Assembly (NCBI GenBank): GCA_958296055.1
Contig: CATQHS010000001.1
Span: 579,808 to 643,807 of the forward strand
Direction of reading: 5' to 3'
Source: an uncultured Acidimicrobiales bacterium
GTDB taxonomy: Bacteria > Actinomycetota > Acidimicrobiia > Acidimicrobiales > Aldehydirespiratoraceae
DNA: 64,000 nucleotides
In this document: one piece after another, positions 1 to 64,000 of the stretch
Layout of the letters: each line of letters starts with the position of its first letter
Position numbering within the stretch: the stretch's first letter is position 1
Translations under genes and position numbers: made by a program
The notes under the pieces: generated by a model
The model's input: the letters and a program-made list of their open reading frames with translations, nothing else
The model's database searches: none
Told to the model about the DNA's origin: nothing

Positions 1-463
1 TGGCGCCGTCCACGCCGGGGGTCACGTCCACCACCCCGAGGCGGCGGACCAAGTCTGGGTGCTCGGCGGCCAAGGCGATGGCGGTGAGGCCCCCCAGCGA
101 CATGCCCACCACCGCCTCGGCCTCGGGGGCCAGGGCGGAGACGGCCGCGGCCACGTCGGCGGCCATGTTCTGGGGGCCGTAGCGGTGGTCGGGCCGGTGG
201 TCGGAGCGGCCGTGGCCGGGGAGGTCCACCGCCACCAGGGGCCGGTCCAAGGCCAGAGCCACCGTGTCCCAGGTGTGGGCGTTCTGGGCTCCGCCGTGGA
301 TCAGCACCAGCTCGGGGGGCGCGGCGCCCCACACCAGCGCCGACAGGCTCAGCCCGCTGGGGAGGGGGACCGAGGCCCGGCGCACGGCCGGCGGCCCGTT
401 CCAGGCGATGCCGTATTCGGCCGCGTTCTCGGCCAGCATTCCGAACTCGTCGTAGCCGGCCAT
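1..463 (-). CDS. alpha/beta hydrolase, N-terminal part (3' end lies beyond window start)
   Basis: Not in the ORF track because it runs off the edge. Hand translation of the minus strand from ATG 463-461 gives MAGYDEFGMLAEN...LVLIHGGAQNAHTWD...VDLPGHGRSD...VVGMSLGGLTAIALAAEHPDLV. It has an HGG oxyanion motif and a GxSxG (GMSLG) nucleophile elbow. Confidence 0.7.
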   Translation of the reverse strand, partial: MAGYDEFGMLAENAAEYGIAWNGPPAVRRASVPLPSGLSLSALVWGAAPPELVLIHGGAQNAHTWDTVALALDRPLVAVDLPGHGRSDHRPDHRYGPQNMAADVAAAVSALAPEAEAVVGMSLGGLTAIALAAEHPDLVRRLGVVDVTPGVDGA

Positions 464-467
464 CGCC

Positions 468-1286
468 TCAGCCTAGATCCGCCCGCCGGGACCGCCTCGG
501 GCTCACCGGCGCCGGCGCCCAGCGGAACCGCCGGGCCGCCACCAGCGCCGCCGCGGCCAGCCAGGCCCCCATGACGGCCATGTGGCCCCACTCGAAGGCG
601 GGGGCGGCCGAGAAGGGGGACATGGCCTCGCCGAAGGCGGAGGCGAAGTGCTTGAGGGGGAAGAAGTCGCCGATCACCTCGAGCCATCGGGGCGGATCCC
701 CTGTCGAGCCCAGCGAGATGAAGACGTTGGAGACGAAGCCCAAGGGGATGAGGGTGGCGTTGGTCATCGACTGGGCCGCGCCCATGGTCCGGGCCAGGGC
801 CGAGACGGCCACGCCGGCGGTGGCGAAGACAGCCGAGCCCGCCACGAAGGCGACGACCATGGCCGGCAGCTTGGCCGCCTCGATGTTCACCCCATAGGCC
901 AGGACTCCCAGCCCCACCATCGCCGCGGTGGACACCAAGGCGATCCACACCGCCGAGCCCACCACCCCGGCCAGGTAGATCCACGGCGGCAGCGGCGTGC
1001 CCCTGACCCGCTTGAGGATGCCCAGCTCTCGGCGAACGGTGAGGTTGATGCCGATGTTCGTGTAGGTGGCCGAGGCCGCCGCGAACACGGCCAGCCCCGG
1101 GGTGTAGAACTGGCTGGTGGTGACTTCGCCGTAGGGGGTGTCGAAGCTCTCGTTGCCGAAGAGGGCGACGAACAGCACCAGCAGCATCACCGGGAACACC
1201 AGGGTGAAGAAGGCCCCGATCGGCACCCGCCAGAAGATCCGGTTCTGGCTGCGGATCTGGGACAGCACCAAGCCGAGCGTCCTCAC
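468..1286 (-). CDS. ABC-2 type transporter permease
   Basis: 272-aa ORF with multiple hydrophobic spans. It has a 4-nt overlap with the upstream ATPase gene. Confidence 0.75.
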   Translation of the reverse strand: MRTLGLVLSQIRSQNRIFWRVPIGAFFTLVFPVMLLVLFVALFGNESFDTPYGEVTTSQFYTPGLAVFAAASATYTNIGINLTVRRELGILKRVRGTPLPPWIYLAGVVGSAVWIALVSTAAMVGLGVLAYGVNIEAAKLPAMVVAFVAGSAVFATAGVAVSALARTMGAAQSMTNATLIPLGFVSNVFISLGSTGDPPRWLEVIGDFFPLKHFASAFGEAMSPFSAAPAFEWGHMAVMGAWLAAAALVAARRFRWAPAPVSPRRSRRADLG

Positions 1287-2320
1287 TCCGACCGCTCCCC
1301 GCCCGCGCCGTCGGCCTCAGTCTCGGCCTCGTCGTTGGTCTCGCCGTCGGCCTCGGTCTCGGCCTCGCCGCCGGTCTCGCCGAATCCGGCCTTGATCTCG
1401 TCGCCGTCGTCGCTCACCAAGGCCAAGTAGGCCTCTTCGAGCGTGGGGCTGGCGACGGTCAGCTCGGCCAGCTCGATCCCCCGGTGGAGGGCCCATCCGG
1501 TGAGGTGGGCCAGATCGGCGGTGGGAGTCTCGGTGGCCACCTCCAAGTGGCGGCCCCGGCCCTTGGTCCGGCCGGCCAACGGGCTCAGCAGCGACTCGAC
1601 CGTGCCTGTCTCTTCGGGCAGCCGGAAGCGGATCAGGGTGGTGCCCGAGGCGTCGGCCCGCAGTTGGGCCGGGGCACCCTCGGCTGCGATCCGACCCCGG
1701 GCCAGCACCGCCACCCGGTCGGCCAGGTGCTCGGCTTCCTCTAAGTAGTGGGTGGTCAGCAGCACGGTCCGGCCCCGGTCGGCCAGGTTCCGGATCAGGT
1801 CCCAGCTCCGGCGCCGGGCGGCCGGGTCGAAGCCGGTGGTCGGCTCGTCGAGGAAGATCAGCTCCGGGTCGCCCACCAGCCCCAAGGCCAGGTCGACCCG
1901 GCGCTGCTGCCCGCCCGACAGCGACGTCACCCGGGCCGAGGCCTTCTCGGTGAGCTCTGCCATCTCGATCATCTCGTCGGTGGGCCGGGGCCGGCGGTAG
2001 ACCCGGCGGTAGAGGTCGATCACCTCGCGCACGGTCAGCTCGGGGTCGATGCCCGAGGACTGCAGCACGATGCCGATCCGGTCCCGGAACCAGCGAGGGG
2101 CCGAGCCGGGATCGACGCCCAGAACCTCCACCGACCCGGCGCTGCGGCGGCGGTGTCCTTCGAGGATCTCGACGATGGTGGACTTGCCCGCCCCGTTGGG
2201 GCCCAGCAGGGCCACCACCTCCCCCTCGGCCACCTCGAACGACACGCCGTCCACCGCCCGGACGGCCCCGTAGTCCTTGACCAGGCCGTCCACGGCGATC
2301 ACGGCGCTCACGCCGGTCAC
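1283..2320 (-). CDS. ABC transporter ATP-binding protein (DrrA/ABC-2 type) with acidic repeat tail
   Basis: Walker A GPNGAGKST, signature LSGGQQRR and Walker B LIFLDEPT. GTG start at 2320. The C-terminus (ETEADGETNDEAETEADG) is encoded by a 36-bp x2 tandem repeat at about 1306-1377. Confidence 0.9.
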   Translation of the reverse strand: MTGVSAVIAVDGLVKDYGAVRAVDGVSFEVAEGEVVALLGPNGAGKSTIVEILEGHRRRSAGSVEVLGVDPGSAPRWFRDRIGIVLQSSGIDPELTVREVIDLYRRVYRRPRPTDEMIEMAELTEKASARVTSLSGGQQRRVDLALGLVGDPELIFLDEPTTGFDPAARRRSWDLIRNLADRGRTVLLTTHYLEEAEHLADRVAVLARGRIAAEGAPAQLRADASGTTLIRFRLPEETGTVESLLSPLAGRTKGRGRHLEVATETPTADLAHLTGWALHRGIELAELTVASPTLEEAYLALVSDDGDEIKAGFGETGGEAETEADGETNDEAETEADGAGGERSE

Positions 2321-2392
2321 CCTAGCGGTGGGTCGAGGCGGTCCCGGGTGCCATGAGCCGGTTGCCGTCGCCCCCTTTGAGCCTTTGCTCTG

Positions 2393-2534
2393 CTCGGCCG
2401 GCGGGTCCTGTCACGGGGGCGTTTGCTCCCCTTCGGGCGCTCGTGTCGTCCCGGCCGGCGGGTCCTGTCACGGGGGCGGTCGTCGCCGCAAGCGGCGCCG
2501 ACGCTGACCCCCGTGCCACTCTCCGGCCTGGATC
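2393..2534 (-). repeat. 87-nt palindromic MITE/REP-like element, copy D (2448-2534), plus an extra right-arm fragment (2393-2421)
   Basis: The reverse complement matches the element at 33504-33590, 34262-34348 and 36674-36760 almost base for base. It lies about 110 bp upstream of HNH gene 1. Confidence 0.85.
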
Positions 2535-2554
2535 ACCGCGCCACCCCGACCGAC

Positions 2555-2641
2555 TCAAACTTTTTGAATATTTTTCAAATTTTTCTGAGATATTTCAGGT
2601 AATAGGGTGTGATTGTCTCACCCCTGCTATAGAGTGATCAT
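2555..2641 (+). promoter_or_regulatory. AT-rich putative promoter region of HNH gene 1 (possible leaderless start)
   Basis: A strikingly AT-rich stretch in a GC-rich genome. It holds the palindrome TTTGAA-N5-TTCAAA (about 2564-2580). A TATAGA hexamer at 2628-2633 lies 8 nt before ATG 2642. No convincing -35 was found. Confidence 0.3.
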
Positions 2642-4291
2642 ATGTTCACCGAGAAGGTCGAATGCGTCGAAGAGGGGCTGGCCTGGCTGCTGGAAGCGAC
2701 CCGGTCGGGGGAACTGCCGGTGGGGCGGCTCAAGGACCTAGTCGCGGTCAGCCGGGCGTGGGAGGCCAAGGTGACCGCGTTGCAGACCGACGCGGCTCGG
2801 TTGATCGCGGCCCGGGAGCGCCATGGCGATGGCGGGGCGTCGGTGCTGCGCTACCAGGCCGGGAAATCGAAGTCCCAGGCCCGCCGCAGCCTGGGCGCGG
2901 CGGAGGTCCTCGACGAGATGCCGGGGGTGCGCACCGCGGTCGACGCCGGGGAAGTGTCTTTGGCCAACGCCGAGCGCTTGGCGGATGCGGCCAAGCGCAC
3001 CAACCCTGAGGCGGTGGACTCCGCTTCTGATCTGTTGGCTCAGGCTAAGGAGCTGCCGCCGGATCAGTTCGCCCGCCAGGTCGGGGCCTGGACTCAGCGT
3101 CACCAATCCGATCATGGCCATGACGACTGGCTGCACAAACGCAGACGGCGGTACCTGAAGACTTGGAAGCAACAAGACGGCATGGTGCGCCTCGACGGCC
3201 TACTCGACCCCGAGACCGGCACCCGCATCTGCTCCCGCCTGCAAGACACCGCCGAACAACTGCGCCGCCAAGACCAACACGCAGCCCGCAACGGTGCCGG
3301 CCCGGACGCCGGCTATAGGCCAGCCGCCGACGGGGCGCTGGGCTCCGGCGAAAGACCCGCCATCGCCCAGACCAGCGGCCGTTCAGGCAACGGCGAGGGA
3401 TCCGCGGCTGCTGGCGGCTTCGACCTGGGCGAAGAATCCCGATCCTGGGACCAGCTCCGAGCCGACGCCCTCGACCTGCTCACTTCAGGCGCCGCCGACG
3501 ACGCCAAGGGCCGCGGCGGCTCCGGCGGGCGGCCTAAAGCTGAGGTCATCGTGGTGGCCGACATCGGCGTCCTCACCGGGGAGGACCCCTCAGGGCGCTG
3601 CGAGATACCCGGCACCGGGTCCGTGCCCCCCGCCGTGCTGCAGCGCATCGCCTGCGACGCCCAACTCGCCGGGATCTTGTTCAGCGAAGGCAAGCCGCTT
3701 TACCACGGGGCCAGGGTGCGCACCGCCACCACCAAACAATGGCGGGCCCTCATCGCCCGCGACCGCGGCTGCATCGGCTGCGGCGCCGAACCCAGCCGCT
3801 GCCAAGCCCACCACATCATCCCCTACGCCCAAACCCGCCGCACCGACATCGAAAACCTCGTCCTCGTCTGCTGGCGCTGCCACCACAACATCCACGACCA
3901 CCACTGGCGCATCACCCACCGACAAGGCAAACCCGCTCTCGAGCCGCCTGACCCCCTAGCCCCGCCCGATCCCGCCAACGGCCAACACCCCCACGACGCC
4001 AGGGATGCCCGCCAACCGCGACCAAGCCGCGGCCCGCAGCCAACCAGAACCCGAACCGACCCCAACCCGAACCGCTCTAGATCGGGCCCGGTCAGCGGCC
4101 CCGACCCGCCCCGGCCAACAACACCCGCCTGTTCTACACCTGAACCGCTTCAGATCGGGCCCGGCCAGCGGCCCCGACCCGCCCCGGCCAACAGCACCCG
4201 CCCTGTTCGACACCTGACCGCCGCCCTGTCAGCGGCGGGGATCGACCCGGCCCGACTCCGGCAACCAGCACCCGCCCTGTTCGACACCTGA
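2642..4291 (+). CDS. DUF222 / HNH endonuclease family protein (REP13E12-type), copy 1
   Basis: 549-aa ORF. C-terminal HNH motif CIGCGAEPSRCQAHHIIPY...NLVLVCWRCHHNIHDHHW. The N-terminal helical region is typical of DUF222. The true stop is uncertain because the 3' end lies in a tandem repeat carrying alternative stops. Confidence 0.8.
   Translation: MFTEKVECVEEGLAWLLEATRSGELPVGRLKDLVAVSRAWEAKVTALQTDAARLIAARERHGDGGASVLRYQAGKSKSQARRSLGAAEVLDEMPGVRTAVDAGEVSLANAERLADAAKRTNPEAVDSASDLLAQAKELPPDQFARQVGAWTQRHQSDHGHDDWLHKRRRRYLKTWKQQDGMVRLDGLLDPETGTRICSRLQDTAEQLRRQDQHAARNGAGPDAGYRPAADGALGSGERPAIAQTSGRSGNGEGSAAAGGFDLGEESRSWDQLRADALDLLTSGAADDAKGRGGSGGRPKAEVIVVADIGVLTGEDPSGRCEIPGTGSVPPAVLQRIACDAQLAGILFSEGKPLYHGARVRTATTKQWRALIARDRGCIGCGAEPSRCQAHHIIPYAQTRRTDIENLVLVCWRCHHNIHDHHWRITHRQGKPALEPPDPLAPPDPANGQHPHDARDARQPRPSRGPQPTRTRTDPNPNRSRSGPVSGPDPPRPTTPACSTPEPLQIGPGQRPRPAPANSTRPVRHLTAALSAAGIDPARLRQPAPALFDT
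4069..4290 (+). repeat. 73-74 bp tandem repeat x about 3 at the 3' end of HNH gene 1
   Basis: Copies at 4069-4141 and 4142-4215, with a diverged third copy at 4216-4290. Copies 2 and 3 end in CTGTTCGACACCTGA; copy 1 has the variant CTGTTCTACACCTGA. The hairpin CCGCCGC-N7-GCGGCGG at about 4219-4241 lies inside copy 3. Confidence 0.85.
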
Positions 4292-4418
4292 CCAGGTAAC
4301 CGGGGAAGCAACCGCCAATCCCCGTCACGCCAATGGACCCATCACCGGTTGTTCCACTCTCGGCCTGCGCCCCGGCGAGCCTTCACCGCATCGGCGGTCC
4401 AAGAAACGGCGGGTCCGT

Positions 4419-4844
4419 TTGGGCCGGAGGGCTCTCTTCGGGCACCATGGGGCGATGAGGCCGATGAAGGGGACGGTGGTTATCGCCGAGTACGCCGATT
4501 TCTTCGAGGCCAAGCTGGCCAAGGCCCGCCTGACCGAGGCCGGCTTCGAGTCGGCGGTGCTGTTCGATCCGGCCACCGAGGTGGCCCCCCAACACGTGAC
4601 CCACCGGACGGTGTTCATCGCGGTGGCTGAGACGGCGGCCGAGGAGGCCGCCGCCGTGTTGGCGGAGGTGCCCAAAGACGAGGAGGCCGAGCGCCTCGAC
4701 GCCGCCTTCCACCATCACCGATTCTCGGACCGCCCGGCCTGGATTCGCTACGCCACCTGGGCCCTCGTCATCGCCGTGCCCGGCCCCTTCGCCATCGCCG
4801 GCCTGTGGGTGCTGTGGCGGGTGCTGCAGGGCCTTTTCCCCTGA
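4419..4844 (+). CDS. hypothetical membrane-anchored protein; N-terminal domain resembles DUF2007-type putative signal-transducing proteins
   Basis: 141-aa ORF with one C-terminal TM segment (WALVIAVPGPFAIAGLWVLW). The start is uncertain; alternative ATGs are at 4455 and 4464. Confidence 0.4.
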   Translation: MGRRALFGHHGAMRPMKGTVVIAEYADFFEAKLAKARLTEAGFESAVLFDPATEVAPQHVTHRTVFIAVAETAAEEAAAVLAEVPKDEEAERLDAAFHHHRFSDRPAWIRYATWALVIAVPGPFAIAGLWVLWRVLQGLFP

Positions 4845-4873
4845 TCCCCCCCCCATTCAAAGGACTCGAACCC

Positions 4874-5776
4874 ATGCCCGACCCGTCACCGCCCAACTCA
4901 CCCCCCGGCCCGCTCTCTTCGACGGACCCGTCACCGCCCAACTCACCCCCCGCCGGCGGGCTGGGCGATCTGGTCAGCTACGCGGGCAAGAAGGTGGTGC
5001 TCACCGGCGGGGCCAGCGGTCTGGGGGCGGCCGCGGTCGAACTCCTGGCCCGCTCGGGCTGCACCGACCTGACCGTGCTCGACGTGAAGGAGCCGACCGG
5101 GCCGGCCACCCGCTTCATTCCCGCCGACATGAGCGACCCCGACTCGATAGACGCGGCCGCGGCCGAGATCGGCGGCGGCGTGGACGTGCTGTTCAACAAC
5201 GCCGGGGTGGCCGGGGTTCACGCCGGCGACTTCGTGCTCCGGGTCAACTACCTGGGCCTGCGCCGCCTCAGCGAGAGCCTGTTGCCCACCATGAACTCCG
5301 GCGGAGCCATAGTCAACACCGCTTCCATCATCGGCGCCGGCTGGCGCGATCGCCTGGACGTGATCAACGAGCTGATCGCCATCGAGGGCTGGGACGAGGC
5401 CGTCGAGTGGATGTCGGAGCACTCCGAGTTGGTGGAGGCGGCCCCGTACGACCTGTCCAAGGAGCTGGTCCAGGTGTGGACCATGCACAGCTCCCACCGC
5501 AGTCTCACCCGGTTCGGGGTGCGCACCAACAGCCTGTGCCCGGGGGTGCTCGACACTCCCCTGATCGTCGACTTCCGCCGCCAGGCCACCGAAAAGGTGA
5601 TCGACTGGGCCATCGAGCAGTCGGGCGGGATCATCAGCCCCGAGCACATGGCCGCGCCGCTGGTGTTCCTCGGCGCCGACGCGGCCGCGGCCCTCAACGG
5701 CGCCAACGTGGTGGCCGACCGCGGCTTCAGCGCCTGGATGACCACCGACCACGTGGACTACTCGGCCCTGGCCTGA
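4874..5776 (+). CDS. SDR family oxidoreductase
   Basis: Rossmann motif VVLTGGASGLG and NNAG. I moved the start to ATG 4874. The N-terminus carries a duplicated DPSPPNSPP, encoded by 28-bp cores at 4880-4907 and 4925-4952, 45 bp apart. Confidence 0.8.
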   Translation: MPDPSPPNSPPGPLSSTDPSPPNSPPAGGLGDLVSYAGKKVVLTGGASGLGAAAVELLARSGCTDLTVLDVKEPTGPATRFIPADMSDPDSIDAAAAEIGGGVDVLFNNAGVAGVHAGDFVLRVNYLGLRRLSESLLPTMNSGGAIVNTASIIGAGWRDRLDVINELIAIEGWDEAVEWMSEHSELVEAAPYDLSKELVQVWTMHSSHRSLTRFGVRTNSLCPGVLDTPLIVDFRRQATEKVIDWAIEQSGGIISPEHMAAPLVFLGADAAAALNGANVVADRGFSAWMTTDHVDYSALA

Positions 5777-5812
5777 CGGGCGAACACTGTCGAATACTGT
5801 GGCCTTCCCGGC

Positions 5813-5888
5813 GCTGGCCGCCTCGCCATGAACGCCGCAGCCCCGCCGACGCTGGCCCCCTCGCCATGAACGCCGCCGCCCCACCAGC
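5813..5888 (+). repeat. 38-bp tandem duplication spanning the helicase start codon
   Basis: Copy 1 is GCTGGCCGCCTCGCCATGAACGCCGCAGCCCCGCCGAC. Copy 2 is GCTGGCCCCCTCGCCATGAACGCCGCCGCCCCACCAGC. The copy-1 ATG (5828) opens a 13-codon ORF whose TGA (5867-5869) overlaps the real ATG at 5866. Confidence 0.9.
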
Positions 5889-8433
5889 GCTGGGCGAGCG
5901 CCTGCCGGGCGGCGGAGATCCCGACGAGCTGCTGGAGGCCTTCGAGCAGTGGGCGGCCGACGCGGGCTTCGAGCTCTACGAGCACCAGCAGGAGGCGGTG
6001 CTGCACCTGCTGGCCGACGACCACGTGGTGCTGGCCACCCCCACCGGGTCGGGCAAGTCGCTGGTGGCGATGGCCGGGATCTTCGCCGCGGTGGCCCGGG
6101 GTCTGAGGGCTGTCTACACCGCGCCGGTCAAGGCGCTGGTGAGCGAGAAGTTCTTCGAGCTGACCGCGGCCTTCGGCGCCGACCGGGTGGGCATGGTCAC
6201 CGGGGACGCCACCGTCAACGGCAACGCCCCGGTGATCGCCTGCACGGCCGAGATCCTGGCCAACCGGACCCTGAGGGCCGGCCCCGTCATCGACGTGGAT
6301 CTGGTGGTGATGGACGAGATCCACTACTACGGCGACCGGGACCGGGGCTGGGCCTGGCAGGTGCCGCTGCTGGAGTTGAACCGGCCCCAGTTCCTGCTCA
6401 TGTCGGCCACCCTGGGCGACACCGCCCGGATGCGGGCCGACCTTCAGGCTCGGACCGGGCGGGACGCCGCCCTGGTGGCGTCGGCCCAGCGGCCGGTGCC
6501 CCTGGACTTCGAGTACCGCGAAACCCCGCTGCACGTGTCGGTCGAGAAGCTGCTGTCCTCGGGAAAGGCGCCGGTCTACATCGTCCATTTCACCCAGAGG
6601 GAGGCCTCGGCCCGGGCCCAGAGCCTGACCAGCCTCAAAGTGCTGACCCCCGACGAGAAGACGGCCGTGCGCGAGGCGGTGGGCCGGTTCCGCTTTGACA
6701 CCCCCGTCGGCAAGGACCTGAGGCGCTTCGTGCTGGCCGGCATCGGCGTCCACCACGCCGGCCTGCTCCCCAAGTACCGGCTGCTGGTGGAGAAGCTGGC
6801 CCAGCAGGGCCTGCTCCGGCTGATATGCGGCACCGACACCCTGGGGGTGGGGGTGAACGTGCCCATCCGCACCGTGCTGTTCACCCAGCTCTTCAAGTAC
6901 GACGGGCGCCGGACTCGGGTGCTGTCGGTGCGGGACTTCCAGCAGATCGCGGGGCGGGCCGGACGCCGGGGCTTCGACGACGCCGGGAGCGTGTGGGTGC
7001 AGGCCCCCGAGCACGTCATCGAGAACAAGCGGGCCGAGGTGAAAGCAGCCGCAGCCGCCGGGGGCGGCAAGCGCCGCAAGCCGGTCCGCAAGAAGCCGCC
7101 CGAGCGGGGCTACGCCCACTACGACGCCGACACCCTGGCCCGGCTGGCGGCCGGGGCGCCCGAAACCCTGGAGTCGAGCTTCCGGGTGACCCACGCCATG
7201 ATGCTCAACGTCTTAGACCGGCCCGGCGACGGCTGTGTGGCCATGAAGCGGCTGCTGGTCGACAACCACGAGCCCCGGCCCCGCCAGCGCAACCACATCC
7301 GCCGGGCGGTGAGCGTGTTCCGGTCGCTGGTGGACGCCGGGATCGTCGAGGTGCTGGACGAGCCCGACGAACTGGGCCGCCCGGTGCGGGTCGGTCTCGA
7401 CCTCCAGGACGAGTTCCGGCTCAACCAGCCCCTGTCGCTGTTCGCGGTGGAGGCGGTGGGGGTGCTCGACCAAGACGCCGCCGACTACCACCTGCAGGTG
7501 CTCAGCCTGGTGGAGTCGATCCTCGAGGACCCGACGGTGGTGCTGATGGCCCAGCTCGACCGGATCAAGGACGAGCTGATGAGCCAGATGAAGGCCGAGG
7601 GCGTGGAGTACGAGGAGCGGATGAGCCGACTGGCCGAGGCGACCTGGCCCCGGCCCGAGGCCGGATTCATCGAGGGGGCCTTCGAGGTGTTCGCCCGCCA
7701 TCACCCCTGGGTGGGGCGGGACCGGCCCGGCCCCAAGTCGGTGGTGCGGGACATGCTCGAATGCGCCGACACCTTCAACCAGTACGTGGCCCGCTACGGC
7801 CTGAAGCGGTCGGAGGGGGTGCTGCTGCGCTACCTGTCGGAGTGCTACCGGACGCTGACCCAAACCGTGCCGCCCGAGGCGGTCACCGGCGAGCTCGAGG
7901 ACATCGCGGCCTGGCTGGGCGCGGTTGTCCGCCACGTCGACTCCAGCCTGCTGGACGAGTGGGAGCGGCTCCGACAACCCGAGGGGCCGGCGGCCGATTC
8001 GCCGTTCCCCGGCGACGGTGACGACGGGGGCGCCGGCGGCGACGGTGACGACGGGGGCGACGCCGACATCACCGCCGACCGGCGGGCCTTCGAGGTGATG
8101 GTCCGCAACGAGATGTTCGGCTGGGTGCAGTTGCTGGCCCGGCGGGCCCACGGCGAGCTGGCCGCCCGGTTGGCCGACTCCGGGGACTGGACTGAAGCCG
8201 ACTTGGACCGGGCCATGGCCCCCTACTGGGCCGAGCACGACGCCATCGGGATCGACGGCGAGGCCCGGTCCCGGCGTTGGGTCGACATCGACGACGGCAC
8301 CGGCCGGGTCGCCCAGAGGCTGCTCGACCCGGCCGGGCACCACGAATGGGCAGTCGAAGCCCGCATCGACCGGGCCGAATCCCGGACCCAGCAGCAGGCA
8401 GTGATGGCGCTGATCGGGATCAACCGCCTCTAG
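5866..8433 (+). CDS. DEAD/DEAH-box (Ski2-like) helicase with long C-terminal domain (DUF3516-type)
   Basis: Walker A ATPTGSGKS, DEIH box (VVMDEIHYYGD), SAT (LMSATLG) and motif VI QIAGRAGRRG. I set the start at ATG 5866 because the track ORF 5' part (5407-5865) overlaps the SDR gene out of frame. Confidence 0.9.
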   Translation: MNAAAPPALGERLPGGGDPDELLEAFEQWAADAGFELYEHQQEAVLHLLADDHVVLATPTGSGKSLVAMAGIFAAVARGLRAVYTAPVKALVSEKFFELTAAFGADRVGMVTGDATVNGNAPVIACTAEILANRTLRAGPVIDVDLVVMDEIHYYGDRDRGWAWQVPLLELNRPQFLLMSATLGDTARMRADLQARTGRDAALVASAQRPVPLDFEYRETPLHVSVEKLLSSGKAPVYIVHFTQREASARAQSLTSLKVLTPDEKTAVREAVGRFRFDTPVGKDLRRFVLAGIGVHHAGLLPKYRLLVEKLAQQGLLRLICGTDTLGVGVNVPIRTVLFTQLFKYDGRRTRVLSVRDFQQIAGRAGRRGFDDAGSVWVQAPEHVIENKRAEVKAAAAAGGGKRRKPVRKKPPERGYAHYDADTLARLAAGAPETLESSFRVTHAMMLNVLDRPGDGCVAMKRLLVDNHEPRPRQRNHIRRAVSVFRSLVDAGIVEVLDEPDELGRPVRVGLDLQDEFRLNQPLSLFAVEAVGVLDQDAADYHLQVLSLVESILEDPTVVLMAQLDRIKDELMSQMKAEGVEYEERMSRLAEATWPRPEAGFIEGAFEVFARHHPWVGRDRPGPKSVVRDMLECADTFNQYVARYGLKRSEGVLLRYLSECYRTLTQTVPPEAVTGELEDIAAWLGAVVRHVDSSLLDEWERLRQPEGPAADSPFPGDGDDGGAGGDGDDGGDADITADRRAFEVMVRNEMFGWVQLLARRAHGELAARLADSGDWTEADLDRAMAPYWAEHDAIGIDGEARSRRWVDIDDGTGRVAQRLLDPAGHHEWAVEARIDRAESRTQQQAVMALIGINRL

Positions 8434-8523
8434 CGCAGGCCCGCCCGCATCACGCGCTAACAACCTCACGCGAACTGACACCTAGCGCGGCCCGACCGCC
8501 TCTAGCGCAGGCCCGCGCCGGCT

Positions 8524-8585
8524 GGTTTTCTGATGTCCTACTAGGTTTTCTAACGCCCTACTTGGGTTTTTCTGAGCAAAGATTG
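8524..8585. repeat. three 20-21 bp AT-rich direct repeats (GGTTTT(T)CT[G/A]A...)
   Basis: Units at 8524-8543, 8544-8564 and 8565-8585. They lie between convergent genes, and the third unit merges into the terminator hairpin. Confidence 0.7.
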
Positions 8586-8615
8586 TCGCTATACGACAAC
8601 GCTTGCTCAGAAAAA
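8567..8615. terminator. bidirectional intrinsic terminator hairpin
   Basis: TTTTTCTGAGCAAAGATTGTCG / loop CTATA / CGACAACGCTTGCTCAGAAAAA. By hand pairing it has 6 + 13 bp around a 3-nt internal mismatch. The T5/A5 flanks give a U-tract on either strand. It sits between the helicase (+) and the repeat protein (-). Confidence 0.75.
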
Positions 8616-8640
8616 CTTGGGGGACTGGGGGACTGGGGGG

Positions 8641-9243
8641 TCAGTTCGGCTTGCCATCGTCGGCGTCGGCCGCGGAGCCGTCGGCGGTGTCGGCCGCGGA
8701 GTCGGCGGCGTCGGCACTAGCGGCGTCGTCGGTGCCCGCAGCGTCGTCGGTCGCAGCGTCATCGGCGGCAGCGGCGTCGGTCGCAGCGTCATCGGCGGCA
8801 GCGGCGTCGGTCGCAGCGGTGTCAGTCGCAACGTCGTCGGTTCGGTCCACCGCCCTGCGCACCACATCGGGGACGCGGCCCCCGGTGAGGTCGTCGATCT
8901 TGTCGACCACGGCCTCGGCCACGCCGCCGGCCTTGTCCCAGACCTCGCCCGCCACATCGCCAGCCACATGGGCGGCCCTGCCCGCGGCGTCGCCCGCCTT
9001 GTGGGCGGCCTTGCCCGCCGCGTCGCCGGCTTTGTGGGCCACGTCGCCGGCTTTGTCCCAGACCTCGCTGGCCACGTCTCCGGCCACATTGGCAGCCTTG
9101 CCCGCCACGTCTCCGGCCACATGGGCGGCCTTGCCCGCCACGTCTCCGGCCACATTGGCGGCCTTGCCCGCCTTGTTCCGAGCCTTGCCGGCCAGATCGC
9201 CCACCACGCCCTTGGCCTTGTTGGCGAAATCCGTGTCGCCCAT
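8641..9243 (-). CDS. repeat protein with 11-residue periodicity (LEA/apolipoprotein-like) and acidic D/A/T tail
   Basis: 200-aa ORF. Strong RBS (GGAGAGGAAGAC before the ATG). Repeats GKAANVAGDVA / GKAAHVAGDVA / SEVWDKAGDVA. The segment DKIDDLTGGRVPDVV is reminiscent of small actinobacterial stress/antitoxin-like (MT0933-type) proteins. Confidence 0.65.
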   Translation of the reverse strand: MGDTDFANKAKGVVGDLAGKARNKAGKAANVAGDVAGKAAHVAGDVAGKAANVAGDVASEVWDKAGDVAHKAGDAAGKAAHKAGDAAGRAAHVAGDVAGEVWDKAGGVAEAVVDKIDDLTGGRVPDVVRRAVDRTDDVATDTAATDAAAADDAATDAAAADDAATDDAAGTDDAASADAADSAADTADGSAADADDGKPN

Positions 9244-9337
9244 GTCTTCCTCTCCTATCGGTCGATTCTCTACCTGTTCGCAAAGCTAACGGGGCCGGAG
9301 CCCGATCAGTTCACTCCCCCTACGGCAAAGGGCCAGC

Positions 9338-12151
9338 TCACTCGTCGGGGATCTCAGCGGACAGCGGAGGGGGAACCGGGGCGAAGTACCCGACGATCAG
9401 GAGAAGGACGCCCACGCCTATGAACGAGACCACCCGGCCGAGGGTGTTCTGACCCCCGAGATCGATGAGGAACAGCTTGACGACCACCACCGCCATGAAC
9501 GACGCGCCCACCACCCACACGGCGCGACGGGCCAAGCGCACGCCGACGACCATGCCCGCCAGCGCGATCAGAGCCCAGAGGATGGACAGCGAGACTTGCA
9601 GCGCGGTGGAGTCGAACAGCGACTCGCCGTCGAAGGGAACGTCCAGCCAGTGGTGGACGGTGCGAGCCGCCGTCATCGTCGCCAGGACGGTGCCCGCCCC
9701 GGCCAGGGCCGGGGTCCACGGTGCCTCGACCAGGTCTTCGAGCGGGTGGCCCCCCTCGGGCCGGGCCCGCCTCCGCCACGCGAACGCCACCGCCACCAGC
9801 AGAGCCGCGGCCAACTCCAGCGGGTTCAGCAGGGGCAGGTAGGGCAGCGGCGAGAAGTCTCCGTCGGATACGACGACGGCCAAGAACCCGAGAGCGGCCA
9901 GCAGCATCAGCACCGGGCCGGTGCAGGCCAAGACATAGATCCGCCGATGCGCCCCCAGCGGCCACGCCGACGACCCCAAGCCCAGCAGGGTTCCCCCTAT
10001 GAGCAGCAGCACCGCCGTGAGCGCGGCGACGGGCGGCCAGGCGCCGTTGGCGATCTGGTCGGTCTGCCAATGGACTTCGACGCCGATCAATACGGCCAGC
10101 ACCCAGTAGCCGCCCGCGTGCAGCGCGGCCCAGAGCCGGGGGAAGGCGCCTTCCCGCAGCCGCAGGAACGCGTAGTAGACGGCGATGGACCCGGGCCATG
10201 CGGCCCATCCGTAGCGATCGAACGGATGGTCCCGGATGACGAGTGCGGCGTAGAGCGCCGCGGCCATCGTCGGAAGGATCAGCGGCCCCAAGGCGCCGAG
10301 GTGCGGCCATCCCAGCCGCCGGGCCGACAAGCCCGCCGCGGCGAAGGTGAGCACGGCGAAGGCGAGCGCGGCCGACAGCTTCCCGACCGGGACCTGGTAG
10401 CCGATCTCCATGAGCCCGCCCGTGAGCCACCAGCCAGCCCCCCAGGCCAGCGCCGCCCAAAGGGCGGCTTCATCGGTGGCTATGCGGTCCCCGGACCGGT
10501 GGAACAGCCAGCCGGACACCAGGCCGGCGGCGGCGAGCACGGCCGCGCCCAGGAAGTATTGGTTGGCGATAAACGTCACGCCGGCCGGATACGGGAGGGA
10601 CTCGCCCAGATGCAAGATGAGCGAGGATCCGGCCAGCACCTGCAGCACCCCGCCGGCGATGACGACGAGCAGACGGGCCCGGCGGATGCCGATCCAAACC
10701 AGCATGAGGCCCTGCAGAGCCCAGACGGTCGCGGTGAAGTAGGCGCCCAGCGCGAACGGAACGGCGATGACGGCGAAGGTCACACCCAGGCCGATATACG
10801 CCTCCGTCAGCTCACGGCGCCCTCCGCCCAGTTTGCGGGTGACCGCGGCCAAAGCACCGTGGATCAAGGCCAGAGCCAGCGCGCTGGCGGCCAGGCCGTA
10901 CTCGGTGTGGCCGACCACGAGGTTCTGTAGGCCGAACCCTATGAACGGGGTGGCGAAAACCAGCGGCGCCGTCCGCACGTCCTTCAGGTCGGGGGCTTGG
11001 TGGGCGGCGAACAGCACCGGTATCGCCATGTACATCATCACGAACAGGGCGATGAACGGCTGCGTGGAGACCCAGTCATCGGTCGTGTGGCGTTCCAAGA
11101 GCCAGTAGGCCGAGATGCCGAACGTCAGGCCGAGACCGGCGAGGTTGAGTTCGGGCCAGACCTTGAACCAGGCGACTCCGACGATGGCGGCGTTCAGGAC
11201 GGCGTAGAAGCTGAAGACCAGGATGTGGTCCTCGGGCTGCGAGTACACCAGCACCGGGGCGAGAAACCCGCCGACCATGCCGAGAAGGGCCAGGGTCCGC
11301 GAGTCTTGGGCGACGGCGAGGACTCCCGCTCCGACGGTGACGGCGACGACGGCCACCGCCGCCGGCGCGGCCGGCAAGACGCCGTACACCGCGAAGGCGG
11401 CGTAGGTCGTCAGATACTCCACGGCGATCCCTCCGCCCTGGAGGCTCAGGCCGTACACGGGCCGCCGGCCTCGGAAGCGCCAGCCCGCGGCCAGCAGCGC
11501 CAGCCCGAACATCGAGACAGCAACGAGGAGCATCTCGACGGTCAACCTGATGAGACCGCGCTCGTTGGCCTCGCGAATCAAGAACCCCAGCCCTATGAGC
11601 GAGATCAGGACCCCGACCTTCACGGGCACGTTTCCGGTCATGACCCATGTTTTGGCCGCGTTCACCAGCCGCGTCAGGGGGTCGTCGGAGGAGCCAGCAG
11701 AGGCAGCGGCAGGGGCAGGGGCGGCGGGCCGGGCCGGGGGGGCCGGGCGGGAGACGGGCACCTCGGTTGCGGGAGAAGCAGACAGCGGGGCCGGGGCTAG
11801 GGCCGGTTCAGAAGCCGCAGCCGGTTCGGAGACCGCAGCCACCGGAGCTGGTTCGGGAACCGCAGCCGGTTCGGGGGCGACATCGGCGGTGACCGGCGCG
11901 GCCGGGGCGGGGGGATGGGGAGGCGGCGGCGGTTGAGTCTCCGGCGCCTGGAGAGGGGGAGGGCCTTCGGGTCCGACCGCCTCCGGCGGCGGGGCCTGAG
12001 CTTGTTCAACCTTTTCGAGCTTTTCGAGCCGCTGCCGCAACTCCCGGTCTCGGCTCAAGAGAAAGCCGATGGCGCCCCCGATGAAGAACCCCGGGATCTG
12101 ATCGATCACCGCGCCCAACACGGCGCCGACGAGAATGAACAGGGCGGTCAA
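9338..12151 (-). CDS. large polytopic membrane protein, resembles the DUF2339 family
   Basis: 937-aa ORF. It has an N-terminal TM segment, a coiled-coil (RELRQRLEKLEKVEQ) and a Pro/Ala linker, then more than 20 hydrophobic spans. TTG start at 12151. Confidence 0.55.
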   Translation of the reverse strand: MTALFILVGAVLGAVIDQIPGFFIGGAIGFLLSRDRELRQRLEKLEKVEQAQAPPPEAVGPEGPPPLQAPETQPPPPPHPPAPAAPVTADVAPEPAAVPEPAPVAAVSEPAAASEPALAPAPLSASPATEVPVSRPAPPARPAAPAPAAASAGSSDDPLTRLVNAAKTWVMTGNVPVKVGVLISLIGLGFLIREANERGLIRLTVEMLLVAVSMFGLALLAAGWRFRGRRPVYGLSLQGGGIAVEYLTTYAAFAVYGVLPAAPAAVAVVAVTVGAGVLAVAQDSRTLALLGMVGGFLAPVLVYSQPEDHILVFSFYAVLNAAIVGVAWFKVWPELNLAGLGLTFGISAYWLLERHTTDDWVSTQPFIALFVMMYMAIPVLFAAHQAPDLKDVRTAPLVFATPFIGFGLQNLVVGHTEYGLAASALALALIHGALAAVTRKLGGGRRELTEAYIGLGVTFAVIAVPFALGAYFTATVWALQGLMLVWIGIRRARLLVVIAGGVLQVLAGSSLILHLGESLPYPAGVTFIANQYFLGAAVLAAAGLVSGWLFHRSGDRIATDEAALWAALAWGAGWWLTGGLMEIGYQVPVGKLSAALAFAVLTFAAAGLSARRLGWPHLGALGPLILPTMAAALYAALVIRDHPFDRYGWAAWPGSIAVYYAFLRLREGAFPRLWAALHAGGYWVLAVLIGVEVHWQTDQIANGAWPPVAALTAVLLLIGGTLLGLGSSAWPLGAHRRIYVLACTGPVLMLLAALGFLAVVVSDGDFSPLPYLPLLNPLELAAALLVAVAFAWRRRARPEGGHPLEDLVEAPWTPALAGAGTVLATMTAARTVHHWLDVPFDGESLFDSTALQVSLSILWALIALAGMVVGVRLARRAVWVVGASFMAVVVVKLFLIDLGGQNTLGRVVSFIGVGVLLLIVGYFAPVPPPLSAEIPDE

Positions 12152-12152
12152 C

Positions 12153-12905
12153 TCACTCCCTGCCAGCCGCTCCCCCGCCAGTTCGCCGTCCGGGCACCGG
12201 GCCCACTCGCTCCAGAATGGCCATCAAGCCCGGAAACCCCTCGATCGGCGACAGGCGGCGGTCCATGTACAGCAGCGCCCCGCCGATGAAAAGGAAGGAG
12301 ACGACGTAGTTCACCACCGACCGGGTCGCCAGGAACAGACTCACCCCCGAGTTGTTGAACAGCCAGATGTCCCACACCGACGAACCGATCTCATAGACCG
12401 CTATCAGCCAGGTGACGTTACGCAGGGTGGCCCTGAACCGGGGATCGGCCAGCACCGACTCGGGCAGATCGACGAACTTGCGGGCCGCCCACACCATGAA
12501 GGGCCGGCCGGCGAAGATGGTGACGGCCGCCGCCGCCCCGATCAGCATCTTGGTGCCTATGCCTATCCCGAAGTACACCGCCTCGGAGCTGACCCCGAAA
12601 TCAACCAGATCCCGCTCCGCTGCGATGGTGACGGCCGCCCTGACCAGCAGGTAGGCGGTTATGGCCGGCAGCCACTTCCCGATGGGCAGGCCCCGGGCCT
12701 TCCGGCTGTAGGCCGCCTTCACCGACCACACGGTGGAGGCCACCACCGCCGTCTCGGTGTTCACCAGGTTGTACAAGACGATGAACAGCACCACCGGCAT
12801 GAGCTGGTCGAGGCTGCCCCCGCCCCGGCGCCGCCGGTTCGTGTTGTCCGGCCGGCGGGTCCTGTCACCGGCGCGGACTTCGCCCGCGGGACTGGAGTCG
12901 GTCAC
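12153..12905 (-). CDS. membrane protein, resembles the DUF3159 family
   Basis: The hydrophobic core starts at GGGSLDQLMPVVLFIVLYNLVN. I chose the GTG at 12905, which overlaps the upstream TGA (GTGA); an alternative ATG is at 12800. The N-terminal tail contains a MITE right-arm fragment (12847-12868). Confidence 0.5.
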   Translation of the reverse strand: MTDSSPAGEVRAGDRTRRPDNTNRRRRGGGSLDQLMPVVLFIVLYNLVNTETAVVASTVWSVKAAYSRKARGLPIGKWLPAITAYLLVRAAVTIAAERDLVDFGVSSEAVYFGIGIGTKMLIGAAAAVTIFAGRPFMVWAARKFVDLPESVLADPRFRATLRNVTWLIAVYEIGSSVWDIWLFNNSGVSLFLATRSVVNYVVSFLFIGGALLYMDRRLSPIEGFPGLMAILERVGPVPGRRTGGGAAGRE

Positions 12906-13633
12906 GGAGAGAAGTCGATCCAGCTCCGGGCCACGGCCGGGGCGCCGAACAGCTCCAGTTCGCTCAGCGGCACCCGGCCCCACATGGCCAGATAGAGGGC
13001 GCCGCCGGGGCCCCGCAGGGCGGCGTCGCCCTTGGCGTGAACGTGCTCGACCGAGACGGTCCCGGCTTCGCTGGTCAGCAGCCACTCCCCGGCGCCGTCG
13101 GTCCGGTGCAGGTGCAGCGAGCCGGTGGGCAGGGCCCGCCCGCGGGCCAGCATGGTCGGCGCCAGCACCTCGAACAGCTCGTCAATGCCGTCGCCGCCCT
13201 GATCGCCGTCGATGGCGAAGTCCCGGCCGGCCGCGGTCTCGGCGTCCCATCGGTGAACGGCCGTCTCGTGCCACAGGCGCCGGAACCAGAAAGCGGCGTC
13301 GCGCCGGTGCGTCCACGTCCACACCGCCTCGGCCGGGTCGATCTCGGCCAGGGCGGCCAGCAGAGCATCGAGGGCGGCGACGGCGTACTCCGTCAGAGTG
13401 TCGTCGTCGCCGCCGTCGGGCAGGTCCGGGAGTTCCGAGGCCGGCACCATCTCGGTCGCCCGCCGGGAGAGGACGGCGGCGACCCGGTTGTTGATTTGGC
13501 CCATGTGGGCGATCAGATCCCGAACGGTCCAGTCCCCGCAGCCGGCCACCGCCGCGTCGAAGTTGCCCCGGGCCGCCTCCAGCAAACCTCGGCCATCGGC
13601 GCCGATGCGGCCCGTCAAGTTGCGTTCGTCCAT
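12902..13633 (-). CDS. maleylpyruvate isomerase family mycothiol-dependent enzyme (DinB-like, TIGR03083-type)
   Basis: 243-aa ORF. The N-terminal pattern GDWTVRDLIAHMG...WHETAVHRWD is typical of the family. Confidence 0.7.
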   Translation of the reverse strand: MDERNLTGRIGADGRGLLEAARGNFDAAVAGCGDWTVRDLIAHMGQINNRVAAVLSRRATEMVPASELPDLPDGGDDDTLTEYAVAALDALLAALAEIDPAEAVWTWTHRRDAAFWFRRLWHETAVHRWDAETAAGRDFAIDGDQGGDGIDELFEVLAPTMLARGRALPTGSLHLHRTDGAGEWLLTSEAGTVSVEHVHAKGDAALRGPGGALYLAMWGRVPLSELELFGAPAVARSWIDFSP

Positions 13634-13693
13634 GCCGCAAGGCTCCTTTGTGCCGTCACGCTCGTCTATGCCTCAAGGGTAGGCCGGTGCCGT

Positions 13694-14221
13694 TCAGCCC
13701 AGCCGGCCGTGGAGCAGGGCTACCAGCCGGTGCAGTTCGTCGGCGCAGCGGTCGAAGTCGGCCTGGGCGCCCGCGCCCGGATCGGGCACCTCCTCCCACG
13801 GCTCGGGGCCGACGCCGGCTAGGTCCAGGGCCGCCACCCGCTCTGCCAGCGGCCGGGGCCGGGTCGGGTCGGGTCGGGGCAGGTCTCGGGCCAGCCTCCG
13901 CAGCGACCCGGTAACAGCCGCCGCGGTCGGGAACCGGGACCGGATCCACAAGAGGTGGGCCGGCTCCATGACCGCGATGAGGTCGGCGCCGGCCTCGTCG
14001 GCCGAGAACTGCCGGGACCGGTGGCGGTGGTCGACCAGGCCGTGACGGGCCAGGGCCGTCCGGGTCCTGATCCCCATGGGCTGGCCCTCCACCACATGGG
14101 TGCCGGCGCCCCGCACGACCAGGTCCGGGGCCAGGGCCCTCATTATGGTCGCGGCCATGACCGAGCGAGCCGCGTTGCCAGTACAGACGAAGCACACCAC
14201 CGGCCGGTCACCTTTAGTCAT
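13694..14221 (-). CDS. low-molecular-weight protein-tyrosine phosphatase / ArsC-like
   Basis: P-loop VCFVCTGNAARS (CX5R-S) near the N-terminus. A DP motif (EEVPDPGAG) lies near the C-terminus. Confidence 0.8.
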   Translation of the reverse strand: MTKGDRPVVCFVCTGNAARSVMAATIMRALAPDLVVRGAGTHVVEGQPMGIRTRTALARHGLVDHRHRSRQFSADEAGADLIAVMEPAHLLWIRSRFPTAAAVTGSLRRLARDLPRPDPTRPRPLAERVAALDLAGVGPEPWEEVPDPGAGAQADFDRCADELHRLVALLHGRLG

Positions 14222-16685
14222 CGACGAAGCCGAATTCGCTGTGCCAGGTTGGGGCTTGGTCGGTGAATTGTCCGGTACGGATGCGGGCGATGTCGTAGTC
14301 GGGCAGATCGATCACGGCTGCGCATCTTCGGCCGTCTTTGAATCCGCGGTCGAAGAAGCTGAAATCGAGGTTATCGAATTCGTATTGTCTACGAGATTCA
14401 GGAAGATCTTTGATGTCAACGGGGACGACATGTAAAAAGAAATCGTCACTGATATCATCATTATGGCACGGTTCGATAACGTATATCAAGGTCTTATTAT
14501 CGGCGAGATAGACGTCAAAATAACTGCGAATGATCGGTTGGTGAGAAGCAGTCACCTGATCTACCCGTCGGCTCAAATCAGCATTTGCCGCATAGTCAGG
14601 GCCAAAAAATTCGCCACCCCAGATTCGGCTCCCGCCTACATACTGCCCGGTGCTGATACCGGCGATATCGTAGTCAGGTAAATCGATAATTGCAACATGT
14701 CGTTTGGTGTCCATGACGCGATGCTCAACAAACGTAAACTCGTTGAATTCGTAGCTCTGGCCGATATCAGGTATATCTTCGACATCAACTGGATAAACAT
14801 GCAAAAAGAACGGAGCCAAAATCGGGAGATTAGTTTCAATCCCATCGCAGCGATCTCTGACATAAACTAACTTTCTATCATCGGTGAGGTAGACATCAAA
14901 ATCACCTCGGATTACCGGCCTATTTTCCTCAATAATTTTGTCTATACGCTCCTCATACACGTACCTATCATACAAGAACATCCTCTGATTATCTGGTGTT
15001 AACAAACCCGGCACTACATCCCGCCTAGTCTGAATCATAAAATCAACCTTGTCCAAACCACGATCACAACCACTGACATCCTCATTAAACACAATACCAC
15101 GACCCGATAAATAGTAATGCCACCCATAACGCACCCTGACAAGTTCATAATTCCTCCCCCCACCCGGGATAAGTATATTTTGTCCTCTGGTTAATTTACG
15201 GATAGCACTAAAATCATCTACCACCGTCTTATTAAAGGTAACAGAGAGGTCATCAGGAGGAAGATAGGCACGACCCATTTGATGGCTAGAGGTTATGAAG
15301 ATAAAAAGCGCAATCACGGAACCAAGCGGCATAAGGCGTTCGCTTGACCATTTCCGAATAAGCAACAGGATCAAAGTAAAAAAGAACAGAGGAATACTTA
15401 CATAATATAAGCTCTCATAAAGATGCATCTTACTTTGATGCCTCATTGGTATTGACCAGCAGAATCCGGCAAGAATCGCAGTCGCAGCCAGCAGCCGATA
15501 ACGAACCCAAAACATTCCAATCACACATGTGCCAACCGCTGCGACCGCGATAGCATATTCTTGCGATCTGGTAATCCCTCGTATCCAATTCGCATCTACA
15601 TTCAACAATTGCGAATTCGTAATAGAAATGGTTGGTCCCGGTAAAGCGAAAGGAACCGATAGGCTACCTATTCTCTGGAACTGTTCTTCCAAAAACCAGA
15701 CCCATGGTAGCCTGACCCCCGCCGGGAACCAATGTGTCTTAGGACCCTCTTGACTGAGTTGACTGACTCCAGTGCGTCTCAACATGGAATGAAATGATGG
15801 CAAATCTGATAGGGCTAATTGACGGTTCCCCCTAACGTTCAAGGCGTAATACTCGTTCCCCATATTGTAAGCCAATATTAATAAGCCAAAACCGAAGGCA
15901 ACAATACCCAGCATAAAATAGCGACTGGCAACTACAGCACGAAAGATTTCTCGAATCGTCCTTGTCTTTCTAACTTTGATGATCTCTTTAGCCAGACCAA
16001 GAAAAATGAATACCAATAACAGCGCCAGAACGTGCCAACCCAACAATAAAGCTAGACATGCCTTGATCACCAACTGCCGGAATCGACGTTCCTGAACAAA
16101 GATCACCATACCGTGAAAAGTCAGAGCGAACCCAAAAAGATCCGGCATGGCATCGGTTAGCATCGTGTCATTGTGGAACAAAAATTGTGTAGAGGAGAAT
16201 ACTATAAGGGTTGCCGCCGAAGCGATCCAACGACTGGACGTGAGCCGACATAGAGACAAGTACGCCAAAACCGCGGTACCGACGAAGAATACCAACATCA
16301 ATATTCGGGCCGCATAAATTTGGCTTGACAAGTCATCTCCGAAAGGCAGGGTAACCAGCTTTATCAGCACATAACCACCAGGAGGAAAACGATTATACGC
16401 GAGATAATCGATATTGCCATTCACATCAAATCCCCGACTCATAAACCCAAGAAAATGGTGACTAGGAGAAAGATTCACTGCCACACTCAAATAATGAGAG
16501 GAATACAAATTCGTCCCTGAATCTACTTCCCAAAATTGGCGGTAAAGAACCCGGCGGTCCGTATCATAGATAAACACGGTAGACATCCCGATCAACAACA
16601 TAACCAACGGCAACACTTGACAGGACAAACGCATCCGCGGTCCACGAAGGCGAAGACGAGATTGTCGCATTCGTCCTGAATTCAC
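14214..16685 (-). CDS. low-GC 823-aa membrane protein: GT-C-like polytopic N-domain plus duplicated uncharacterised C-terminal module
   Basis: Single uninterrupted ORF. Hand G+C counts are 27/60 (line 15001) and 18/60 (line 15361), against 40/60 in flanking line 17001. About 10 TM spans. The first-loop segment is DVNGNIDYLAYNRFPPGGY. The GTG at 16685 overlaps the upstream TGA, and the TAA at 14214 lies inside the PTP gene. Confidence 0.75.
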   Translation of the reverse strand: MNSGRMRQSRLRLRGPRMRLSCQVLPLVMLLIGMSTVFIYDTDRRVLYRQFWEVDSGTNLYSSHYLSVAVNLSPSHHFLGFMSRGFDVNGNIDYLAYNRFPPGGYVLIKLVTLPFGDDLSSQIYAARILMLVFFVGTAVLAYLSLCRLTSSRWIASAATLIVFSSTQFLFHNDTMLTDAMPDLFGFALTFHGMVIFVQERRFRQLVIKACLALLLGWHVLALLLVFIFLGLAKEIIKVRKTRTIREIFRAVVASRYFMLGIVAFGFGLLILAYNMGNEYYALNVRGNRQLALSDLPSFHSMLRRTGVSQLSQEGPKTHWFPAGVRLPWVWFLEEQFQRIGSLSVPFALPGPTISITNSQLLNVDANWIRGITRSQEYAIAVAAVGTCVIGMFWVRYRLLAATAILAGFCWSIPMRHQSKMHLYESLYYVSIPLFFFTLILLLIRKWSSERLMPLGSVIALFIFITSSHQMGRAYLPPDDLSVTFNKTVVDDFSAIRKLTRGQNILIPGGGRNYELVRVRYGWHYYLSGRGIVFNEDVSGCDRGLDKVDFMIQTRRDVVPGLLTPDNQRMFLYDRYVYEERIDKIIEENRPVIRGDFDVYLTDDRKLVYVRDRCDGIETNLPILAPFFLHVYPVDVEDIPDIGQSYEFNEFTFVEHRVMDTKRHVAIIDLPDYDIAGISTGQYVGGSRIWGGEFFGPDYAANADLSRRVDQVTASHQPIIRSYFDVYLADNKTLIYVIEPCHNDDISDDFFLHVVPVDIKDLPESRRQYEFDNLDFSFFDRGFKDGRRCAAVIDLPDYDIARIRTGQFTDQAPTWHSEFGFVDD

Positions 16686-17482
16686 AGACGGGTGCGGAAG
16701 TCGGCCTTGCGGGCTCCGCCGGGGTCGATCACCGATCGGAGCAGGTGGAGTTCGGCTTCGGTGGGAACCCGGCTGACGGGCACCTCGTCGGGCATCGCCA
16801 GCTCGAACGGGGCCGCGGCCGCGGCCTGATCGACGGTGACGCCGGGGTGGACAGAGCGCAGGCGCATGACCCGCTCGGGGGTCTCGAAGTCGTAGACGCC
16901 CAGCTCGGTCACCACTCGGCGCACTTCGTGGAAGCGCCGGCTGGGCTCGGGAAGGGCTGCCACCCGGTCATACCCCGGCCCCGACACTACGTCGACCGAG
17001 ACCGCGAAGGAGCGGGCCTGGTTGGGCACCCAGTAGCTGGTGGTGTGGTTGATGACGTTGCCCGGAGCGCCCCTCATGCCCAGCAACTGGGCTTTGGGGG
17101 CCCGGTAGTCGCCGATGGCGGCGATGTTCTGGTTACCGTGCCGGTCGATCTGGCTGGCCCCCATCACCACATGGCGACGCCCCGACCAGACCTGGTCGAA
17201 CACCGTGCGGAAGGGCATGTAGCACTCCACCGCCGCCGGGTCGGGGGCGGCGCCCCACGGCAGGGTCCCGGTCACGGCGTAGGCGATGGTGTCGGTGAGC
17301 ATCAGGTCGGGCTCGAAGCTGGCCCGGGCCAGCCGGCCCGCGATCACCGGCACCGGCCCCATGGGATGGCCCAGGATCTCGCCGTCGCCCCGGAAGGCCT
17401 CAGCCAGCGCCACCACGCAGATCTCGTCGAGACCAGCAGCAGCGGGGGCGCCCTCGGCCGTCCCGGCACCCTCGGTGGTCAC
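16682..17482 (-). CDS. CoA-transferase subunit beta (IpdB-like arrangement)
   Basis: This is the C-terminal 266 aa of track ORF 16682-18346 (VTTEGAG...GASQIDRHGNQNI...). The GTG at 17482 overlaps the subunit-alpha TGA (GTGA). The 5' part of the track ORF is out of frame with subunit alpha. Confidence 0.75.
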   Translation of the reverse strand: MTTEGAGTAEGAPAAAGLDEICVVALAEAFRGDGEILGHPMGPVPVIAGRLARASFEPDLMLTDTIAYAVTGTLPWGAAPDPAAVECYMPFRTVFDQVWSGRRHVVMGASQIDRHGNQNIAAIGDYRAPKAQLLGMRGAPGNVINHTTSYWVPNQARSFAVSVDVVSGPGYDRVAALPEPSRRFHEVRRVVTELGVYDFETPERVMRLRSVHPGVTVDQAAAAAPFELAMPDEVPVSRVPTEAELHLLRSVIDPGGARKADFRTRL

Positions 17483-18339
17483 GAGTCCCTCCAGCGGGCC
17501 AGCCGGTCTCGGTAGGTGTCGTGGGACTCGAGTTCGAGCCACTCGGCCCGGAACCGGTCCCAGGCGTCTAGGTCGCGGGCCGTGGCCGCGTAAGCGCGTT
17601 GGAAGGCCTCGTCCCGGCCGTAGTCGGGCGGGCACTCGGTGAAGTGGGCCCCTTCGGGGGCTTCGACCACGCCGTCGACGTGAAGGCGGGGTATGCGCAG
17701 GGTGTGCACCGGCCCCTCCTCTAGCAGGCTCTCGGTGGGGATGATCCGCTCGCAGGACATGAAGGTGCGCTCGGCGGCCATGGCGAACAGGTCGTCGAAG
17801 TACAGGTCCGGCCCCAGGAACTGGCCGTTGCCCCGGGCGTCGGCCCGGTTCATGTGAACGAGCGAGACGTCGATGTCGAAGGCGGGCACGGCCACCAGCT
17901 CCTCGCCGTCGTCGTAGGGGCTCCTCACCGTCCTGAGGCCGGGATTGCAGGCCAGCATGTCCGACCCGAGCCCGGCCCGGGTCGGATAGAACGGCAGGCG
18001 GTGGGAGGCGGCCAGCAGACCCAGGTAGAAAGCGCCCTCGTCCAACTCGAGCGTCTCGACGGCGCCGGTCTGGCGGGCGATCCTGAAGTGGGGCTCCAAC
18101 GGGATCGAGTCGAGGGACACGAACCCGTAGCTGACCTTGCGAACCCTGCCGGCCGCGCAGAGCAGACCCACGTCGGGCCCGCCGTAGGAGACCAAGTGCA
18201 GGTCGTCCGCCCCGCGGCGCAGGACGGCCCGCACCAAGGACATGGGCTTGCGGCGAGACCCCCAGCCGCCGATGCCCACCGTCATCCCGCTGGCGATCTC
18301 CTCGGCAACCTCGTCCTCGGTCATCACCTTGTCGGCCAC
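17479..18339 (-). CDS. CoA-transferase subunit alpha (IpdA-like arrangement)
   Basis: 286-aa ORF with family I CoA-transferase features: SGMTVGIGGWGSRRKP, then VHMNRADARGNGQF. Confidence 0.75.
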   Translation of the reverse strand: MADKVMTEDEVAEEIASGMTVGIGGWGSRRKPMSLVRAVLRRGADDLHLVSYGGPDVGLLCAAGRVRKVSYGFVSLDSIPLEPHFRIARQTGAVETLELDEGAFYLGLLAASHRLPFYPTRAGLGSDMLACNPGLRTVRSPYDDGEELVAVPAFDIDVSLVHMNRADARGNGQFLGPDLYFDDLFAMAAERTFMSCERIIPTESLLEEGPVHTLRIPRLHVDGVVEAPEGAHFTECPPDYGRDEAFQRAYAATARDLDAWDRFRAEWLELESHDTYRDRLARWRDS

Positions 18340-18467
18340 GGCCCAATCGTACGCCCTGGGCGGGCCGCGCTAAGCACCGTCCGGCAGCCGACGACGGGCG
18401 GGCCGCCGACGCCGGCCGGTATGGGGCTGCGCTAGCTTCGGTCGGCAGCCGAATCAGGGAGCCGCGG

Positions 18468-19304
18468 GTGCGGGCCTATCCATTCGACATGACCGGGCGC
18501 ACCGTGATCGTCACCGGCGGCACCGCCGGCCTGGGCCGGGCGACAGCCGAGACCTTCCTCGACCACGGCGCCGAAGTGGTGGTGTGCGCCCGCCGGACCC
18601 CGGCCCAGCCGGTGACCGCATCGGGCCGAACCGCCCGTTTCGTGGCCGCCGACGTCCGCGACCCCGAGCAGGTCGCCCAGGTGGCGGCCGCGGCGGTGGA
18701 GGCGACCGGGCGCATCGACGTACTGGTCAACAACGCCGGCGGCGCCCCTCCGGCCGACTCGGCCACGGCATCGCCCCGCTTCAACGAGAAGGTCGTGGCC
18801 CTGAACCTGCTGGCCCCGCTCGCCTTCGCCCAGGCCGTGCAGCCGGTGATGGCCGCCCAGGACGGCGGCGGCGTGATCGTCAATATCTCGTCGCTGTCGG
18901 GGACCCGGCCCAACCCCGCCGGCGCGGCTTACGGCGCGGCCAAGGCCGGGCTGGCCAACCTCACCCAGACCCTGGCCCACGAGTGGGGGCCGGCCATTCG
19001 GGTGGTCGCGGTGACGGTGGGTTTCGTCCGCACTGAGCAGGCCCACCTGTACTACGGCGACGATGCCGGCATCGCCGCGGTGGGCCGCACCCTGGCCCTG
19101 GGCCGGCTGGCCGAGGTGGCCGAGGTGGCCAACGTGGTGCTGTTCTTGGCCTCGCCGCTGGCCTCCTACGTCACCGGCGCCACCATCGCCGTACACGGCG
19201 GCGGCGAGAAACCGCCCTACCTGGCCGCCTCCACCGGCGCCGTTACCGGGATCGCCCGCCGCCCCGGGCCCGGCCCCGCCGACCCCGGACCCGGCGATGG
19301 GTAG
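18468..19304 (+). CDS. SDR family oxidoreductase
   Basis: Motifs TGGTAGLG, NNAG and YGAAK. RBS AGGGAG lies 5 nt before GTG 18468. Confidence 0.8.
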   Translation: MRAYPFDMTGRTVIVTGGTAGLGRATAETFLDHGAEVVVCARRTPAQPVTASGRTARFVAADVRDPEQVAQVAAAAVEATGRIDVLVNNAGGAPPADSATASPRFNEKVVALNLLAPLAFAQAVQPVMAAQDGGGVIVNISSLSGTRPNPAGAAYGAAKAGLANLTQTLAHEWGPAIRVVAVTVGFVRTEQAHLYYGDDAGIAAVGRTLALGRLAEVAEVANVVLFLASPLASYVTGATIAVHGGGEKPPYLAASTGAVTGIARRPGPGPADPGPGDG

Positions 19305-19746
19305 CCGCGTCGTCTGGTTCCTGGGGGCCGCTGTCGCTGTCGCGGCCGGCGCCTGGCTCCTGGGCGCGGCCGGGCCGGCGGACGCGGCTTCGGCGGCCCC
19401 GGCCGGGCCTCTCTATCACCACCCCGATCACGACGACTTGGGCGACGTCACCTTCGTCCCCAAGTCGGCGGTGACCGAGACGCCCGAGACCGGCCCGGCC
19501 GACCCGGCCTCGGGCGGAGACCTCCCGCCCGGCGCGGGGCGGATCATCGGGTCGCCCGACCCCGGGCCCGAACCCCAGCACTCGGGTGACCGGGGCGGCT
19601 GGCGCCAGCTCGCCCTCATGGGCGCGCTGACCGCGGCCGTGGCCGTCATCATGGGCCGAGTCCTGCTGGCCGCCCGCAACCAGCAGGATCAGACCGGGGC
19701 CGATCGGCCTCAGCCGACGGGAGCGGCCACCGGCGCCGAGAACTGA
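19297..19746 (+). CDS. hypothetical secreted/membrane-anchored protein
   Basis: ATG 19297 overlaps the end of the SDR gene. It has a signal-like N-terminus (WFLGAAVAVAAGAWLLGAAGPADA) and a C-terminal TM (LALMGALTAAVAVIMG). No recognisable domain. Confidence 0.35.
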   Translation: MGSRVVWFLGAAVAVAAGAWLLGAAGPADAASAAPAGPLYHHPDHDDLGDVTFVPKSAVTETPETGPADPASGGDLPPGAGRIIGSPDPGPEPQHSGDRGGWRQLALMGALTAAVAVIMGRVLLAARNQQDQTGADRPQPTGAATGAEN

Positions 19747-19772
19747 CCCGCGTAGGGGCCGGGGCCGGAACC

Positions 19773-20783
19773 TCAGCGTGGCGCGGGGGCGGCCACCAGC
19801 ACCGGGTGATGGCAGGCGGCGAAGTGATCGCCGTCGCCCACTCGGGCCATGGACGGCTCCGTCTGGCGGCACAGCTCGGTGGCCCGGGGGCAGCGGGTGT
19901 GGAACCGGCACCCCTCTGGGGGGTTCACCGGCGAGGGCAGCTCGCCGCCGATGTCGCCCTCGGACACGTCCACCGTGGCCGCCGGGTCGGGGATGGAGGC
20001 CAGCAGGGCCCGGGTGTAGGGGTGGACCGGCCGCTCGTACAGCTCGTCGGCGGCCCCGATCTCGCACACCTTGCCCAGGTACATGACCACGATCCGGTCG
20101 CTCACGTTCTTCACCACCGCCAGGTCGTGGGAGATGAACAGCACGGTCAGGCCGTACCGGCACTTCATGTCCTGCAGCAGGTTCAGGATCTGGGCCTGGA
20201 TCGACACGTCCAGGGCCGACACCGGCTCGTCACAGATCAGCACCTCGGGGTCCAGGGCCAGGGCCCGGGCGATGCCGATGCGCTGGCACTGCCCGCCCGA
20301 GAACTGGTGGGGGTAGCGGCCGCCGAAGCGGGGGTCCACCCCCACCGCCGCCATCAGCTCGTCGATGCGGTCCCGGCTCCACGTTCCCCGGTCGTCGCCC
20401 CAGACGGCCAGGCCCTCGCCGATCACGTCCCGCACCCGGCGGCGGGGGTTGAGCGAGGAGATCGGGTCCTGGAAGATCATCTGGAGGTTGGGGCGGACCC
20501 GGCGCAGGGCCTCGCCCTCCAGCTCGGCCAGGTTCTGGCCCCGGTAGACCACCCGGCCCGAGCGGATCGGGTTGAGGCGGATGATGGACCGGGCCACGGT
20601 CGATTTCCCGCACCCGGACTCGCCCACGATGCCCAGGGTCTCCCCCTCGGCGACGTCGAAGCTCACCGACGAGACGGCGTGTACCACCTGTTTGCGGCCC
20701 GCCGGGAACTCCGCCACCAGATCCTCCACCCGAAGCAGCGCCTCGGCCCCGTCGCGGAGTTGGGCCCGCCCCGAGCCGGCCAT
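19773..20783 (-). CDS. oligopeptide/dipeptide ABC transporter ATP-binding protein (OppF/DppF-like)
   Basis: Motifs GESGCGKST and FSGGQCQRIGIARAL. A C-terminal Cys-rich oligopeptide-ABC extension is present. The ATG at 20783 overlaps the upstream TGA (ATGA). Confidence 0.85.
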   Translation of the reverse strand: MAGSGRAQLRDGAEALLRVEDLVAEFPAGRKQVVHAVSSVSFDVAEGETLGIVGESGCGKSTVARSIIRLNPIRSGRVVYRGQNLAELEGEALRRVRPNLQMIFQDPISSLNPRRRVRDVIGEGLAVWGDDRGTWSRDRIDELMAAVGVDPRFGGRYPHQFSGGQCQRIGIARALALDPEVLICDEPVSALDVSIQAQILNLLQDMKCRYGLTVLFISHDLAVVKNVSDRIVVMYLGKVCEIGAADELYERPVHPYTRALLASIPDPAATVDVSEGDIGGELPSPVNPPEGCRFHTRCPRATELCRQTEPSMARVGDGDHFAACHHPVLVAAPAPR

Positions 20784-21952
20784 CAGCGGATCTCCTCGCG
20801 GGTCTCGGTCATGGACAGGCCCGCGGCGTTGCGGCCCGCGGCCTGGTTGGCCGCCAGCGCGGCCCGGCCCCGCTCGGTGCCCGCCGGGTGGTTGCAGGAG
20901 AAGCGGTGCAGCCCCTCCAGCCCGGCGAACTCGGGCACGGCCTCCAGGCAGTCCCTTTGGGCGTAGCGGCAGCGGTCGGCGAAGCTGCACCGCCGGGGCG
21001 GGTCGATGAGGTCGGGGGGACGGCCGCCTATGGGGTCGAGGCGGTGGCCGCTGGGGTCGTCGATGCGGGGGATGGACCGCAGCAGGGCCTCGGTGTAGGG
21101 ATGGCGCATGTCGGCGAACAGCGAGACGGTGTCGGCCAGCTCCACTATGCGGCCGGCGTACATGACGGCCACGTCGTCGGTGCGGCCCTTGGCCACCCCC
21201 AAGTCGTGGGTGATGAGGATCATGGCCATCTCCCGCTCGGCCCGCAGCCGGTCCAGCAGGTCCAGCAGGTGCTTCTGCACGGTCACGTCCACCGCGGTGG
21301 TGGGCTCGTCGGCGATGAGCAGCCGGGGCCGGCAGGCCAGGGCCATGGCGATCACCACCCGCTGGCGGAGCCCGCCCGACAGCTCGTGGGGGTACTGGCC
21401 CACCCGCCGGGCTGGCTCGGGGATGCCGACCTGGCCCAGCAGGTCGGCGGCCTCGGCCAGGGCCTCGCCCCGGCTTTGGCCAAGGTGGTACCGCAGCGCC
21501 TCCGCGATCTGCTCGCCCACCTTCTTCACCGGGTTGAGCGACGTCATGGGGTCTTGGAACACCATGGTCATCTCGACGCCCCAGAAGTGCTTGGCGCCGG
21601 CCGCGGCCAGGGCCCGCACGTCCCGGCCCTCATAGAGCACGTCCCCGTCCACCCGGGCGGTGCGGGGCAGGAGGTTCATCAGCGTGCGGGCGGTGACCGA
21701 CTTGCCCGACCCCGACTCCCCCACGATGCCCAGAGCCTGGCCGGGCCACAGGTCGAAGCTCACCCCGTCGACGGCGCGCACGGCGCCCGCGGGCGTGGGG
21801 AAGCGGACCCGCAGGTCGTGGACCTCCAGCAGCGGCCGGTCGCCCCGGCCCGCGCCCTCGCGGCCACGATCGGCCCGACTAGCGCCCTCGCGGTACCGGT
21901 CGCCCCGGCTCGCGCCCTCACGGATCTGGGCGTCCATTAAACGGTCGTTCAT
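20783..21952 (-). CDS. oligopeptide/dipeptide ABC transporter ATP-binding protein (OppD/DppD-like)
   Basis: Motifs GESGSGKSV and LSGGLRQRVVIAMAL. The N-terminus carries 3 tandem decapeptides (REGASRGDRY / REGASRADRG / REGAGRGDRP) encoded by a 30-bp x3 repeat at 21841-21930. Confidence 0.85.
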   Translation of the reverse strand: MNDRLMDAQIREGASRGDRYREGASRADRGREGAGRGDRPLLEVHDLRVRFPTPAGAVRAVDGVSFDLWPGQALGIVGESGSGKSVTARTLMNLLPRTARVDGDVLYEGRDVRALAAAGAKHFWGVEMTMVFQDPMTSLNPVKKVGEQIAEALRYHLGQSRGEALAEAADLLGQVGIPEPARRVGQYPHELSGGLRQRVVIAMALACRPRLLIADEPTTAVDVTVQKHLLDLLDRLRAEREMAMILITHDLGVAKGRTDDVAVMYAGRIVELADTVSLFADMRHPYTEALLRSIPRIDDPSGHRLDPIGGRPPDLIDPPRRCSFADRCRYAQRDCLEAVPEFAGLEGLHRFSCNHPAGTERGRAALAANQAAGRNAAGLSMTETREEIR

Positions 21953-22899
21953 TAAAAGGCCAGCTCTCGCACGTCGTAGTACTCCCGGATGCGGTCGCCC
22001 ACCAGGTTGAGGGCCAGAACGGTGAGGAACATGGCGGTGATCGGGAACATGGCCACGTGGGGGGCCTGCTGGAGGTCGCGGAGCTGGGCGCCGTCCACGA
22101 TCATCTTGCCCCACGAGATGGCGTCGTCGCCCGCCACCGAGAGCCCCAGGAAGGCCAGCGCCCCCTCGGCCACCACGGTCACGGCCATGCCCAGCAGGGT
22201 CAGGGCCCCCATGGGGATCAGCACGTTGGGCAGCAGTTCTCGCACGATGATGCGGCCGCGGCGGGCCCCCAGCACCCGGGCCGCGGCCACGAACTCCCGC
22301 TCGGCGTACACCAGGGTGGTGGCCCGGGCCAGCCGTCCCACCGGGGCGATGGCCAGGATGCCCAGGGTGAGGCTCACCACCAGCAGGGTCCGGTCCAGCG
22401 TGGCAGTGATCAAGATGGCCAGCACCAGGGCCGGGAACGACAACAGCACGAAGAAGACGAAGCCGATCACATGGTCGAGGCGGCCTCTGAAGAAGCCGGC
22501 CAGGATGCCCAGCCCGCCCCCGAAGACCATCCCGAACCCGATGGCGAAGCCCCCCACCGCCAGGCTGATCCGGGCCCCGTAGACAGTGCGGGAGAACACG
22601 TCCCGGCCCAGCGAGTCGGTGCCGAAGAACCAGTCTCTAGACGGCGGGAGCCGGGGCCCGCCCACTCCCACATCGGTGGGATCGGTGAGGGGCAGGACCG
22701 GGGCCAGCAGGGAGGCGGCCACGATAGCCACCACCCAGCTTGCGGCCAGCCAGAAGCCGAGGCCGAGCCGGCGCGGCTTCACCTCGTCGAGGCCGTCGGC
22801 ACCGCCCCGAGATGAGCGCCGCTTCACCCCACTGGCACCCGAGGGTTGATTGGCAGGCTTCACGCCGCCCGCGCCGAGGGGTTGATTGGCGGGCTTCAC
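21952..22899 (-). CDS. ABC transporter permease (OppC/DppC-like)
   Basis: BPD-transporter core (LVYAEREFVAAARVLGARRGRII). The start is ambiguous among three repeated GTGAAGC copies. I chose GTG 22899, which overlaps the OppB TGA. Confidence 0.75.
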   Translation of the reverse strand: MKPANQPLGAGGVKPANQPSGASGVKRRSSRGGADGLDEVKPRRLGLGFWLAASWVVAIVAASLLAPVLPLTDPTDVGVGGPRLPPSRDWFFGTDSLGRDVFSRTVYGARISLAVGGFAIGFGMVFGGGLGILAGFFRGRLDHVIGFVFFVLLSFPALVLAILITATLDRTLLVVSLTLGILAIAPVGRLARATTLVYAEREFVAAARVLGARRGRIIVRELLPNVLIPMGALTLLGMAVTVVAEGALAFLGLSVAGDDAISWGKMIVDGAQLRDLQQAPHVAMFPITAMFLTVLALNLVGDRIREYYDVRELAF

Positions 22900-23897
22900 G
22901 CCGCCCGCACCCGGGGGTCGAGCCACGAGTAGAGCAGGTCCACCAAGAAGTTGACCACGACGAAGCCGACCGCGATCACCACCACCGCGGCCAGCACCAC
23001 CGGGAAGTCGTCGCGGATAACGGCGGTAACGATCTCCCGGCCGATCCCGGGGATGCCGAAGATCTGCTCCACCACCAGCGAGCCCCCGATGAGGGTGCCG
23101 GTGTTGAGGCCGAACACGGTCACCATTGAGAACATGGAGGGCCGCAAGGCGTGGCGGAACATGATCCGGACCGGGGTGAGGCCCTTGGCCCGGGCCATGT
23201 GGACGAAGTCCTCTTGGAGGGTGGTGATGAGATCGGTGCGCAGCAGCCGCTGGTAGGCGGCCGCCAGCGGCAGCCCCAGCGTGACCGCGGGCAAAACCAA
23301 CGACCAGAGCCGGGGCAGCAGGCCGGCGTCGTCGAAGGCGGAGGGGAAAATGTTCCAGCGCAGGGTGAACAGGTACAGCAGCACCACGCCCATGGCGAAG
23401 ACCGGCACCGACAGCAGCCCGAAGGACCCGATGGTGGAGGCTCGGTCGAAGGAGCGGTTGGCCCGGTAGGCCGAGGCCACCCCCCAGGGAATGGAGACCC
23501 CCAGCGCCACCGCTTGGGCCATGGCCATCAGCAGCAGCGACTTGGGGAACTTCTCCCGGAGCACCTCGCCCACCGGCTGGTTGTTCTGGAACGAGGTGCC
23601 GAAGTCGCCCCGGATCAGGTCGGAGAGCCACAGGAAGTAGCGGGGGGCCAGGGGCCGGTCGAGGTGGTACTCGGCCCGGGCCTGGGCCACGATCTCGCAG
23701 TCGCCGGAGGGGTTGAGCGAAGTGGACTGGTCCTCGGCCACCCCGGCGTAGACCTCGGTGCAGTCCTTCTCGGCTAGGGCGCCGACGACGTTGACCAGGG
23801 GGTCGCCCAGCACGTTCAGGGCGGCGAAGGCCAGGAAGGTGACGGCCAGAAGGACCAGCACCAGCGTCACGGCCCGCCGGGCGACGAACCCGATCAC
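22896..23897 (-). CDS. ABC transporter permease (OppB/DppB-like)
   Basis: 333-aa ORF. The N-terminus ([23 protein letters not shown]) is typical of the family. GTG start. Confidence 0.85.
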
Positions 23898-24024
23898 GGC
23901 GCAGCCCAGCGGGGCCGAACGGACCCGGTCACGGAACGGCGCGGCGGGGCCGAACGAACCCGGTCACGAGACAGCCCGGTGCCGGGCGACGAGCCCGGTC
24001 ACGGAACGGCGGCGGGCGGGGTCA
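23886..24024. repeat. 32-36 bp tandem repeat x4 filling the OppA-OppB intergenic region
   Basis: Units start at about 23886, 23917, 23952 and 23988. Each contains CCCG[G/A]TCAC, which is GTGAYCGGG on the coding strand. This matches the OppB start and OppA stop context. Confidence 0.75.
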
Positions 24025-25839
24025 CTCCTGGCTCAGCCAGATGCCCTGCAGCCAGATCCGGCCCTGGTTGTTGCAGAACAGCTCGGCGCCGTCGGGGCTC
24101 CTTTGGCCGCAGATGCCCCGGATGTTGTCGCGGGCGCCGACGGTCCAGTTGGTGTAGTTGAAGAAGATGTAGGTGTAGGAGTCCCGCATGTTCTGCTGGA
24201 TCTGATGCCAGATCTCCACCCGCCGGTCGAGGTCGGTGATGGCCCGCTGTTCGTACATGAGCGCGTCTCGCTCCGGGTCGCAGTCGCGGGGCCAGTTGAT
24301 GGAGATGAAGCCGACGGAGGCGCACTCGAGCCACACGGTGTCGAAGTCGGGGTCGGGCTCGCCGAACTGGCGCCAGGTGACCACGTTGTACTGGCCGATG
24401 GCCACCTGGACTATGTGGTCGTCTTGGAGCAGCTCCTGCTCGGTGACGTTGAAGTAGTCCTCCCAACTGTCGATCAGCAGGTCGGCGATGCGGGTCTGGA
24501 TCACCGAGGGCCCCGAGTACTGGAGCTCCATGTTGATCTTGCCGTCGGTGCAGTTGTCGGGGAAGTCGCCGCAGTAGGCGTCCACCAGCGGACCGGCCCG
24601 GTCGGGCTGGCTGGTCTCCTGCACGACGTCGGGGTTGTGCCAGATCAGGTCGGGGTGGAACATGGTGTCGGCGGGCGGGGACGTGCCCTGGCGGATGAGC
24701 GAGAGGTAGGCGTCCCGGTTGGTGGCGAAGGTGATGGCCTGGCGGGCCCGGATGTCGTCGAAGGGAGGCGCCTGGGTGTTCAGCATGGCGAAGTCCTCGC
24801 TGGAGCGGAGGTTCTCTATGGTCCTCGCCCCGTCGGCCTCTCTCAGGGTCAAGATGGCCTCGGAGCTGCTGGTGATCATCACGTCGATATCGCCGGCGAT
24901 CAGGCGCTCAGCCCCCACGACCGAGTCGGTTATCGGGTAGATCTCGATGCGGTCGAGGTAGACGTCGACGAGGTCGGCGGCCCAATAGTTCGGGTTCTTG
25001 ACCAGCACCGTCACCTCGTCCTGGATCCGGCTCTCGATCATGTAGGGCCCGGTGCCGACCGGCATCTGGTCGATGCTGGGGTCCTCGGCCCGGCGGGCCA
25101 GCCACTCCGAGGGGACCACCTGGCCGAGCTGGCTGGTGACCATCCGGGGGAAGGCGCCGTAGGGCCGGATGGGGCTGTACTGCACGGTGTAGTCGTCGAT
25201 CTTGGTGATGGCGTCCTCCTTGAGCACCCCATCGACCGAGTAGGCGGGGCGGACGGCCAGCCCCACGATCGGGCTGGCAAGCTGGGCCTGGAAGGTGGCC
25301 ACCAGGTCGTCGGCGTCGAGCTCGGTGCCGTCGTGGAAGAGGATCCCCTCCCGCAGCTTGAGCTGCCAAGACGATCCGTCGCCGATCTTGGTGAACGACT
25401 CGGCCAGGTGCGGGATCCAGTTGCCGTTGACGTCCCAGTAGGCGACGGGCTCGATGACCGGGTAAGTGGCTACGTAGGCCGAGACCGCGAAGTTGTTGGC
25501 GGTGGGGTTCAGGCCGTCGGACTCGGCCTCCACCGCCACCCGCAGGGTGCCTCCGAACTGGGGTTCCTCTTCGACCGTTACCTCCTCGGTTTCGGGCGGC
25601 ACCGTGTCGGTGGGCGCGGTCAGATCGCCGGGGGCCTCCTCCTCTTCCTCGGCGGGGGCGGTCTCGGTGGCCGGCTCGGGTTCGGGGGTGGCTTCGGCCT
25701 CCCCCCCAACGGTGGCCTGGCCGCCGCCGGCGTCGGGGGCGGTTTCGCCGTCGTCGCCTCCGCCGCATGCCGCGGCCAGGAGCCCAAGTGCGACCAGAAT
25801 GGCGAGCCCGGCCCGGCTCGCGCGGTGAGATCGGATCAT
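24022..25839 (-). CDS. ABC transporter substrate-binding lipoprotein (family 5, peptide/nickel)
   Basis: 605-aa ORF with a lipobox (LLAAAC). It heads the 5-gene opp/dpp-like operon. Confidence 0.85.
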
Positions 25840-25942
25840 CGAAATGCCCTCCAGGGTGAGATTCCGGGGAGCGAGGCGCCAGGGCCCGAAAAAGGGCCGC
25901 GCCGCCGCCGCTCACCGGTCTTGGTTCTACCACTTTGGCCGC

Positions 25943-26007
25943 TGGAAACGCCATCCGCCAGTTTCCGAGCCATTTCCTCGACAGCATCTTCGTGGCATAG
26001 TTATGGC
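25943..26007 (+). promoter_or_regulatory. candidate operator/promoter of the mazEF-like pair
   Basis: Inverted repeat GGAAAC-N11-GTTTCC (25945-25967). A CATAGT hexamer (25996-26001) lies 6 nt before ATG 26008, so the transcript may be leaderless. Confidence 0.25.
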
Positions 26008-26244
26008 ATGGCCAGAGTGAGGATAAGCACCACGGTGTACGAGGACCTGCTGACCGAGGTGCGGGCGGTGCGCCCGGGCGTGAGAGACGCAGCCCTGATG
26101 GACGAAGCGCTCCGGGCCCTCTTGTCGGCCCACCGCAATGCCGAGATCGACGCGGCCTACGCCGCCTATGACGAGCACCCTCTGGACGAGCCCGACGAGT
26201 GGGGCGACCTGGCCTCCTTTCGCGAGGCGGCCGCCAAATCGTGA
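26008..26244 (+). CDS. type II antitoxin (ribbon-helix-helix-like), partner of the MazF-like toxin
   Basis: 78 aa ([20 protein letters not shown]...). Its stop overlaps the toxin GTG (GTGA). Confidence 0.7.
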
Positions 26245-26570
26245 CCTCGCCGCCGGCTCGGGGGGAAGTGTGGTGGTGCGAGCTGGCCGACGCGGGGAGT
26301 CGTCCCGTGGTGGTCCTCAGCCGGGATGCCGCCATCGGTCGGCTCGGACGGACGATGGTGGCGCCCTGCACCACCACCATCCGCCGGCTTCCCAGCGAGG
26401 TGGTGCTCGAGCCCGGGGCGGACCCCGTGCCGAGGCTGTCGGCGGTGAACTTGGACTCAATCGAGAGCGTGTCGGTCAGCGTTCTGGTGGAGCGCCTCGG
26501 TCGGCTCGACTCCCAGCGGATGGGCCAGATCTGCCATGCCCTGGCCGTCGCCGCCGACTGTCTCGGCTGA
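26241..26570 (+). CDS. mazF: PemK/MazF family endoribonuclease toxin
   Basis: Family pattern RGEVWWCEL...RPVVVLSRD...[17 protein letters not shown]...VNLDSIESV. Confidence 0.8.
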
Positions 26571-26630
26571 GCAACCGGGCTGAGCGGCCCGGCTGAGCAG
26601 GCTCGGCGGAGGCGAACGGCGGGGCGAGGG

Positions 26631-27359
26631 TCAGGGGTGCTGGCTGCTGACCGACACCACCTCGCCGGTCATGTAGCCGGACAGGTCGCTGGCCAAGAAC
26701 ACCATCACGTTGGCCACCTCCCAGGGCTGGGCCGCCCGCCCGAAAGGCTCCAGGGCGGCCAGCTCGTCCAGCTTGCCGGGGTCCATCACCCGGTCCAGGA
26801 ACGGGTGGCGGGCCAGGCTGGGGGCCACGCAGTTGACCCGGATGCCGTGCTCGGCCGCCTCTGCGGCCGCGACGCGGGTGAGGGCCATCACCCCGGCCTT
26901 GGCCGCGGCGTAGTGAGCTTGCTCGGGCTGGGCCCGCCAGCCCAGCACCGAGGCGTTGTTGACGATGGCCCCTCCGGTTCCCTGGTCGATGAGCAATCGG
27001 AGGGCGGCCCGGGTGCAGCGCATGGTCCCCCCCAGGGTGACGCCGACCACGGCCGACCACTGCTCGTCGGTCATGTCCACCAGCCGGACCGAGCCTCCCA
27101 TCCCGGCGTTGTTGACCATCACGTCGAGGCCGCCCAACTCGGAGACGGCCGCGGCCATCAGCCCCTGCACCTGGCTCTCGGCAGTCACGTCGCACAAAGC
27201 GACAGCGGGGCGCGACCCGGTCTCGGCCTCAAGCCGGTCGGCGGTGGCCTGCAGCCGGGGCTCGTGGATGTCGGAGATCAGCACCCGGGCCCCCTCCAGC
27301 AGGGCCCGCCGGGCGACGGCCGAGCCGATGCCGGCACCGGCCGCGGCGGTGACCACCAC
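26631..27359 (-). CDS. SDR family oxidoreductase
   Basis: Motifs AAAGAGIG, NNAG and YAAAK. The start is uncertain. GTG 27359 is the conservative choice. An in-frame CTG at 27437 would overlap the upstream TGA (CTGA). Confidence 0.75.
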   Translation of the reverse strand: MVVTAAAGAGIGSAVARRALLEGARVLISDIHEPRLQATADRLEAETGSRPAVALCDVTAESQVQGLMAAAVSELGGLDVMVNNAGMGGSVRLVDMTDEQWSAVVGVTLGGTMRCTRAALRLLIDQGTGGAIVNNASVLGWRAQPEQAHYAAAKAGVMALTRVAAAEAAEHGIRVNCVAPSLARHPFLDRVMDPGKLDELAALEPFGRAAQPWEVANVMVFLASDLSGYMTGEVVSVSSQHP

Positions 27360-27433
27360 CCTGCGCCCCTCCAGCAGCCCTCGCCCCGGCGGCTCAGCGG
27401 GCCCATGAGGCTCAGCAGGGCGGGCCAGTTCGG

Positions 27434-28366
27434 TCAGGGCTGGCTCCGGGGGGTCTCGGCCCGGGCGGACAGGCGGCGCTCCAGGTCGACCACGAAGGGG
27501 TGGGGCTCCTGGCCGACGGCACCCGGGAGCATCTCGGCGATCCCCGCTGGCGTCCACCGGTCGCCCGGCGCCCACATCGACCGCAGCTCCGCCGGCTGGT
27601 TCCACACCGAGATCCGCCGCCCCACCACGGTGTAGATCTGGGCGTTGACCTCGCGGCCGGCGTCGCTCATCAGGTAGACGGCCATGGGGGCCACGTCGGC
27701 GGGCTCGCCGGTCTCGATCTCGAACGGCACGTTCTCGCTCATGCGGGTCCGGGCCACCGGGGCGATGCAGTTGGCGTTGATGGGCGGGCCGCCCCGCAGC
27801 CTCAGGCTGGCGGCCAGCAGGGCCGCGGAGCGGGTGAGGCTCACCACCCCGCCCTTGGCCGCGGCGTAGTTGGCCTGGGCCACCGAAGCCACGAACGCCC
27901 CCGAGGCGAAGCCCACCAGCGACCCGCCGGTGGGCTGCTTGCGCATCCGGGCCAGCCCGGCCCGGTACAGGTTGAAGTGTCCCTTGAGGTGGACGGCCAC
28001 CACATGGTCCCACTCCTCCTCGGTCATGTTGAACAGCATCCGCTCCCGCAGGACCCCGGCCGGGCAGGCGATCCCGTCGATGGCGCCCCAGGTGTCGCAG
28101 GCCGCGGCCACGATCTCGGCCCCCACGGCGAAGACCGAGACATCGCCGGCCACGGCCACCGCCGCGCCCCCGGCGGCGGCGATCTCGTCGGCCACCGCCC
28201 GGGCCCGCTCGCTCGACGGGTTGGACCCGTCGAGGTCCACGCCGTAGTCGGCCACCACCACGTTGGCCCCCTCGGCCGCGCAGGCCAGCGCCACGGCCCG
28301 GCCGATGCCGCTGCCGCCGCCGGTCACCGCGACGGTCTTGCCCTCGAGGTGGCAGGTTTCAGCCAC
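27434..28366 (-). CDS. SDR family oxidoreductase (about 310 aa, extended C-terminus)
   Basis: Motifs TGGGSGIG and YAAAK. Confidence 0.8.
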   Translation of the reverse strand: MAETCHLEGKTVAVTGGGSGIGRAVALACAAEGANVVVADYGVDLDGSNPSSERARAVADEIAAAGGAAVAVAGDVSVFAVGAEIVAAACDTWGAIDGIACPAGVLRERMLFNMTEEEWDHVVAVHLKGHFNLYRAGLARMRKQPTGGSLVGFASGAFVASVAQANYAAAKGGVVSLTRSAALLAASLRLRGGPPINANCIAPVARTRMSENVPFEIETGEPADVAPMAVYLMSDAGREVNAQIYTVVGRRISVWNQPAELRSMWAPGDRWTPAGIAEMLPGAVGQEPHPFVVDLERRLSARAETPRSQP

Positions 28367-28421
28367 CGGCGGCCCTCCAGCCGCGGCTCTCAGCCACCGG
28401 CGGGGTTGCTAGCAACCGCGC

Positions 28422-29732
28422 TCAGTCGCCGTTGGCAGCGCTTTCCTCGGAGCGGCCCCGGTTCCGCAGGGCGGCGAGGAGGTCCACGCCGGTGGCGGCC
28501 TCCACCTGCTCGGTCATGGCCACCAGCGAGGCGGGCAACTGGCTCAACAGCCCGGGTATGCCCCCGGCCGACCCGCCGCTGCCGCCGTTGCCGGATGATC
28601 CGGCGCCGCTGTCCACCACCGCCACCCGGTCGATGGTCACGCCCTGCACCGTGGACACGATCTTGTCGACCAGCTCGGGCAGCATGTTGAGCACCAGCAG
28701 GTCGTGGCCGTCGGCGCCGGCGGCCTGGTACTGCTCGGTCAGGCGGCGGAACACCTCGACCTGGGCCTTGCCGTCCTCGACGATGCGGGCCGCGTCGGCC
28801 TGGGCCTGGAGTTGGCGGGCCTCCAGCTCGGCCCGGGCCGGGATGACCACGTCGGCCTCCACCCGGCGCTTCTCCAGCTCGATGCGCTCCTGCTCCAGTC
28901 GCTGGCTGGCCACCGCCTTGGCCGTCTCGCCAGCCACCAGCGCCTCCTCCTCCCGGGCCTTGGAGATGGCCTCCAGCTCGGCGGTGCGGACCCGCAGGGC
29001 GTTCTGCTCCTCGACGATGGCCTTCTCGGCCTCGATGATGGCCACCTGGGCGGCCCGGTGGGCCTCGGCCTCGGCCTGCTCGGACTCAGAGGCGCGGTTG
29101 GCCTCGGCCACCCTGGCGTCCTTCACCACCTCGGCGGTGAGGCGGCGCCCCACCGACTCCAGGTAGTTCACGTCGTCGGTGACGTTCTGAATCTTCAGCA
29201 CGTCCAGCTCCAGGCCCAGGGTCTTGATGTCGTCGTCGGCCTCGTCGATGAGTTGCTGGCTGAACTTGAGCCGGTCCTCGTTCACCTCTTCGGGCGACAT
29301 GGTGGCCAGCACGCCGCGGAGGTTGGCCTCGAGGGTCTCCTTGGCGATCTGGCCGATGGCCTGGTGTTTGACGTTCAGGAACCGCTCGGCCGCGTTCTCC
29401 AGCAGGCTCTCGGTGCTCGACACCTTCACGTTGGCGATGCCCTGGACGTTGAGGGGGATGGTGCCCTTGGAGTAGGCGTTGGACACCGAGACCTCCAGCG
29501 GGATGGTGTTGAGGTCCATCCACGACACTTTCTCGATGATGGGGATGCGCATGGTCCGGCCCCCCCTGAGGACGCGGTAGCCGACCATCCGCCCGTCGGA
29601 CAGGGCCCGCTTGCGGCCGGAGATGACCGCCACCCGGTTGGGCGGGCAGATGATGATCAGCCGCTTGATGATCATCACGATGAAGATCACGACCAAGGCC
29701 AAGATCAGCCCCAGTGTCATTCCTGTGCTCAC
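28422..29732 (-). CDS. flotillin / SPFH (band 7) domain protein
   Basis: N-terminal TM segment, SPFH core, and a long EA-rich coiled coil (EAEAHRAAQVAIIEAEKAIVEEQNAL). GTG start with a GGAGA RBS. Confidence 0.85.
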   Translation of the reverse strand: MSTGMTLGLILALVVIFIVMIIKRLIIICPPNRVAVISGRKRALSDGRMVGYRVLRGGRTMRIPIIEKVSWMDLNTIPLEVSVSNAYSKGTIPLNVQGIANVKVSSTESLLENAAERFLNVKHQAIGQIAKETLEANLRGVLATMSPEEVNEDRLKFSQQLIDEADDDIKTLGLELDVLKIQNVTDDVNYLESVGRRLTAEVVKDARVAEANRASESEQAEAEAHRAAQVAIIEAEKAIVEEQNALRVRTAELEAISKAREEEALVAGETAKAVASQRLEQERIELEKRRVEADVVIPARAELEARQLQAQADAARIVEDGKAQVEVFRRLTEQYQAAGADGHDLLVLNMLPELVDKIVSTVQGVTIDRVAVVDSGAGSSGNGGSGGSAGGIPGLLSQLPASLVAMTEQVEAATGVDLLAALRNRGRSEESAANGD

Positions 29733-29820
29733 GTTTGTCTCCTCGCTTTCACGCCGCTCGTTTTCTTCGAGCGTTCATTCCTTGAGTTCTCGTTTTCTTT
29801 GGCTGTCGTTCTTTGAGCGC

Positions 29821-30381
29821 TCATGTTTCGAGTTCGCTCATTCCCTCGAGTTCGGGGGCCAGCCGGGTCACCAAGGCGACGCCGTCCTTGACCCTCACCA
29901 CGATGACCCGGGCGCCCACCTCGATCTCGCCGTTCTCGCCCTCGTCCACCGGGGCTGCGGTCATCCGGGCCTGCGAGCCGCCCACGTCGAGCACGATCCG
30001 GCCCCGGTGCAGGGCCGAGACGGGCAGGGCCACCCGGGCGATGGTCCCCTCCAGTTCCTTGTCGGTCACCTCGCTGGAGACCTCGGTGCGGCGGAGCCAG
30101 GCGAACACGGTGCTGTTGAGGACGCCGGCCACGACGCCGATGGCCAGGGCCAAGCCCAGGGCGGTCACCGGCCCGGTGCCGGCCCAGCGGGTCACCAGCC
30201 CGGTGACGCCGAAGAAGGTGAGCACGAAGGCCAGGGTGCTCAAGGGGATGACCGACATCACCCCGCCGCCGCTGCCGTCGGCGTCGGCGTCGCCGCCCAG
30301 ATCGGCGTCTCCCCCGCTGAAGACGAACCACAGCAGCAGGGGGGCTCCGGCCGCCAGAGCGAAGATGAACAGCCCGTTCAC
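29821..30381 (-). CDS. NfeD family membrane protein
   Basis: Three or four TM spans plus a C-terminal OB-like segment (GTIARVALPV...GRIVLDVGG...ARVIVVRV). It lies upstream of the flotillin gene, the classic nfeD-flotillin pairing. Confidence 0.7.
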   Translation of the reverse strand: MNGLFIFALAAGAPLLLWFVFSGGDADLGGDADADGSGGGVMSVIPLSTLAFVLTFFGVTGLVTRWAGTGPVTALGLALAIGVVAGVLNSTVFAWLRRTEVSSEVTDKELEGTIARVALPVSALHRGRIVLDVGGSQARMTAAPVDEGENGEIEVGARVIVVRVKDGVALVTRLAPELEGMSELET

Positions 30382-30521
30382 CCCGGTGAAGCTAGTGTCT
30401 GGCCGTGGCTTCTGCTCCCGCTCTGGCCGCGGTAGCGCCGTGAGTTCTCCGGGGCCTTTCAGCCTGGTTCTGGCCGAGGCGGTGCCGTGAGCTTCAGCCC
30501 GGCTTTGGCCGAGGCGGCCCC

Positions 30522-31484
30522 GTGAGCTTCAGCCCCGCTTTCTTCGCGGTCAGGGAGCGGGTCCGCAACTGGGGGCGGTGGGGGCCCGACGACCGGCTCG
30601 GCACCTTGAACCTGATCGACGACACGGCAGTGGCCCGGGCCGCCTCGCTGGTGCGGACCGGGCGGCGGGTGTCGTGCGCCCTGGACCTCAAGCACGAGGG
30701 CGGGGTGCAGATCGGGCAGATGCACGGCCGGATAAACCCGCTGCACGCCATGGTCAAGATCGACAGCCCCGACCTCGGCGACCCCGACGGAAGGGGCCTG
30801 GTGCCCCATTTCTCCGACGACATCGTGACCATGCCCCTGCAGGCCGCCACTCACTGGGACGGTTTGTCCCACGTCAGCTACGAGCACACCCTCTACAACG
30901 GGGTGTCGGTCGACACCGTCACCGCGGTGGGCGGGGCCACCGTGCTGGGCATCGAGAACGTCCGCTGGCTGACCGGGCGGGGGGTGTTGCTGGACGTGCC
31001 CGCCGCCCGGGGGGTGGAGCGGCTGCCCAGCGACTGCGAGATCACCGGGGCCGACCTCGACGATGCGGCCCGGTTCGGCGGGGTCCAGATGCGTCCGGGC
31101 GACATCGTGCTGCTGCGGACCGGGCGGATGCAGGTGTTTCGCGAGATGGGCGCGGCCGAGTACGTCACCGGCCCCGACCGCGACGGCACCAGCCCCGGGC
31201 CGGGCCTGGAGGCGGTGGAGTGGTTCCACGGCCACGACGTGGCCGCCGTGGCCAACGACACCTACATCTTCGAGGCGTTCCCCGGCCCTAGCTGGGACGA
31301 CGCCCTGGCCGTGCACTGCCTGCACGTGGTGGACATGGGCTTGACCCAGGGCCAGAACTGGGACTTAGAGGAGCTGTCGGCGGCGTGCGCGGAGGTGGGC
31401 CGCTACGAGTTCCTGCTGGCCGCCAACCCGGAGCCCTTCGTGGGCGGCTGCGGCTCCCCGGTCAACCCGGTGGTGATCTTCTAG
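30522..31484 (+). CDS. cyclase family protein (kynurenine formamidase-like)
   Basis: The N-terminal motif NWGRWGPDDRLGTLN and the metal motif ATHWDGLSH are present. The GTG start lies inside a 35-bp tandem duplication (30472-30541). Confidence 0.8.
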   Translation: MSFSPAFFAVRERVRNWGRWGPDDRLGTLNLIDDTAVARAASLVRTGRRVSCALDLKHEGGVQIGQMHGRINPLHAMVKIDSPDLGDPDGRGLVPHFSDDIVTMPLQAATHWDGLSHVSYEHTLYNGVSVDTVTAVGGATVLGIENVRWLTGRGVLLDVPAARGVERLPSDCEITGADLDDAARFGGVQMRPGDIVLLRTGRMQVFREMGAAEYVTGPDRDGTSPGPGLEAVEWFHGHDVAAVANDTYIFEAFPGPSWDDALAVHCLHVVDMGLTQGQNWDLEELSAACAEVGRYEFLLAANPEPFVGGCGSPVNPVVIF

Positions 31485-31852
31485 CCAGAGGTTGGCGGCG
31501 CGCCGGCGGCGGGGGCGGGTTCGGCTGCGGCGCCGACTCGAATCTCGACCGCCGTCTCCTCGTTCCCGTCGTCGAAGGTGGCCACAAGTTGAAGCTCGGC
31601 CCCGAGTTGGCGGAGGTACCGGCGCAGCCGCGACACGCTCATGTCCTCGGCCCGCTCCAGTTGCGAAACCGCGGCCTGGCTGACGCCGAGCCGCGCCGCC
31701 AGGGCATCTTGCGACCATTCGAGGCGTTTGCGCAGCTCGTAGAGGCCGATCTCGGCCAGCGTCTCCTTGCGGATCTCGGCCAGCAGTTCGGCCGCGCCGG
31801 GGCGAGCCAGGAGCTGCTCGCGTAGGATGTTGAAGTTCTTGGTGCTGGGCAT
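31481..31852 (-). CDS. XRE-family HTH antitoxin (HigA-like)
   Basis: HTH segment LRKRLEWSQDALAARLGVSQAAVSQLER. It lies downstream of the toxin gene, which is the HigBA gene order. Confidence 0.75.
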   Translation of the reverse strand: MPSTKNFNILREQLLARPGAAELLAEIRKETLAEIGLYELRKRLEWSQDALAARLGVSQAAVSQLERAEDMSVSRLRRYLRQLGAELQLVATFDDGNEETAVEIRVGAAAEPAPAAGAPPTSG

Positions 31853-31854
31853 CG

Positions 31855-32235
31855 TTACAGCAATCCTTCCTCAGCCAGTTCTCGGAGGTAAAGGTCGTAG
31901 AGATCGTCGGCCGCCGGAACAGCCCAGTCGTACCAGGCACCCCAATTCCCCGACTTGTCGCCGCCGAGCAGCAAGATGGCGTGGCGACGAGGATCGAACG
32001 CAAACAGCACTCGCAGGGCTCCTGCCCTCGACGAAGACGCTCTCAGTTCTTTCATGTTCTTGTGACGAGACGACTTGACGGTGCCGACGCTCGGTCTCCT
32101 GAGGCTCGGGCCCCGCTCGACAAGCAGTTCGACCCGGTCAGCCACGGCGGCCTGCTGTTCCACCGTCAGCGTGTCCCACCAGTCGCCGAACTTGTCGGTG
32201 AACTCGACCTCCCACACTGGCCTAGTATAAACCAC
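31855..32235 (-). CDS. RelE/ParE superfamily toxin (HigB / Gp49-like)
   Basis: 126 aa with the family pattern ...KELRASSSRAGALRVLFAFDPRRHAILLLGGDKSG. Confidence 0.7.
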   Translation of the reverse strand: MVYTRPVWEVEFTDKFGDWWDTLTVEQQAAVADRVELLVERGPSLRRPSVGTVKSSRHKNMKELRASSSRAGALRVLFAFDPRRHAILLLGGDKSGNWGAWYDWAVPAADDLYDLYLRELAEEGLL

Positions 32236-32334
32236 AGCTTTTGAAGCCGCGGCTTGCTGAAGCCGGGCGGGGACGGATGTCTCTGGGGCTGTCGCAGCCA
32301 GGCTCTACCATCACGCGGGTAGCTGGCCGTGGGG

Positions 32335-32489
32335 ATGCCTCGCGGGTCCTCGCCATCGGACAGCAGGCGAGCGACGCGTTGCGAGACCACTTCGGTTTTG
32401 CCGGAGCCGGCCGCCGCGATGATCTGGAGGTGACCGCCGCGGTGCTGGACCGCGGCCAGTGCGTCACCTTCCAAGATCGGCACGTCCAT
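32335..32489 (-). pseudogene. UvrD/Rep-type helicase N-terminal remnant
   Basis: MDVPILEGDALAAVQHRGGHLQIIAAAGSGKTEVVSQRVARLLSDGEDPRGI contains a Walker A motif in UvrD context. By my hand translation, similarity stops after about 50 residues in all three frames. The remnant abuts the HigB start. Confidence 0.6.
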
Positions 32490-32771
32490 CTGTTCATTGT
32501 GCCGGGCGGGCTCCCCCGCCCGCCGCCAGCCTTCAACTTTTCGAACGAGTGTTGCGACTGTCACAGGGGTCTGATACATTGTCGTTACCGGTCATGGAAC
32601 CTCATCACGGGATCGTGTGAGGTTCTGGCACTTCCCCCGGACCGGTGAATCGCCGGCTCCCGGCTGGCCCCGAGTCCGACCCGCCCCTTTCGGGGTCGAC
32701 TGAAGGAAGTGCGTCGTGTTCGAAGCATTCAAGACCTTCACCAAAGCGCTGAACTCCTCTGACGTGGGGGG

Positions 32772-34154
32772 TTGGGCCGGGCCGGGCTGGACGAGGCCAC
32801 CGGCTGGGTCAAACGGGCCCGCTCGGCCCTCGACGCTTACGAGGCCCGGCTGTTGACCGCCGCGAACCGGGCCTTCGACGGGGGCGCGGCCGGGGCCGAG
32901 CTGATCCGGACCGCGGGCGGCTGCTCCCAGCGCGAGGCCCGCCGCCGGGCCCGACGAGCCGAGGCCCTGGCCGAGATGCCCGCGGTGGCCGGCGCGCTGG
33001 CCGAGGGCGACATCACCTCCGAGCACGCCGACGCCCTGGTTCAGGCCGCCAAAGCCACCTCAACGGAGACGGTGGACACCGACCCGGCCCTGCTGGAAAG
33101 GGCCAAGTCGCTGCCCGCCGACCTAGCCGCCCGGGAGGTCACCGACTGGACCACCCGCCGCCAGTCCGCCGAGGACCGCGAGGAGAAGTTCCGCCGCCAG
33201 CGGGCCATGCGCAGCCACCGAATGTGGACCGACGGCGACGGCATGTTCAACTCCCGCGCCCGCCTCGACCCCGTAACCGGCGCCGGCGTCAAAGCCGCCA
33301 TCGACGACGCCGCCAACCGCCTCTACCAAGCCGACGGAGGCCGAGACGGAGGCGACAAGATCCGCACCTGGGACCAGCGCAACGCCGACGCCTTCACCGC
33401 CGCCCTAGGCCTGATCCCCACCCCCGGCGTCGACGGCGATGCCGACACCAAGTCTTCATCCCGCCGCCGAGCCGGTGAGCAAGAACTCAAGCCTGGGGCC
33501 GGTGCGCCAGGCCGGGGGGTGGCACGGGGGCCAGCGTCGGCGCCGCTCGCGGCGACGACCGCCCCCGTGACAGGACCCGCCGGCCGGGGCAAGCCCCCCA
33601 GCCTGCGCAACCAGATCCTCGTCATCGCCCACACCGACGCCATCACCGCCACCGGCACCGACGCCCGCTGCGAAATCCCCGGCACCGGCCCCATACCCCG
33701 ATCCGAATTAGAGCGCCTCGCCTGCGACTCAGACCTGTTCGGAATCCTCTTCAACGGCGACGGCCTGCCCCTATGGCACGGCCGGCGGACCAGAACCGTC
33801 TCACCCCAACAATGGCGAACCCTCGCCGCCCGAGACCGAGGCTGCGTCCTCTGCGGCGCCACCCCCTCCTACTGCCACGCCCACCACATCATCGCCTGGA
33901 CCCCGCCCGCCGAAGGCCCCACCGACATCGACAACCTGGTACTGGTCTGCAACCGCCACCACCACCACATCCACCAGCACAACCTCACCCTCACCCGAAC
34001 CCCCGACGGCAGTTGGGCTGCCCACACCCCCGACCAGCAACGAGCCCCCCGCCCCGCCCAACGACCTGCCGGCCGAGCCCCCGCCAGCCCCAACGCCCGC
34101 ATCCCGCCAGCCCGGGCAGCCAAATCACCGGCAAGCATCCGAGCCGGACCCTGA
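32772..34154 (+). CDS. DUF222 / HNH endonuclease family protein (REP13E12-type), copy 2; probably frameshifted at the 5' end and carrying an in-frame MITE
   Basis: HNH motif CVLCGATPSYCHAHHIIAW...NLVLVCNRHHHHIHQHN. An SD-like GAAGGAAG and GTG 32716 open a different frame (VFEAFKTFTKALNSSDVGG) that meets this ORF at the G6 run 32766-32771. Confidence 0.7.
   Translation: MGRAGLDEATGWVKRARSALDAYEARLLTAANRAFDGGAAGAELIRTAGGCSQREARRRARRAEALAEMPAVAGALAEGDITSEHADALVQAAKATSTETVDTDPALLERAKSLPADLAAREVTDWTTRRQSAEDREEKFRRQRAMRSHRMWTDGDGMFNSRARLDPVTGAGVKAAIDDAANRLYQADGGRDGGDKIRTWDQRNADAFTAALGLIPTPGVDGDADTKSSSRRRAGEQELKPGAGAPGRGVARGPASAPLAATTAPVTGPAGRGKPPSLRNQILVIAHTDAITATGTDARCEIPGTGPIPRSELERLACDSDLFGILFNGDGLPLWHGRRTRTVSPQQWRTLAARDRGCVLCGATPSYCHAHHIIAWTPPAEGPTDIDNLVLVCNRHHHHIHQHNLTLTRTPDGSWAAHTPDQQRAPRPAQRPAGRAPASPNARIPPARAAKSPASIRAGP
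33504..33590 (+). repeat. 87-nt palindromic MITE/REP-like element, copy A (inside HNH gene 2, in frame)
   Basis: It begins on a codon boundary and is 29 codons long. It translates to APGRGVARGPASAPLAATTAPVTGPAGRG. Confidence 0.85.
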
Positions 34155-34261
34155 CCAGCCCGGCCGGGAGGGGGGCTTGGTGGCCGGCGCACCAGGCCGG
34201 GAGGTGGCACAAGCTGGTGATCCCAGCCGGGACCACGGCGATCCTGGACTTGATGGCCAGC

Positions 34262-34348
34262 GCGCCAGGCCGGGGGGTGGCACGGGGGTCAGCGTCGGCG
34301 CCGCTTGCGGCGACGACCGCCCCCGTGACAGGACCCGCCGGCCGGGAC
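34262..34348 (+). repeat. 87-nt palindromic MITE/REP-like element, copy B
   Basis: GCGCCAGGCCGGGGGGTGGCACGGGGGTCAGCGTCGGCGCCGCTTGCGGCGACGACCGCCCCCGTGACAGGACCCGCCGGCCGGGAC. A left-arm fragment lies at 34187-34210. Confidence 0.85.
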
Positions 34349-34481
34349 AAACGAGAACGGCCTGAGAGTCTGCCGGCCGGGACGAACGGCAATAACTGCC
34401 CGCGACATGACCCCAGCCGGAGGAAGCAACGCTCGGGCGGGACGGGCAAAACGGCCACCCCGCGGGGTTTAGGCTTGGCCC

Positions 34482-35459
34482 ATGAGTAGCAGCGCCGTCG
34501 CGGCCGCCGTTTGCGCCGATCCGGTGGCTCTGAACCTGTGGCACCCGGTCGCCGCGGTGGTCGAGACCGCCCCCGGTGCGGTGCATGAGACCCGGCTGCT
34601 CGAAGAGGCCCTGTCCTACGCGGTCACCACCGACGGAGGAGTCCACGCCTGGCGGTCGGCGCCGTCTCTGGCGCCGGGCACGGAGTTCGACGCCGCCTTG
34701 GTCCCCGAGCCCTTGCAGGCCATCAACCGGTTCGGCTACCTCTGGACCAGTTACGGCTCGCCGCCCGACGATCTCTTCGATCTGCCTGAGTTCCACGAGC
34801 CCGACCGTCGCAACGTGTGGGGTGGCACCATCGGAGTCCACACTTCCGCGCCCCGGGCGGTGGAGAACTTCCTGGACATGGGCCACTTCCCCTATGTCCA
34901 CACCGGCTACCTGGGCATCGAACCCCACACCGAGGTAGCCGACTACGACGTAGACCTGAGCCCGGACGGCTCGGAGGTCGTCGCCACCCGCTGCCGGTTC
35001 TTCCAGCCGATGGGCGCCGTCAACGCTTCGGGCGGGATGATGGTGGGGTACGTGTACCGGGTACCCCACCCCTACTGCGCCGTCCTCTACAAGTCGAACT
35101 CCGTCGACGAGTCCCGAAACGACGCCATAACCATCTTTTGCCAGCCCATCGACGAGGTGACCATCCGGGCCCACATGCTGCTGTCGATGCTTGACGACGC
35201 TAGCGATGACCGGGCCATCAAGCGGTTCCAGTTGCTCATCTTCGGCCAAGACAAGCCCATCCTCGAGAACCAGCACCCCCGGCGCCTGCCCTTGGAGCCC
35301 CGGGCCGAGACGCCAATCCGCTCCGACAAAATGTCGATCGCCTACCGGCGCTGGCTGGCCGATATGGGCCTTACCTACGGCGTCACCCCGCCCGAGGGAT
35401 CCCGAGGGCGGGTGGACGACGGGTGCCGCGACCCCGGGCCGTCACCGACCCAGAAATGA
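34482..35459 (+). CDS. Rieske-oxygenase alpha-subunit-like protein lacking the Rieske Cys/His ligands
   Basis: The catalytic-domain motif ENFLDMGHFPYVH (His-x4-His) is present. The N-terminal about 100 aa have the Rieske-like layout (LWHPVAAV...) but no CxH...CxxH. Confidence 0.6.
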   Translation: MSSSAVAAAVCADPVALNLWHPVAAVVETAPGAVHETRLLEEALSYAVTTDGGVHAWRSAPSLAPGTEFDAALVPEPLQAINRFGYLWTSYGSPPDDLFDLPEFHEPDRRNVWGGTIGVHTSAPRAVENFLDMGHFPYVHTGYLGIEPHTEVADYDVDLSPDGSEVVATRCRFFQPMGAVNASGGMMVGYVYRVPHPYCAVLYKSNSVDESRNDAITIFCQPIDEVTIRAHMLLSMLDDASDDRAIKRFQLLIFGQDKPILENQHPRRLPLEPRAETPIRSDKMSIAYRRWLADMGLTYGVTPPEGSRGRVDDGCRDPGPSPTQK

Positions 35460-36460
35460 AGGCTCAGACCAAAGCCACAACGAAGGCCCTGGCCACACCG
35501 TCGGGTTTGGGGGCCGCGGGTCTGGAAGTGGCCGTGGTGGGCAGCGCCAACCTGGATCTGGTGGTAGCGGTGGATGCCGTCCCGGTGGCGGGTCAGACGG
35601 TGCTGGGCGGCGACTTGGCCCGCATCCCCGGCGGCAAGGGGGCCAACCAGGCCGTGGCCGCGGCCCGGCTGGGCCGGAGCGTGGCCATGGTCGGGCGGGT
35701 CGGCGACGACGAGGCCGGGGCCGTGCTGCGGGAGGCGCTGGCCGGGGCCGGGGTGAACGTCGCCTACCTGCTGACCGCGTCCGGCGTCCCCAGCGGGGTG
35801 GCGCTCATCGCGGTGGGAGCCGATGGCGACAACGCCATCGTGGTCAGCCCCGGCGCCAACGGCCGGGTGGGTGTCGGCGACGTGATCGCGGCCGAGGCGG
35901 TCCTGGGCCGGGCCAAGGTGACCTTGCTCCAGCTCGAGATCCCCCTCGACGCGGTGATCGCCGCGGCGGCGGCCTCGGGCGGGACGGTGGTGCTGAACCC
36001 GGCCCCGGCCACTCCCCTGCCGGGCGGCCTGCTCGACCGCATCGACGTGCTGGTCCCCAACCAGACCGAGTTGGCCGCGCTGACCGGCCACGACGGGCCG
36101 GTGGACGCCGAGACGGCCGCCGACCTGGCCCGCCAGCTCCCGACAGCCGCCGTGGTCGTCACCCTGGGGGCCGGGGGGGCGCTGGTGGTGGCCGGGGCCC
36201 ATGTGACCCTGGTGCCGGCCCCGCCGGTAGCACCAGTTGACACCACCGCGGCTGGCGACGCCTTCTGCGGCGCCTTGGCCGACGCGCTGGTGGGCGGCGC
36301 CGACCTGACGGAGGCGGCGAACTGGGCAGTGCGGGTGGGCGCGGCCGCCACCCTGCGACCCGGCGCCCAGCCCTCGCTGCCCACCCAATCCGAGGTCGAG
36401 AGCCTGCTGCCCGATGCCGCCAGCGGCGACCCCGCCCCCAATCGGCACCTGGACCTTTGA
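35456..36460 (+). CDS. rbsK: ribokinase
   Basis: Motifs GGKGANQAVAAARLG and DTTAAGDAFCGAL. ATG 35456 overlaps the upstream TGA (ATGA). Confidence 0.8.
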   Translation: MKAQTKATTKALATPSGLGAAGLEVAVVGSANLDLVVAVDAVPVAGQTVLGGDLARIPGGKGANQAVAAARLGRSVAMVGRVGDDEAGAVLREALAGAGVNVAYLLTASGVPSGVALIAVGADGDNAIVVSPGANGRVGVGDVIAAEAVLGRAKVTLLQLEIPLDAVIAAAAASGGTVVLNPAPATPLPGGLLDRIDVLVPNQTELAALTGHDGPVDAETAADLARQLPTAAVVVTLGAGGALVVAGAHVTLVPAPPVAPVDTTAAGDAFCGALADALVGGADLTEAANWAVRVGAAATLRPGAQPSLPTQSEVESLLPDAASGDPAPNRHLDL

Positions 36461-36673
36461 TTTGATCTAGACCCGATCTAGACCCGAGAGCCGACAGCAG
36501 GGTCATACAGATCACAGGCCGCGCTACTCCCAGCTCGGGTTGCGATCAACTCGCCAACGACCACGCTGATGTCGACGACCTCCGACGGGCTCGCCGTGCC
36601 GCGTAATGGTAGCCACGACATCAATCGTGTCTGGGGTGTCGGATCACCGGCAAGACCTGGGCCCGGAGCCAGC

Positions 36674-36760
36674 GCGCCAGGCCGGGGGGTGGCACGGGGG
36701 TTAGCGTCGGCGCCGCTTGCGGCGACGACCGCCCCCGTGACAGGACCCGCCGGCCGGGAC
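36674..36760 (+). repeat. 87-nt palindromic MITE/REP-like element, copy C
   Basis: It lies between the ribokinase and nucleoside hydrolase genes. Reiterated GGCCGGGACGAACCGCCGACC-like end fragments follow it up to about 36840. Confidence 0.85.
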
Positions 36761-36861
36761 GAACCCCAACCAGCCAGCCAAGGCAGCCGGCCAGCCAGGA
36801 CGAACCGCCGACCAGCCGGACGGCCGGGACGAACCGCCGACCGGCACCCTAGGCTCGGCCC

Positions 36862-37809
36862 GTGAGCGCCGATACCCCGCCCGGTGACCGGCCCCGGATA
36901 CTGCTCGACTGCGATCCGGGCCTCGACGACGCCGTCGCCATCCTGGTCGCCGCCCATCACGGCGACTTGGTGGGGATCACCACCGTCAGCGGGAACGTCG
37001 GCCTCGACCACACCACCCGCAACGCCTTGGCCGTCGCCGAGATGGCCGAGCTCGACGTACCGGTGCACCAGGGCGCGGCCCGGCCTCTGGTGGCGGAGGC
37101 CCGGGATGCGGCCCGAGTCCACGGCCCCACCGGGCTGGGCGACGTCCACCTGCCCGAACCGGCCCGATCAGCGGCACCCGGCGCCGTCGACTTCATCTCC
37201 GATACGGCCCGGGCCGTCGACGGCCTCCAGCTTGTGGCGATCGGCCCGCTCACCAACGTGGCCCTAGCGCTGCGCAATGACCCCGACTTGGTCGGCCGTC
37301 TGGCCGGGATCACCGTCATGGGCGGGTCGGCCGGCGGCGGCAACGTCACCGCCGCCGCCGAGTTCAACATCTGGGCCGACCCCGAAGCCGCCGCCATCGT
37401 CTTCGCCGAGGGGACTCCGGTCACCATGGTCGGCCTGAACGCCACCCACCAAGTGCTGTTCGGCCCGCCCGAGGCCGACCGGATGCGGGCCGCAGGCCCA
37501 CCGGCGGGCACCTTCGCCGCCGACTTGGTGGCCTACGCCCACCGGCGGGGCCTGGAGGCCGGACACCCGGCCACCCCCCTGCACGACGCGGTGGCCGTCA
37601 TCGCCGTCACCCACCCCCGGCTGTTCGCCACATCGCGCCGCCCGGTGGCCGTGGAGTTGCGGGGCGAGCACACCCGGGGCATGACCGTGGTGGACGACCG
37701 GCCCAGCGCCGACGGCACCGGGGGCTGCGACGTAGTGCGCGACGTTCAGGCCGACCGGGTCAGGGAACTCGTAGTCGAAGCAGTGACGGCCGCGCCGCCC
37801 GCCGGGTAG
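36862..37809 (+). CDS. nucleoside hydrolase (IUNH family)
   Basis: N-terminal Asp cluster ILLDCDPGLDDAVAI. GTG start. Confidence 0.8.
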   Translation: MSADTPPGDRPRILLDCDPGLDDAVAILVAAHHGDLVGITTVSGNVGLDHTTRNALAVAEMAELDVPVHQGAARPLVAEARDAARVHGPTGLGDVHLPEPARSAAPGAVDFISDTARAVDGLQLVAIGPLTNVALALRNDPDLVGRLAGITVMGGSAGGGNVTAAAEFNIWADPEAAAIVFAEGTPVTMVGLNATHQVLFGPPEADRMRAAGPPAGTFAADLVAYAHRRGLEAGHPATPLHDAVAVIAVTHPRLFATSRRPVAVELRGEHTRGMTVVDDRPSADGTGGCDVVRDVQADRVRELVVEAVTAAPPAG

Positions 37810-37922
37810 AGAGCCACCCGATATCAAGCATCCCCGGTGAAACCACCCGTAGCGAGCCCGCAACAGAGACCACCCCACAGCCGGGCCTCCCGGTAGAGGC
37901 AACCTCAACAAACAAGCCTCGG

Positions 37923-38345
37923 TCAGAGCGCGTCGAGTCCCGAAGGGTCGATGCGACGGCGGCCCCGCTTGGTCTCGGACCGCCGGCGCTTCCAGTCGAG
38001 CCGGCGGCGGCGAGCCCGGCGGGACGGACGGGTGGGCCGCCTCGGCTCGGCGGAAGCGAGCCCGTCGCGCAGCCGCTGCTCCAGCCGGTCGAGCGCGATG
38101 TCCCGGTTGCGGGCCTGCGACCGGGTGTCGTCCACCACCAACCGCAGAACCGGGCCGAACCGCTCGGTCAGCCTGCGGCGGGCCTCGGTCGACATGGTCC
38201 CGGCCTCGGCCAGGTCGAGGGTCGCCTCCACCCTGGTGCTCGAGCGGTTGGCGTGCTGACCGCCCGGCCCGCCGGAGGGGCTGAACCGCCAGGCGACCGC
38301 CGCGACCGGCACGGTCCCGCCCGGAAAGGTGAGGTCGCGTTCCAC
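37923..38345 (-). CDS. arfB: alternative ribosome-rescue factor ArfB (peptidyl-tRNA hydrolase, RF-like)
   Basis: GGQ motif (GPGGQHANRSSTRV) and a basic C-terminal tail. Confidence 0.85.
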   Translation of the reverse strand: MERDLTFPGGTVPVAAVAWRFSPSGGPGGQHANRSSTRVEATLDLAEAGTMSTEARRRLTERFGPVLRLVVDDTRSQARNRDIALDRLEQRLRDGLASAEPRRPTRPSRRARRRRLDWKRRRSETKRGRRRIDPSGLDAL

Positions 38346-38410
38346 CCGCCGGAACCTACCGCCGGGCCCCGACAGGCCGTCCGCAGTTCAGCGGGAAACA
38401 GCCAGGCGGT

Positions 38411-38676
38411 TCAGCGGGAGACAGCCTCAGCAAGTACAGATCGTTCGTGGCCGGGCTCGTGGGCGGTCATTACGCGGGCGAACTCGGCGCTCAACTTGCC
38501 CGTCAGCAGATCGCGGAGAAGATGGTCGTCGAGGAAAGCCCTGCTCACGTCGTGGCGAGATCCGGGTCATCGGCCAGAGACCGAACGAAGGCTGCGTGCT
38601 CCTCTCGGCTGAGCAGATCGTCGAGCAGGCACCGCCCAGTCTCATTGTTGCCAGTCTCATTGTTGGCAGTGCTCAT
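38411..38676 (-). other. two tiny overlapping ORFs (43 aa and 45 aa, GTGA overlap); possible decayed TA-like cassette
   Basis: Hand translation. 38676-38545 gives MSTANNETGNNETGRCLLDDLLSREEHAAFVRSLADDPDLATT. 38548-38411 gives VSRAFLDDHLLRDLLTGKLSAEFARVMTAHEPGHERSVLAEAVSR. An 8-bp perfect palindrome lies just upstream (38688-38716). Confidence 0.2.
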
Positions 38677-38773
38677 ACGACAATTTTACTTGGTATGCAG
38701 CACTCGGGTACCAAGTGCCCGATCCGGCAATCTTGCCCGGCGCCCGATCCAGTCGGATCGTGAGGAGCGCCCG

Positions 38774-39367
38774 TCAACCGGGGCGGTGGATCTCGGCCAG
38801 CCAGTGGTCGTCTATCTCGATGGGGCACAGCGACCAGCAGGCGCTCACCAGCCAAGCCACCACCTCGGCGTAACCGGCGCCGGGGGCCACCTCGGCCACG
38901 ATCCCCCGCTTGGCGTGGTCCTGTACCTTCCGCCAGCCCGCGGGCAGGTCCAGGCCCGCGTCCCGGAGCCGGTCCAGGGCCTTGGGCCCGGCCCCGTGGG
39001 CGACGCCGACCACCGCCGGGGCCGGTTTCTTGCCCGCCAATCGGCCGCCAGCCGCCCCGGCCGCCGCCCCGCCCGGCGTCGATTCTTGGTCCTCCGAACC
39101 CCCGGCCGCCGCCCGGCCGCCATACGCCGGACCCCCGGGCACGGCCGGGGTCCAAGTGGCCATGGGCACCACCGGGCCCCGGCCCGAGAACCATCGGCCC
39201 AGCGCCGATGGCGCTGGCAGCCGGTCGATCTGGTCGTCGCGCAGGCCAGGCCCGAGGTTGACCCAGCCCAAGCCGTCGCCTCGAGCCTCCAGAGCGGCCA
39301 TGGCCGCCTCGACCGGCCCGGCCGCGCCCGAGGAGAAGGCGACGGTCTCGATCTCGAATGATCTCAC
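38774..39367 (-). CDS. hypothetical protein
   Basis: The ORF is divergent from metY. It has a globular-looking N-part and C-part separated by a G/A/P linker. No recognised domain. The start (GTG 39367) is uncertain. Confidence 0.35.
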   Translation of the reverse strand: MRSFEIETVAFSSGAAGPVEAAMAALEARGDGLGWVNLGPGLRDDQIDRLPAPSALGRWFSGRGPVVPMATWTPAVPGGPAYGGRAAAGGSEDQESTPGGAAAGAAGGRLAGKKPAPAVVGVAHGAGPKALDRLRDAGLDLPAGWRKVQDHAKRGIVAEVAPGAGYAEVVAWLVSACWSLCPIEIDDHWLAEIHRPG

Positions 39368-39395
39368 CGACGCCGACGGTACCCTCCGACCTGCT

Positions 39396-40691
39396 ATGGC
39401 CGAACGATCCTGGGGCTTCAGGACCAGGGCCCTGCACGCCGGCGCCCCGCCCGATCCCACCACCGGGGCCCGGGCCCTGCCCATCTACCAGTCGACCAGC
39501 TTCGTGTTCGAGGACGCCGCCGACGCGGCCGACCTGTTCGCCCTCCAGAAGTACGGCACCATCTACACCCGCATCTCCAACCCCACCACCGCCGCCTTCG
39601 AGGAGCGCATGGCCAGCCTGGAGGGCGGCATCGGGGCGGTGGCCACCGCCAGCGGCCAGGCCGCCGAGTTCCTCACCGTCACATCCCTGGCCTCGGCCGG
39701 CGACCACATGGTGGCCTCGGCCGGGCTGTACGGCGGCACCTACACCCAGTTCGACGTGACCCTGCGCCGCCTGGGCATCGACACCACCTTCGTGGAAGGC
39801 GCCGACCCCTGCGCCTTCGCCGCCGCCGTCCGGCCCGAGACCAAACTGCTGTACACCGAGATCATCGCCAACCCGTCGGGGGCGGTGGCCGACGTGGAGG
39901 CCCTGGCCGACGTGGCCCAAGCCCACAAACTCCCCCTGGCCGTGGACTCCACCTTCGCCACCCCTTATTTGTGCCGCCCCCTCGACCACGGCGCCGACAT
40001 CGCCCTGCACTCGGCCACCAAGTTCCTGGGCGGCCACGGCACCTCCATCGCCGGGGTGGTCGTCGAGGCGGGCCGGTTCGACTGGTCCTCGGGCCGGTTC
40101 GGCGACTTCACCGAGCCCATACCGAGCTACAACGGCCTGCGGTGGTGGGGGAACTTCGGCGAGTACGCCTTCTGCACCAAGCTGAGAGCCGAGCAGTTGC
40201 GCGACGTGGGCGCCTGCCTCTCGCCGTTCAACGCCTTTTTGCTCATGCAGGGGCTGGAGACGCTGCCGCTGCGCATGGACGCCCACGTGGCCAACGCCCG
40301 GGCCGCGGCCGAGTGGCTCGACGCCGACCCCAGGGTCTCCTGGGTGAAGTGGGCCGGCCTGGCCGACCACCCCCACCACGATCTGGCCCGCCGCTACCTG
40401 CCCAAGGGGCCGGGCGCCGTCTTCGCCTTCGGGGTCAAAGGCGGCCGGGCGGCCGGGGTCCGCTTCATCGAGTCTCTGCAGCTCATCTCCCATCTGGCCA
40501 ACGTGGGCGACGCCAAGTCGCTGGTCATCCACCCGGCCTCCACCACCCACCAGCAGCTATCCGACGACGAGCTGGCCGCGGCCGGGGTGGGCGAGGACTT
40601 GGTGCGGTTCTCGGTGGGGTTAGAGGACATCGACGACATCCTGTGGGACCTGGACCAAGCCCTAGACGCCGCCGGAGACGGCCGTGGCTGA
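39396..40691 (+). CDS. metY: O-acetylhomoserine aminocarboxypropyltransferase/sulfhydrylase
   Basis: N-terminal pattern FRTRALHAGAPPDPTTGARALPIYQSTSFVF. The PLP-lysine context is HSATKFLGGHG. Confidence 0.9.
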   Translation: MAERSWGFRTRALHAGAPPDPTTGARALPIYQSTSFVFEDAADAADLFALQKYGTIYTRISNPTTAAFEERMASLEGGIGAVATASGQAAEFLTVTSLASAGDHMVASAGLYGGTYTQFDVTLRRLGIDTTFVEGADPCAFAAAVRPETKLLYTEIIANPSGAVADVEALADVAQAHKLPLAVDSTFATPYLCRPLDHGADIALHSATKFLGGHGTSIAGVVVEAGRFDWSSGRFGDFTEPIPSYNGLRWWGNFGEYAFCTKLRAEQLRDVGACLSPFNAFLLMQGLETLPLRMDAHVANARAAAEWLDADPRVSWVKWAGLADHPHHDLARRYLPKGPGAVFAFGVKGGRAAGVRFIESLQLISHLANVGDAKSLVIHPASTTHQQLSDDELAAAGVGEDLVRFSVGLEDIDDILWDLDQALDAAGDGRG

Positions 40692-40744
40692 GCCCGCAAC
40701 CGAGGCCGGGGCCGGGGCCAGGGCCGAAACCCCCGGAGCAGGCC

Positions 40745-41281
40745 GTGGCTGAGCCCGCAACCAGGGACGAACTCCGGCCCGAGGAGGCCGAGGCTGTCGA
40801 GGGGTGGTCGCCGCCCACCGCCCAGCAGCGGCGGGCCATCCTGCGGCGGTCCCAGTCGGTGGCCATGGTGGGGGCGTCGTCGAACCCGGCCCGGGCCAGC
40901 AACTTCGTGGCCACCTACCTGCTGTCGTCGTCCACCGACTACGACGTTTACTTCGTCAACCCCCGGGAGACCGAGATCTACGGCCGGCCGGTGTATGAGT
41001 CGCTGGCGGACCTGCCGACGGCACCCGACATCGTCGACGTGTTCCGCCGGTCCGAGGACCTGCCCGAGGCGGCCGACGCCGCCATCGCCGCCGGGGCCCG
41101 CACCTTCTGGGCCCAGCTCGGCCTGTGGAGCCCCGAGGCCGTCCGCCGGTGCACCGCCGCCGGGGTGGAAGTGGTGATGAACCGCTGCCTCAAGATCGAG
41201 CACGCCCGCTTCGGCGGCGGGCTGAACCTGGCCGGCTTCAACACCGGCGTCATCACCTCCCGGCGTCACTCCCGCATCTGA
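40745..41281 (+). CDS. CoA-binding domain protein (YccU/YneT-like)
   Basis: Family pattern SVAMVGASSNPARASNFVATYLL...VYFVNP...DIVDVFR. The GTG start lies in the second copy of a 22-bp core repeated 61 bp apart. Confidence 0.7.
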   Translation: MAEPATRDELRPEEAEAVEGWSPPTAQQRRAILRRSQSVAMVGASSNPARASNFVATYLLSSSTDYDVYFVNPRETEIYGRPVYESLADLPTAPDIVDVFRRSEDLPEAADAAIAAGARTFWAQLGLWSPEAVRRCTAAGVEVVMNRCLKIEHARFGGGLNLAGFNTGVITSRRHSRI

Positions 41282-41355
41282 CCGGCGGGCACGCCCTTGA
41301 GTTCTCTGATCCCTACATTCATGTAGTTCTGGTAGATGTTGTCACACTTCACCCT

Positions 41356-41367
41356 TACACTGACTGC
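41356..41367 (+). promoter_or_regulatory. possible -10 element (TACACT) for a leaderless RNA-ligase transcript
   Basis: TACACT (a TANNNT match) at 41356-41361 lies 6 nt before ATG 41368. The surrounding region 41282-41367 is AT-rich. No good -35 was seen. Confidence 0.3.
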
Positions 41368-42420
41368 ATGAGCGATTTGCGTGTGCCGGTGATCCGATAC
41401 GAGTCGGAGCCGCACCCCAACGCCGACGCGTTGGAGCTGGCCGTCGTCGGCGGCTGGCGAGTGTGCTGCCGGATCGGCGACTTCACCGAAGGCCAGAAGG
41501 TGGCCCACATCCCGGAGCAGTCGGTGCTGCCCGCCGACCTCATCGAGGAGATGGGGCTGGCCGACCCGCCGCGGCTCGCCGGTTCGGCGCACAACCGGGT
41601 CAAGGCGATCAGGCTGCGGGGCGTCGTGTCCCAAGGCTTGATCTACGCCGGGCCGCGGATTGACGGCCTCGAGGTCGGCGACGATGCCGAGGAAGCGCTG
41701 GGCCTCACCAAATGGGAGCCCCCGATCCCGGTGTCGATGACCGGGCTGCTGGACCGGGGCGGCCCCAAGATCAGCTTCGACGTGGAGGACGTCAAGTCGT
41801 TCCCCGACATGCTGGCCGCAGGCGAGGCGGTGGTGGTCACCGAGAAGCTGCACGGCACCTGCTGTTGCATCGGCTGGTGGAGCCGCGGGCCAGACCCGGA
41901 ACCCGTCGCCGCGTCAAAGGGCCGCATCAATCAGGGGCTGCGGTTCCGGGTTGACGCGCCCGAGAACGACAAGAACGTGTATGTCCGGGCCTTCCGCGAG
42001 CACGCCGAGGGACTGCGGGCCGCATGGGAGGCGGCGGGGTCGCCGCCCGAAGGGTTCGTGATGTTCGGGGAGATCGTCGGCCCCCGCATCCAGGACCTCA
42101 AATACGACCTCTCCCGCCCCGAGTTCAGAGCGTTCGGGGCTTGGTCTGCCGGGCACTGGCTGGACTGGGACGAAACCGTCGCCGCGGCCGAAACCGCGGG
42201 GGCCGCCACCGTGCCGGTGCTGACCCGAGGCGAATGGTCCGATAGCCTGATCGACGAGCTGACATCGGGCCAGTCGGCGGCGGCCTCCCACCTCCGGGAG
42301 GGAATCGTGATTCAGGCCGACCCGGTCCGCTACGACTGGGACAGCGGCCTGGGCCGGGTGATCGTCAAGTCCGTGTCGCCCAAATACCTGTTCCGCAAAG
42401 GCGGTACAGAACACAACTAA
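41368..42420 (+). CDS. RNA ligase, DRB0094 (Rnl5)-like, with N-terminal OB/tRNA-binding-like domain
   Basis: The N-terminal HPNADALELAVVGGW matches the HPNADKL-type OB fold. The nucleotidyltransferase motif I is EKLHGT. The end ...VIVKSVSPKYLFRKG is typical of the family. Confidence 0.7.
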   Translation: MSDLRVPVIRYESEPHPNADALELAVVGGWRVCCRIGDFTEGQKVAHIPEQSVLPADLIEEMGLADPPRLAGSAHNRVKAIRLRGVVSQGLIYAGPRIDGLEVGDDAEEALGLTKWEPPIPVSMTGLLDRGGPKISFDVEDVKSFPDMLAAGEAVVVTEKLHGTCCCIGWWSRGPDPEPVAASKGRINQGLRFRVDAPENDKNVYVRAFREHAEGLRAAWEAAGSPPEGFVMFGEIVGPRIQDLKYDLSRPEFRAFGAWSAGHWLDWDETVAAAETAGAATVPVLTRGEWSDSLIDELTSGQSAAASHLREGIVIQADPVRYDWDSGLGRVIVKSVSPKYLFRKGGTEHN

Positions 42421-42484
42421 CCAACCGCGGCAGCGTCGTGGGACTGCCGTCTGCTGGACGCTGGCCCCGGCAGTAGGGTGAAGT

Positions 42485-43408
42485 GTGGAGGAGACCTTGA
42501 TAGGCGATGTACCTCTAGTCAATGAACAGATAATCAATCGAGTCATCTTCGGCGACAACATGGAGGTGCTGCCGTCGCTGTCTGCGGCTTCTGCTCGGTT
42601 GATCTACATCGATCCGCCGTTCAACACGGGAACGACCCGGGTGAGGCGGACATTGGAGACGGTTCGCAGCGACGACGGCGACCGAACCGGCTTCGGCGGG
42701 CGCACCTATAGCTCGGCCGAGCTCGGCCGCACCGAGTACAGCGACAGCTTCGACAGCTATCTCGATTTCATCGAGCCACGGTTGCGCCAGGCCCGCCGTC
42801 TGCTCACTGATGACGGCACCCTGTATCTGCATCTCGACTACCGCGAGGCTCACTACTGCAAGGTGCTGCTCGACGAAATCTTCGGGCGGGAGTGCTTCAT
42901 AAACGAGATCATCTGGGCCTACGACTACGGCGGGCGCTCCAAGCGGCGATGGGCCGCCAAGCACGACACCATCCTCATGTACGCCAAAAACCCGGACGGC
43001 TATTTCTTCGACCAAGGCGCCGTCGAGCGCATCCCCTACATGGCGCCAGGGCTGGTATCAGCCGAGAAGGCAAGCCGGGGCAAGCTGCCCACCGACGTCT
43101 GGTGGCACACCATCGTCGCCACCAACGGCTCGGAGAAGACCGGCTACGCCACTCAGAAGCCCGAAGGGGTGCTGCGCCGCATCATCTCCGCGTCGTCACA
43201 GCCCGGCGATCTGGTGCTGGACTTCTTCGCCGGATCGGGAACCACCGCGGCGGTAGCCCGCCAGCTCGGACGCTCGTTCCTGCTCGTAGACAGCAACTGG
43301 ACCGCCATCGAGACCATCGCCCGCCGGCTGGGCCCCACCGGCATCGCCTACACCGACGCAGCCGGCCACCCCATCAACGAACGCCTCCCCTCGCTGGTGT
43401 CGACGTAG
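42485..43408 (+). CDS. site-specific DNA amino-methyltransferase, beta class (N6A or N4C), orphan
   Basis: Motif IV IYIDPPFN precedes motif I DFFAGSGTT, which is the beta-class order. GTG start. No adjacent endonuclease was recognised. Confidence 0.8.
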   Translation: MEETLIGDVPLVNEQIINRVIFGDNMEVLPSLSAASARLIYIDPPFNTGTTRVRRTLETVRSDDGDRTGFGGRTYSSAELGRTEYSDSFDSYLDFIEPRLRQARRLLTDDGTLYLHLDYREAHYCKVLLDEIFGRECFINEIIWAYDYGGRSKRRWAAKHDTILMYAKNPDGYFFDQGAVERIPYMAPGLVSAEKASRGKLPTDVWWHTIVATNGSEKTGYATQKPEGVLRRIISASSQPGDLVLDFFAGSGTTAAVARQLGRSFLLVDSNWTAIETIARRLGPTGIAYTDAAGHPINERLPSLVST

Positions 43409-43412
43409 AGCG

Positions 43413-43568
43413 TCACTGGCGATCCTCGTCGAGCACATCAGCGCCGCGCCGCGGCGAAGTGCACCGAACGACGGGTTCCAGCCGATGGCGCTTCGGAGGG
43501 GTGATCCATCCCTCTTCGATCCCCCGGTCGAGTATCGAAGCCCCGTCGAAATCTTCGATCCGCTTCAT
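43413..43568 (-). CDS. small hypothetical protein (51 aa) translationally coupled to map
   Basis: ATG 43568 overlaps the map TGA (ATGA). Sequence: MKRIEDFDGASILDRGIEEGWITPPKRHRLEPVVRCTSPRRGADVLDEDRQ. No recognised domain. Confidence 0.3.
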   Translation of the reverse strand: MKRIEDFDGASILDRGIEEGWITPPKRHRLEPVVRCTSPRRGADVLDEDRQ

Positions 43569-44536
43569 GAGAGGGTCAAGGCGTCGAGGAACAGGTCGTG
43601 GGCGCATTCGCCGGCCGGGGTGGCGGTCAGGATCTGAGCCCCGCCGGCGGCGCAGGCCAGGGTGTGCTCGAACTGGGCGGTGCGGCGTCCGTCCCGGGTG
43701 ACCGCGGTCCACTGGTCGTCCCAGATCTCCACCTGGGGGGCGCCGAGGGTGAGCATGGGCTCGATGGTGAAGGTCATCGCCTCGGCCAGGGCGGTGTCGG
43801 CGAAGCGGTCGTAGTAGTGCGGTATCTGCAGGCCAGCGTGGAACTCGGTCCCCACCCCGTGGCCGATGAACTCCCGCACCACCCCCAGGCCAGCGCGGCC
43901 GGCGCGGGTCTCGATGGCCCGGCCGATGTCGGACACCGGCGCCCCCGGCCGCACCGCCTCGATCCCGGCGTACAGCGCGGCCCGGGTCTCGGCCACCAGC
44001 CGCCGGGAGTGCTCGTCTACGTCGCCCACCATCACCGTGACCGAGGTGTCGCCGTGCACCCCCTCGCGGTACACGGTGACGTCGATGTTGACGATGTCGC
44101 CGTCGGCCAGCTTGCGGGAGTCGGGGATGCCGTGGCAGATCACCTCGTTCACCGAGGTGCACACCGACTTGGGGAAGCCCCGGTAGCCGAGCGGGCTCGG
44201 GTAGGCGCCAGCCGCCACCGCCGCGTCGTGCACGAAGCGGTCCAGCGAGTCGGTGGCCACCCCCGGCGCCACCCGCTCGCAAGCCCGGATGAGGATCTCG
44301 GCGGCCAGGGCCCCGGTGCGGGCCATGGCCTCTAGCTCGGCCGGGGTCCGCACCGGCGCCGACGTGGGACGGCCGGGGTCGCCCGAGGGGTCCAGCGCGT
44401 AGGGGGGCCGGTCGATCCCCCGGGGAACCGGCCGGCGGGGGCTGACCAGGCCGGGCCGCACCGGCGGGTCCGACGCCGGGATGCGGGCCGCGCCCGCCGG
44501 AGCCGCGGGCCGCCGCTTGCGCTTAGCCACGGTCAC
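43565..44536 (-). CDS. map: type I methionyl aminopeptidase with N-terminal extension (type Ic-like)
   Basis: Motifs CHGIPD, DIVNIDVT, GHGVG, FTIEP and QFEHT supply the metal ligands. A Pro-rich N-terminal extension of about 60 aa is present. Confidence 0.9.
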   Translation of the reverse strand: MTVAKRKRRPAAPAGAARIPASDPPVRPGLVSPRRPVPRGIDRPPYALDPSGDPGRPTSAPVRTPAELEAMARTGALAAEILIRACERVAPGVATDSLDRFVHDAAVAAGAYPSPLGYRGFPKSVCTSVNEVICHGIPDSRKLADGDIVNIDVTVYREGVHGDTSVTVMVGDVDEHSRRLVAETRAALYAGIEAVRPGAPVSDIGRAIETRAGRAGLGVVREFIGHGVGTEFHAGLQIPHYYDRFADTALAEAMTFTIEPMLTLGAPQVEIWDDQWTAVTRDGRRTAQFEHTLACAAGGAQILTATPAGECAHDLFLDALTLS

Positions 44537-44613
44537 GCCTGGTCATTGGGTCGCACTCAGCCACGATGCGCTCAGCCACGGTCGTGCTCGCCCACGGCCT
44601 CAGGGTACGAAAC

Positions 44614-45072
44614 TCAGGGCAGGAACCGGCTGACCGACTCGACCACGCAGGCCGGCTTGTCCGCGCCCTCGATCTCCACGGTGATGGTGACGACCGCCTG
44701 CACTCCCCCGCCGGGCAGCTCGACCGCCTCGGTGACCACGGCCGAGCCCCGCACCCTCGACCCCGCCGTCACCGGGTGCGGGAACCTCACCCGGTTGGCC
44801 CCGTAGTTGACCCCCATCGAGGCCCCCTCCACCCGCATGATCTCAGGGAGGAAAAGATTGGTGAGGGCCAGGGTCAGGTAGCCGTGGGCGATGGTGGCGC
44901 CGAAAGGCCCCCGGGCCGCGGCCTGCGGGTCGACGTGGATCCACTGGTGGTCGCCGGTGGCATCGGCGAACAGGTTTATGCGGTCCTGGTCGATGGTGAT
45001 CCAGTGGCTGCGCCCGAGGTGGCGGCCGACGGCGCCAAGCAACTCCCGGGGGGAGGCGAAGACGGCGGTCAC
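44614..45072 (-). CDS. MaoC family dehydratase
   Basis: Hot-dog fold motif FADATGDHQWIHVDPQAA...GATIAHGY. The start region lies in an about 40-bp x3 tandem repeat (45085-45195), so the start is uncertain (alternative ATG 45126). Confidence 0.75.
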   Translation of the reverse strand: MTAVFASPRELLGAVGRHLGRSHWITIDQDRINLFADATGDHQWIHVDPQAAARGPFGATIAHGYLTLALTNLFLPEIMRVEGASMGVNYGANRVRFPHPVTAGSRVRGSAVVTEAVELPGGGVQAVVTITVEIEGADKPACVVESVSRFLP

Positions 45073-45274
45073 GCGCCCGACGCTACCGGGCCGCCCGGCC
45101 GCCGGGCTCCGATCAGCGGGCATCACCGGACCGCCCGGCCGCCGGGTCCGAACAGCGGCCGGTCACCAGGCCGCCCGGCCCGGATCATCGGGGGGCCGAT
45201 CGGGCGGCGCTACCCTGCCCCGACGGGCCAGCCGACCCGGCCATTCGGCACCACCGGCGAACGGGAGAAACCAA

Positions 45275-46306
45275 GTGGCGGCAGGCGGAGGAACCAAGGC
45301 GATCCTGGCCGCCCTGTTCGCCAACCTCGGGATAGCCATAGCCAAGTTCGTCGCCTTCGTCTTCACCGGGGCGTCGTCGATGCTGGCCGAGGCCATCCAC
45401 AGCGTGGCCGACTCCTCCAACCAGGCCCTGCTGCTGCTGGGCGGCCGCCTGGCCCGCCGGGACGCCACCGCCGAGCACTCCTTCGGGTTCGGGCGGGAGC
45501 GCTACTTCTGGTCCTTCGTGGTGGCCCTGGTGCTGTTCTCGGTGGGTTCGCTGTTCGCCCTCTGGGAGGGCGTCCAGAAGATCCGCCATCCCCACGAGAT
45601 CAACTCGCCCATCTGGGCCTTCGCCGTGCTGTCCTTCGGCATCGTGCTGGAGGGCCTGTCCTTCAGGACCGCCATCATCGAGTCGATGCGCATCCGGGGC
45701 TCGGCCACCTGGACCGCCTTCATCCGCCGGTCCCGGACTCCGGAGCTGCCGGTGGTGCTGCTGGAGGACCTCGGCGCCCTGATCGGCCTGGTGTTCGCCC
45801 TGACCGCGGTGACCATCGCCACCGTCTTCGACGCCCCGGTGTGGGACGGCATCGGGACGCTGTCCATCGGCGTGCTGCTCGGGGTCATCGCCGTGGTGTT
45901 GATGGTGGAGATGCGCAGCCTGCTGCTGGGAGAGTCGGCCACCCGGGCCGACGCCGCCGCCATCCGGGCCGCCATCGGATCCACCGAGGGGGTCGAGAGG
46001 CTGATCCACCTGCGCACCCAGCACCTCGGCCCCGACGAGCTGCTGGTGGCGGCCAAGGTGGAGTTCGACGCCGGCTACACCACCGCCGATTTGACCGACG
46101 CCATCAACCGGGTGGAGCGCAACACCCGCCGGGCCGTGCCCATCGCCCACCCCATGTACATCGAGCCCGGCGTCGGGCCGGCCGAGGACTCCGAAGCTGA
46201 CGGGGACTCCGAGGCCGGTCAAGCCCGGGGCGACGAGGGCGCAGGCTCTGCGGGCGAGAGCCCCGAAGACGACGAGGGCGGCGACCGGGCCCGAGACCGG
46301 GCGTGA
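45275..46306 (+). CDS. cation diffusion facilitator family transporter
   Basis: Family pattern AEAIHSVADSSNQ...FGFGRERYFW. RBS GGGAGA lies 6 nt before GTG 45275. The C-terminal tail is acidic. Confidence 0.8.
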   Translation: MAAGGGTKAILAALFANLGIAIAKFVAFVFTGASSMLAEAIHSVADSSNQALLLLGGRLARRDATAEHSFGFGRERYFWSFVVALVLFSVGSLFALWEGVQKIRHPHEINSPIWAFAVLSFGIVLEGLSFRTAIIESMRIRGSATWTAFIRRSRTPELPVVLLEDLGALIGLVFALTAVTIATVFDAPVWDGIGTLSIGVLLGVIAVVLMVEMRSLLLGESATRADAAAIRAAIGSTEGVERLIHLRTQHLGPDELLVAAKVEFDAGYTTADLTDAINRVERNTRRAVPIAHPMYIEPGVGPAEDSEADGDSEAGQARGDEGAGSAGESPEDDEGGDRARDRA

Positions 46307-47001
46307 CCGGGCTCCACTGCACCACTGTGGGGTCGGGGCCTCCGGTGGTGCTCCTGCACGGCATGGGCGACGACTCGTCGGTGTGGGATGAGACGGTGGC
46401 CGCCCTAGCCGGCGACTTCGCCTGCACCGCAGTAGACCTTCCCGGCCACGGCCGCTCCCCCGCCCCCGACGACCCCGGCGCCTATGAGCGCCAGACGGTG
46501 CTGGACGCCCTCGACGAAGTGCTGGAGCGGACCGGCCCCGCCCTGGTGGTGGGCCACTCGCTGGGCGGCTACCTGGCCTTGGCCCACCGGATCACCCGCC
46601 CGGACGGCCCGACGGCGGCCCCCGGCCTGGTGCTGGTCTCGACCGGCCCCGGTTTCCGGGACGCCGGCTCCATGGCGCAGTGGAACGACCGGGTGAGAGC
46701 CAACGCCCCCAGCCTCTCCGTGCCCCCCGCCGCGGTCGCCATCAGCCTCCACGTCGACTCGATGGTGATCGACCGGCTGGAGGAGGTGACGGTCCCGGTG
46801 GGCTTGGTGGTGGGCGGCGAGGACCGGAACTTCCTGGGGGCCAACGACTACATGGAGGCCAGGCTGGCTGATGTGAGGCGGGTGACCGTCGAGGGCGGCC
46901 GCCACCGGGTGATGCGGACCCATCCCGGCGAGGTGGCGGCCATGGCCCGCCAAGTGTCCGCCGCGGCCGGGCTGTGGTCGGCGCAGGACATCGGCGAATA
47001 A
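46303..47001 (+). CDS. alpha/beta hydrolase
   Basis: Motifs VVLLHGMGDD, DLPGHGRS and GHSLGG. The GTG overlaps the upstream TGA. Confidence 0.8.
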   Translation: MTGLHCTTVGSGPPVVLLHGMGDDSSVWDETVAALAGDFACTAVDLPGHGRSPAPDDPGAYERQTVLDALDEVLERTGPALVVGHSLGGYLALAHRITRPDGPTAAPGLVLVSTGPGFRDAGSMAQWNDRVRANAPSLSVPPAAVAISLHVDSMVIDRLEEVTVPVGLVVGGEDRNFLGANDYMEARLADVRRVTVEGGRHRVMRTHPGEVAAMARQVSAAAGLWSAQDIGE

Positions 47002-47044
47002 GGCGAACAGCGAGAGGTAAGAAACGAGAGGTGGGAAACGAGAG

Positions 47045-48001
47045 GTGAGTGCGGAAGTGACCAAGAACTCGTTCGGCCCGGTGGTGGACGCCCGCTGGCT
47101 GGCCGACAACCTCGGATCGGTGGTGGCGGCCGACGTGCGCTGGTACCTGGACGGCCGCTCGGGCCGAGACGCCTACGACCGGGGTCACCTGCCGGGGGCC
47201 CGCTTCGTGGACCTCGACGCCGACCTGTCGGGACCGCCGACGCCGGCCGGTGGCCGTCATCCCCTGCCCGACCCCGACCGCTTCGCCGAGGCCATGGGCC
47301 GTCTCGGCATTGGCGACGGCGACCGGGTGGTGGCCTACGACGACACCGGCGGGGTGATCGCGGCCCGGCTGTGGTGGATGCTCGACTCGCTGGGGCATCC
47401 GGCCGCCGTGCTCGACGGCGGGATCGGCGCCTGGGCCGGGCCGTTGGAAACAGCCCCGGCGGCCTGGACGGCGGCGGAGTTCACCGCCCGGCCCTGGCCC
47501 GAGGATCGCTTCGTCGGCATCGACGAGCTGGACCGCCTCCGGGGCCAGCCCGACACGGTGATCATCGACGCCCGCTCGGCCGAGCGCTATCGGGGCGACC
47601 CCAACCCCATCGACCCCCGGTTCGGCCACGTCCCCGGCGCGCTGAGCATGCCCGCCGCCGACAACCTGGCCGCCGACGGCCGCCTGCGGTCGGCAGCCGA
47701 GTTGCGGTCCCGCTACGCGGCGATCGGCGCCAAGGCACCAGGCGTCGGGGCCGGGACCGGGGACTCCGGCATTGAGACATCCGGCGTCGGGGACTCCGGC
47801 ATTGAGACGTCCGGGGCCGGGACGTCCGCCGGAACATCCGATGTGGTCGCCTACTGCGGCAGCGGGGTGTCGGCCTGCTGCGACCTGCTGGCCCTGCGCC
47901 GGGCCGGGCTGGCCGACGGGCGGCTGTTCACCGGCTCGTGGTCGGCTTGGGGGTCCGACCCCGACCGGCCCATCGAGACCAGCCCACAGAAACCCGCCTG
48001 A
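47045..48001 (+). CDS. sulfurtransferase (tandem rhodanese; thiosulfate/3-mercaptopyruvate type)
   Basis: Family pattern HLPGARFVDL...HPLP. The active-site loop is YCGSGVSA. A repeat insert (GDSGIETSGV x2) lies just upstream of the catalytic Cys. Confidence 0.8.
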   Translation: MSAEVTKNSFGPVVDARWLADNLGSVVAADVRWYLDGRSGRDAYDRGHLPGARFVDLDADLSGPPTPAGGRHPLPDPDRFAEAMGRLGIGDGDRVVAYDDTGGVIAARLWWMLDSLGHPAAVLDGGIGAWAGPLETAPAAWTAAEFTARPWPEDRFVGIDELDRLRGQPDTVIIDARSAERYRGDPNPIDPRFGHVPGALSMPAADNLAADGRLRSAAELRSRYAAIGAKAPGVGAGTGDSGIETSGVGDSGIETSGAGTSAGTSDVVAYCGSGVSACCDLLALRRAGLADGRLFTGSWSAWGSDPDRPIETSPQKPA

Positions 48002-48084
48002 TGGCCAACCCGCGGGCCCCGGCCGCCAACAACGCCAGCACCCACCCGACCCCCACGAACCCGACCTGATGGCCAACCCGCGGG
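47997..48084 (+). repeat. 68-bp-period duplication of the sulfurtransferase-stop / ppx-start junction
   Basis: CCTGATGGCCAACCCGCGGG occurs at 47997-48016 and 48065-48084. Copy 1 supplies the TGA of the upstream gene, and copy 2 supplies the ATG of ppx. Confidence 0.9.
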
Positions 48085-49754
48085 CGCTGGCCGCCATCGA
48101 TGTGGGCACCAACTCGGTGCATATGGTGGTGGCCCGCCCCGTGCCCGGAGGCCCACCCGATTTCTTGGCCCGGGAGCGGATGCCGGTGCGGCTGGGGTCA
48201 GGCGGCAGCGACATGAAGCGGCTGCAGCCCGACGCCATCGACCGGGCCATCGCCGCCCTCGACGAGTGCCGCCGCATCGCCGAGGCCCACCGGGCCGACG
48301 TGGCCGCGGTGGCCACCAGCGCGGTCCGCGAGGCGGCCAACGCCGCCGACTTCCTGCGGCGGGCCCGCACCGAGGCCGGGGTGAGCGTGGAGGTGGTGTC
48401 AGGGGTGGAGGAGGCCCGCCTAATCCACCTCGGAGCCCTGAGCGCGGCGCCGATAGCGGGCCGCCCCCACCTGGTGATCGACATCGGGGGCGGCTCCACC
48501 GAGGTGATCGTCGGCACCGGCACCGAGCCGACCCTGGCCCGCAGCCTGAAGCTGGGCCACATCCGCCTCACCGACCGGTTCTTCCCCGGCGGGCGCATCG
48601 AGCCGGGAGCGGTGAAGGCCTGCCGCCGCCACATCCAGTCCTTCATCGCCCCGTTCCTGCGGGAGGTGACCAACTTCGAGGTGGCGGTGGGTTGCTCGGG
48701 CACCATCGAGGCTCTGGCCCTCATGGGAGCGGCCCGCCGGGGCGAGCCGCTGCGGACGGTGGCCAACGCCGCCCTCGGCCGCCAAGACCTCGACGCCGTG
48801 GTCGCCGACCTGATCGCCCGCCCCGCCGACCGGGCCGGCCTCCCCGGGCTCGACCCGGGCCGGGCCGAGGTGATCGTGGCCGGCGCCGTCCTGCTCCGCC
48901 AGATGTTCAAGTCCCTGGGCATACGGACCCTCACCGTGTCCACCGGGGCGCTGCGGGAGGGGCTGCTGCTGGACCGGTTCCACCGGCGGGACCGCTCGCC
49001 GGTCCACGGGCTGCACCACCTCAACGACCTGCGGCGCTCCAGCGTGCTGGCCGCGGCCCGCCGCTACGACGAGGACATCGCCCACGCCGGGCACTCCACC
49101 AACCTAGCCCTGGAGCTGTTCGACGAGATCCGGCCCGCCCACGGGCTGGGCGAGCCCGAGCGGGAGGTGCTGGAAGCGGCCGGGCTGCTGCACAACATCG
49201 GGCGGTTCGTGGCCTACGCCGCCCACCACCAGCACTCCTACTACTTGATCCGCCACAGCGAGCAGCTCGCCGGGTTCACCGAAAACGAGCTCGAGCTCAT
49301 CGCCCAGGTGGCCCGCTATCACCGCAAGAGCGCCCCCCGCCAGTCCCATTCGAGCTTCGCGGCGCTCGATGAGGCCGATCAGCACCGGGTCCGGCTGCTG
49401 GCCGGGCTGCTGCGGGTGGGGATCGCCCTAGACCGCACCTACCGGCGGGTGGTGCGCCACGTCAAAGCCGCCGTCGACGACCGGGGCCTGCGGATCGAGG
49501 TTCACACCGCCGCCGACGCCGACGCCGAGCTGGAGTTGTTCACCGCCCGGGACCGTTGCGGCCTGCTGGCCGACGCCCTGAACCTCCCGGTGCGCTTCGA
49601 GGTCAAGACCGGCCGCGAAGCAGGCAAGGCCGCGGCGGCCGAGACGGCGACGACCGCCGCCGCCCAACCCGGAACCGCGGCGGCCGAGATGGCGACGACC
49701 ACCGCCGCCCAACCCCAAGCCGCGGCGGCCACCCTCAGCCGCGGGGCTGGATGA
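48069..49754 (+). CDS. ppx: Ppx/GppA family phosphatase with C-terminal HD domain
   Basis: Family pattern AAIDVGTNSVHMVV...IDIGGGSTE. The HD region reads LLHNIGRFV...HHQHSYYLIRH. I set the start at ATG 48069. The C-terminal Ala/Thr-rich tail is encoded by a 45-51 bp tandem repeat. Confidence 0.85.
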   Translation: MANPRALAAIDVGTNSVHMVVARPVPGGPPDFLARERMPVRLGSGGSDMKRLQPDAIDRAIAALDECRRIAEAHRADVAAVATSAVREAANAADFLRRARTEAGVSVEVVSGVEEARLIHLGALSAAPIAGRPHLVIDIGGGSTEVIVGTGTEPTLARSLKLGHIRLTDRFFPGGRIEPGAVKACRRHIQSFIAPFLREVTNFEVAVGCSGTIEALALMGAARRGEPLRTVANAALGRQDLDAVVADLIARPADRAGLPGLDPGRAEVIVAGAVLLRQMFKSLGIRTLTVSTGALREGLLLDRFHRRDRSPVHGLHHLNDLRRSSVLAAARRYDEDIAHAGHSTNLALELFDEIRPAHGLGEPEREVLEAAGLLHNIGRFVAYAAHHQHSYYLIRHSEQLAGFTENELELIAQVARYHRKSAPRQSHSSFAALDEADQHRVRLLAGLLRVGIALDRTYRRVVRHVKAAVDDRGLRIEVHTAADADAELELFTARDRCGLLADALNLPVRFEVKTGREAGKAAAAETATTAAAQPGTAAAEMATTTAAQPQAAAATLSRGAG

Positions 49755-50598
49755 CCGAGCGGCCGAAGTCGGCCAGAGCCTCCTCGGTGCGGCGGAAGTA
49801 GCGGAAGGCCGGCACCAGCAGCCGGTGGACGCCCCACGACTCGGCCTCGGCCACCGCCGCGGCCGGGTCGTCGCCCAGCAGGCCCGGATGAAACGTCGTC
49901 ACCTCGATCGATGCGGGGTCCCGGCCGGCAGAGGCCGCCTCGGCCCGGGCCAGCCCGGCCAGGGAGGCCACATCCCCCTCGGCCGGGAAGAAGCCGTCGC
50001 CCACCCGGCCGGCCCGCCGGGCCGCGGCCGGGCTGTGGCCGCCGATGTGGACCGGCACCCGGCCCGCCGCCGGCTTGGGGTTGGAGCTGACCCGCTCGAA
50101 CGACACGAACTCGCCCTCGAAGGAAACGTCGTCGCCGGCCCACACCCGCCGCATAGCCTCCAGGTACTCCTCGGTGCGGGCCCCCCGCCGGTCCCAGGGC
50201 ACGCCCAGGGCCTCGAACTCCTCCCGCAGCCAGCCCACGCCGACACCCAGCTCCACCCGGCCCCCGGACATGGAGTCGACGGTGGCCACCTCCTTGGCGT
50301 AGACGAGGGGGTGGCGCTCGGCCAGCAGCGAGATGCCGGTGGCCAGCCGGATGGTGGAGGTGGCGGCGGCCACGTACCCCAGCCACACCAGCGGATCGGG
50401 GATGGGGTTGCGGCCCGACCCCGGCATCTTGCCGCTGGGGCCGTACGGGTAAACCGACTCGTACCCCTCGGGGTAGACGACGTGCTCCACCGTCCACAGC
50501 GACTCGAACCCGGCCGACTCGGCCGCGGCGGCCAGCCGGGCCGCCCCCGGCCCGGAGGCGAAGGGCCCGGTGTTGGCGAAACCGATGCCGAACTTCAC
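49735..50598 (-). CDS. LLM class (luciferase-like) oxidoreductase, probably F420-dependent
   Basis: Family pattern MKFGIGFANTGPFA...AESAGFESLWTVEHV. It overlaps the ppx 3' end convergently by 20 nt. Confidence 0.75.
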   Translation of the reverse strand: MKFGIGFANTGPFASGPGAARLAAAAESAGFESLWTVEHVVYPEGYESVYPYGPSGKMPGSGRNPIPDPLVWLGYVAAATSTIRLATGISLLAERHPLVYAKEVATVDSMSGGRVELGVGVGWLREEFEALGVPWDRRGARTEEYLEAMRRVWAGDDVSFEGEFVSFERVSSNPKPAAGRVPVHIGGHSPAAARRAGRVGDGFFPAEGDVASLAGLARAEAASAGRDPASIEVTTFHPGLLGDDPAAAVAEAESWGVHRLLVPAFRYFRRTEEALADFGRSVIQPRG

Positions 50599-50650
50599 CG
50601 CGCCCCCGCTCGATCAATCGCCGCCAGTCCGGGCGGTACCATAACCAGCC

Positions 50651-51862
50651 GTGACCGGACCCGGCGCTGTCGACCCAGGCGCCGAAGCCGGCCCGGCTGA
50701 ACCGGCTCGGATCGACCGGGTCGACGTCGGGGCCAAGCGCAGCCCCCACAACGCCAAGTGGTCCGAGTACGGGCCCGACGTGCTGCCGGCCTGGGTGGCC
50801 GAGCACGACTTCCGCCAGCCCGACCCGGTGATCGAGGCCATGGCGGCCACCATTGAACGGCGCGAGTTCGGCTACCACCGCCGCGACCCCGAGGTGGCCG
50901 AGGCCTTCGGGGGCTGGGCCCGGTCCCGGTACGGCTGGGACCCCGACCCTGATCTGGCCGTCGTTTGCGTGGACGCCCTCCAAGGCGTCACCGCCGCGGT
51001 CACCGCCTTGGCCGCCGAAGGCCAGGGCGTGATCCTGACGCCCCCCGTCTACCACATCTTCTGGAGGATCTGCCCCACCTCGGGGCGGCGCCCGGTGGAG
51101 TGGCCGATGCGGCCCGGCCCCGACGGATGGCGCCTCGATCCCGACGACCTAGAGGCGGTGGTGGCCGCCGACCCCGGCGCCCGGGTGCTGCTGCTGTCGC
51201 ACCCCCAGAACCCGACCGGGAATGTGGCCGGCCGGGACACCCTGGCCCGCATCGTCGAGCTGGCCCACGCCCACGACTTCCACATCGTGTCCGACGAGAT
51301 CCACGGCGACATGGTCTACTCCCCGGCCGAGTTCGTTCCCATGCTGTCGCTGGACGGCGCGGCCGAGCGGGTGATAACCGTGACCTCGCCGGCCAAGACC
51401 TTCGCCCTGTCGGGACTGCGCTGCGCCCTGAGCATCTTCGGCGACCCGGAGCTGCGCCGCCGGGTGGTCGAGGCCCACCCGCCCCTGCTGTTGGGCCACG
51501 CCTCCCGGATGGGCGTCGACGCCTCGGTGGCGGCTTGGACCGAGGGCGCGGCCTGGGCCGACCGGCTGGTCGACCAGCTCCGGGCCCACCGCGATCACCT
51601 GGCCCGGCGGCTGGCGGCCGAAGCCCCGGCGGTGAGGCTGCACCGGCCCGAGTCGACGTTTCTGGCCTGGCTGGACGTGTCGGCCTGCGGCCTGGGCGAC
51701 CGGCCCGCGGCGGCGCTGTTGGAGCGGGCCCGGGTGGCGCTGGTGGAGGGCACCGAGTTCGGGACCGGCGGCGAGGACCACGTGCGGCTCAACTTCGGGA
51801 CGTCAAAGGCGGTGCTAGACGAGATCATCGACCGGCTGGTCCCCTGCCTCCAGGCACCCTGA
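50651..51862 (+). CDS. PLP-dependent aminotransferase class I/II, MalY/PatB-type C-S lyase
   Basis: Family pattern KWSEYGPDVLPAWVAEHDF...PQNPTGNV. Confidence 0.75.
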   Translation: MTGPGAVDPGAEAGPAEPARIDRVDVGAKRSPHNAKWSEYGPDVLPAWVAEHDFRQPDPVIEAMAATIERREFGYHRRDPEVAEAFGGWARSRYGWDPDPDLAVVCVDALQGVTAAVTALAAEGQGVILTPPVYHIFWRICPTSGRRPVEWPMRPGPDGWRLDPDDLEAVVAADPGARVLLLSHPQNPTGNVAGRDTLARIVELAHAHDFHIVSDEIHGDMVYSPAEFVPMLSLDGAAERVITVTSPAKTFALSGLRCALSIFGDPELRRRVVEAHPPLLLGHASRMGVDASVAAWTEGAAWADRLVDQLRAHRDHLARRLAAEAPAVRLHRPESTFLAWLDVSACGLGDRPAAALLERARVALVEGTEFGTGGEDHVRLNFGTSKAVLDEIIDRLVPCLQAP

Positions 51863-51893
51863 ACCGGCCGCCCTGCGCCGGTAGCCTGCGCCC

Positions 51894-53120
51894 ATGACCT
51901 CCGCCCCAGCCCATCCGTTTCTGCACGCCTTCGCCCCGCCGGCCAAGCCCGAGTCCGACTTCGTGACCATCGTCCGGGGCCGGGGGTCGGTGGTCTACGA
52001 CGACAAGGGCAAGGACTACATCGACGCCCTGGCCAGCCTCTGGTACTGCCAGATCGGCCACGGCAGAGGTGAGATGACCGAGGCGGTCACCGCCCAGATG
52101 GAGCGCCTGGCCGCCTACCAGACCTTCGACCCGTTCACCAACGAGCCCGCAGCCCGGCTGGCGGAGATGGTCAGCGAGCGGTCGCCGCTGCCCGACGGGC
52201 GGGTTTTCTTCGGTTGCTCGGGCTCCGAGGCGGTGGACACCGCCCTGAAGCTGGCCCGCCTGGTGGCCCAGCGCCGGGGCGAGCCGGACCGCCAGGTGGT
52301 GATCAAGCGGACCCACGGCTATCACGGCACCAACTTCGGGGGCACCTCGGCCCAGGGCATCGCCGCCAACCGGGAGGGCTGGGGAGATCTGGTGCCCCAC
52401 TTCCTGGAGGTCCCCAACCGCGACATCGAGGCCATGGCCACCGCCTTCGCCCGCCACGGCGAGCGGGTGGCGGCGGTGATAGCCGAGCCGGTCCAAGGCG
52501 GCGGCGGCATATACCCGCCCCCCGACGGCTACCTGGAGGGGGTGCGCCGGCTCTGCGACCGGCACGGGGCGCTGATGATCCTCGACGAGGTGATCTGCGG
52601 GTTCGGCCGCACCGGGGAGTGGTTCGGGGCCCAGACCTTCGGCGTCACCCCCGACCTGATGACCTTCGCCAAGGGCGTCACCTCCGGCTACCTGCCGCTG
52701 AGCGGAGTCATCGCCTCCCGGCGGGTGTGCGAGGCCATCGAGGAGCCCGGCTTCGTGCTGCGCACCGGCTACACCTACTCGGGCCACCCGACCGCGGCCG
52801 CGGCCGGGATCCGCAACCTCGAGATAATCGCCGACGAGAGCCTGGTGGAGCGGGCCCGCCACGTGGGGCGGGCCCTGGCCGACGGGCTCGACGCCCTGGC
52901 CGCCGACGGGCTGATCGCCTCGCACCGGGGGGCGGGCGCGGTGCGGGGCGCGGTGCTGGAGGGCGACGCCGCCCCGGTGCGGGCCGACATGCTGGCGCGG
53001 GGCGTGATAGTGCGGCCCATCGGCAACGTCTTGGCCCTGTGCCCGCCGCTGGTCATCACCGACGACGAGATCGGCCGGATCATCGACACCATGGCCGACT
53101 CCATCAGAGCCGTCGCCTGA
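51894..53120 (+). CDS. class III (omega) aminotransferase
   Basis: Motifs FGCSGSEAVDTALKLAR and LILDEVICGFGRTGEWFG. Confidence 0.8.
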   Translation: MTSAPAHPFLHAFAPPAKPESDFVTIVRGRGSVVYDDKGKDYIDALASLWYCQIGHGRGEMTEAVTAQMERLAAYQTFDPFTNEPAARLAEMVSERSPLPDGRVFFGCSGSEAVDTALKLARLVAQRRGEPDRQVVIKRTHGYHGTNFGGTSAQGIAANREGWGDLVPHFLEVPNRDIEAMATAFARHGERVAAVIAEPVQGGGGIYPPPDGYLEGVRRLCDRHGALMILDEVICGFGRTGEWFGAQTFGVTPDLMTFAKGVTSGYLPLSGVIASRRVCEAIEEPGFVLRTGYTYSGHPTAAAAGIRNLEIIADESLVERARHVGRALADGLDALAADGLIASHRGAGAVRGAVLEGDAAPVRADMLARGVIVRPIGNVLALCPPLVITDDEIGRIIDTMADSIRAVA

Positions 53121-53175
53121 CCGGCTGTCGCTCTGACCGGCTGTCTCCTGGCGATCGATCCGACGGTTCGGGGGA

Positions 53176-53883
53176 TCACGCCATTCGACCGGGCCCGGCT
53201 CGGCCCGGCGGGGCCAGCGCGGCCCGCTCGGCCCAGCACTCGTCTCGGGCAAAGCAGCCAGGGACGTGGTCGTTGACCAGGCCCACCGACTGCATGAAGG
53301 CGTAGACCGTGGTGGGGCCGACGAAGCTCCACCCCCGGTGCTTCAGGTCCCGGGCCAGGGCGGTCGAGGCCGGTGTGACCGAGGGCATGGACCACCCAGT
53401 GGGATCGTCGATGGCTGCTCCGTCGGCGTCGATTACCCCGGCGTTGCTTACCCCGGCGTCGCTCCCGTCGGTGTCGCACTCAGCCGGTTCCCAGCTCCAG
53501 AGGTAGGCGGCCAGCGAGCCGAACTCGGCGATCAGATCGACCGCCCGGCGGGCGTTGTTGACCGCCGAGGCGATCTTGCCTCGGTGTCGGACGATCCCGG
53601 CGTCGCCCAGCAGGCGCTCCACATCGCCGTCGCCAAAGGCGGCCACCGCGGCGATGTCGAACCCGGCGAAAGCGGCCCGGAAGCTCTCCCGCTTGCGCAG
53701 GATGGTCAGCCACGACAGGCCCGCCTGGAAGCCCTCCAGGCACAGCTTCTCGAACAGCCGGACGTCGTCGACCACCGGGCGGCCCCACTCCCGGTCGTGG
53801 TAGGCCAGATAGCCGGGGTCGGCGCCGGGCCACCAGCAGCGGGCCCGCCCGTCGGCCCCAGATATCAGCCGAGCCTCGGTCAC
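53176..53883 (-). CDS. tag: DNA-3-methyladenine glycosylase I
   Basis: Family pattern YHDREWGRPVVDDVRLFEKLCLEGFQAGLSW...VGPTTVYAFMQSVGLVNDH. It carries an insert of about 30 aa (AECDTDGSDAGVSNAGVIDADGAA). Confidence 0.85.
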   Translation of the reverse strand: MTEARLISGADGRARCWWPGADPGYLAYHDREWGRPVVDDVRLFEKLCLEGFQAGLSWLTILRKRESFRAAFAGFDIAAVAAFGDGDVERLLGDAGIVRHRGKIASAVNNARRAVDLIAEFGSLAAYLWSWEPAECDTDGSDAGVSNAGVIDADGAAIDDPTGWSMPSVTPASTALARDLKHRGWSFVGPTTVYAFMQSVGLVNDHVPGCFARDECWAERAALAPPGRAGPGRMA

Positions 53884-53916
53884 ATCTCCGGCTTCGAGGG
53901 GCGGCCGGGTGGCTGG

Positions 53917-54321
53917 TTAGCCGACCAACAGCACGCCGGTGAACAGGGCGAACAGAGCGCTGAGCAGGGCCACCGCGGCGGTGGCGGCCCGGACCGGCAA
54001 CGACGAGGTGAGCGAGTGCCAGGCCGCGGCCGCTCCCGAGACGACCACCGCCACCAGCTTCAGCCCCAGGGTCATGTGGTAGCTGGCCTCCAAGTCGCCC
54101 AGGCTCACCTCCAGCAGGTTCCATATGCCGGTGATCACGGCCAGGGCGAAAGCGGGCCAAGCCACCATGGCGAAGCGCCGGGCCGCCAGCTTGGGCGTCT
54201 CCGCGCCCAGCCCCCGCAGCAGCGGGATCAGCCCGGCCATGACGATCTGGCCGCCCACCCACACCGACACGGCCAAGACGTGCAGCGAAATCCGTATGGA
54301 GTCGAGGTCGATCTCCACCAT
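53917..54321 (-). CDS. small integral membrane protein (4 TM, CopD-like topology)
   Basis: MVEIDLDSIRISLHVLAVSVWVGGQIVMAGL.... I moved the start to ATG 54321, which lies 5 nt after the upstream stop. Confidence 0.5.
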   Translation of the reverse strand: MVEIDLDSIRISLHVLAVSVWVGGQIVMAGLIPLLRGLGAETPKLAARRFAMVAWPAFALAVITGIWNLLEVSLGDLEASYHMTLGLKLVAVVVSGAAAAWHSLTSSLPVRAATAAVALLSALFALFTGVLLVG

Positions 54322-54326
54322 GGCCC

Positions 54327-55505
54327 TCAGGCCGCCCGCCGGGTCAGGGCCAGACCGTTGTCGCGCATGATCATCCTCTTCTCCCCCTCGGAGAACCCGT
54401 CGAGGTCGGCCGCGAACGATATCGGGTCGGCCAGGCCCTCGGCGTGGGGGAAGTCCGACCCGAACAGCATGTGGCCGGCCCCGATGACGTCCCGCAGGGC
54501 GGTCAGGTCGTCCTCGTAGTAGGGCGACACCCACACCTGGCGGCAGAAGGCGTCCACCGGGTCCTCGGCGAAGGCCGACCGCTGCTGGCGGTACACCTTC
54601 TCCATTTTGCGGATCAGGGGCCCGACCCAGTCCGAGCCGGTCTCGATGGTGGCCACCCGCAGGTTCGGGTGCCGGGTCAGCACCCCTTCGGCGATGAGCG
54701 ACGACACCGCATCGGAGATGGGCGAGTAGGTGATCAGGCTCTTGAGCGGGCTGAACCGGAACGACTCGAATTCGCGGTCGAGGCCCCAGTTCTCCAGCGC
54801 GAACCCGTACCCGGAGTCGCCGGAGTGCATGGCCACGGTGACGCCGGCCCGGTCGAGCTTCCGCCAGACGGGCTCGTGGGCCTCATGGCCCAGCGACCGG
54901 CGCCGCCCGCCGATGCCGGCCACCGACGCGGGCCGCACGTTCACCACCCTCACGTCTTGGTCGATCAGCCAGTCGAGCTCATCGAGGGCCCAGTCGGGGT
55001 CGGCCAGGGTGAGATAGCCAGCCGCGAACAGCCGCTCGTCGTGGGCGAACCCCCAGTCGTCGGCCAACCAGCGGTTGAACCCGCCGAAGGCGGCGGTCAA
55101 GGCCCCGAGGTCGTCCTCCAGGGCCGCTTCCATCCCCACCCCCAGCGTCGGGAACAAAAAGCACGCCTCCAGCCCCTGAGAGTCCATGAGCTCGAGGCGG
55201 CGCCGGCGGTCTCGGAAGGCGGCGGGCAGGGGCACCAGCTCGCCGAAGGCCTCGCGCATGTCGGCCCGGGCCACCCGGCCCCGGAAGTAGTCGTCCAAAC
55301 AGCCGGGCCGGGCCACTGGGTCGAAGGTGGGGTTGGGGATGAACCGGTTGATGCGCCCGGCCACCAGCAGCCGGTCGCGCCCGTCGATGGTGGCCCACTG
55401 CATGCAGCGCTTGCGCATCTCAGGGGCGACGTGGCGGGTGAAGGCGTCGACAGCCTCGTAGTAGTGGTTGTCGGCGTCGAAGGCGGCGAAGTCGACCGCG
55501 GCCAT
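54327..55505 (-). CDS. amidohydrolase-2 family metal-dependent hydrolase
   Basis: The N-terminus has AFDADNHYYE and the C-terminus has LFGSDFPHAEG. RBS GAAGGAGG lies before ATG 55505. Confidence 0.75.
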   Translation of the reverse strand: MAAVDFAAFDADNHYYEAVDAFTRHVAPEMRKRCMQWATIDGRDRLLVAGRINRFIPNPTFDPVARPGCLDDYFRGRVARADMREAFGELVPLPAAFRDRRRRLELMDSQGLEACFLFPTLGVGMEAALEDDLGALTAAFGGFNRWLADDWGFAHDERLFAAGYLTLADPDWALDELDWLIDQDVRVVNVRPASVAGIGGRRRSLGHEAHEPVWRKLDRAGVTVAMHSGDSGYGFALENWGLDREFESFRFSPLKSLITYSPISDAVSSLIAEGVLTRHPNLRVATIETGSDWVGPLIRKMEKVYRQQRSAFAEDPVDAFCRQVWVSPYYEDDLTALRDVIGAGHMLFGSDFPHAEGLADPISFAADLDGFSEGEKRMIMRDNGLALTRRAA

Positions 55506-55640
55506 GGCGGGGCCTCCTTCTTTCGGGAGGGGCTCGCGACGGAGTTTCGGCCGAGAGTCTACGGGCCGCCGGCGGCAGGCCGCGGGCGCAGGAGGCGCAG
55601 CGCCCTCGGGTCCGCGCCGCCAACCTACGATGGGCCCGCG

Positions 55641-56285
55641 ATGGGGTCGAGTCCAGCCGTTGCCGGGTGGTGGAGGTGGGCCGGGCTGGCCGCGGCGGTG
55701 GCGGCTGCGGGCGCGGCCGGCGGGGCCTGCAGCATCGAGTCGGTCATCGGCGTCGAGCCGGTGGCCGACCCGGCCGCCGCGGTAGCGGCCAGAACCGAGA
55801 CCGCAGCCCCGACCACCGCGCCCCCCGACGACAGCAACGACGACAGCGACGGCGACGGTGACGAGGAGATCAGCCCCTTGGACATCTCGGGCGAGATCAT
55901 CAGCCAGTACGACTTGGTCTCCGGCGAATGCTTCAACCAGGTCGACAACATCAGAGCCGGTCGCAAGGTGACGATCACCTCGCGCCTGGACTGCGACCAG
56001 CCCCACTGGGCCGAGGTGTTCCACACCTTTGAGGTGGACGCCCCCCATCCGGCCATCTACCCGGGCGACAGAGCCATGGAGGACCTGGCCCGGCGGGGAT
56101 GCTACGAGCGGTTCGAAAGCTTCGTGGGCCAGATCTACGAGCTGTCGGAGTTCCGGATCGGCGTCTTCATCCCCAGCCGCAGCAACTTCGAGCATCCCGA
56201 GGCCCGCTACCGGAGAATTCACTGCTGGCTGTACCGCGGCTTAGAGGAGACGATCGAGGGATCGGTCCGGGGACTGGGGATCTGA
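55641..56285 (+). CDS. secreted lipoprotein, septum-formation-family-like domain
   Basis: Signal/lipobox-like AAGAAGGAC. The pattern GECFNQ...LDCDQPHWAEVFH matches the Cys-x...C..PH..EV pattern of that family. Confidence 0.45.
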   Translation: MGSSPAVAGWWRWAGLAAAVAAAGAAGGACSIESVIGVEPVADPAAAVAARTETAAPTTAPPDDSNDDSDGDGDEEISPLDISGEIISQYDLVSGECFNQVDNIRAGRKVTITSRLDCDQPHWAEVFHTFEVDAPHPAIYPGDRAMEDLARRGCYERFESFVGQIYELSEFRIGVFIPSRSNFEHPEARYRRIHCWLYRGLEETIEGSVRGLGI

Positions 56286-56335
56286 CCGGGGGGATCTGAC
56301 CGGGGGGATCTGACCGGGGGGATCTGACCGGGGGG
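56274..56335 (+). repeat. 14-bp tandem repeat x4 (GGGGGGATCTGACC) starting at the stop codon
   Basis: Copies at 56274-56287 (variant), 56288-56301, 56302-56315 and 56316-56329, followed by a terminal G6. The first copy contains the TGA at 56283-56285. Confidence 0.9.
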
Positions 56336-56373
56336 TCCACCGATGCCCTCAGACCCGAAATTACTCTCGCCCC

Positions 56374-57177
56374 ATGGAGTTCCTCTCGATGGCTGCCATC
56401 GCGCCGGTGGCGGCGTTCGCCGCGGTGGGGCTGGTCGCGGGCGGGATCAGGCGGGGCAAGCTGGCGTCGCTGGCCCGGAGCCGGCCCCGGCTTTGGCCTC
56501 TGGCCGCCGTCGCGGTGGCCGCCACCGCGGCGGCCGACGTTTTCGGCGATGCCTTCGGGGGCTTCGAGATGGCGGGCATTTCCGGCCCTGTCATGGTGGC
56601 CCTGGTCGGCATGGGGGCCGGTCTCGCCTTCGTCTCCTTCAACCTCATGGTGGGCGGCATGGCCGTGGTCGGGGTGGGGATCGCGGCCAACCTGGTTCCC
56701 CTGGTGGCCAACCAGGCCACCCCCGTCCGGGCCGACGGGCTGGTGAAGGCCGGCATCGTCGCCGCCGAGGACATGGACCGGGCCGTGCTGGGCGGGCCTC
56801 GGGAGATAGCCGACTCCGGCACCGTCTTGGAGATCCTCGGCGACGTGATCCCGGTTCCCGATCTGGGCTTGGTCGTGAGCTTCGGCGACCTGATAGTGCT
56901 GGTCGGGCTGGCCGCGGTGGTTCACAACCTCATGCGCCGCCACCCCGCGAGGCCACTGCCCCGAGGCGCCGGACAAGCCCTGGCCGCCCTGAGCATGAGC
57001 CCGAACCCAAGCCCGACACCGGCCGCCGAACCCGCCCTGAGCATGAGCCCAAGCCCGACACCGACAGCCGAACCCGCCCTGAGCATGAGCCCAAGCCCGA
57101 CACCGACAGCCGAACCCGCCCTGAGCATGAACATGAACCCGAGCCTGACACCGGCCGCCGAGCCGGTCAGGGGCTGA
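56374..57177 (+). CDS. membrane protein resembling the DUF5317 family, with a 14-residue C-terminal tandem repeat
   Basis: Family pattern ANLVPLVANQATPV...LGDVIPVPDLGLVVSFGDLIVLVG. The C-terminal ALSMSPSPTPTAEP x about 4 is encoded by a 42-bp repeat at 56986-57165. Confidence 0.45.
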   Translation: MEFLSMAAIAPVAAFAAVGLVAGGIRRGKLASLARSRPRLWPLAAVAVAATAAADVFGDAFGGFEMAGISGPVMVALVGMGAGLAFVSFNLMVGGMAVVGVGIAANLVPLVANQATPVRADGLVKAGIVAAEDMDRAVLGGPREIADSGTVLEILGDVIPVPDLGLVVSFGDLIVLVGLAAVVHNLMRRHPARPLPRGAGQALAALSMSPNPSPTPAAEPALSMSPSPTPTAEPALSMSPSPTPTAEPALSMNMNPSLTPAAEPVRG

Positions 57178-57646
57178 TGTCGAGGGGTTGATCGGGCAGG
57201 TCGCCGGCCGCCACCGCGGGCAGGAACTCCCGCAGCCTCTCCGGCACGGTCGGCTCGTCGTTGTCGAGCAGCTCGTCGATCCCCCACCACCGGGCAGAGA
57301 TGAAGGCGGCCGCCTCCAGGGCTTCGAGCCCCTGAGGCCGGAACTCGCCGCCGTCACAGCGGGCCACGTGGATGCGCTCGCTGGACTGGAACCCGATGCC
57401 GCAGAACGTGTACTCCACGTACTGGGTCCACACGCAGGGCCCCATCTCCACCTCGGTGATGCCAGTCTCCTCCCGCAGTTCCCGCAGGCAGGCCGCGGCG
57501 GAGTCCTCGCCCGGGCCCACGCCCCCGCCGGGGATCTCCAGCCACTCCGGCTTGTGGGGATCGATCGGGTCCTCCGAGCGGATCAGAAACACCCGGCCGG
57601 CCCGGTCCAGCAGCACGCACCGGGCCGCGGGCCGCCTGAGCAGCAC
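57167..57646 (-). CDS. NUDIX hydrolase
   Basis: Nudix box GGGVGPGEDSAAACLRELREETGI. Confidence 0.85.
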   Translation of the reverse strand: MLLRRPAARCVLLDRAGRVFLIRSEDPIDPHKPEWLEIPGGGVGPGEDSAAACLRELREETGITEVEMGPCVWTQYVEYTFCGIGFQSSERIHVARCDGGEFRPQGLEALEAAAFISARWWGIDELLDNDEPTVPERLREFLPAVAAGDLPDQPLDISP

Positions 57647-57665
57647 GGGTCGGGCCCCGGGGCTG

Positions 57666-58001
57666 TCAGACCGCCGCCGGGCGGTGCCGCACGGCCGAGA
57701 CGACCCTGATGGCGACCCGGGCGCCGGGCCCGGGCTCGCCTTCCACGGCGGCCGCGCCGTCGGCGATGAGGCTGTAGCCGTCGGCGGCCGGGGGCCACAG
57801 CACGCACACGTCGGGCCGGGCCGCGGCGTTGGCCGCCGCTCCCCGCCCGACCGCGGCGGTGATGGTGCCGTCGGCAGCCACGGCCACGGCCACGTGGATC
57901 ACCCGGGGCCGGCCGTCGGAGCCGACGGTGAGCACGTAGGCGGCCGGCCCGTGCTGAGCCGCCACCTCCGCCAGCTCACCGGGCGCCACCGCAATGCTCA
58001 C
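57666..58001 (-). CDS. small pyridoxamine-5'-phosphate-oxidase-like (split-barrel) protein
   Basis: 111 aa. YVLTVGSDGRPRVIHVAV is typical of PPOX-fold proteins. This is a weak assignment. Confidence 0.4.
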   Translation of the reverse strand: MSIAVAPGELAEVAAQHGPAAYVLTVGSDGRPRVIHVAVAVAADGTITAAVGRGAAANAAARPDVCVLWPPAADGYSLIADGAAAVEGEPGPGARVAIRVVSAVRHRPAAV

Positions 58002-58055
58002 GGCTCCCCATGTTAGGGGTCTCGGGCTGTTAGGGGTCCCGGGCCTCTCGGGGCG

Positions 58056-59246
58056 TTACCGGCCTCTCAGGTGGGCCATGAGATCGCCGCGCCGCCCATA
58101 GCGCACGCCCTCGACGCCGACGAAGCGGGCCAGCTCCTCCAGCCGGGGCCGGATCCGCTCGGCCACCGCGCCCCGGTCGGTGCCGGGCTCGGCGAAGGCG
58201 CCCAGCACCCGCAGCACCCCGGCGGCCCGGTCGGTCTTTAGATCCAAGCGCCCCACCAGCGAGTCGCCCACCAGCACCGGCAGCACGTAGTAGCCGTACA
58301 CCCGCTTGGCCGCCGGGGTGTAGATCTCGATCCGGTACTCGAAGTCCCACAGCCGAGCAGCCCGGTCCCGCTTCCACACCACCGGGTCGAAGGGCGACAG
58401 CACCGTGGCCGCGTCCACGGTCCGGGGGAGCCGGGCCTCCGGGTGCCGGTAGGCCCGCTCGCCCCAGCCCTGGACTTCGACGGTCTCCAGCTCGCCCGCC
58501 TCTACCGCCTCTGACAGCCGAGCCCGGCCGTCGCGGACCGGCATCCGGTAGTAGTCGATCAGGTCGGCGGCCGTGCCCACCCCCAGGGCCCGGGCCGACC
58601 GCACCAGCAGGGCCCGCTGGGCGTCGGCCGGGTCGGGGTCGGGCTCGGCCAGAACCCGAGCCGGCACCACTCGCTCGATCAGGTCGTACTCCTTGACGAA
58701 GTTGCCGCGTCGCCGCACCCCCACCGCGCCGGTGCGGAACAGCCACTCCAAGGCCAGAGAACCCAGCGAGCGGCTCCCCCACCACTGGCCGGACCGGGGC
58801 CGGGGATCGGCGAGCTGGCCCGCGGCGAGGGGGCGCTCGGCCACCTGGGCCAGCACCTCGCCCACGTAGCCGGGCTCGGTGCGGGCCACGCGGACCAGGC
58901 TCTTCCAGGTGCGGCCCTCCGCCGCCCGCCGCTTCTCCCACCGCAGCAGGGGCTCATCGGTCACCGGCGCCAGCGAGGCCTCGTGGGCCCAGGTTTCGAA
59001 CCACTCCCCGTCCCGGTAGGCGAGGCGGTCCAAGAGGTCGGCCGGGTAGGCCCCCAGGCGGGAGAAGCCGGGCAGGTACTGGGTGCGGATCACCGCCGGC
59101 ACCGAGTCGATCTGCAGCAGGTTGAGCCGGCCCATGACCCGGCGGAGATGGCGCCGGTCCACCCGGCCGGCCGGGGAGGGGTCGGCGAAGCCCTGGGCGG
59201 CCAGGGCCATGCGGCGGGCCTCGGCAATGGACAGGCCGCCGCTCAC
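58056..59246 (-). CDS. winged-helix DNA glycosylase, YcaQ/AlkZ (DUF1006) family
   Basis: N-terminal pattern ARRMALAAQGF...LNLLQIDSVPAVIRTQYL. A C-terminal YGYYVLP motif is present. Confidence 0.7.
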   Translation of the reverse strand: MSGGLSIAEARRMALAAQGFADPSPAGRVDRRHLRRVMGRLNLLQIDSVPAVIRTQYLPGFSRLGAYPADLLDRLAYRDGEWFETWAHEASLAPVTDEPLLRWEKRRAAEGRTWKSLVRVARTEPGYVGEVLAQVAERPLAAGQLADPRPRSGQWWGSRSLGSLALEWLFRTGAVGVRRRGNFVKEYDLIERVVPARVLAEPDPDPADAQRALLVRSARALGVGTAADLIDYYRMPVRDGRARLSEAVEAGELETVEVQGWGERAYRHPEARLPRTVDAATVLSPFDPVVWKRDRAARLWDFEYRIEIYTPAAKRVYGYYVLPVLVGDSLVGRLDLKTDRAAGVLRVLGAFAEPGTDRGAVAERIRPRLEELARFVGVEGVRYGRRGDLMAHLRGR

Positions 59247-59321
59247 GGGCCGCCCGGCTCGCTCATTCCCGCCTCGCCGCCCGCCGGAGCGCTCAATCGC
59301 CGCCGCCCGCCGCCGGCTGGG

Positions 59322-62294
59322 TCAGACCACCAGGGTGATCATGCGGCCCGGCACGTAGATCCGCCGGTGAGGGTCTCGGCCCCCCAGATGGGCGGCGACG
59401 TTGGGCTCGACCAGGGCCGCGGCCACCGCCTCGGCCTCGCCGGCGTCGGCCGGGATCATCACCCGGCCCCGGACCTTGCCGTTCACCTGCACCGGCACCT
59501 CCACGGTGTCGTCGACCAGCCAGGCCTCCTCCGCGGCCGGGAAGGCGGCCCGGGTCACCGAGCCCTGGCCGCCGAGGCGGTGCCACAGCTCCTCGGCGAA
59601 GTGCGGGGCCAGCGGGGCCAGCATCCGCACCATGGCGTCGGCCGTCTCCCGGGGGGCGGGGCCGGGCCGGCGGGTCAGCTCGTTGTTCAGCTCGGTGATC
59701 TTGGCGATGGCGGTGTTGAACCGCAGCCCCTCCATGTCGGAGCGGACCCCGGCGATGGTGCGGTGCATCACCCGGCGCAGGTCGTCGCCGGCCGGCTCGC
59801 CGCCCACCCGCAGTTCGCCGGTGTGCTCGTCGACCATGTTGCGCCACACCCGCTGCAGCATCCGCTGCGACCCCACCACCGAGCGGGTCTCCCAGGGCCG
59901 GTCCTGGTCGATGGGGCCCATGGACATCTCGTAGAGCCGCAGCGTGTCGGCCCCGTAGGCCGCGTACATGTCGTCGGGGGTCACCGAGTTCTTCAGCGAC
60001 TTGCCCATCTTGCCGAACGCCCGGGCGACGGGCCGGCCCCGGTGGGTGAAACCGGCCGCGGCCGAGCCCTCCACCTCCTCGGCGGGCACGTACACGCCCC
60101 GGTCGTCCTGGTAGGCCGCGGCTTGGATGTAGCCCTGGTTGACCAGCCGGCGGAACGGCTCGGGCCCCGACACGTAACCCAAGTCGTAGAGGACCTTGTG
60201 CCAGAACCGGGCGTAGAGCAGATGCAGCACGGCGTGCTCCACCCCGCCCACGTACAGGTCCACCCCGCCGGGCCCGCCCGGAGCGGGGTCGGCCATCCAG
60301 TAGCGCTCGACCTCGGGGGCGACCAGGGCCTCGGAGTTGGCCGGGTCGAGGTAGCGCAGGTAGTACCAGCACGACCCGGCCCACTGGGGCATGGTGTTGA
60401 GCTCCCGGCGGTAGCGGCGGGGGCCGTCGCCCAAGTCGAGCTCGACGTCGGCCCAGCCCGGCACCCGCCCCAGGGGCAGCTCCGGCTCGGAGTCCTCGTC
60501 CAGGGCCCGGGGGGCCCAGTCGTCCAGGTCGGGCAGCTCCAACGGCAGCTCGCTCTCAGGCAGGGCCACGGGCAGGCCGTGGTCGTCGAAGACGATGGGG
60601 AACGGCTCGCCCCAGTAGCGCTGGCGGCTGAACAGCCAGTCCCGCAGCTTGTAGGTGACCGCGCCCGAACCCGACCCGTTCGCCTCCAGCCACTCGATGA
60701 TGCGGGCCTTGGCCGCGGCCACGCCGAGGCCGTCGAGGAATCCAGAGTTTATGGACGGGCCCTCGCCGGAGTAGGCCTGGCCGGCGGGGTGGCCGGGCGG
60801 GGGCTGCACGGTGCGGATGATCTCCAGGCCGTACTTCTCGGCCAGCTCCCAGTCCCGCTGGTCCTCCCCCGGCACCCCCATGACCGCGCCGGTGCCGTAG
60901 TCCATCAGCACGTAGTCGGCCACGAACACCGGGATGCGGCTGCCGTTGACGCCGACGACCGCGTCGCAGCCCAGATACACCGCGGTCTTGTTTCGGTCAT
61001 CGGCCCGCTCGGCGGCGGCCATCTGAGCGGCGCGGGCCCGGTAGCCGGCCACCGCCTCGGCCGGGGTGGCCGCGCCGCCGGTCCAGGCCGAGGGGGTGCC
61101 GTCGGGCCAGGCCGGGGCCAAGAGCGCGTCCACCAGCGGGTGCTCGGGGGCCAGCGCCATGAAGGTGGTGCCGAACACCGTGTCGGGCCGGGTGGTGAAC
61201 ACCTCGATCTCGGCCTTCCCGGCCCCCGGCCCCGCGGACGAGGCCTCGGGGGGCGCGGTCGGAAAGGAGACGAACGCGCCGGCGGAGCGGCCGATCCAGT
61301 TGCGCTGCATGGTCTTGATCGAGTCGGACCACTCCAGCAGGTCGAGGTCCTCCAGCAGCCGGTCGGCGTAGGCAGTTATGCGCATCATCCACTGCTTGAG
61401 CGGGCGCCTGAACACCGGGTGGTTGCCCCGCTCGGACCGGCCCTCGGCCGTCACCTCCTCGTTGGCCAGCACCGTGCCCAGGGCCGGGCACCAGTTGACC
61501 GGCACCTCGGCCACATAGGCCAGCCGGCGGTCGTCGATGACCCGCCGCCGGGCCGTCTCGTCGAGGGCGCCCCAGTCCTCCGCCTCGGATCCGCCGGGCG
61601 AGGCCGCGCCGCCGGGGGGGCGGGTGTCGCCGGGGGTGCGGGCCCCGGCGTCGAGCTCGGCGATCAGCTCGGCAATGGGCCGGGCCCGGCTCTGGACGGG
61701 ATCGAACCAACTGTTGAAGATCTGCAGGAAGATCCACTGAGTCCAGCGGTAGTAGTCGACGTCGGTGGTGGCGATGGCCCGGCGCTTGTCGTGGCCGAGC
61801 CCGAGCCGGTCGAGCTGGCGGGACATGTTGGCGATGTTGGCCTCGGTGTTGGCCCGGGGGTGCTGGCCGGTCTGGCGGGCGTGCTCTTCGGCCGGGAGCC
61901 CGAAGGCGTCGAAGCCCATGGTGTGCAAGACGTTGAACCCGGTCATCCGCTTGAACCGGGCGTACACGTCGGTGGCGATGTAGCCGAGGGGATGGCCTAC
62001 GTGCAGCCCCGACCCCGACGGGTACGGGAACATGTCCATGATGAACAGCTTGGGCCGCCCGGCGGCGGCCTCGGCCGCCTCGGCGCCGGCGGCCAGGGGG
62101 CCCGAGGGGTTGGGCGTCTCGTAGATCCGCTCTCGGGCCCACCAGTCCTGCCAGCGGGCCTCGATCTCGCCGGCCAAAGCGGCGTCGTAGCGCTGCGGGG
62201 GCGTGTCGGACGAGGGCGTGTCGGACGAGGGCGTGTCGGACGAGGGCGTGTCGGACGAGGGCGTGTCGGACGGGGATGCGTCGGGTTGGGCCAT
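59322..62294 (-). CDS. leuS: leucine--tRNA ligase
   Basis: Pattern [17 protein letters not shown] (HIGH-type) and KMGKS. The editing-domain length is as expected. The N-terminus carries an (SDTPS)x4-5 repeat. Confidence 0.95.
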
Positions 62295-62314
62295 GACCGC
62301 AGGTTAGGGAGTTC

Positions 62315-64000
62315 TCAGGTCGGGGATCGCATCAGCAGCGAAGCCACCTGGGCCCGGGTGACGGGATCATCGGGGCAGAACCGGAGCGGCGGACCGGCCG
62401 AGCAGCCCCGGGTGACCCCAGCCGCGGCCAGAGCCGACACCGCCGCCGCCGTCTCGGTGCCGGGGTCCACATCGGCGAAGGCGGGGCCCTCGCCGGGAGG
62501 CAGGTCCAGGGTCCGGGCGAGCATCACCGCCAGCTCGGCCCGGGTGATCGGCTCGGCGGGCCGGTACCGGGCGCCGTCGGGGCCGGCGGATACGGCCCCG
62601 GCATCGACCAGCGCGCCCAGATAGCCGGCGTACCAGGCGACCGGGTCGACGTCGGCGAACCCGGCGGCCGATCCGGCGGCGGGGGCCAGGCCCGCGGCCC
62701 GGGCCAGGAACACCGCGGCCTGGGCCCGGGTCACCTCGTCGCCGGGGCAGAACCGGTACCGGTCGCAGCCCCGGGTGATCCCGGTCGAGGCCAGCCAGTC
62801 GATGGCGGTCTCGTGGACCGAGCCGTCGTCGTCGAAGAAGGCTCCCGTCAGCGGGCCGGACCCGACCCAGACCGAGTACCCGGACCCGTCCGAGGCGTGC
62901 TCCAGCACTCGGACGCGGACGCCGTCCAACACGATGTCCTCGCCCACGTCGAACACGTGGACCACATCGCCGGAGCGGCCGGTGAGGGTCAGGGGCAGGG
63001 TGCGCCGATCCAGCCCCCAGCACGCGCCCATCCAGGGGGTGTCGCAGGCTGCGGCCGACTGGTCGATGAGGTACGCCTCCACCCCCTCAGACGGGATGGC
63101 GTCGTCGTAGCCCGACTTGACCCTGGCCTCGAAGGTGTAGAACACCCCGGGCCGGCCGGTGGGCAGCACCAGCATCTGCCGTCCGGGCCGGCCCACGGGC
63201 GCCAGGTCGTAGAGGGCGCCCGGGTGGGGGTCGCCCGCCGCCGCCGGATGAACGGCCACCTGCTCGGGAGGCAGCCACCCGGCCGCGTAGCGGTTCACGG
63301 CCGGGGTCCCGATGATGGTTCGGCTGCCGCTCATCAGGTCCATGAGGTTGTCGTACTCGTTGGACCCGCCTTCAGGAGCGTGGAAGCTGTGGGGCCATCT
63401 CAGGGCGTGGCCTATCTCGTGCACCAGGGTTCTGCCCACCAAAGTGACGCCCGGGACCGGGACGACCGCCACCGCGCCGAGGAAGATCTGGCGGCCGTTG
63501 TCGGGCCACTGGCAGAGAACCTCGGGCTCCGCACCGCCGACGACGGCTACCCCGCACGGGACCGCCCCGAACAAGGCGGCGCCGATCACGGTGCCGTTCG
63601 CCACCAGGCCTTCCAGGGTCAGGGTGTCCATGGCGATGATCGCCCCGTTGGCGGGCGGCTCGGTCTTGAATCGCTCGACGGCCTCGGCGCAGCCGTCCAA
63701 GTCGTCGGCGGCGACGGTGTTGGCCGTCAGGAACTCCGGCGAGTACCGGCCCTCCGACAGCCAGTCGAAGTAGGGCTGGGCCTTGTCCTCGAAGAACTGG
63801 GCCGCTTCGAACGGGTCGACGACCCGGTCGGCGTCGGGGGTGTCGCACGACCACACCGCGAACAGGTCGGCGCCGGCGGAGTAGGCGCGAGTCAGCTCGC
63901 TCCAGGCGATAAGGCCGAGCGGATCGGCCCGGTAGGCGGCCTCGGCCTGATCGGCGGCCGGTGGGGTCTGGGCCGCGGCCGGCGAGGCGGCCAGGGCCGA
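62315..64000 (-). CDS. secreted zinc metalloprotease (HExxH) with three C-terminal SLH-like repeats; 5' end beyond the window
   Basis: HEIGHAL is present. There are three repeats of the F[AF]D[VD]...TRGC...FCP...TRAQ type. The reading frame stays open upstream of the track start (63856) to position 64000 (...ALAASPAAAQTPPAADQ...). Confidence 0.7.
   Translation of the reverse strand, partial: SALAASPAAAQTPPAADQAEAAYRADPLGLIAWSELTRAYSAGADLFAVWSCDTPDADRVVDPFEAAQFFEDKAQPYFDWLSEGRYSPEFLTANTVAADDLDGCAEAVERFKTEPPANGAIIAMDTLTLEGLVANGTVIGAALFGAVPCGVAVVGGAEPEVLCQWPDNGRQIFLGAVAVVPVPGVTLVGRTLVHEIGHALRWPHSFHAPEGGSNEYDNLMDLMSGSRTIIGTPAVNRYAAGWLPPEQVAVHPAAAGDPHPGALYDLAPVGRPGRQMLVLPTGRPGVFYTFEARVKSGYDDAIPSEGVEAYLIDQSAAACDTPWMGACWGLDRRTLPLTLTGRSGDVVHVFDVGEDIVLDGVRVRVLEHASDGSGYSVWVGSGPLTGAFFDDDGSVHETAIDWLASTGITRGCDRYRFCPGDEVTRAQAAVFLARAAGLAPAAGSAAGFADVDPVAWYAGYLGALVDAGAVSAGPDGARYRPAEPITRAELAVMLARTLDLPPGEGPAFADVDPGTETAAAVSALAAAGVTRGCSAGPPLRFCPDDPVTRAQVASLLMRSPT

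Follow-up and report, generated by a model that had tools for sequence, protein, structure and literature searches.

Among the systems closest in kind to the repeat described here are the REP and REPIN sequences of Proteobacteria, together with their RAYT transposases. These short imperfect palindromes lie outside genes, number from tens to hundreds of copies, persist vertically over long periods and enclose the cognate gene between inverted copies; recognition is believed to involve the folded single strand (PMC3116915, PMC3337134). Rickettsia palindromic elements (RPEs) insert in frame into protein-coding genes and add translated peptide segments to tolerant regions of the products, and the MITEs Correia/NEMIS, ERIC, RUP and BOX are small interspersed repeats that encode no protein, have inverted ends and are often transcribed together with their neighbours (PMC10969869). 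The REP13E12 genes of Mycobacterium tuberculosis are dispersed and multicopy, encode a protein with PF02720 and PF01844 domains, and have no known mechanism of mobility (PMC10589994; Gordon et al. 1999). REP-like repeats have been studied in depth in Proteobacteria, as have their enzymes, and a brief literature search found no comparable repeat for Acidimicrobiia or Solirubrobacterales. The present analysis describes an interspersed family of imperfect palindromes, approximately 50-105 nt long, in Acidimicrobiia, with a longer-tipped form in Solirubrobacterales.

The window, that is, the whole 64-kb stretch of DNA analysed, was searched with the 87-mer consensus of the repeat, using 100 shuffles as a control, none of which gave a match. 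Three copies on the + strand, at 34262-34348, 36674-36760 and 33504-33590, had zero, one and three mismatches, respectively. The copy at 2448-2534 on the - strand has a more diverged left arm, yet a covariance model derived from relatives scored it at 72.5 bits, within the range of 70-77.5 bits found for the four full copies (75.2, 77.5 and 70.5 bits for the other three, in the order above), when the rest of the window reached at most 21 bits. The original prediction placed three of these four copies close to or inside HNH genes, and they are found there: the inverted copy lies 107 nt before the ATG (2642) of gene HNH-A and forms the left end of the HNH-A unit; the 34262 copy, a direct end copy, lies 107 nt 3' of the HNH-B stop codon (34154); and the 33504 copy occupies exactly 29 codons, in frame, of the linker of HNH-B (ORF 32772-34154), where it is translated as GAPGRGVARGPASAPLAATTAPVTGPAGRG. 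The 36674 copy stands alone, approximately 100 nt 5' of an inosine-uridine nucleoside hydrolase gene (36862-37809).

Fragments of the repeat accompany the full copies. A 26-mer from the right arm had six matches in the window against none expected, including, with one or two mismatches, fragments on the - strand at 2394-2419 (one mismatch), a right arm only, some 30 nt outside the full inverted copy, and at 12848-12873, within a decayed remnant (12848-12884) that consists of the right arm and half of the apical hairpin. A left-arm fragment, GCACCAGGCCGGGAGGTGGCAC, was read from the sequence at 34187-34210 (+), 5' of the 34262 copy; a left-arm 24-mer search allowing up to three mismatches missed it because only approximately 19 nt of the arm are retained. 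The right-end motif GCCGGCCGGGACGAAC occurs six times in the window (0.55 expected) and is reiterated on the + strand at 34372-34387, 36790-36805 and 36819-36834. Such reiteration is polar and in the same orientation, with an extra left arm upstream of 12 of 99 copies and an extra right arm downstream of 15 of 99, the opposite orientation being seen 0-1 times. The four full copies and the arm fragments are thus confirmed, and stand far above chance.

The repeat had been predicted to be self-complementary, and each of the four copies does form a long, imperfect hairpin. Folded as single-stranded DNA, their + strands reach -33 to -42 kcal/mol (z -4.4 to -5.0, with none of 200 shuffles as stable), the - strand folds more weakly (-30 kcal/mol, z -2.0), and one strand is the better folded by approximately 7 kcal/mol in 73 of 74 copies. 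An invariant module comprises a 10-bp basal stem, GGCCGG-GGGT/ACCC-CCGGCC, an asymmetric internal loop of GG opposite ACAGG and a second stem, CACGGGGG/CCCCCGTG, so that the left and right arms pair across approximately 20 bp. The apical hairpin is hypervariable and dispensable, its tip ranging from absent to approximately 50 nt; tipless short forms were found in L030 (586-634), in L101 (217-266) and as a variant among Logan contigs, and the apical hairpins of different subfamilies are unrelated in sequence but self-complementary every time. Compensatory G-C/C-G swaps are seen in the alignment (21:13 for columns 28/55) and one subfamily has double changes at three pairs, with 98.4% of cells paired and none of 500 shuffles equal; the hairpin is therefore maintained.

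This anatomy invites comparison with the attC sites of integrons, which have conserved outer and inner stems, an unpaired asymmetric spacer and a terminal structure of very variable length. The repeat is likewise a folded imperfect palindrome with an unpaired spacer (GG/ACAGG), a variable tip and one better-folding strand, and in L106 two direct copies lie on either side of a toxin-antitoxin pair. However, identity with attC was rejected, because the ends (GGCCGG/CCGGCC) have no GTTRRRY/RYYYAAC core, there are no arrays beside an integrase and the copies are dispersed singly. To our knowledge, integrons are reportedly all but missing from Actinomycetota, and the genes that recur beside copies included no conspicuous recombinase-like cluster, the HNH cluster being the only one annotated. 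The repeat also differs from REP and REPIN sequences in being one continuous long hairpin with a variable tip rather than a doublet of two REPs, in having no GTAG 5' motif in its consensus and in its host phylum, Actinomycetota. Arms that pair as terminal inverted repeats recall MITEs, although we found no target-site duplication (no direct repeats at the element ends in the aligned flanks of 82 copies) and no parent insertion sequence sharing only terminal inverted repeats; the HNH units, which may be a parent element, end in whole inverted copies. Apart from a few tandem arrays, such as that in L027, the repeat is unlike the tandem MIRU units of mycobacteria.

The family is widespread. Among the matches listed for one 22-mer from the right arm, at least 96 blocks of 8 kb in 38 assemblies contain it, all from Acidimicrobiia and some Solirubrobacterales, with at least 33 blocks on the relative OZ241886.1 (3.7 Mb) and at least 13 on CBDBEL01. 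The covariance model likewise showed the repeat to be multicopy, with 113 matches at E<0.01 across 752 kb, and in Logan contigs from the runs that best contain the window DNA (probably the source sample), repeats had a summed word depth approximately 30-fold that of their flanks, and contigs ended there. None of 4227 Rfam covariance models reached its gathering score in the window, and over 33400-36900 there were only chance-level matches (E of approximately 1 or more), none of them over the copies. Selfish DNA would not usually keep a 22-nt stretch identical between two classes, a pattern that suits a functional site in RNA or DNA just as well.

The two genes associated with the copies in the window, HNH-A (2642-4291, +, 549 aa) and HNH-B (32772-34154, +, 460 aa), are approximately 38% identical. 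Both have an N-terminal PF02720 domain (1.5e-16 and 2.6e-22, respectively) and a C-terminal PF01844 domain (4e-9 and 1.9e-4), above the Pfam cut-offs, with the CxxC...HH...N...H residues in place, and their sequences identify their products as predicted DUF222-HNH (REP13E12-type) proteins. As for REP13E12, the same two-domain protein is encoded by dispersed multicopy genes: there are at least seven paralogues on the 3.27-Mb contig of the window and at least eight on OZ241886.1. GC3 is 0.81 for HNH-A and 0.88-0.97 for its neighbours. We know of no description of hairpin terminal repeats or solo derivatives for REP13E12. The only matches to IscB, a RuvC and HNH protein with an adjacent omega RNA of approximately 300 nt (HEARO), were to the HNH motif (NF040563, 21-27 bits against a cut-off of 175) with no HEARO match, and this candidate was rejected.

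Measured against an empty orthologous site, the HNH-A unit extends over approximately 2.1 kb including its repeats (2338-4445, approximate limits). Between the inverted copy and the gene lies an AT-rich leader (2555-2641, +), with the inverted repeat GGGTGTGATTGTCTCACCC and, a few bases 5' of the ATG, TAGAGT; this leader is shared by four paralogous or orthologous units, and paralogous HNH units thus have both repeat and leader in common. The inverted upstream copy recurs in the paralogous units L039, L075 and L024 and in the orthologous L101, where it is a short form without the apical hairpin, and L075 and L101 also have the outer right arm and spacer seen at 2394-2419. Copies upstream of HNH genes are inverted in eight of eight cases and those downstream direct in seven of seven (15/15 overall), and when HNH genes were collected independently of the repeat, five of six carried it; one HNH gene, L107, has no copy nearby. 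The empty site, in L099/L100, consists of 46 nt between an ABC-ATPase gene and a 126-aa gene, without either HNH gene or repeat; the site is filled in the window and in L101, and L102/L103 have 189 nt there with right-arm remnants only. An empty site, as had been sought, therefore exists, but it displays no target-site duplication, and neither there nor at the nucleoside hydrolase site was a clean insertion boundary found.

The proposed preference for HNH genes holds within this lineage, where, in addition to the fixed orientation, 7 of the 33 repeat-bearing blocks listed for OZ241886.1 contain a DUF222-HNH gene, but not for the family as a whole, in which most copies are solo and distant from any HNH gene; no HNH gene lies within 8 kb in the 13 blocks (approximately 18 copies) of CBDBEL01 or in any Solirubrobacterales block. 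Even so, HNH genes were the sole recurrent non-syntenic, mobile-element-like cluster in repeat neighbourhoods and the only genes found bracketed by inverted copies among the loci examined. No Y1/HUH (RAYT) gene was so flanked at these loci; the gene between the repeats encodes a multicopy DUF222-HNH nuclease, in contrast to the single-copy Y1/HUH transposase of the REP systems. The multicopy DUF222-HNH genes of this lineage look selfish. In L104, however, the HNH gene adjoins a solo copy already present in relatives, so that co-location could reflect insertion-site preference rather than shared ends.

The wider contexts of the repeat bear on whether it acts as RNA or as DNA. Seventy-four of 88 copies are intergenic, and 52 independent sites included 15 at convergent gene pairs, 20 at co-directional pairs, four at divergent pairs and two inside ORFs. 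Thirty-five of the 39 classifiable intergenic sites follow at least one gene 3' end, typically 10-40 nt beyond the stop codon, with the right arm toward the nearest stop in 25 cases and away from it in 10. This placement would suit a structured RNA module of Acidimicrobiia and Thermoleophilia, a 3'-UTR stabiliser, processing site or protein-binding RNA, used by the host at many transcripts and merely carried by the HNH mRNAs. The stems and internal loop invariant over two classes, the covariation of the distal stem, the strand asymmetry in folding and the copies in the nuo operon and in ORFs, which must be transcribed, also speak for such a module. On the other hand, the copies at co-directional sites occur in both orientations relative to transcription (13 vs 7), the better-folding + strand is usually the non-transcribed one, the unit has neither a promoter nor a T-run termination signal, no Rfam family matches and copies at orthologous sites have had their apical hairpin exchanged or removed, while tandem arrays, polar arm reiterations, decayed fragments and inverted pairs at mobile-looking genes are the behaviour of a DNA repeat. 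We therefore consider an RNA module unlikely.

Sites compared between species show how long copies endure. All four window sites that fall in syntenic blocks open to comparison are also occupied in OZ241886.1 (85-93% nucleotide identity), the 34262 site by a copy with a different apical hairpin (L061, 6379-6458). The internal copy of the HNH-B orthologue there (L061) is reduced to a right-arm remnant, and in a paralogue, L052, a copy occupies the position in the protein that it has in HNH-B. The orthologous site of the 12848 remnant has a full copy in OZ241886.1 (L043, 4803-4884), indicating a deletion in the window. Three relatives (L104, L105 and L106) are occupied at the 36674 site, L106 with another type of apical hairpin, and the arms there are identical in four genomes although the flanks can barely be aligned. 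Among the close relatives compared, no solo copy showed a fresh presence/absence polymorphism. Arms perfectly conserved amid diverging flanks, and a distribution over genomes that looks long-lived and mostly vertical, might also be expected of a DNA site domesticated by the host, serving for example a nucleoid-associated protein, gyrase or recombinase and both spread and homogenised by gene conversion, as E. coli BIME/REP sites are bound by gyrase and IHF. HNH genes would then simply land in the same permissive spacers, and the nucleoside hydrolase spacer indeed has no gene in some genomes and a PIN toxin-antitoxin pair or an HNH gene in others. Permissive spacers leave unexplained the fixed orientation and the repeats in paralogous units at unrelated loci, the empty site has neither gene nor repeat, and we know of no candidate binding protein; we regard a domesticated site as distinctly improbable.

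Duplicated intrinsic terminators, I-shaped and lacking a U-tract, would account for highly stable GC hairpins right after stop codons and for the enrichment of convergent pairs (15/39 sites). The terminator role once suggested for the repeat is nevertheless very improbable, as no T-run follows either arm, the copies lie in both orientations, in ORFs as well, and they occur in frame in nuoG, at the nuoI-nuoJ junction of the essential nuo operon and 1-21 nt before start codons, where ending transcription would do harm. Segmental duplication of an HNH region, to which three of four window copies lying at paralogous HNH genes might point, is refuted by the more than 100 copies in unrelated flanks across 38 assemblies, most without an HNH gene in the same 8-kb block, and we give it practically no credence; these unrelated contexts and the compensatory changes instead bear out the prediction of an independent, interspersed REP/MITE-like palindrome.

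On balance, we think it more probable than not that the repeat is a REP/RPE-like DNA family that also forms the ends of DUF222-HNH units. It occurs in tens of copies per genome, tolerated chiefly just past stop codons and at times in frame in proteins. The in-frame copies, in NuoG of six relatives and in HNH-B, resemble RPEs, although sequence and host are unrelated, most copies here are intergenic and the in-frame ones keep their hairpin through compensatory changes. Copies persist at orthologous sites between species, and the identity of the arms would be upheld by a trans-acting factor reading the folded module, by gene conversion among copies, or by both, as the apical tip is swapped or lost. 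In the lineage of the window, DUF222-HNH genes bear the repeat at their ends as inverted copies whose right arms face outward, so that gene and repeat would travel together as a unit of approximately 2 kb, inserting into intergenic DNA, often beside resident solo copies. A protein may recognise the folded strand, and the HNH nuclease is a candidate for that protein; the unit may spread through nuclease-induced breaks repaired from repeat-flanked donors. A more specific proposal, that the hairpin is the folded-DNA recognition and cleavage site of the DUF222-HNH nucleases, which would cut at solo or terminal copies and have the repeat-bounded gene copied into the break, multiplying or homogenising solo copies as a by-product, is possible but doubtful.

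These repeats break short-read assemblies of the organisms that carry them and so affect the quality of metagenome-assembled genomes. After Rickettsia, they provide a second clear case of palindromic repeats in frame within conserved proteins such as NuoG. In Actinomycetota, mycobacteria among them, DUF222-HNH (13E12-type) genes are common and multicopy, with a spread that is unexplained, and the inverted copies that bracket them hint at a route by which these poorly understood genes move; their spread becomes testable at the bench with a unit that has defined hairpin ends, solo derivatives and an empty site. If the hairpin is indeed a cleavage site, the partnership would be REP-RAYT-like or attC-IntI-like but built on an HNH nuclease, and would give the first mobility mechanism for the widespread REP13E12/DUF222-HNH genes of Actinomycetota.

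Covariance model R1, made from copies of the 87-nt hairpin element in relatives, gives 70-77 bits to just four stretches of the window (2449-2529 on the minus strand; 33509-33589, 34267-34347 and 36679-36759 on the plus strand) and 21 bits or less to all others, in agreement with the original prediction of four full copies. The 87-mer itself matches three plus-strand sites with 0-3 mismatches, where chance would give none. The reiterated end motif likewise far exceeds chance, as do the right-arm fragments at 2394-2419 and 12848-12873. The predicted long imperfect hairpin was recovered on folding the plus strand of each copy as ssDNA (-33 to -42 kcal/mol, z -4.4 to -5.0; 0 of 200 shuffles equally stable), the minus strand folding less well (-30 kcal/mol, z -2.0). 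No match to the repeat was found in the window with Rfam, at gathering or permissive thresholds. The window also contains short-period tandem repeats, probably in coding sequence, at 8884-9222 (period 33 nt), 56276-56331 (14 nt), 56984-57205 (42-48 nt) and 62181-62299 (15 nt).

Alignments resolve the arms into a basal stem, GGCCGG(G)GGGT / ACCC(G)CCGGCC, an asymmetric, invariant internal loop with GG opposite ACAGG, and a second stem, CACGGGGG / CCCCCGTG; the apical hairpin, or tip, is wholly different among at least four subfamilies and self-complementary in every one. One pair is swapped in compensatory fashion, with 21 sequences carrying G-C and 13 carrying C-G, the basal stem of the copy in L092 (L-numbers denote genome loci fetched from relatives, with their own coordinates) is compensated, with GGCTGG paired to CCAGCC, and the 77-nt subfamily has three pairs with double changes and 98.4% of cells paired, a covariation matched by 0 of 500 shuffles. 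Tip-less forms of about 50 nt occur at L030 586-634 and L101 217-266, with a variant in Logan contigs, and copies from Solirubrobacterales carry the same basal module in 90-104 nt, with long tips. In this long-tip form a loop sequence, GAGAACGGAC…GCCCGCCCGCAGG, is conserved in unrelated contexts (L018, L034, L035, L057, L067, L070 and L079, from Solirubrobacterales and 'Actinomycetes' MAGs), which suggests a second recognised module. Additional left arms upstream, or additional right arms downstream, accompany about 12-15% of copies, always in the orientation of the copy and each duplicated along with a few flank bases. At L044 6506-6588 lies a perfectly symmetric chimera of reverse-complemented right arm and flank, apical hairpin, and right arm and flank, which may be the footprint of recombination between inverted end copies of a unit.

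OZ241886.1, the chromosome of a relative with 85-93% nucleotide identity to the window genome in syntenic blocks, is also occupied at all four of the window sites comparable within such blocks. The fragment at 12848 is the remnant, by deletion, of a full copy; the copy inside an HNH gene is full in the window and a right-arm remnant in OZ241886.1; the copy at 34262 is present in both, with different tips; and that at 36674 has identical arms in four genomes with flanks that barely align, one of the four carrying another tip type. At orthologous sites the arms are thus held constant, whether through selection or through gene conversion, and the tips are exchanged or lost. No target-site duplication was seen in the aligned flanks of copies, and L105 and L106, which differ in the presence of a solo copy (one not at an HNH gene) at one site, are too diverged for the element ends to be defined.

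Intergenic positions account for 74 of 88 copies and ORFs for 7; with orthologous sites merged into 52 independent ones, the flanking genes are convergent at 15, co-directional at 20 and divergent at 4, and 2 sites fall in ORFs. In 25 cases versus 10 it is the right arm that points to the nearest stop codon, typically at 10-40 nt. Near the C-terminus of NuoG, six genomes have an in-frame copy (…EAGGWHGGKEWRRSRRQAAPVTGPAGRE…; L040 5660-5740, and also L037, L006, L086, L089 and L066), its hairpin preserved through compensatory changes, and the nuoI/nuoJ junction carries additional copies in L021, L022 and L066. A function as structured RNA is a serious rival to a DNA repeat, in keeping with the invariance of the element across classes and the orientation bias of its copies; it is weakened, however, by the use of copies in both orientations, by a better-folding strand that is usually the non-transcribed one, by the turnover of tips and by repeat-like behaviour in the form of tandem arrays, arm reiteration and decay. 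A role as terminator, which the original prediction had entertained as an alternative, was rejected, because copies are placed within and between nuo genes and a T-run is absent.

A local or segmental duplication is ruled out by the spread of the family, and the element is, as had been proposed, independent of these loci: searches of relatives with the right-arm 22-mer and R1 gave widespread copies. In a scan of a species-representative genome collection, the 22-mer matches at least 96 8-kb blocks; those listed come from 38 assemblies, many of Acidimicrobiia (among them Ca. Aldehydirespirator spp. and MAGs with isolate names that seem to refer to sponges) and several of Solirubrobacterales, with 33 of the listed blocks on the 3.74-Mb OZ241886.1 and 13 in another copy-rich assembly, CBDBEL01. 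Across the 752 kb of matched blocks, R1 matches 113 times at E<0.01. For the window's own genome (its contig is 3,273,504 bp), copy number is approximated from one relative and from Logan contigs: in the four runs that best represent the window stretch, which are probably from the source sample, contigs break at repeats, where the summed word depth is about 30-fold that of the flanks, in keeping with tens of copies. The stretch was found only in runs of unknown type, present as assembled contigs. The 22-mer had no match in viral contigs, and thus gave no sign of a phage vector. Copy orientation in OZ241886.1 switches weakly near 1.98 Mb (5 plus and 14 minus before, 13 plus and 8 minus after; a tally, with the origin unplaced). 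Between convergent genes at L027 3236-3516, three full copies follow one another in tandem every 100 nt.

The association with HNH genes held in the window's lineage. Both HNH-A (2642-4291) and HNH-B (ORF 32772-34154) combine DUF222 (PF02720) with HNH (PF01844), the flanked genes belonging to the REP13E12-type family named in PMC10589994; a distance of 107 nt separates an HNH gene from each of the copies at 2448-2534 and 34262-34348, and the copy at 33504-33590 spans exactly 29 codons in the reading frame of HNH-B. A-type genes are strongly multicopy: the window's contig has at least seven paralogues, and OZ241886.1 at least eight, at about 70-84% identity. A DUF222-HNH gene is present in 7 of the 33 repeat-bearing blocks of OZ241886.1 and, since these blocks make up about 7% of that genome, about one would be expected even at 12-20 genes per genome. 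Of the gene clusters that recur near copies, HNH alone is non-syntenic and mobile-element-like, and no HNH gene was found in the repeat-bearing blocks of CBDBEL01 or Solirubrobacterales. An IscB/HEARO-like reading was weighed and rejected.

Paralogous units at unrelated loci (the window, L039, L075 and L024) share a layout of outer right arm, inverted full copy, AT-rich leader, ORF and direct copy; upstream copies at HNH genes are inverted in 8 of 8 cases and downstream copies direct in 7 of 7. Among six HNH genes fetched independently of the repeat, L098 has it at both ends, L104 at both ends with an in-frame copy besides, L097 only downstream, L108 and L101 only upstream, and L107 not at all. 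In L097 (1-3961) the HNH-A paralogue, with no upstream repeat, begins 108 nt past a PLD/SNF2 helicase-type gene. At the HNH-A site, both gene and repeat are missing from L099 and L100, where the spacer is 46 nt; L102 and L103 have right-arm remnants only, and L101 and the window have the entire unit of about 2.1 kb. In L104 the HNH unit adjoins a solo copy that is found without HNH in three relatives. The spacer concerned, upstream of a nucleoside hydrolase gene, is a hot spot whose contents vary by genome: a solo repeat only in the window (36461-36861), a toxin-antitoxin pair of a PIN_2 toxin and an 80-aa partner in L105 (2061-2920), such a pair with a direct repeat copy on either side in L106 (5084-6093), and the DUF222-HNH unit in L104 (4131-6470).

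The leader at 2555-2641, AT-rich in a 70% GC genome and conserved among HNH-A units, holds an inverted repeat, GGGTGTGATTGTCTCACCC, followed by TAGAGT a few bases before the ATG, and resembles the promoter/operator of a leaderless mRNA. At its 3' end the HNH-A ORF consists of three tandem 73-74-nt repeats (4065-4276), which extend the protein to 549 aa and take the place of the direct repeat copy of units L039 and L075; they contain TCTAGATCGGGCCCGG, related to the direct repeat GATCTAGACCCGATCTAGACCCGA at 36466-36490, directly after the ribokinase stop. GC3 is 0.81 in HNH-A and 0.86 in HNH-B, versus 0.88-0.97 in neighbours, and both failed a GC3-based gene filter, which fits foreign or fast-evolving genes. 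The AlphaFold2 model of HNH-A is of low confidence (mean pLDDT 49.9, pTM 0.29), and no relative was found in the PDB by sequence.

A gene flanked by inverted repeats recalls REP/REPIN-RAYT systems (PMC3116915, PMC3337134), although enzyme class, gene copy number and repeat architecture differ, and in-frame insertions are common to this family and the Rickettsia palindromic elements (PMC10969869). Integron attC sites share the architecture of stem, spacer, stem and variable tip, but attC core sites and arrays are absent from the family. A brief literature search found no paper joining Acidimicrobiia and 'repetitive extragenic palindromic'. The family, its structure and contexts, the constant orientation of copies at HNH genes and a single empty site were observed directly. 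The evidence best supports a REP/RPE-like DNA repeat family with a hairpin module of protein-recognition type. The HNH nuclease may recognise or cut the folded element, an action that would move units or solo copies; in the window's lineage, on the same best-supported reading, the repeat also makes the inverted ends of the DUF222-HNH units.

Follow-up and report, generated by a model that had tools for sequence, protein, structure and literature searches.

The window, a 64-kb stretch of the 3.27-Mb chromosome of an uncultured Acidimicrobiales bacterium, carries short tandem duplications at many gene junctions (Table 1). An earlier note had listed 13 of these repeats, and all of them were found where it had placed them or a few bases away, with gene names that agree with Pfam. 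The cases at 53112-53150, 27383-27421, 47011-47049, 58011-58044, 59260-59316 and 36784-36842 had not been listed. The unit sizes, from 11 to 74 bp, are different at every locus; units of 35-74 bp lie at OppA/OppB, OppB/OppC, rhodanese/ppx and metY/CoA-binding, and units of 11-16 bp are also present. Each unit is locus-specific and holds a "ghost" copy of the end of the adjacent gene, recognisable in the cyclase (VSFSPA), in OppB (VTGFV) and in ppx (z = 5.9 against the real N-terminus). The arrays at 56276-56335 and 62199-62284 are perfect, multi-copy and look recently expanded.

Table 1. Duplicated gene ends and mini-ORF relays in the window
Positions	Strand	Feature	Remark
4065-4291	+	73/74-bp unit, 3 copies, in the tail of the DUF222-HNH ORF (2642-4291)	copies end ...TTC[GT]ACACCTGA
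5808-5893	+	38-bp unit, 2.3 copies, with the helicase start (ATGA)	
8424-8516	+	identical core CCGCCTCTAGCGCAGGCCCGC (21-22 bp) twice, 72 bp apart	helicase TAG (8431-8433) in first copy
22821-22918	-	36-bp unit, 2.7 copies, on OppB TGA / OppC GTG (GTGA)	
23895-24025	-	four GTGA-coupled mini-ORFs, OppA TGA (24022-24024) to OppB GTG (23897)	
26564-26611	+	13-bp unit GGCTGAGC..., 3.6 copies	MazF/PemK TGA (26568-26570) in first copy
27383-27421	-	18-bp unit, 2.1 copies, CTGAGC motif	just 3' of the TGA of the SDR gene (27434-28366)
29732-29824	-	31-codon mini-ORF before the SPFH gene	overlaps at both ends
30405-30541	+	three GTGA-coupled mini-ORFs leading to the cyclase GTG at 30522	ghosts of N-terminus VSFSPA
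36456-36487	+	TTTGA twice, then 11-bp GATCTAGACCC, 2.2 copies (100% identity)	on/after ribokinase TGA (36458-36460)
36784-36864	+	29-bp unit, 2 copies, then retained ancestral junction TAGGCTCGGCCC-GTG	
38636-38676	-	15-bp unit, 2.7 copies, with minus-strand ATGA	in frame with a 43-codon ORF
40672-40762	+	junction core CCGGAG..GGCCGTGGCTGAGCCCGCAACC twice, 61 bp apart	metY/CoA-binding
45085-45195	-	unit of about 40 bp, 2.4-3 copies, divergent MaoC/cation-efflux spacer	CCGGTGA-like ghosts of the MaoC start region
47011-47049	+	14-bp unit CGAGAGGT[AG]AGAAA, 2.8 copies, Shine-Dalgarno-like	just 5' of the rhodanese start
47997-48096	+	68-bp unit, 1.5 copies, on rhodanese TGA / ppx ATG (TGATG)	
53112-53150	+	16-bp unit, 2.5 copies, on the TGA of the aminotransferase gene (51894-53120)	window-specific
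56276-56335	+	14-bp unit GGGGATCTGACCGG, 4.3 copies (100% identity)	Septum_form gene TGA in first copy; window-specific
58011-58044	-	17-bp unit, 2 copies (CCCCTAACA, minus strand)	between stop of 58056-59246 and start of 57666-58001
59260-59316	-	30-bp unit, 1.9 copies, filling the spacer of genes 59322-62294 and 58056-59246	

Results

Tandem arrays are enriched at gene ends

Repeats were collected with TRF (period of at least 10, score of at least 50) over the 64-kb window and merged into arrays. The window held 39 merged arrays, whereas 20 triplet-shuffled copies of it held 1.95 on average, and the repeat copies differ by substitutions; the repeats are thus real, as had been claimed, and not a chance product. 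A called start or stop was no more than 30 nt away for 21 arrays, where 6.9 were expected, and 0 of 20,000 permutations reached this count; the proposed excess at gene termini was therefore confirmed within the window. Under a stricter count, in which the called terminus codon must lie wholly within a TRF array, the enrichment was weak (7 against 3.9 expected, p = 0.09) because of the TRF boundaries and the uncertainty of start calls. The arrays covered 16.6% of the intergenic and 3.0% of the coding bases, a 5.5-fold difference in density. The statement that much of the intergenic DNA consists of such copies was too strong, since the share is about one sixth, and somewhat more with the diverged two-copy cases that TRF overlooks (8423/8495, 40680/40741 and 47997/48065). 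Among the 21 intragenic arrays, 19 had a period divisible by 3, and 9 lay in the terminal 10% of the protein (p = 0.027).

Two of the listed loci call for some reserve as to the start or stop codon in the unit. In the HNH array, each of the TGAs at 4141, 4215 and 4289 has a frame of its own, and the ORF is closed by the one at 4289 alone; each copy encodes an end in LFDT (or LFYT) plus stop in its own frame, so that the original stop is ambiguous. From about position 3900 on, the tail of this ORF shows no coding signal, whichever frame is read. The second locus is the array at 38636-38676, where the 43-codon ORF had no support as a gene and its ATG no sign of a gene start. Two-copy cases of an A-X-A shape, in which the core is the same in both copies and the middle unrelated, occur at three window loci. 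The flanks between the two helicase-TAG cores have no significant likeness, and at this locus, and partly at metY, the arrangement is not what one clean tandem duplication with uniform divergence afterwards would leave. Scans of the window with Rfam and for tRNAs gave no matches, and PADLOC gave none for the low-GC ORF and its neighbours.

Duplicated start-over-stop units form mini-ORF relays

In several junctions, the ghost starts open short ORFs that overlap the flanking stop and start codons by -4, -1 or -8 at both ends. Such relays were found in the window at OppA/OppB (four mini-ORFs), the cyclase (three), the helicase, ppx, metY and SPFH, and many junctions of co-directional genes in these loci have an ordinary spacer and no relay. 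The OppA/OppB relay has 8, 12, 12 and 12 codons at spacings of 23, 35, 35 and 35, and its units are ghost OppB N-termini of the form VTG[LFS]V...; the cyclase relay has 12, 16 and 12 codons at spacings of 35, 47 and 35. The helicase ghost ATG at 5828 opens 13 codons that end on the TGA at 5867-5869, overlapping the real ATG at 5866. At ppx, 22 codons run from the ATG at 48001 to the TGA at 48067, overlapping the real ATG at 48069. At metY/CoA-binding, the metY TGA (40689-40691) comes from the first junction copy and the CoA-binding GTG (40745) from the second, and 22 codons run from the GTG at 40684 to the TGA at 40750. The ATG of the SPFH mini-ORF overlaps the TGA of the gene at 29821-30381 (ATGA), and its TGA overlaps the SPFH GTG at 29732. 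At OppB/OppC the two periods, 36 and 36, are in frame, which gives an N-terminal extension of OppC whose possible start is the GTG overlapping the OppB stop.

All called starts with an overlapping stop were scanned for similar upstream ghosts. The period of duplicated start-over-stop units nearly always lets the ghost start open a mini-ORF that ends on the next stop/start overlap. Over the window and all high-GC loci, the ratio of this chain frame to the third frame and to the in-frame class was 15:1:1 at a similarity threshold of 6 (p = 4.5e-6 against the 1/3 expectation) and 12:2:1 at a threshold of 7, as counted on 15-17 loci from one window and about 100 loci, some with shared ancestry, and with starts set by our own gene caller, which under-detects the in-frame class. 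In a broader test with no similarity requirement, the chain frame was found in 31 of 65 cases (p = 0.011). A strict automated scan (18-nt core, at most 3 mismatches, GC3-based gene test) had returned 3-5 cases and missed known ones, and was replaced by the called-start scan. Spacer shuffling, tried as a control for relay bridging, preserves the spacer length and hence the frame, and was set aside as a test of the frame rule. This rule, absent from the earlier note, is indirect evidence that ribosomes start at the ghost starts and that the point of termination is under selection. That the mini-ORFs are translated and coupled is inferred.

The same junctions are tight in relatives

In relatives (Acidimicrobiia), the corresponding junctions are single-copy overlaps or tight spacers. 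The metY/CoA-binding junction is an 8-nt overlap (ATGGCTGA or GTGGCTGA) in L001, L004, L007, L034, L011, L012 and L091, and ATGA in more distant genomes; where expanded, it measures 53-190 nt. OppB/OppC is a single-copy GTGA overlap in L098 against 66-68 nt when expanded, and the ribokinase junction is TAG plus 9 nt plus the start (GTG) against 401 nt. The MaoC/cation-efflux spacer is 36 nt in L088, 109 in L091, 199 in L089 and 202 in the window. The septum (14 bp, 4.3 copies) and 53112 (16 bp, 2.5 copies) arrays are single-copy in L089 and L091. The suggestion that overlapping gene pairs are pulled apart therefore stands for metY/CoA-binding and OppB/OppC. It is not universal, as OppA/OppB in L098 has an ordinary 72-nt spacer, and the window array need not have begun as an overlap.

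Duplications have arisen independently at the same junctions, with differing lengths and spacers at metY in L008, L002, L003, L017, L028, L058, L088 and L089, at ppx in L088, L089 and L091, and at ribokinase in L007, L009 and L004. The ppx TGATG is present in four copies in L089 against two in the window. In L007, TAGGCCCGCC stands twice 5' of the ancestral TAGGCTCGGCCC (three TAG units), and L009 and L004 have two units; in the window, the retained ancestral junction keeps a ghost TAG at 36850-36852 before the nucleoside-hydrolase GTG at 36862. Copy number also differs between the near-identical strains L093 and L095, as the comparison of orthologous junctions was expected to reveal. Their OppB proteins are identical and a 3.1-kb aligned stretch has 97.5% nucleotide identity, but the spacers are 141 and 222 nt with 2 and 5 mini-ORFs; L093 has its own 17-bp duplication containing TAG. 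Exact look-ups of the window OppB and ppx proteins gave no matching contig and no second strain of the window's species, and a ppx-based scan of metagenomes yielded only relatives that lack synteny and are at most 55% identical. The window OppB as called here matched no protein on record.

Discussion

The intergenic density, the in-frame bias within genes, the window-specific arrays and the strain differences support the proposal of the earlier note, a duplication-prone process with products that survive mainly at gene ends. The pattern is best explained by mutation and selection, not by a machine. We give a probability of about 75% to slippage duplications filtered by a selection that keeps both genes intact and the translational hand-over between them. 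Short tandem duplications of 10-150 bp would arise often in this lineage, probably by slipped-strand misalignment between short G+C-rich direct repeats; direct repeats of 2-8 nt are seen by eye at the unit borders (GGGG at septum, GCGCTGG[CG]C at the start of the helicase, GTC at 53112), and make slippage the likely mutation step. The arrays would then gain and lose copies in the fashion of minisatellites, and most duplications would be purged, those within genes surviving when in frame and mainly near protein ends. A duplication spanning a gene boundary may be harmless, as its first copy would supply the upstream stop and its last copy the downstream ribosome site and start. Surplus copies could persist as ghost gene ends and turn into spacer DNA, by which overlapping or abutting pairs would be drawn apart. 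A second filter would apply when the unit has a start overlapping a stop (ATGA, GTGA, TGATG or RTGNNTGA). The lengths that persist would be those in which the ghost start opens a short ORF ending on the stop that overlaps the next start; more rarely, the ghost start would be in frame with the downstream gene and extend its N-terminus, and there are hardly any lengths with which ribosomes would be predicted to cross the real start out of frame. Termination-reinitiation coupling of the two genes would thus probably be retained across the new spacer.

Mobile MIRU- or MITE-like elements that inserted at overlapping stop/start sites and duplicated the target (ATGA etc.) are an improbable source of the arrays. 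Published accounts of mycobacterial MIRUs have them insert at start codons, with -4 coupling (PMC12548453) and tetranucleotide direct repeats (PMC3184786), and the A-X-A shape at three window loci would suit such an insertion, as would two outside cases: L042 (Amycolatopsis) has a pair of units of about 87 bp, both with the end GCCGCATGA, between metY and the CoA-binding gene, and in L003 GTGACTGA and ATGACTGA flank a 300-bp array whose units, of about 72 bp, bear palindromes. A further copy of a window unit, however, was found neither elsewhere in the 64-kb window nor, outside the orthologous site, in 1.9 Mb of related loci, and the unit sizes are different locus by locus. Empty and filled sites exist and ATGA/GTGA is repeated, but the filling derives from the neighbouring gene's own N- or C-terminus, which points to duplication over insertion. 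It is also unlikely that the arrays are adaptive "tuning knobs", in which the copy number of relays, ribosome sites or promoters is selected, sets downstream expression and varies by strain. The copy-number difference between L093 and L095 fits this idea, the frame rule indicates that selection sees the array sequences, and a correlation between rnc-fpg repeat length and the fpg1 mRNA level has been found in M. tuberculosis (PMC2734929). Purifying selection against harmful lengths alone, however, predicts the same frame rule; the stop-only arrays (MazF, septum, 53112 and ribokinase) face no downstream co-directional gene, and the mini-ORF peptides lack conservation among relatives. That the repeats are assembly artefacts, or low-complexity matches arising by chance at 70% G+C, is most improbable and already contradicted by the present data. 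Many weak TRF rows do come from high-GC DNA, and perfect short arrays such as the 14-bp unit can be mis-sized by assemblers, but the shuffled windows and the substitutions between copies speak against this, and relatives that were assembled independently carry arrays at the same junctions. For L089/L090, L091/L092 and L093/L094, the ENA and Logan assemblies have identical bases throughout the arrays.

The window arrays, which resemble the minisatellites used for typing tuberculosis strains, are not a new system, and their closest known counterparts are the mycobacterial MIRU and ETR/VNTR loci. The earlier note, whose author was aware of no described mechanism, had missed these precedents. A search of the literature gave them only, and no described "junction duplication" route. 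MIRUs are mycobacterial interspersed repetitive units (Supply et al. 1997, cited after PMC3184786 and PMC12548453). Both they and the window arrays consist of tandem units of tens of bp (about 40-100 bp in MIRUs) between co-directional genes of one operon in a high-GC actinobacterium, with small ORFs that overlap the flanking stop and start codons in -4 coupling and with strain-variable copy number. Classic MIRU sizes are 53, 77 and 101 bp, and the rule for -4 junctions in the window, a unit length of 2 modulo 3, matches them. MIRU, on the other hand, is one dispersed family at about 40 loci and is thought to be mobile, whereas each window locus has its own unit from local gene ends; no family at tens of loci, and no dispersed copies of the REP/MITE kind, were found in the window, in the 1.9 Mb of related loci or by Rfam. 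The Acidimicrobiia host, units as short as 11-16 bp and stop-only cases are further differences. At ETR-F/VNTR3239, the rnc/fpg1 junction is 1-6 bp in related species, and in one lineage nested direct repeats have expanded it to 279-358 bp (PMC2734929). These repeats are likewise locus-specific, expand a junction that is tight in relatives, end at the downstream start codon and are strain-polymorphic, a property found for the present arrays in relatives only (L093/L095). That paper (PMC2734929) does not present the units as stop/start junction copies and gives no reading-frame rule. The present arrays differ also in their number within one 64-kb stretch and in recurring independently at the same junction in many genomes.

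Two general processes are also related. Slipped-strand tandem duplication between short direct repeats is a part of general bacterial mutagenesis, and shares with the window arrays the short units, the border repeats and the perfect multi-copy arrays; it is silent on where the products survive, and two observations are added to it here, the location at gene ends and the frame rule. In synthetic biology, overlapping phage genes have been separated by duplicating the overlap ("refactoring"), so that each gene gets its own copy of the shared bases, as in the window. Refactoring is a design practice, whereas in the window such a separation appears as a natural and recurrent evolutionary route.

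The preferred reading gives a concrete, testable route for the separation of overlapping or abutting bacterial genes and for the birth of intergenic DNA, and brings locus-specific minisatellites and MIRU-type elements under one logic. The literature on gene-overlap dynamics, as far as searchable, names no such mechanism. Gene callers will place starts inconsistently within junction arrays, which annotation should take into account, and the duplicated junctions are likely strain-typing markers for uncultured Acidimicrobiia. As a more tentative and rather doubtful extension, junction duplication could be a general and recurrent route by which tight or overlapping operon junctions are opened in high-GC Actinobacteria under the frame rule. 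If the extension is true, ribosomes would be carried over the new spacer by a termination-reinitiation relay of mini-ORFs, dispersed families such as MIRU might descend from relays of this local origin or mimic them, and copy number could be a heritable, reversible dial on downstream translation.

Tandem duplications at the gene junctions

The codon model used for gene calling was trained on the sequence of the window (G+C, ~70%), and Pfam confirmed the gene names proposed earlier: DUF222-HNH, DEAD/DUF3516 helicase, Opp-type ABC transporter, PemK/MazF, cyclase, PfkB kinase, metY-type PLP enzyme, CoA-binding, MaoC, rhodanese, Ppx/GppA and Septum_form. The closest relatives of the window are uncultured Acidimicrobiia. 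Its metY protein showed 84–86% identity to those of 'Candidatus Aldehydirespirator' and other Acidimicrobiia MAGs, and genes on PANK22 metagenome scaffolds showed 91–94% nucleotide identity to those of the window.

The earlier note had listed 13 tandem duplications on start or stop codons at gene boundaries. All of them were found in place, and six more junction arrays were added; two of the listed loci, HNH and 38636-38676, were weaker than described. No coding signal was found in the tail of the HNH ORF, and the TGAs of the three 73/74-bp HNH copies lie in three different frames. At 38636-38676, the 15-bp unit holds an ATG for which no sign of use was found. Using TRF with cut-offs of period ≥10 and score ≥50, 39 arrays were detected in 64 kb, while the shuffled window (n = 20, codon triplets kept) gave a mean of 1.95. 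Gene termini were enriched: the distance to a called start or stop was at most 30 nt for 21 arrays, where 6.9 were expected, and none of 20,000 permutations reached 21. Arrays covered 16.6% of the intergenic bases and 3.0% of the coding bases of the window. The junction duplications in the window are real and well above chance.

The period was divisible by three in 19 of the 21 wholly intragenic arrays, but in only 6 of the 18 arrays touching intergenic DNA. The terminal tenth of the gene held 9 of the 21 intragenic arrays (p = 0.027), and the two coding arrays in the DUF5317 and 990-aa genes are perfect or near-perfect and located at protein ends. The product of the 200-aa ORF listed in the table resembles a repeat-rich protein, probably one that is disordered or lies at the surface.

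Coordinates of arrays and other features (window positions unless a related locus is named)
Location	Strand	Feature	Remarks
2642-4291	+	DUF222-HNH endonuclease gene	
8641-9243	-	200-aa ORF, nearly all in-frame repeats	Periods 15, 30, 33 and 120 bp; no Pfam match found
14214-16685	-	Low-GC island (48% vs ~71%)	Holds 823-aa ORF, neither Pfam nor PADLOC match found; flanked by low-molecular-weight phosphatase and CoA-transferase genes
32772-34154	+	DUF222-HNH endonuclease gene	Between cyclase and VanA_C genes
41383-43408	+	RNA ligase (PHA02142-type OB fold) and N6/N4 DNA methylase	Between CoA-binding gene and M24 peptidase
53112-53150	+	Array, 16 bp x2.5	On aminotransferase TGA
56276-56335	+	Septum array, 14 bp x4.3	On Septum_form TGA
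57006-57130	+	In-frame coding array, 42 bp x3	Near C-terminus of DUF5317 gene
62199-62284	-	In-frame coding array, 15 bp x4.9 (SSDTP repeats)	Directly after start of 990-aa gene
L003, 11360-11660		About four 72-bp palindrome-bearing units	One 103-codon ORF reads through
L042 (Amycolatopsis MAG), 11297-11520		Two ~87-bp units, each with end GCCGCATGA	MIRU-like

Origin of the repeated units

The array units gave no second match in the rest of the window, and among 1.9 Mb of related loci they matched at the orthologous site only. The cyclase array contains the N-terminus GTG AGC TTC AGC CC three times, and in the OppA/OppB array the OppB N-terminus VTG(L/F/S)V occurs four times. At ppx, the extra copy of the N-terminus inside the duplicated unit (hereafter a ghost) resembles the real one significantly (z = 5.9). 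Within the window and these related loci, the units are thus local copies of the adjacent gene ends and not a dispersed element.

The units have short direct repeats at their borders, read by eye; for example, the septum array has GGGG, the helicase start GCGCTGG[CG]C and the 53112 array GTC. Since these repeats and the perfect multi-copy arrays at 56276-56335 and 62199-62284 both fit slipped-strand misalignment, this process may be the source of the units.

The frame of the duplications

A start overlaps a stop at many of the tight junctions. After duplication of such a junction with period P, reading from the ghost start of the upstream copy runs on into the next copy, whose stop is in frame at only one value of P mod 3. 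This arrangement gives a relay, in which the stop of the upstream gene overlaps the start of a mini-ORF and the mini-ORF stop overlaps the next start, until the real gene is reached. The relay-class periods in the window are 38 at the helicase start, 35, 47 and 35 at the cyclase start, 68 at ppx, 23, 35, 35 and 35 at OppA/OppB, and 61 at metY, the last being the value required by an 8-nt overlap. OppB/OppC (36, 36) represents the in-frame alternative. In the relatives, the same kind of relay spans nearly all metY/CoA and rhodanese/ppx junctions that are separated.

To avoid hand-picking, a scan for similar upstream copies took in all called starts that a stop overlaps, throughout the window and all high-GC loci. 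At threshold 6, 15 first periods belonged to the relay class and one to the third frame, and one was in frame (p = 4.5e-6 against an expected one third); the gene caller under-detects the in-frame class, and relay against third frame alone is 15:1. At threshold 7, the counts were 12, 2 and 1, and one of the two third-frame calls is a skipped intermediate copy. In a looser test not requiring similarity, the relay frame was taken by 31 of 65 (p = 0.011). We read this as selection against duplications that make ribosomes cross the real start out of frame. Coupling would be maintained across the relays.

At metY and ppx, a core of 21–30 nt around the stop/start is near-identical between copies, and the remainder has diverged. 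At such a tight junction, the bases just 5' of the downstream start double as the last codons of the upstream gene and as the downstream ribosome site (GGAG ahead of the CoA-binding GTG). The core is therefore under constraint in each copy, but not for the same reason. In the metY spacer, the C-terminus of metY is weakly recognisable as a decayed ghost (z = 2.0). The double use of junction bases does not explain the helicase TAG, where a 22-bp core is identical, the middle is unrelated and there is no downstream co-directional gene.

The same junctions in related loci

The comparison of orthologous junctions that the earlier note had called for yielded single-copy, differently duplicated and copy-number-variable versions. 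The metY and CoA-binding genes overlap by 8 nt, ATGGCTGA or GTGGCTGA, in seven related loci (L001, L004, L007, L034, L011, L012 and L091), and by ATGA in more distant actinobacteria. In the window, two copies of GTGGCTGA lie 61 bp apart; metY takes its TGA from the first and the CoA-binding gene its GTG from the second. Own, different duplications were found in L088 (70 bp), L089 (two mini-ORFs), L008 (~130 bp), L002, L017, L028, L058 and L036/L069, and GGCTGA (6 bp) is duplicated in L005, L006, L009 and L010. The units at this junction in L003 and L042 look like true repeat elements.

At rhodanese/ppx, TGATG occurs twice in the window, 68 bp apart, and four times in L089 (spacings 56, 56, 56); L091 has ATGA three times (50, 62), and L088 has TGATG followed by ATGA. 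The ribokinase/nucleoside hydrolase junction of the relatives reads TAG, GCTCGGCCC, GTG. L007 carries TAGGCCCGCC twice and then the ancestral TAGGCTCGGCCC, making three TAG-containing units, and L009 and L004 carry two. In the window the old junction is a ghost directly 5' of the hydrolase GTG, and the kinase stop now lies 400 bp upstream. OppB/OppC overlaps by GTGA in L098, has in-frame 36-nt copies in the window and L093, and has two mini-ORFs of 35 nt in L096. Although L093 and L095 encode an identical OppB protein and their DNA is 97.5% identical over a 3.1-kb aligned stretch, the OppA/OppB spacer is 141 nt (2 mini-ORFs) in L093 vs 222 nt (5 mini-ORFs) in L095, and L093 alone has a 17-bp duplication holding the TAG of a neighbouring gene. 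The septum and 53112 arrays are specific to the window, and L089 and L091 have one copy at each of these sites. Independent ENA and Logan assemblies of related loci (L089/L090, L091/L092 and L093/L094) are base-for-base equal across the arrays.

Taken together, these comparisons show that junction duplication is recurrent and ongoing and pulls overlapping pairs apart. The suggestion that overlapping pairs are separated by this route holds for metY/CoA-binding and OppB/OppC.

Array density within the genus (the window, L088, L089, L091, L093, L095, L096 and L098) spread about four-fold, from 0.19 to 0.78 per kb. The values were 0.61 for the window, 0.78 for L089, 0.19 for L088 and 0.23 for L091, and other high-GC loci had a median of ~0.14–0.19. 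This spread suggests that lineages differ in duplication rate, in tolerance of duplications or in the efficiency of selection.

Other DNA of the window also varies among these loci. The low-GC island is probably foreign; L098 has no gene at its site, and L096 has other large unannotated ORFs. Both DUF222-HNH genes resemble the mobile HNH genes known from mycobacteria as the 13E12 type. The cyclase and VanA_C genes are adjacent in L098, and in L093 the distance between the cyclase gene and a DUF222 gene is 560 bp. The ligase/methylase pair is a variable insert, possibly phage-derived, and L089 is without the ligase.

Discussion

The two closest described systems are mycobacterial and share architecture and behaviour with the window arrays. 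MIRUs are intergenic tandem units of 40–100 bp whose small ORFs overlap the flanking gene termini; insertion at start codons, with -4 coupling, is reported for them (PMC3184786; PMC12548453). In the M. tuberculosis complex, rnc-fpg1 (ETR-F/VNTR3239) has 279–358 bp of nested locus-specific repeats up to the fpg1 start, while the junction is 1–6 bp in other mycobacteria (PMC2734929). MIRUs form one dispersed family, whereas the window arrays, as judged from the window and 1.9 Mb of related loci, do not; the arrays fit the description of a locus-specific minisatellite. In the searchable literature, no description was found of units copied from the stop/start junction, of independent hits on the same junction in many genomes, or of a mod-3 rule for what persists.

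The arrays are a mutation-selection pattern near the known actinobacterial minisatellites and not a new molecular system. The interpretation in the earlier note, a duplication-prone process whose products survive mainly at gene termini, is supported and can be sharpened. What is added to the known minisatellites is a frame rule, together with direct evidence for the 'de-overlapping' of genes.
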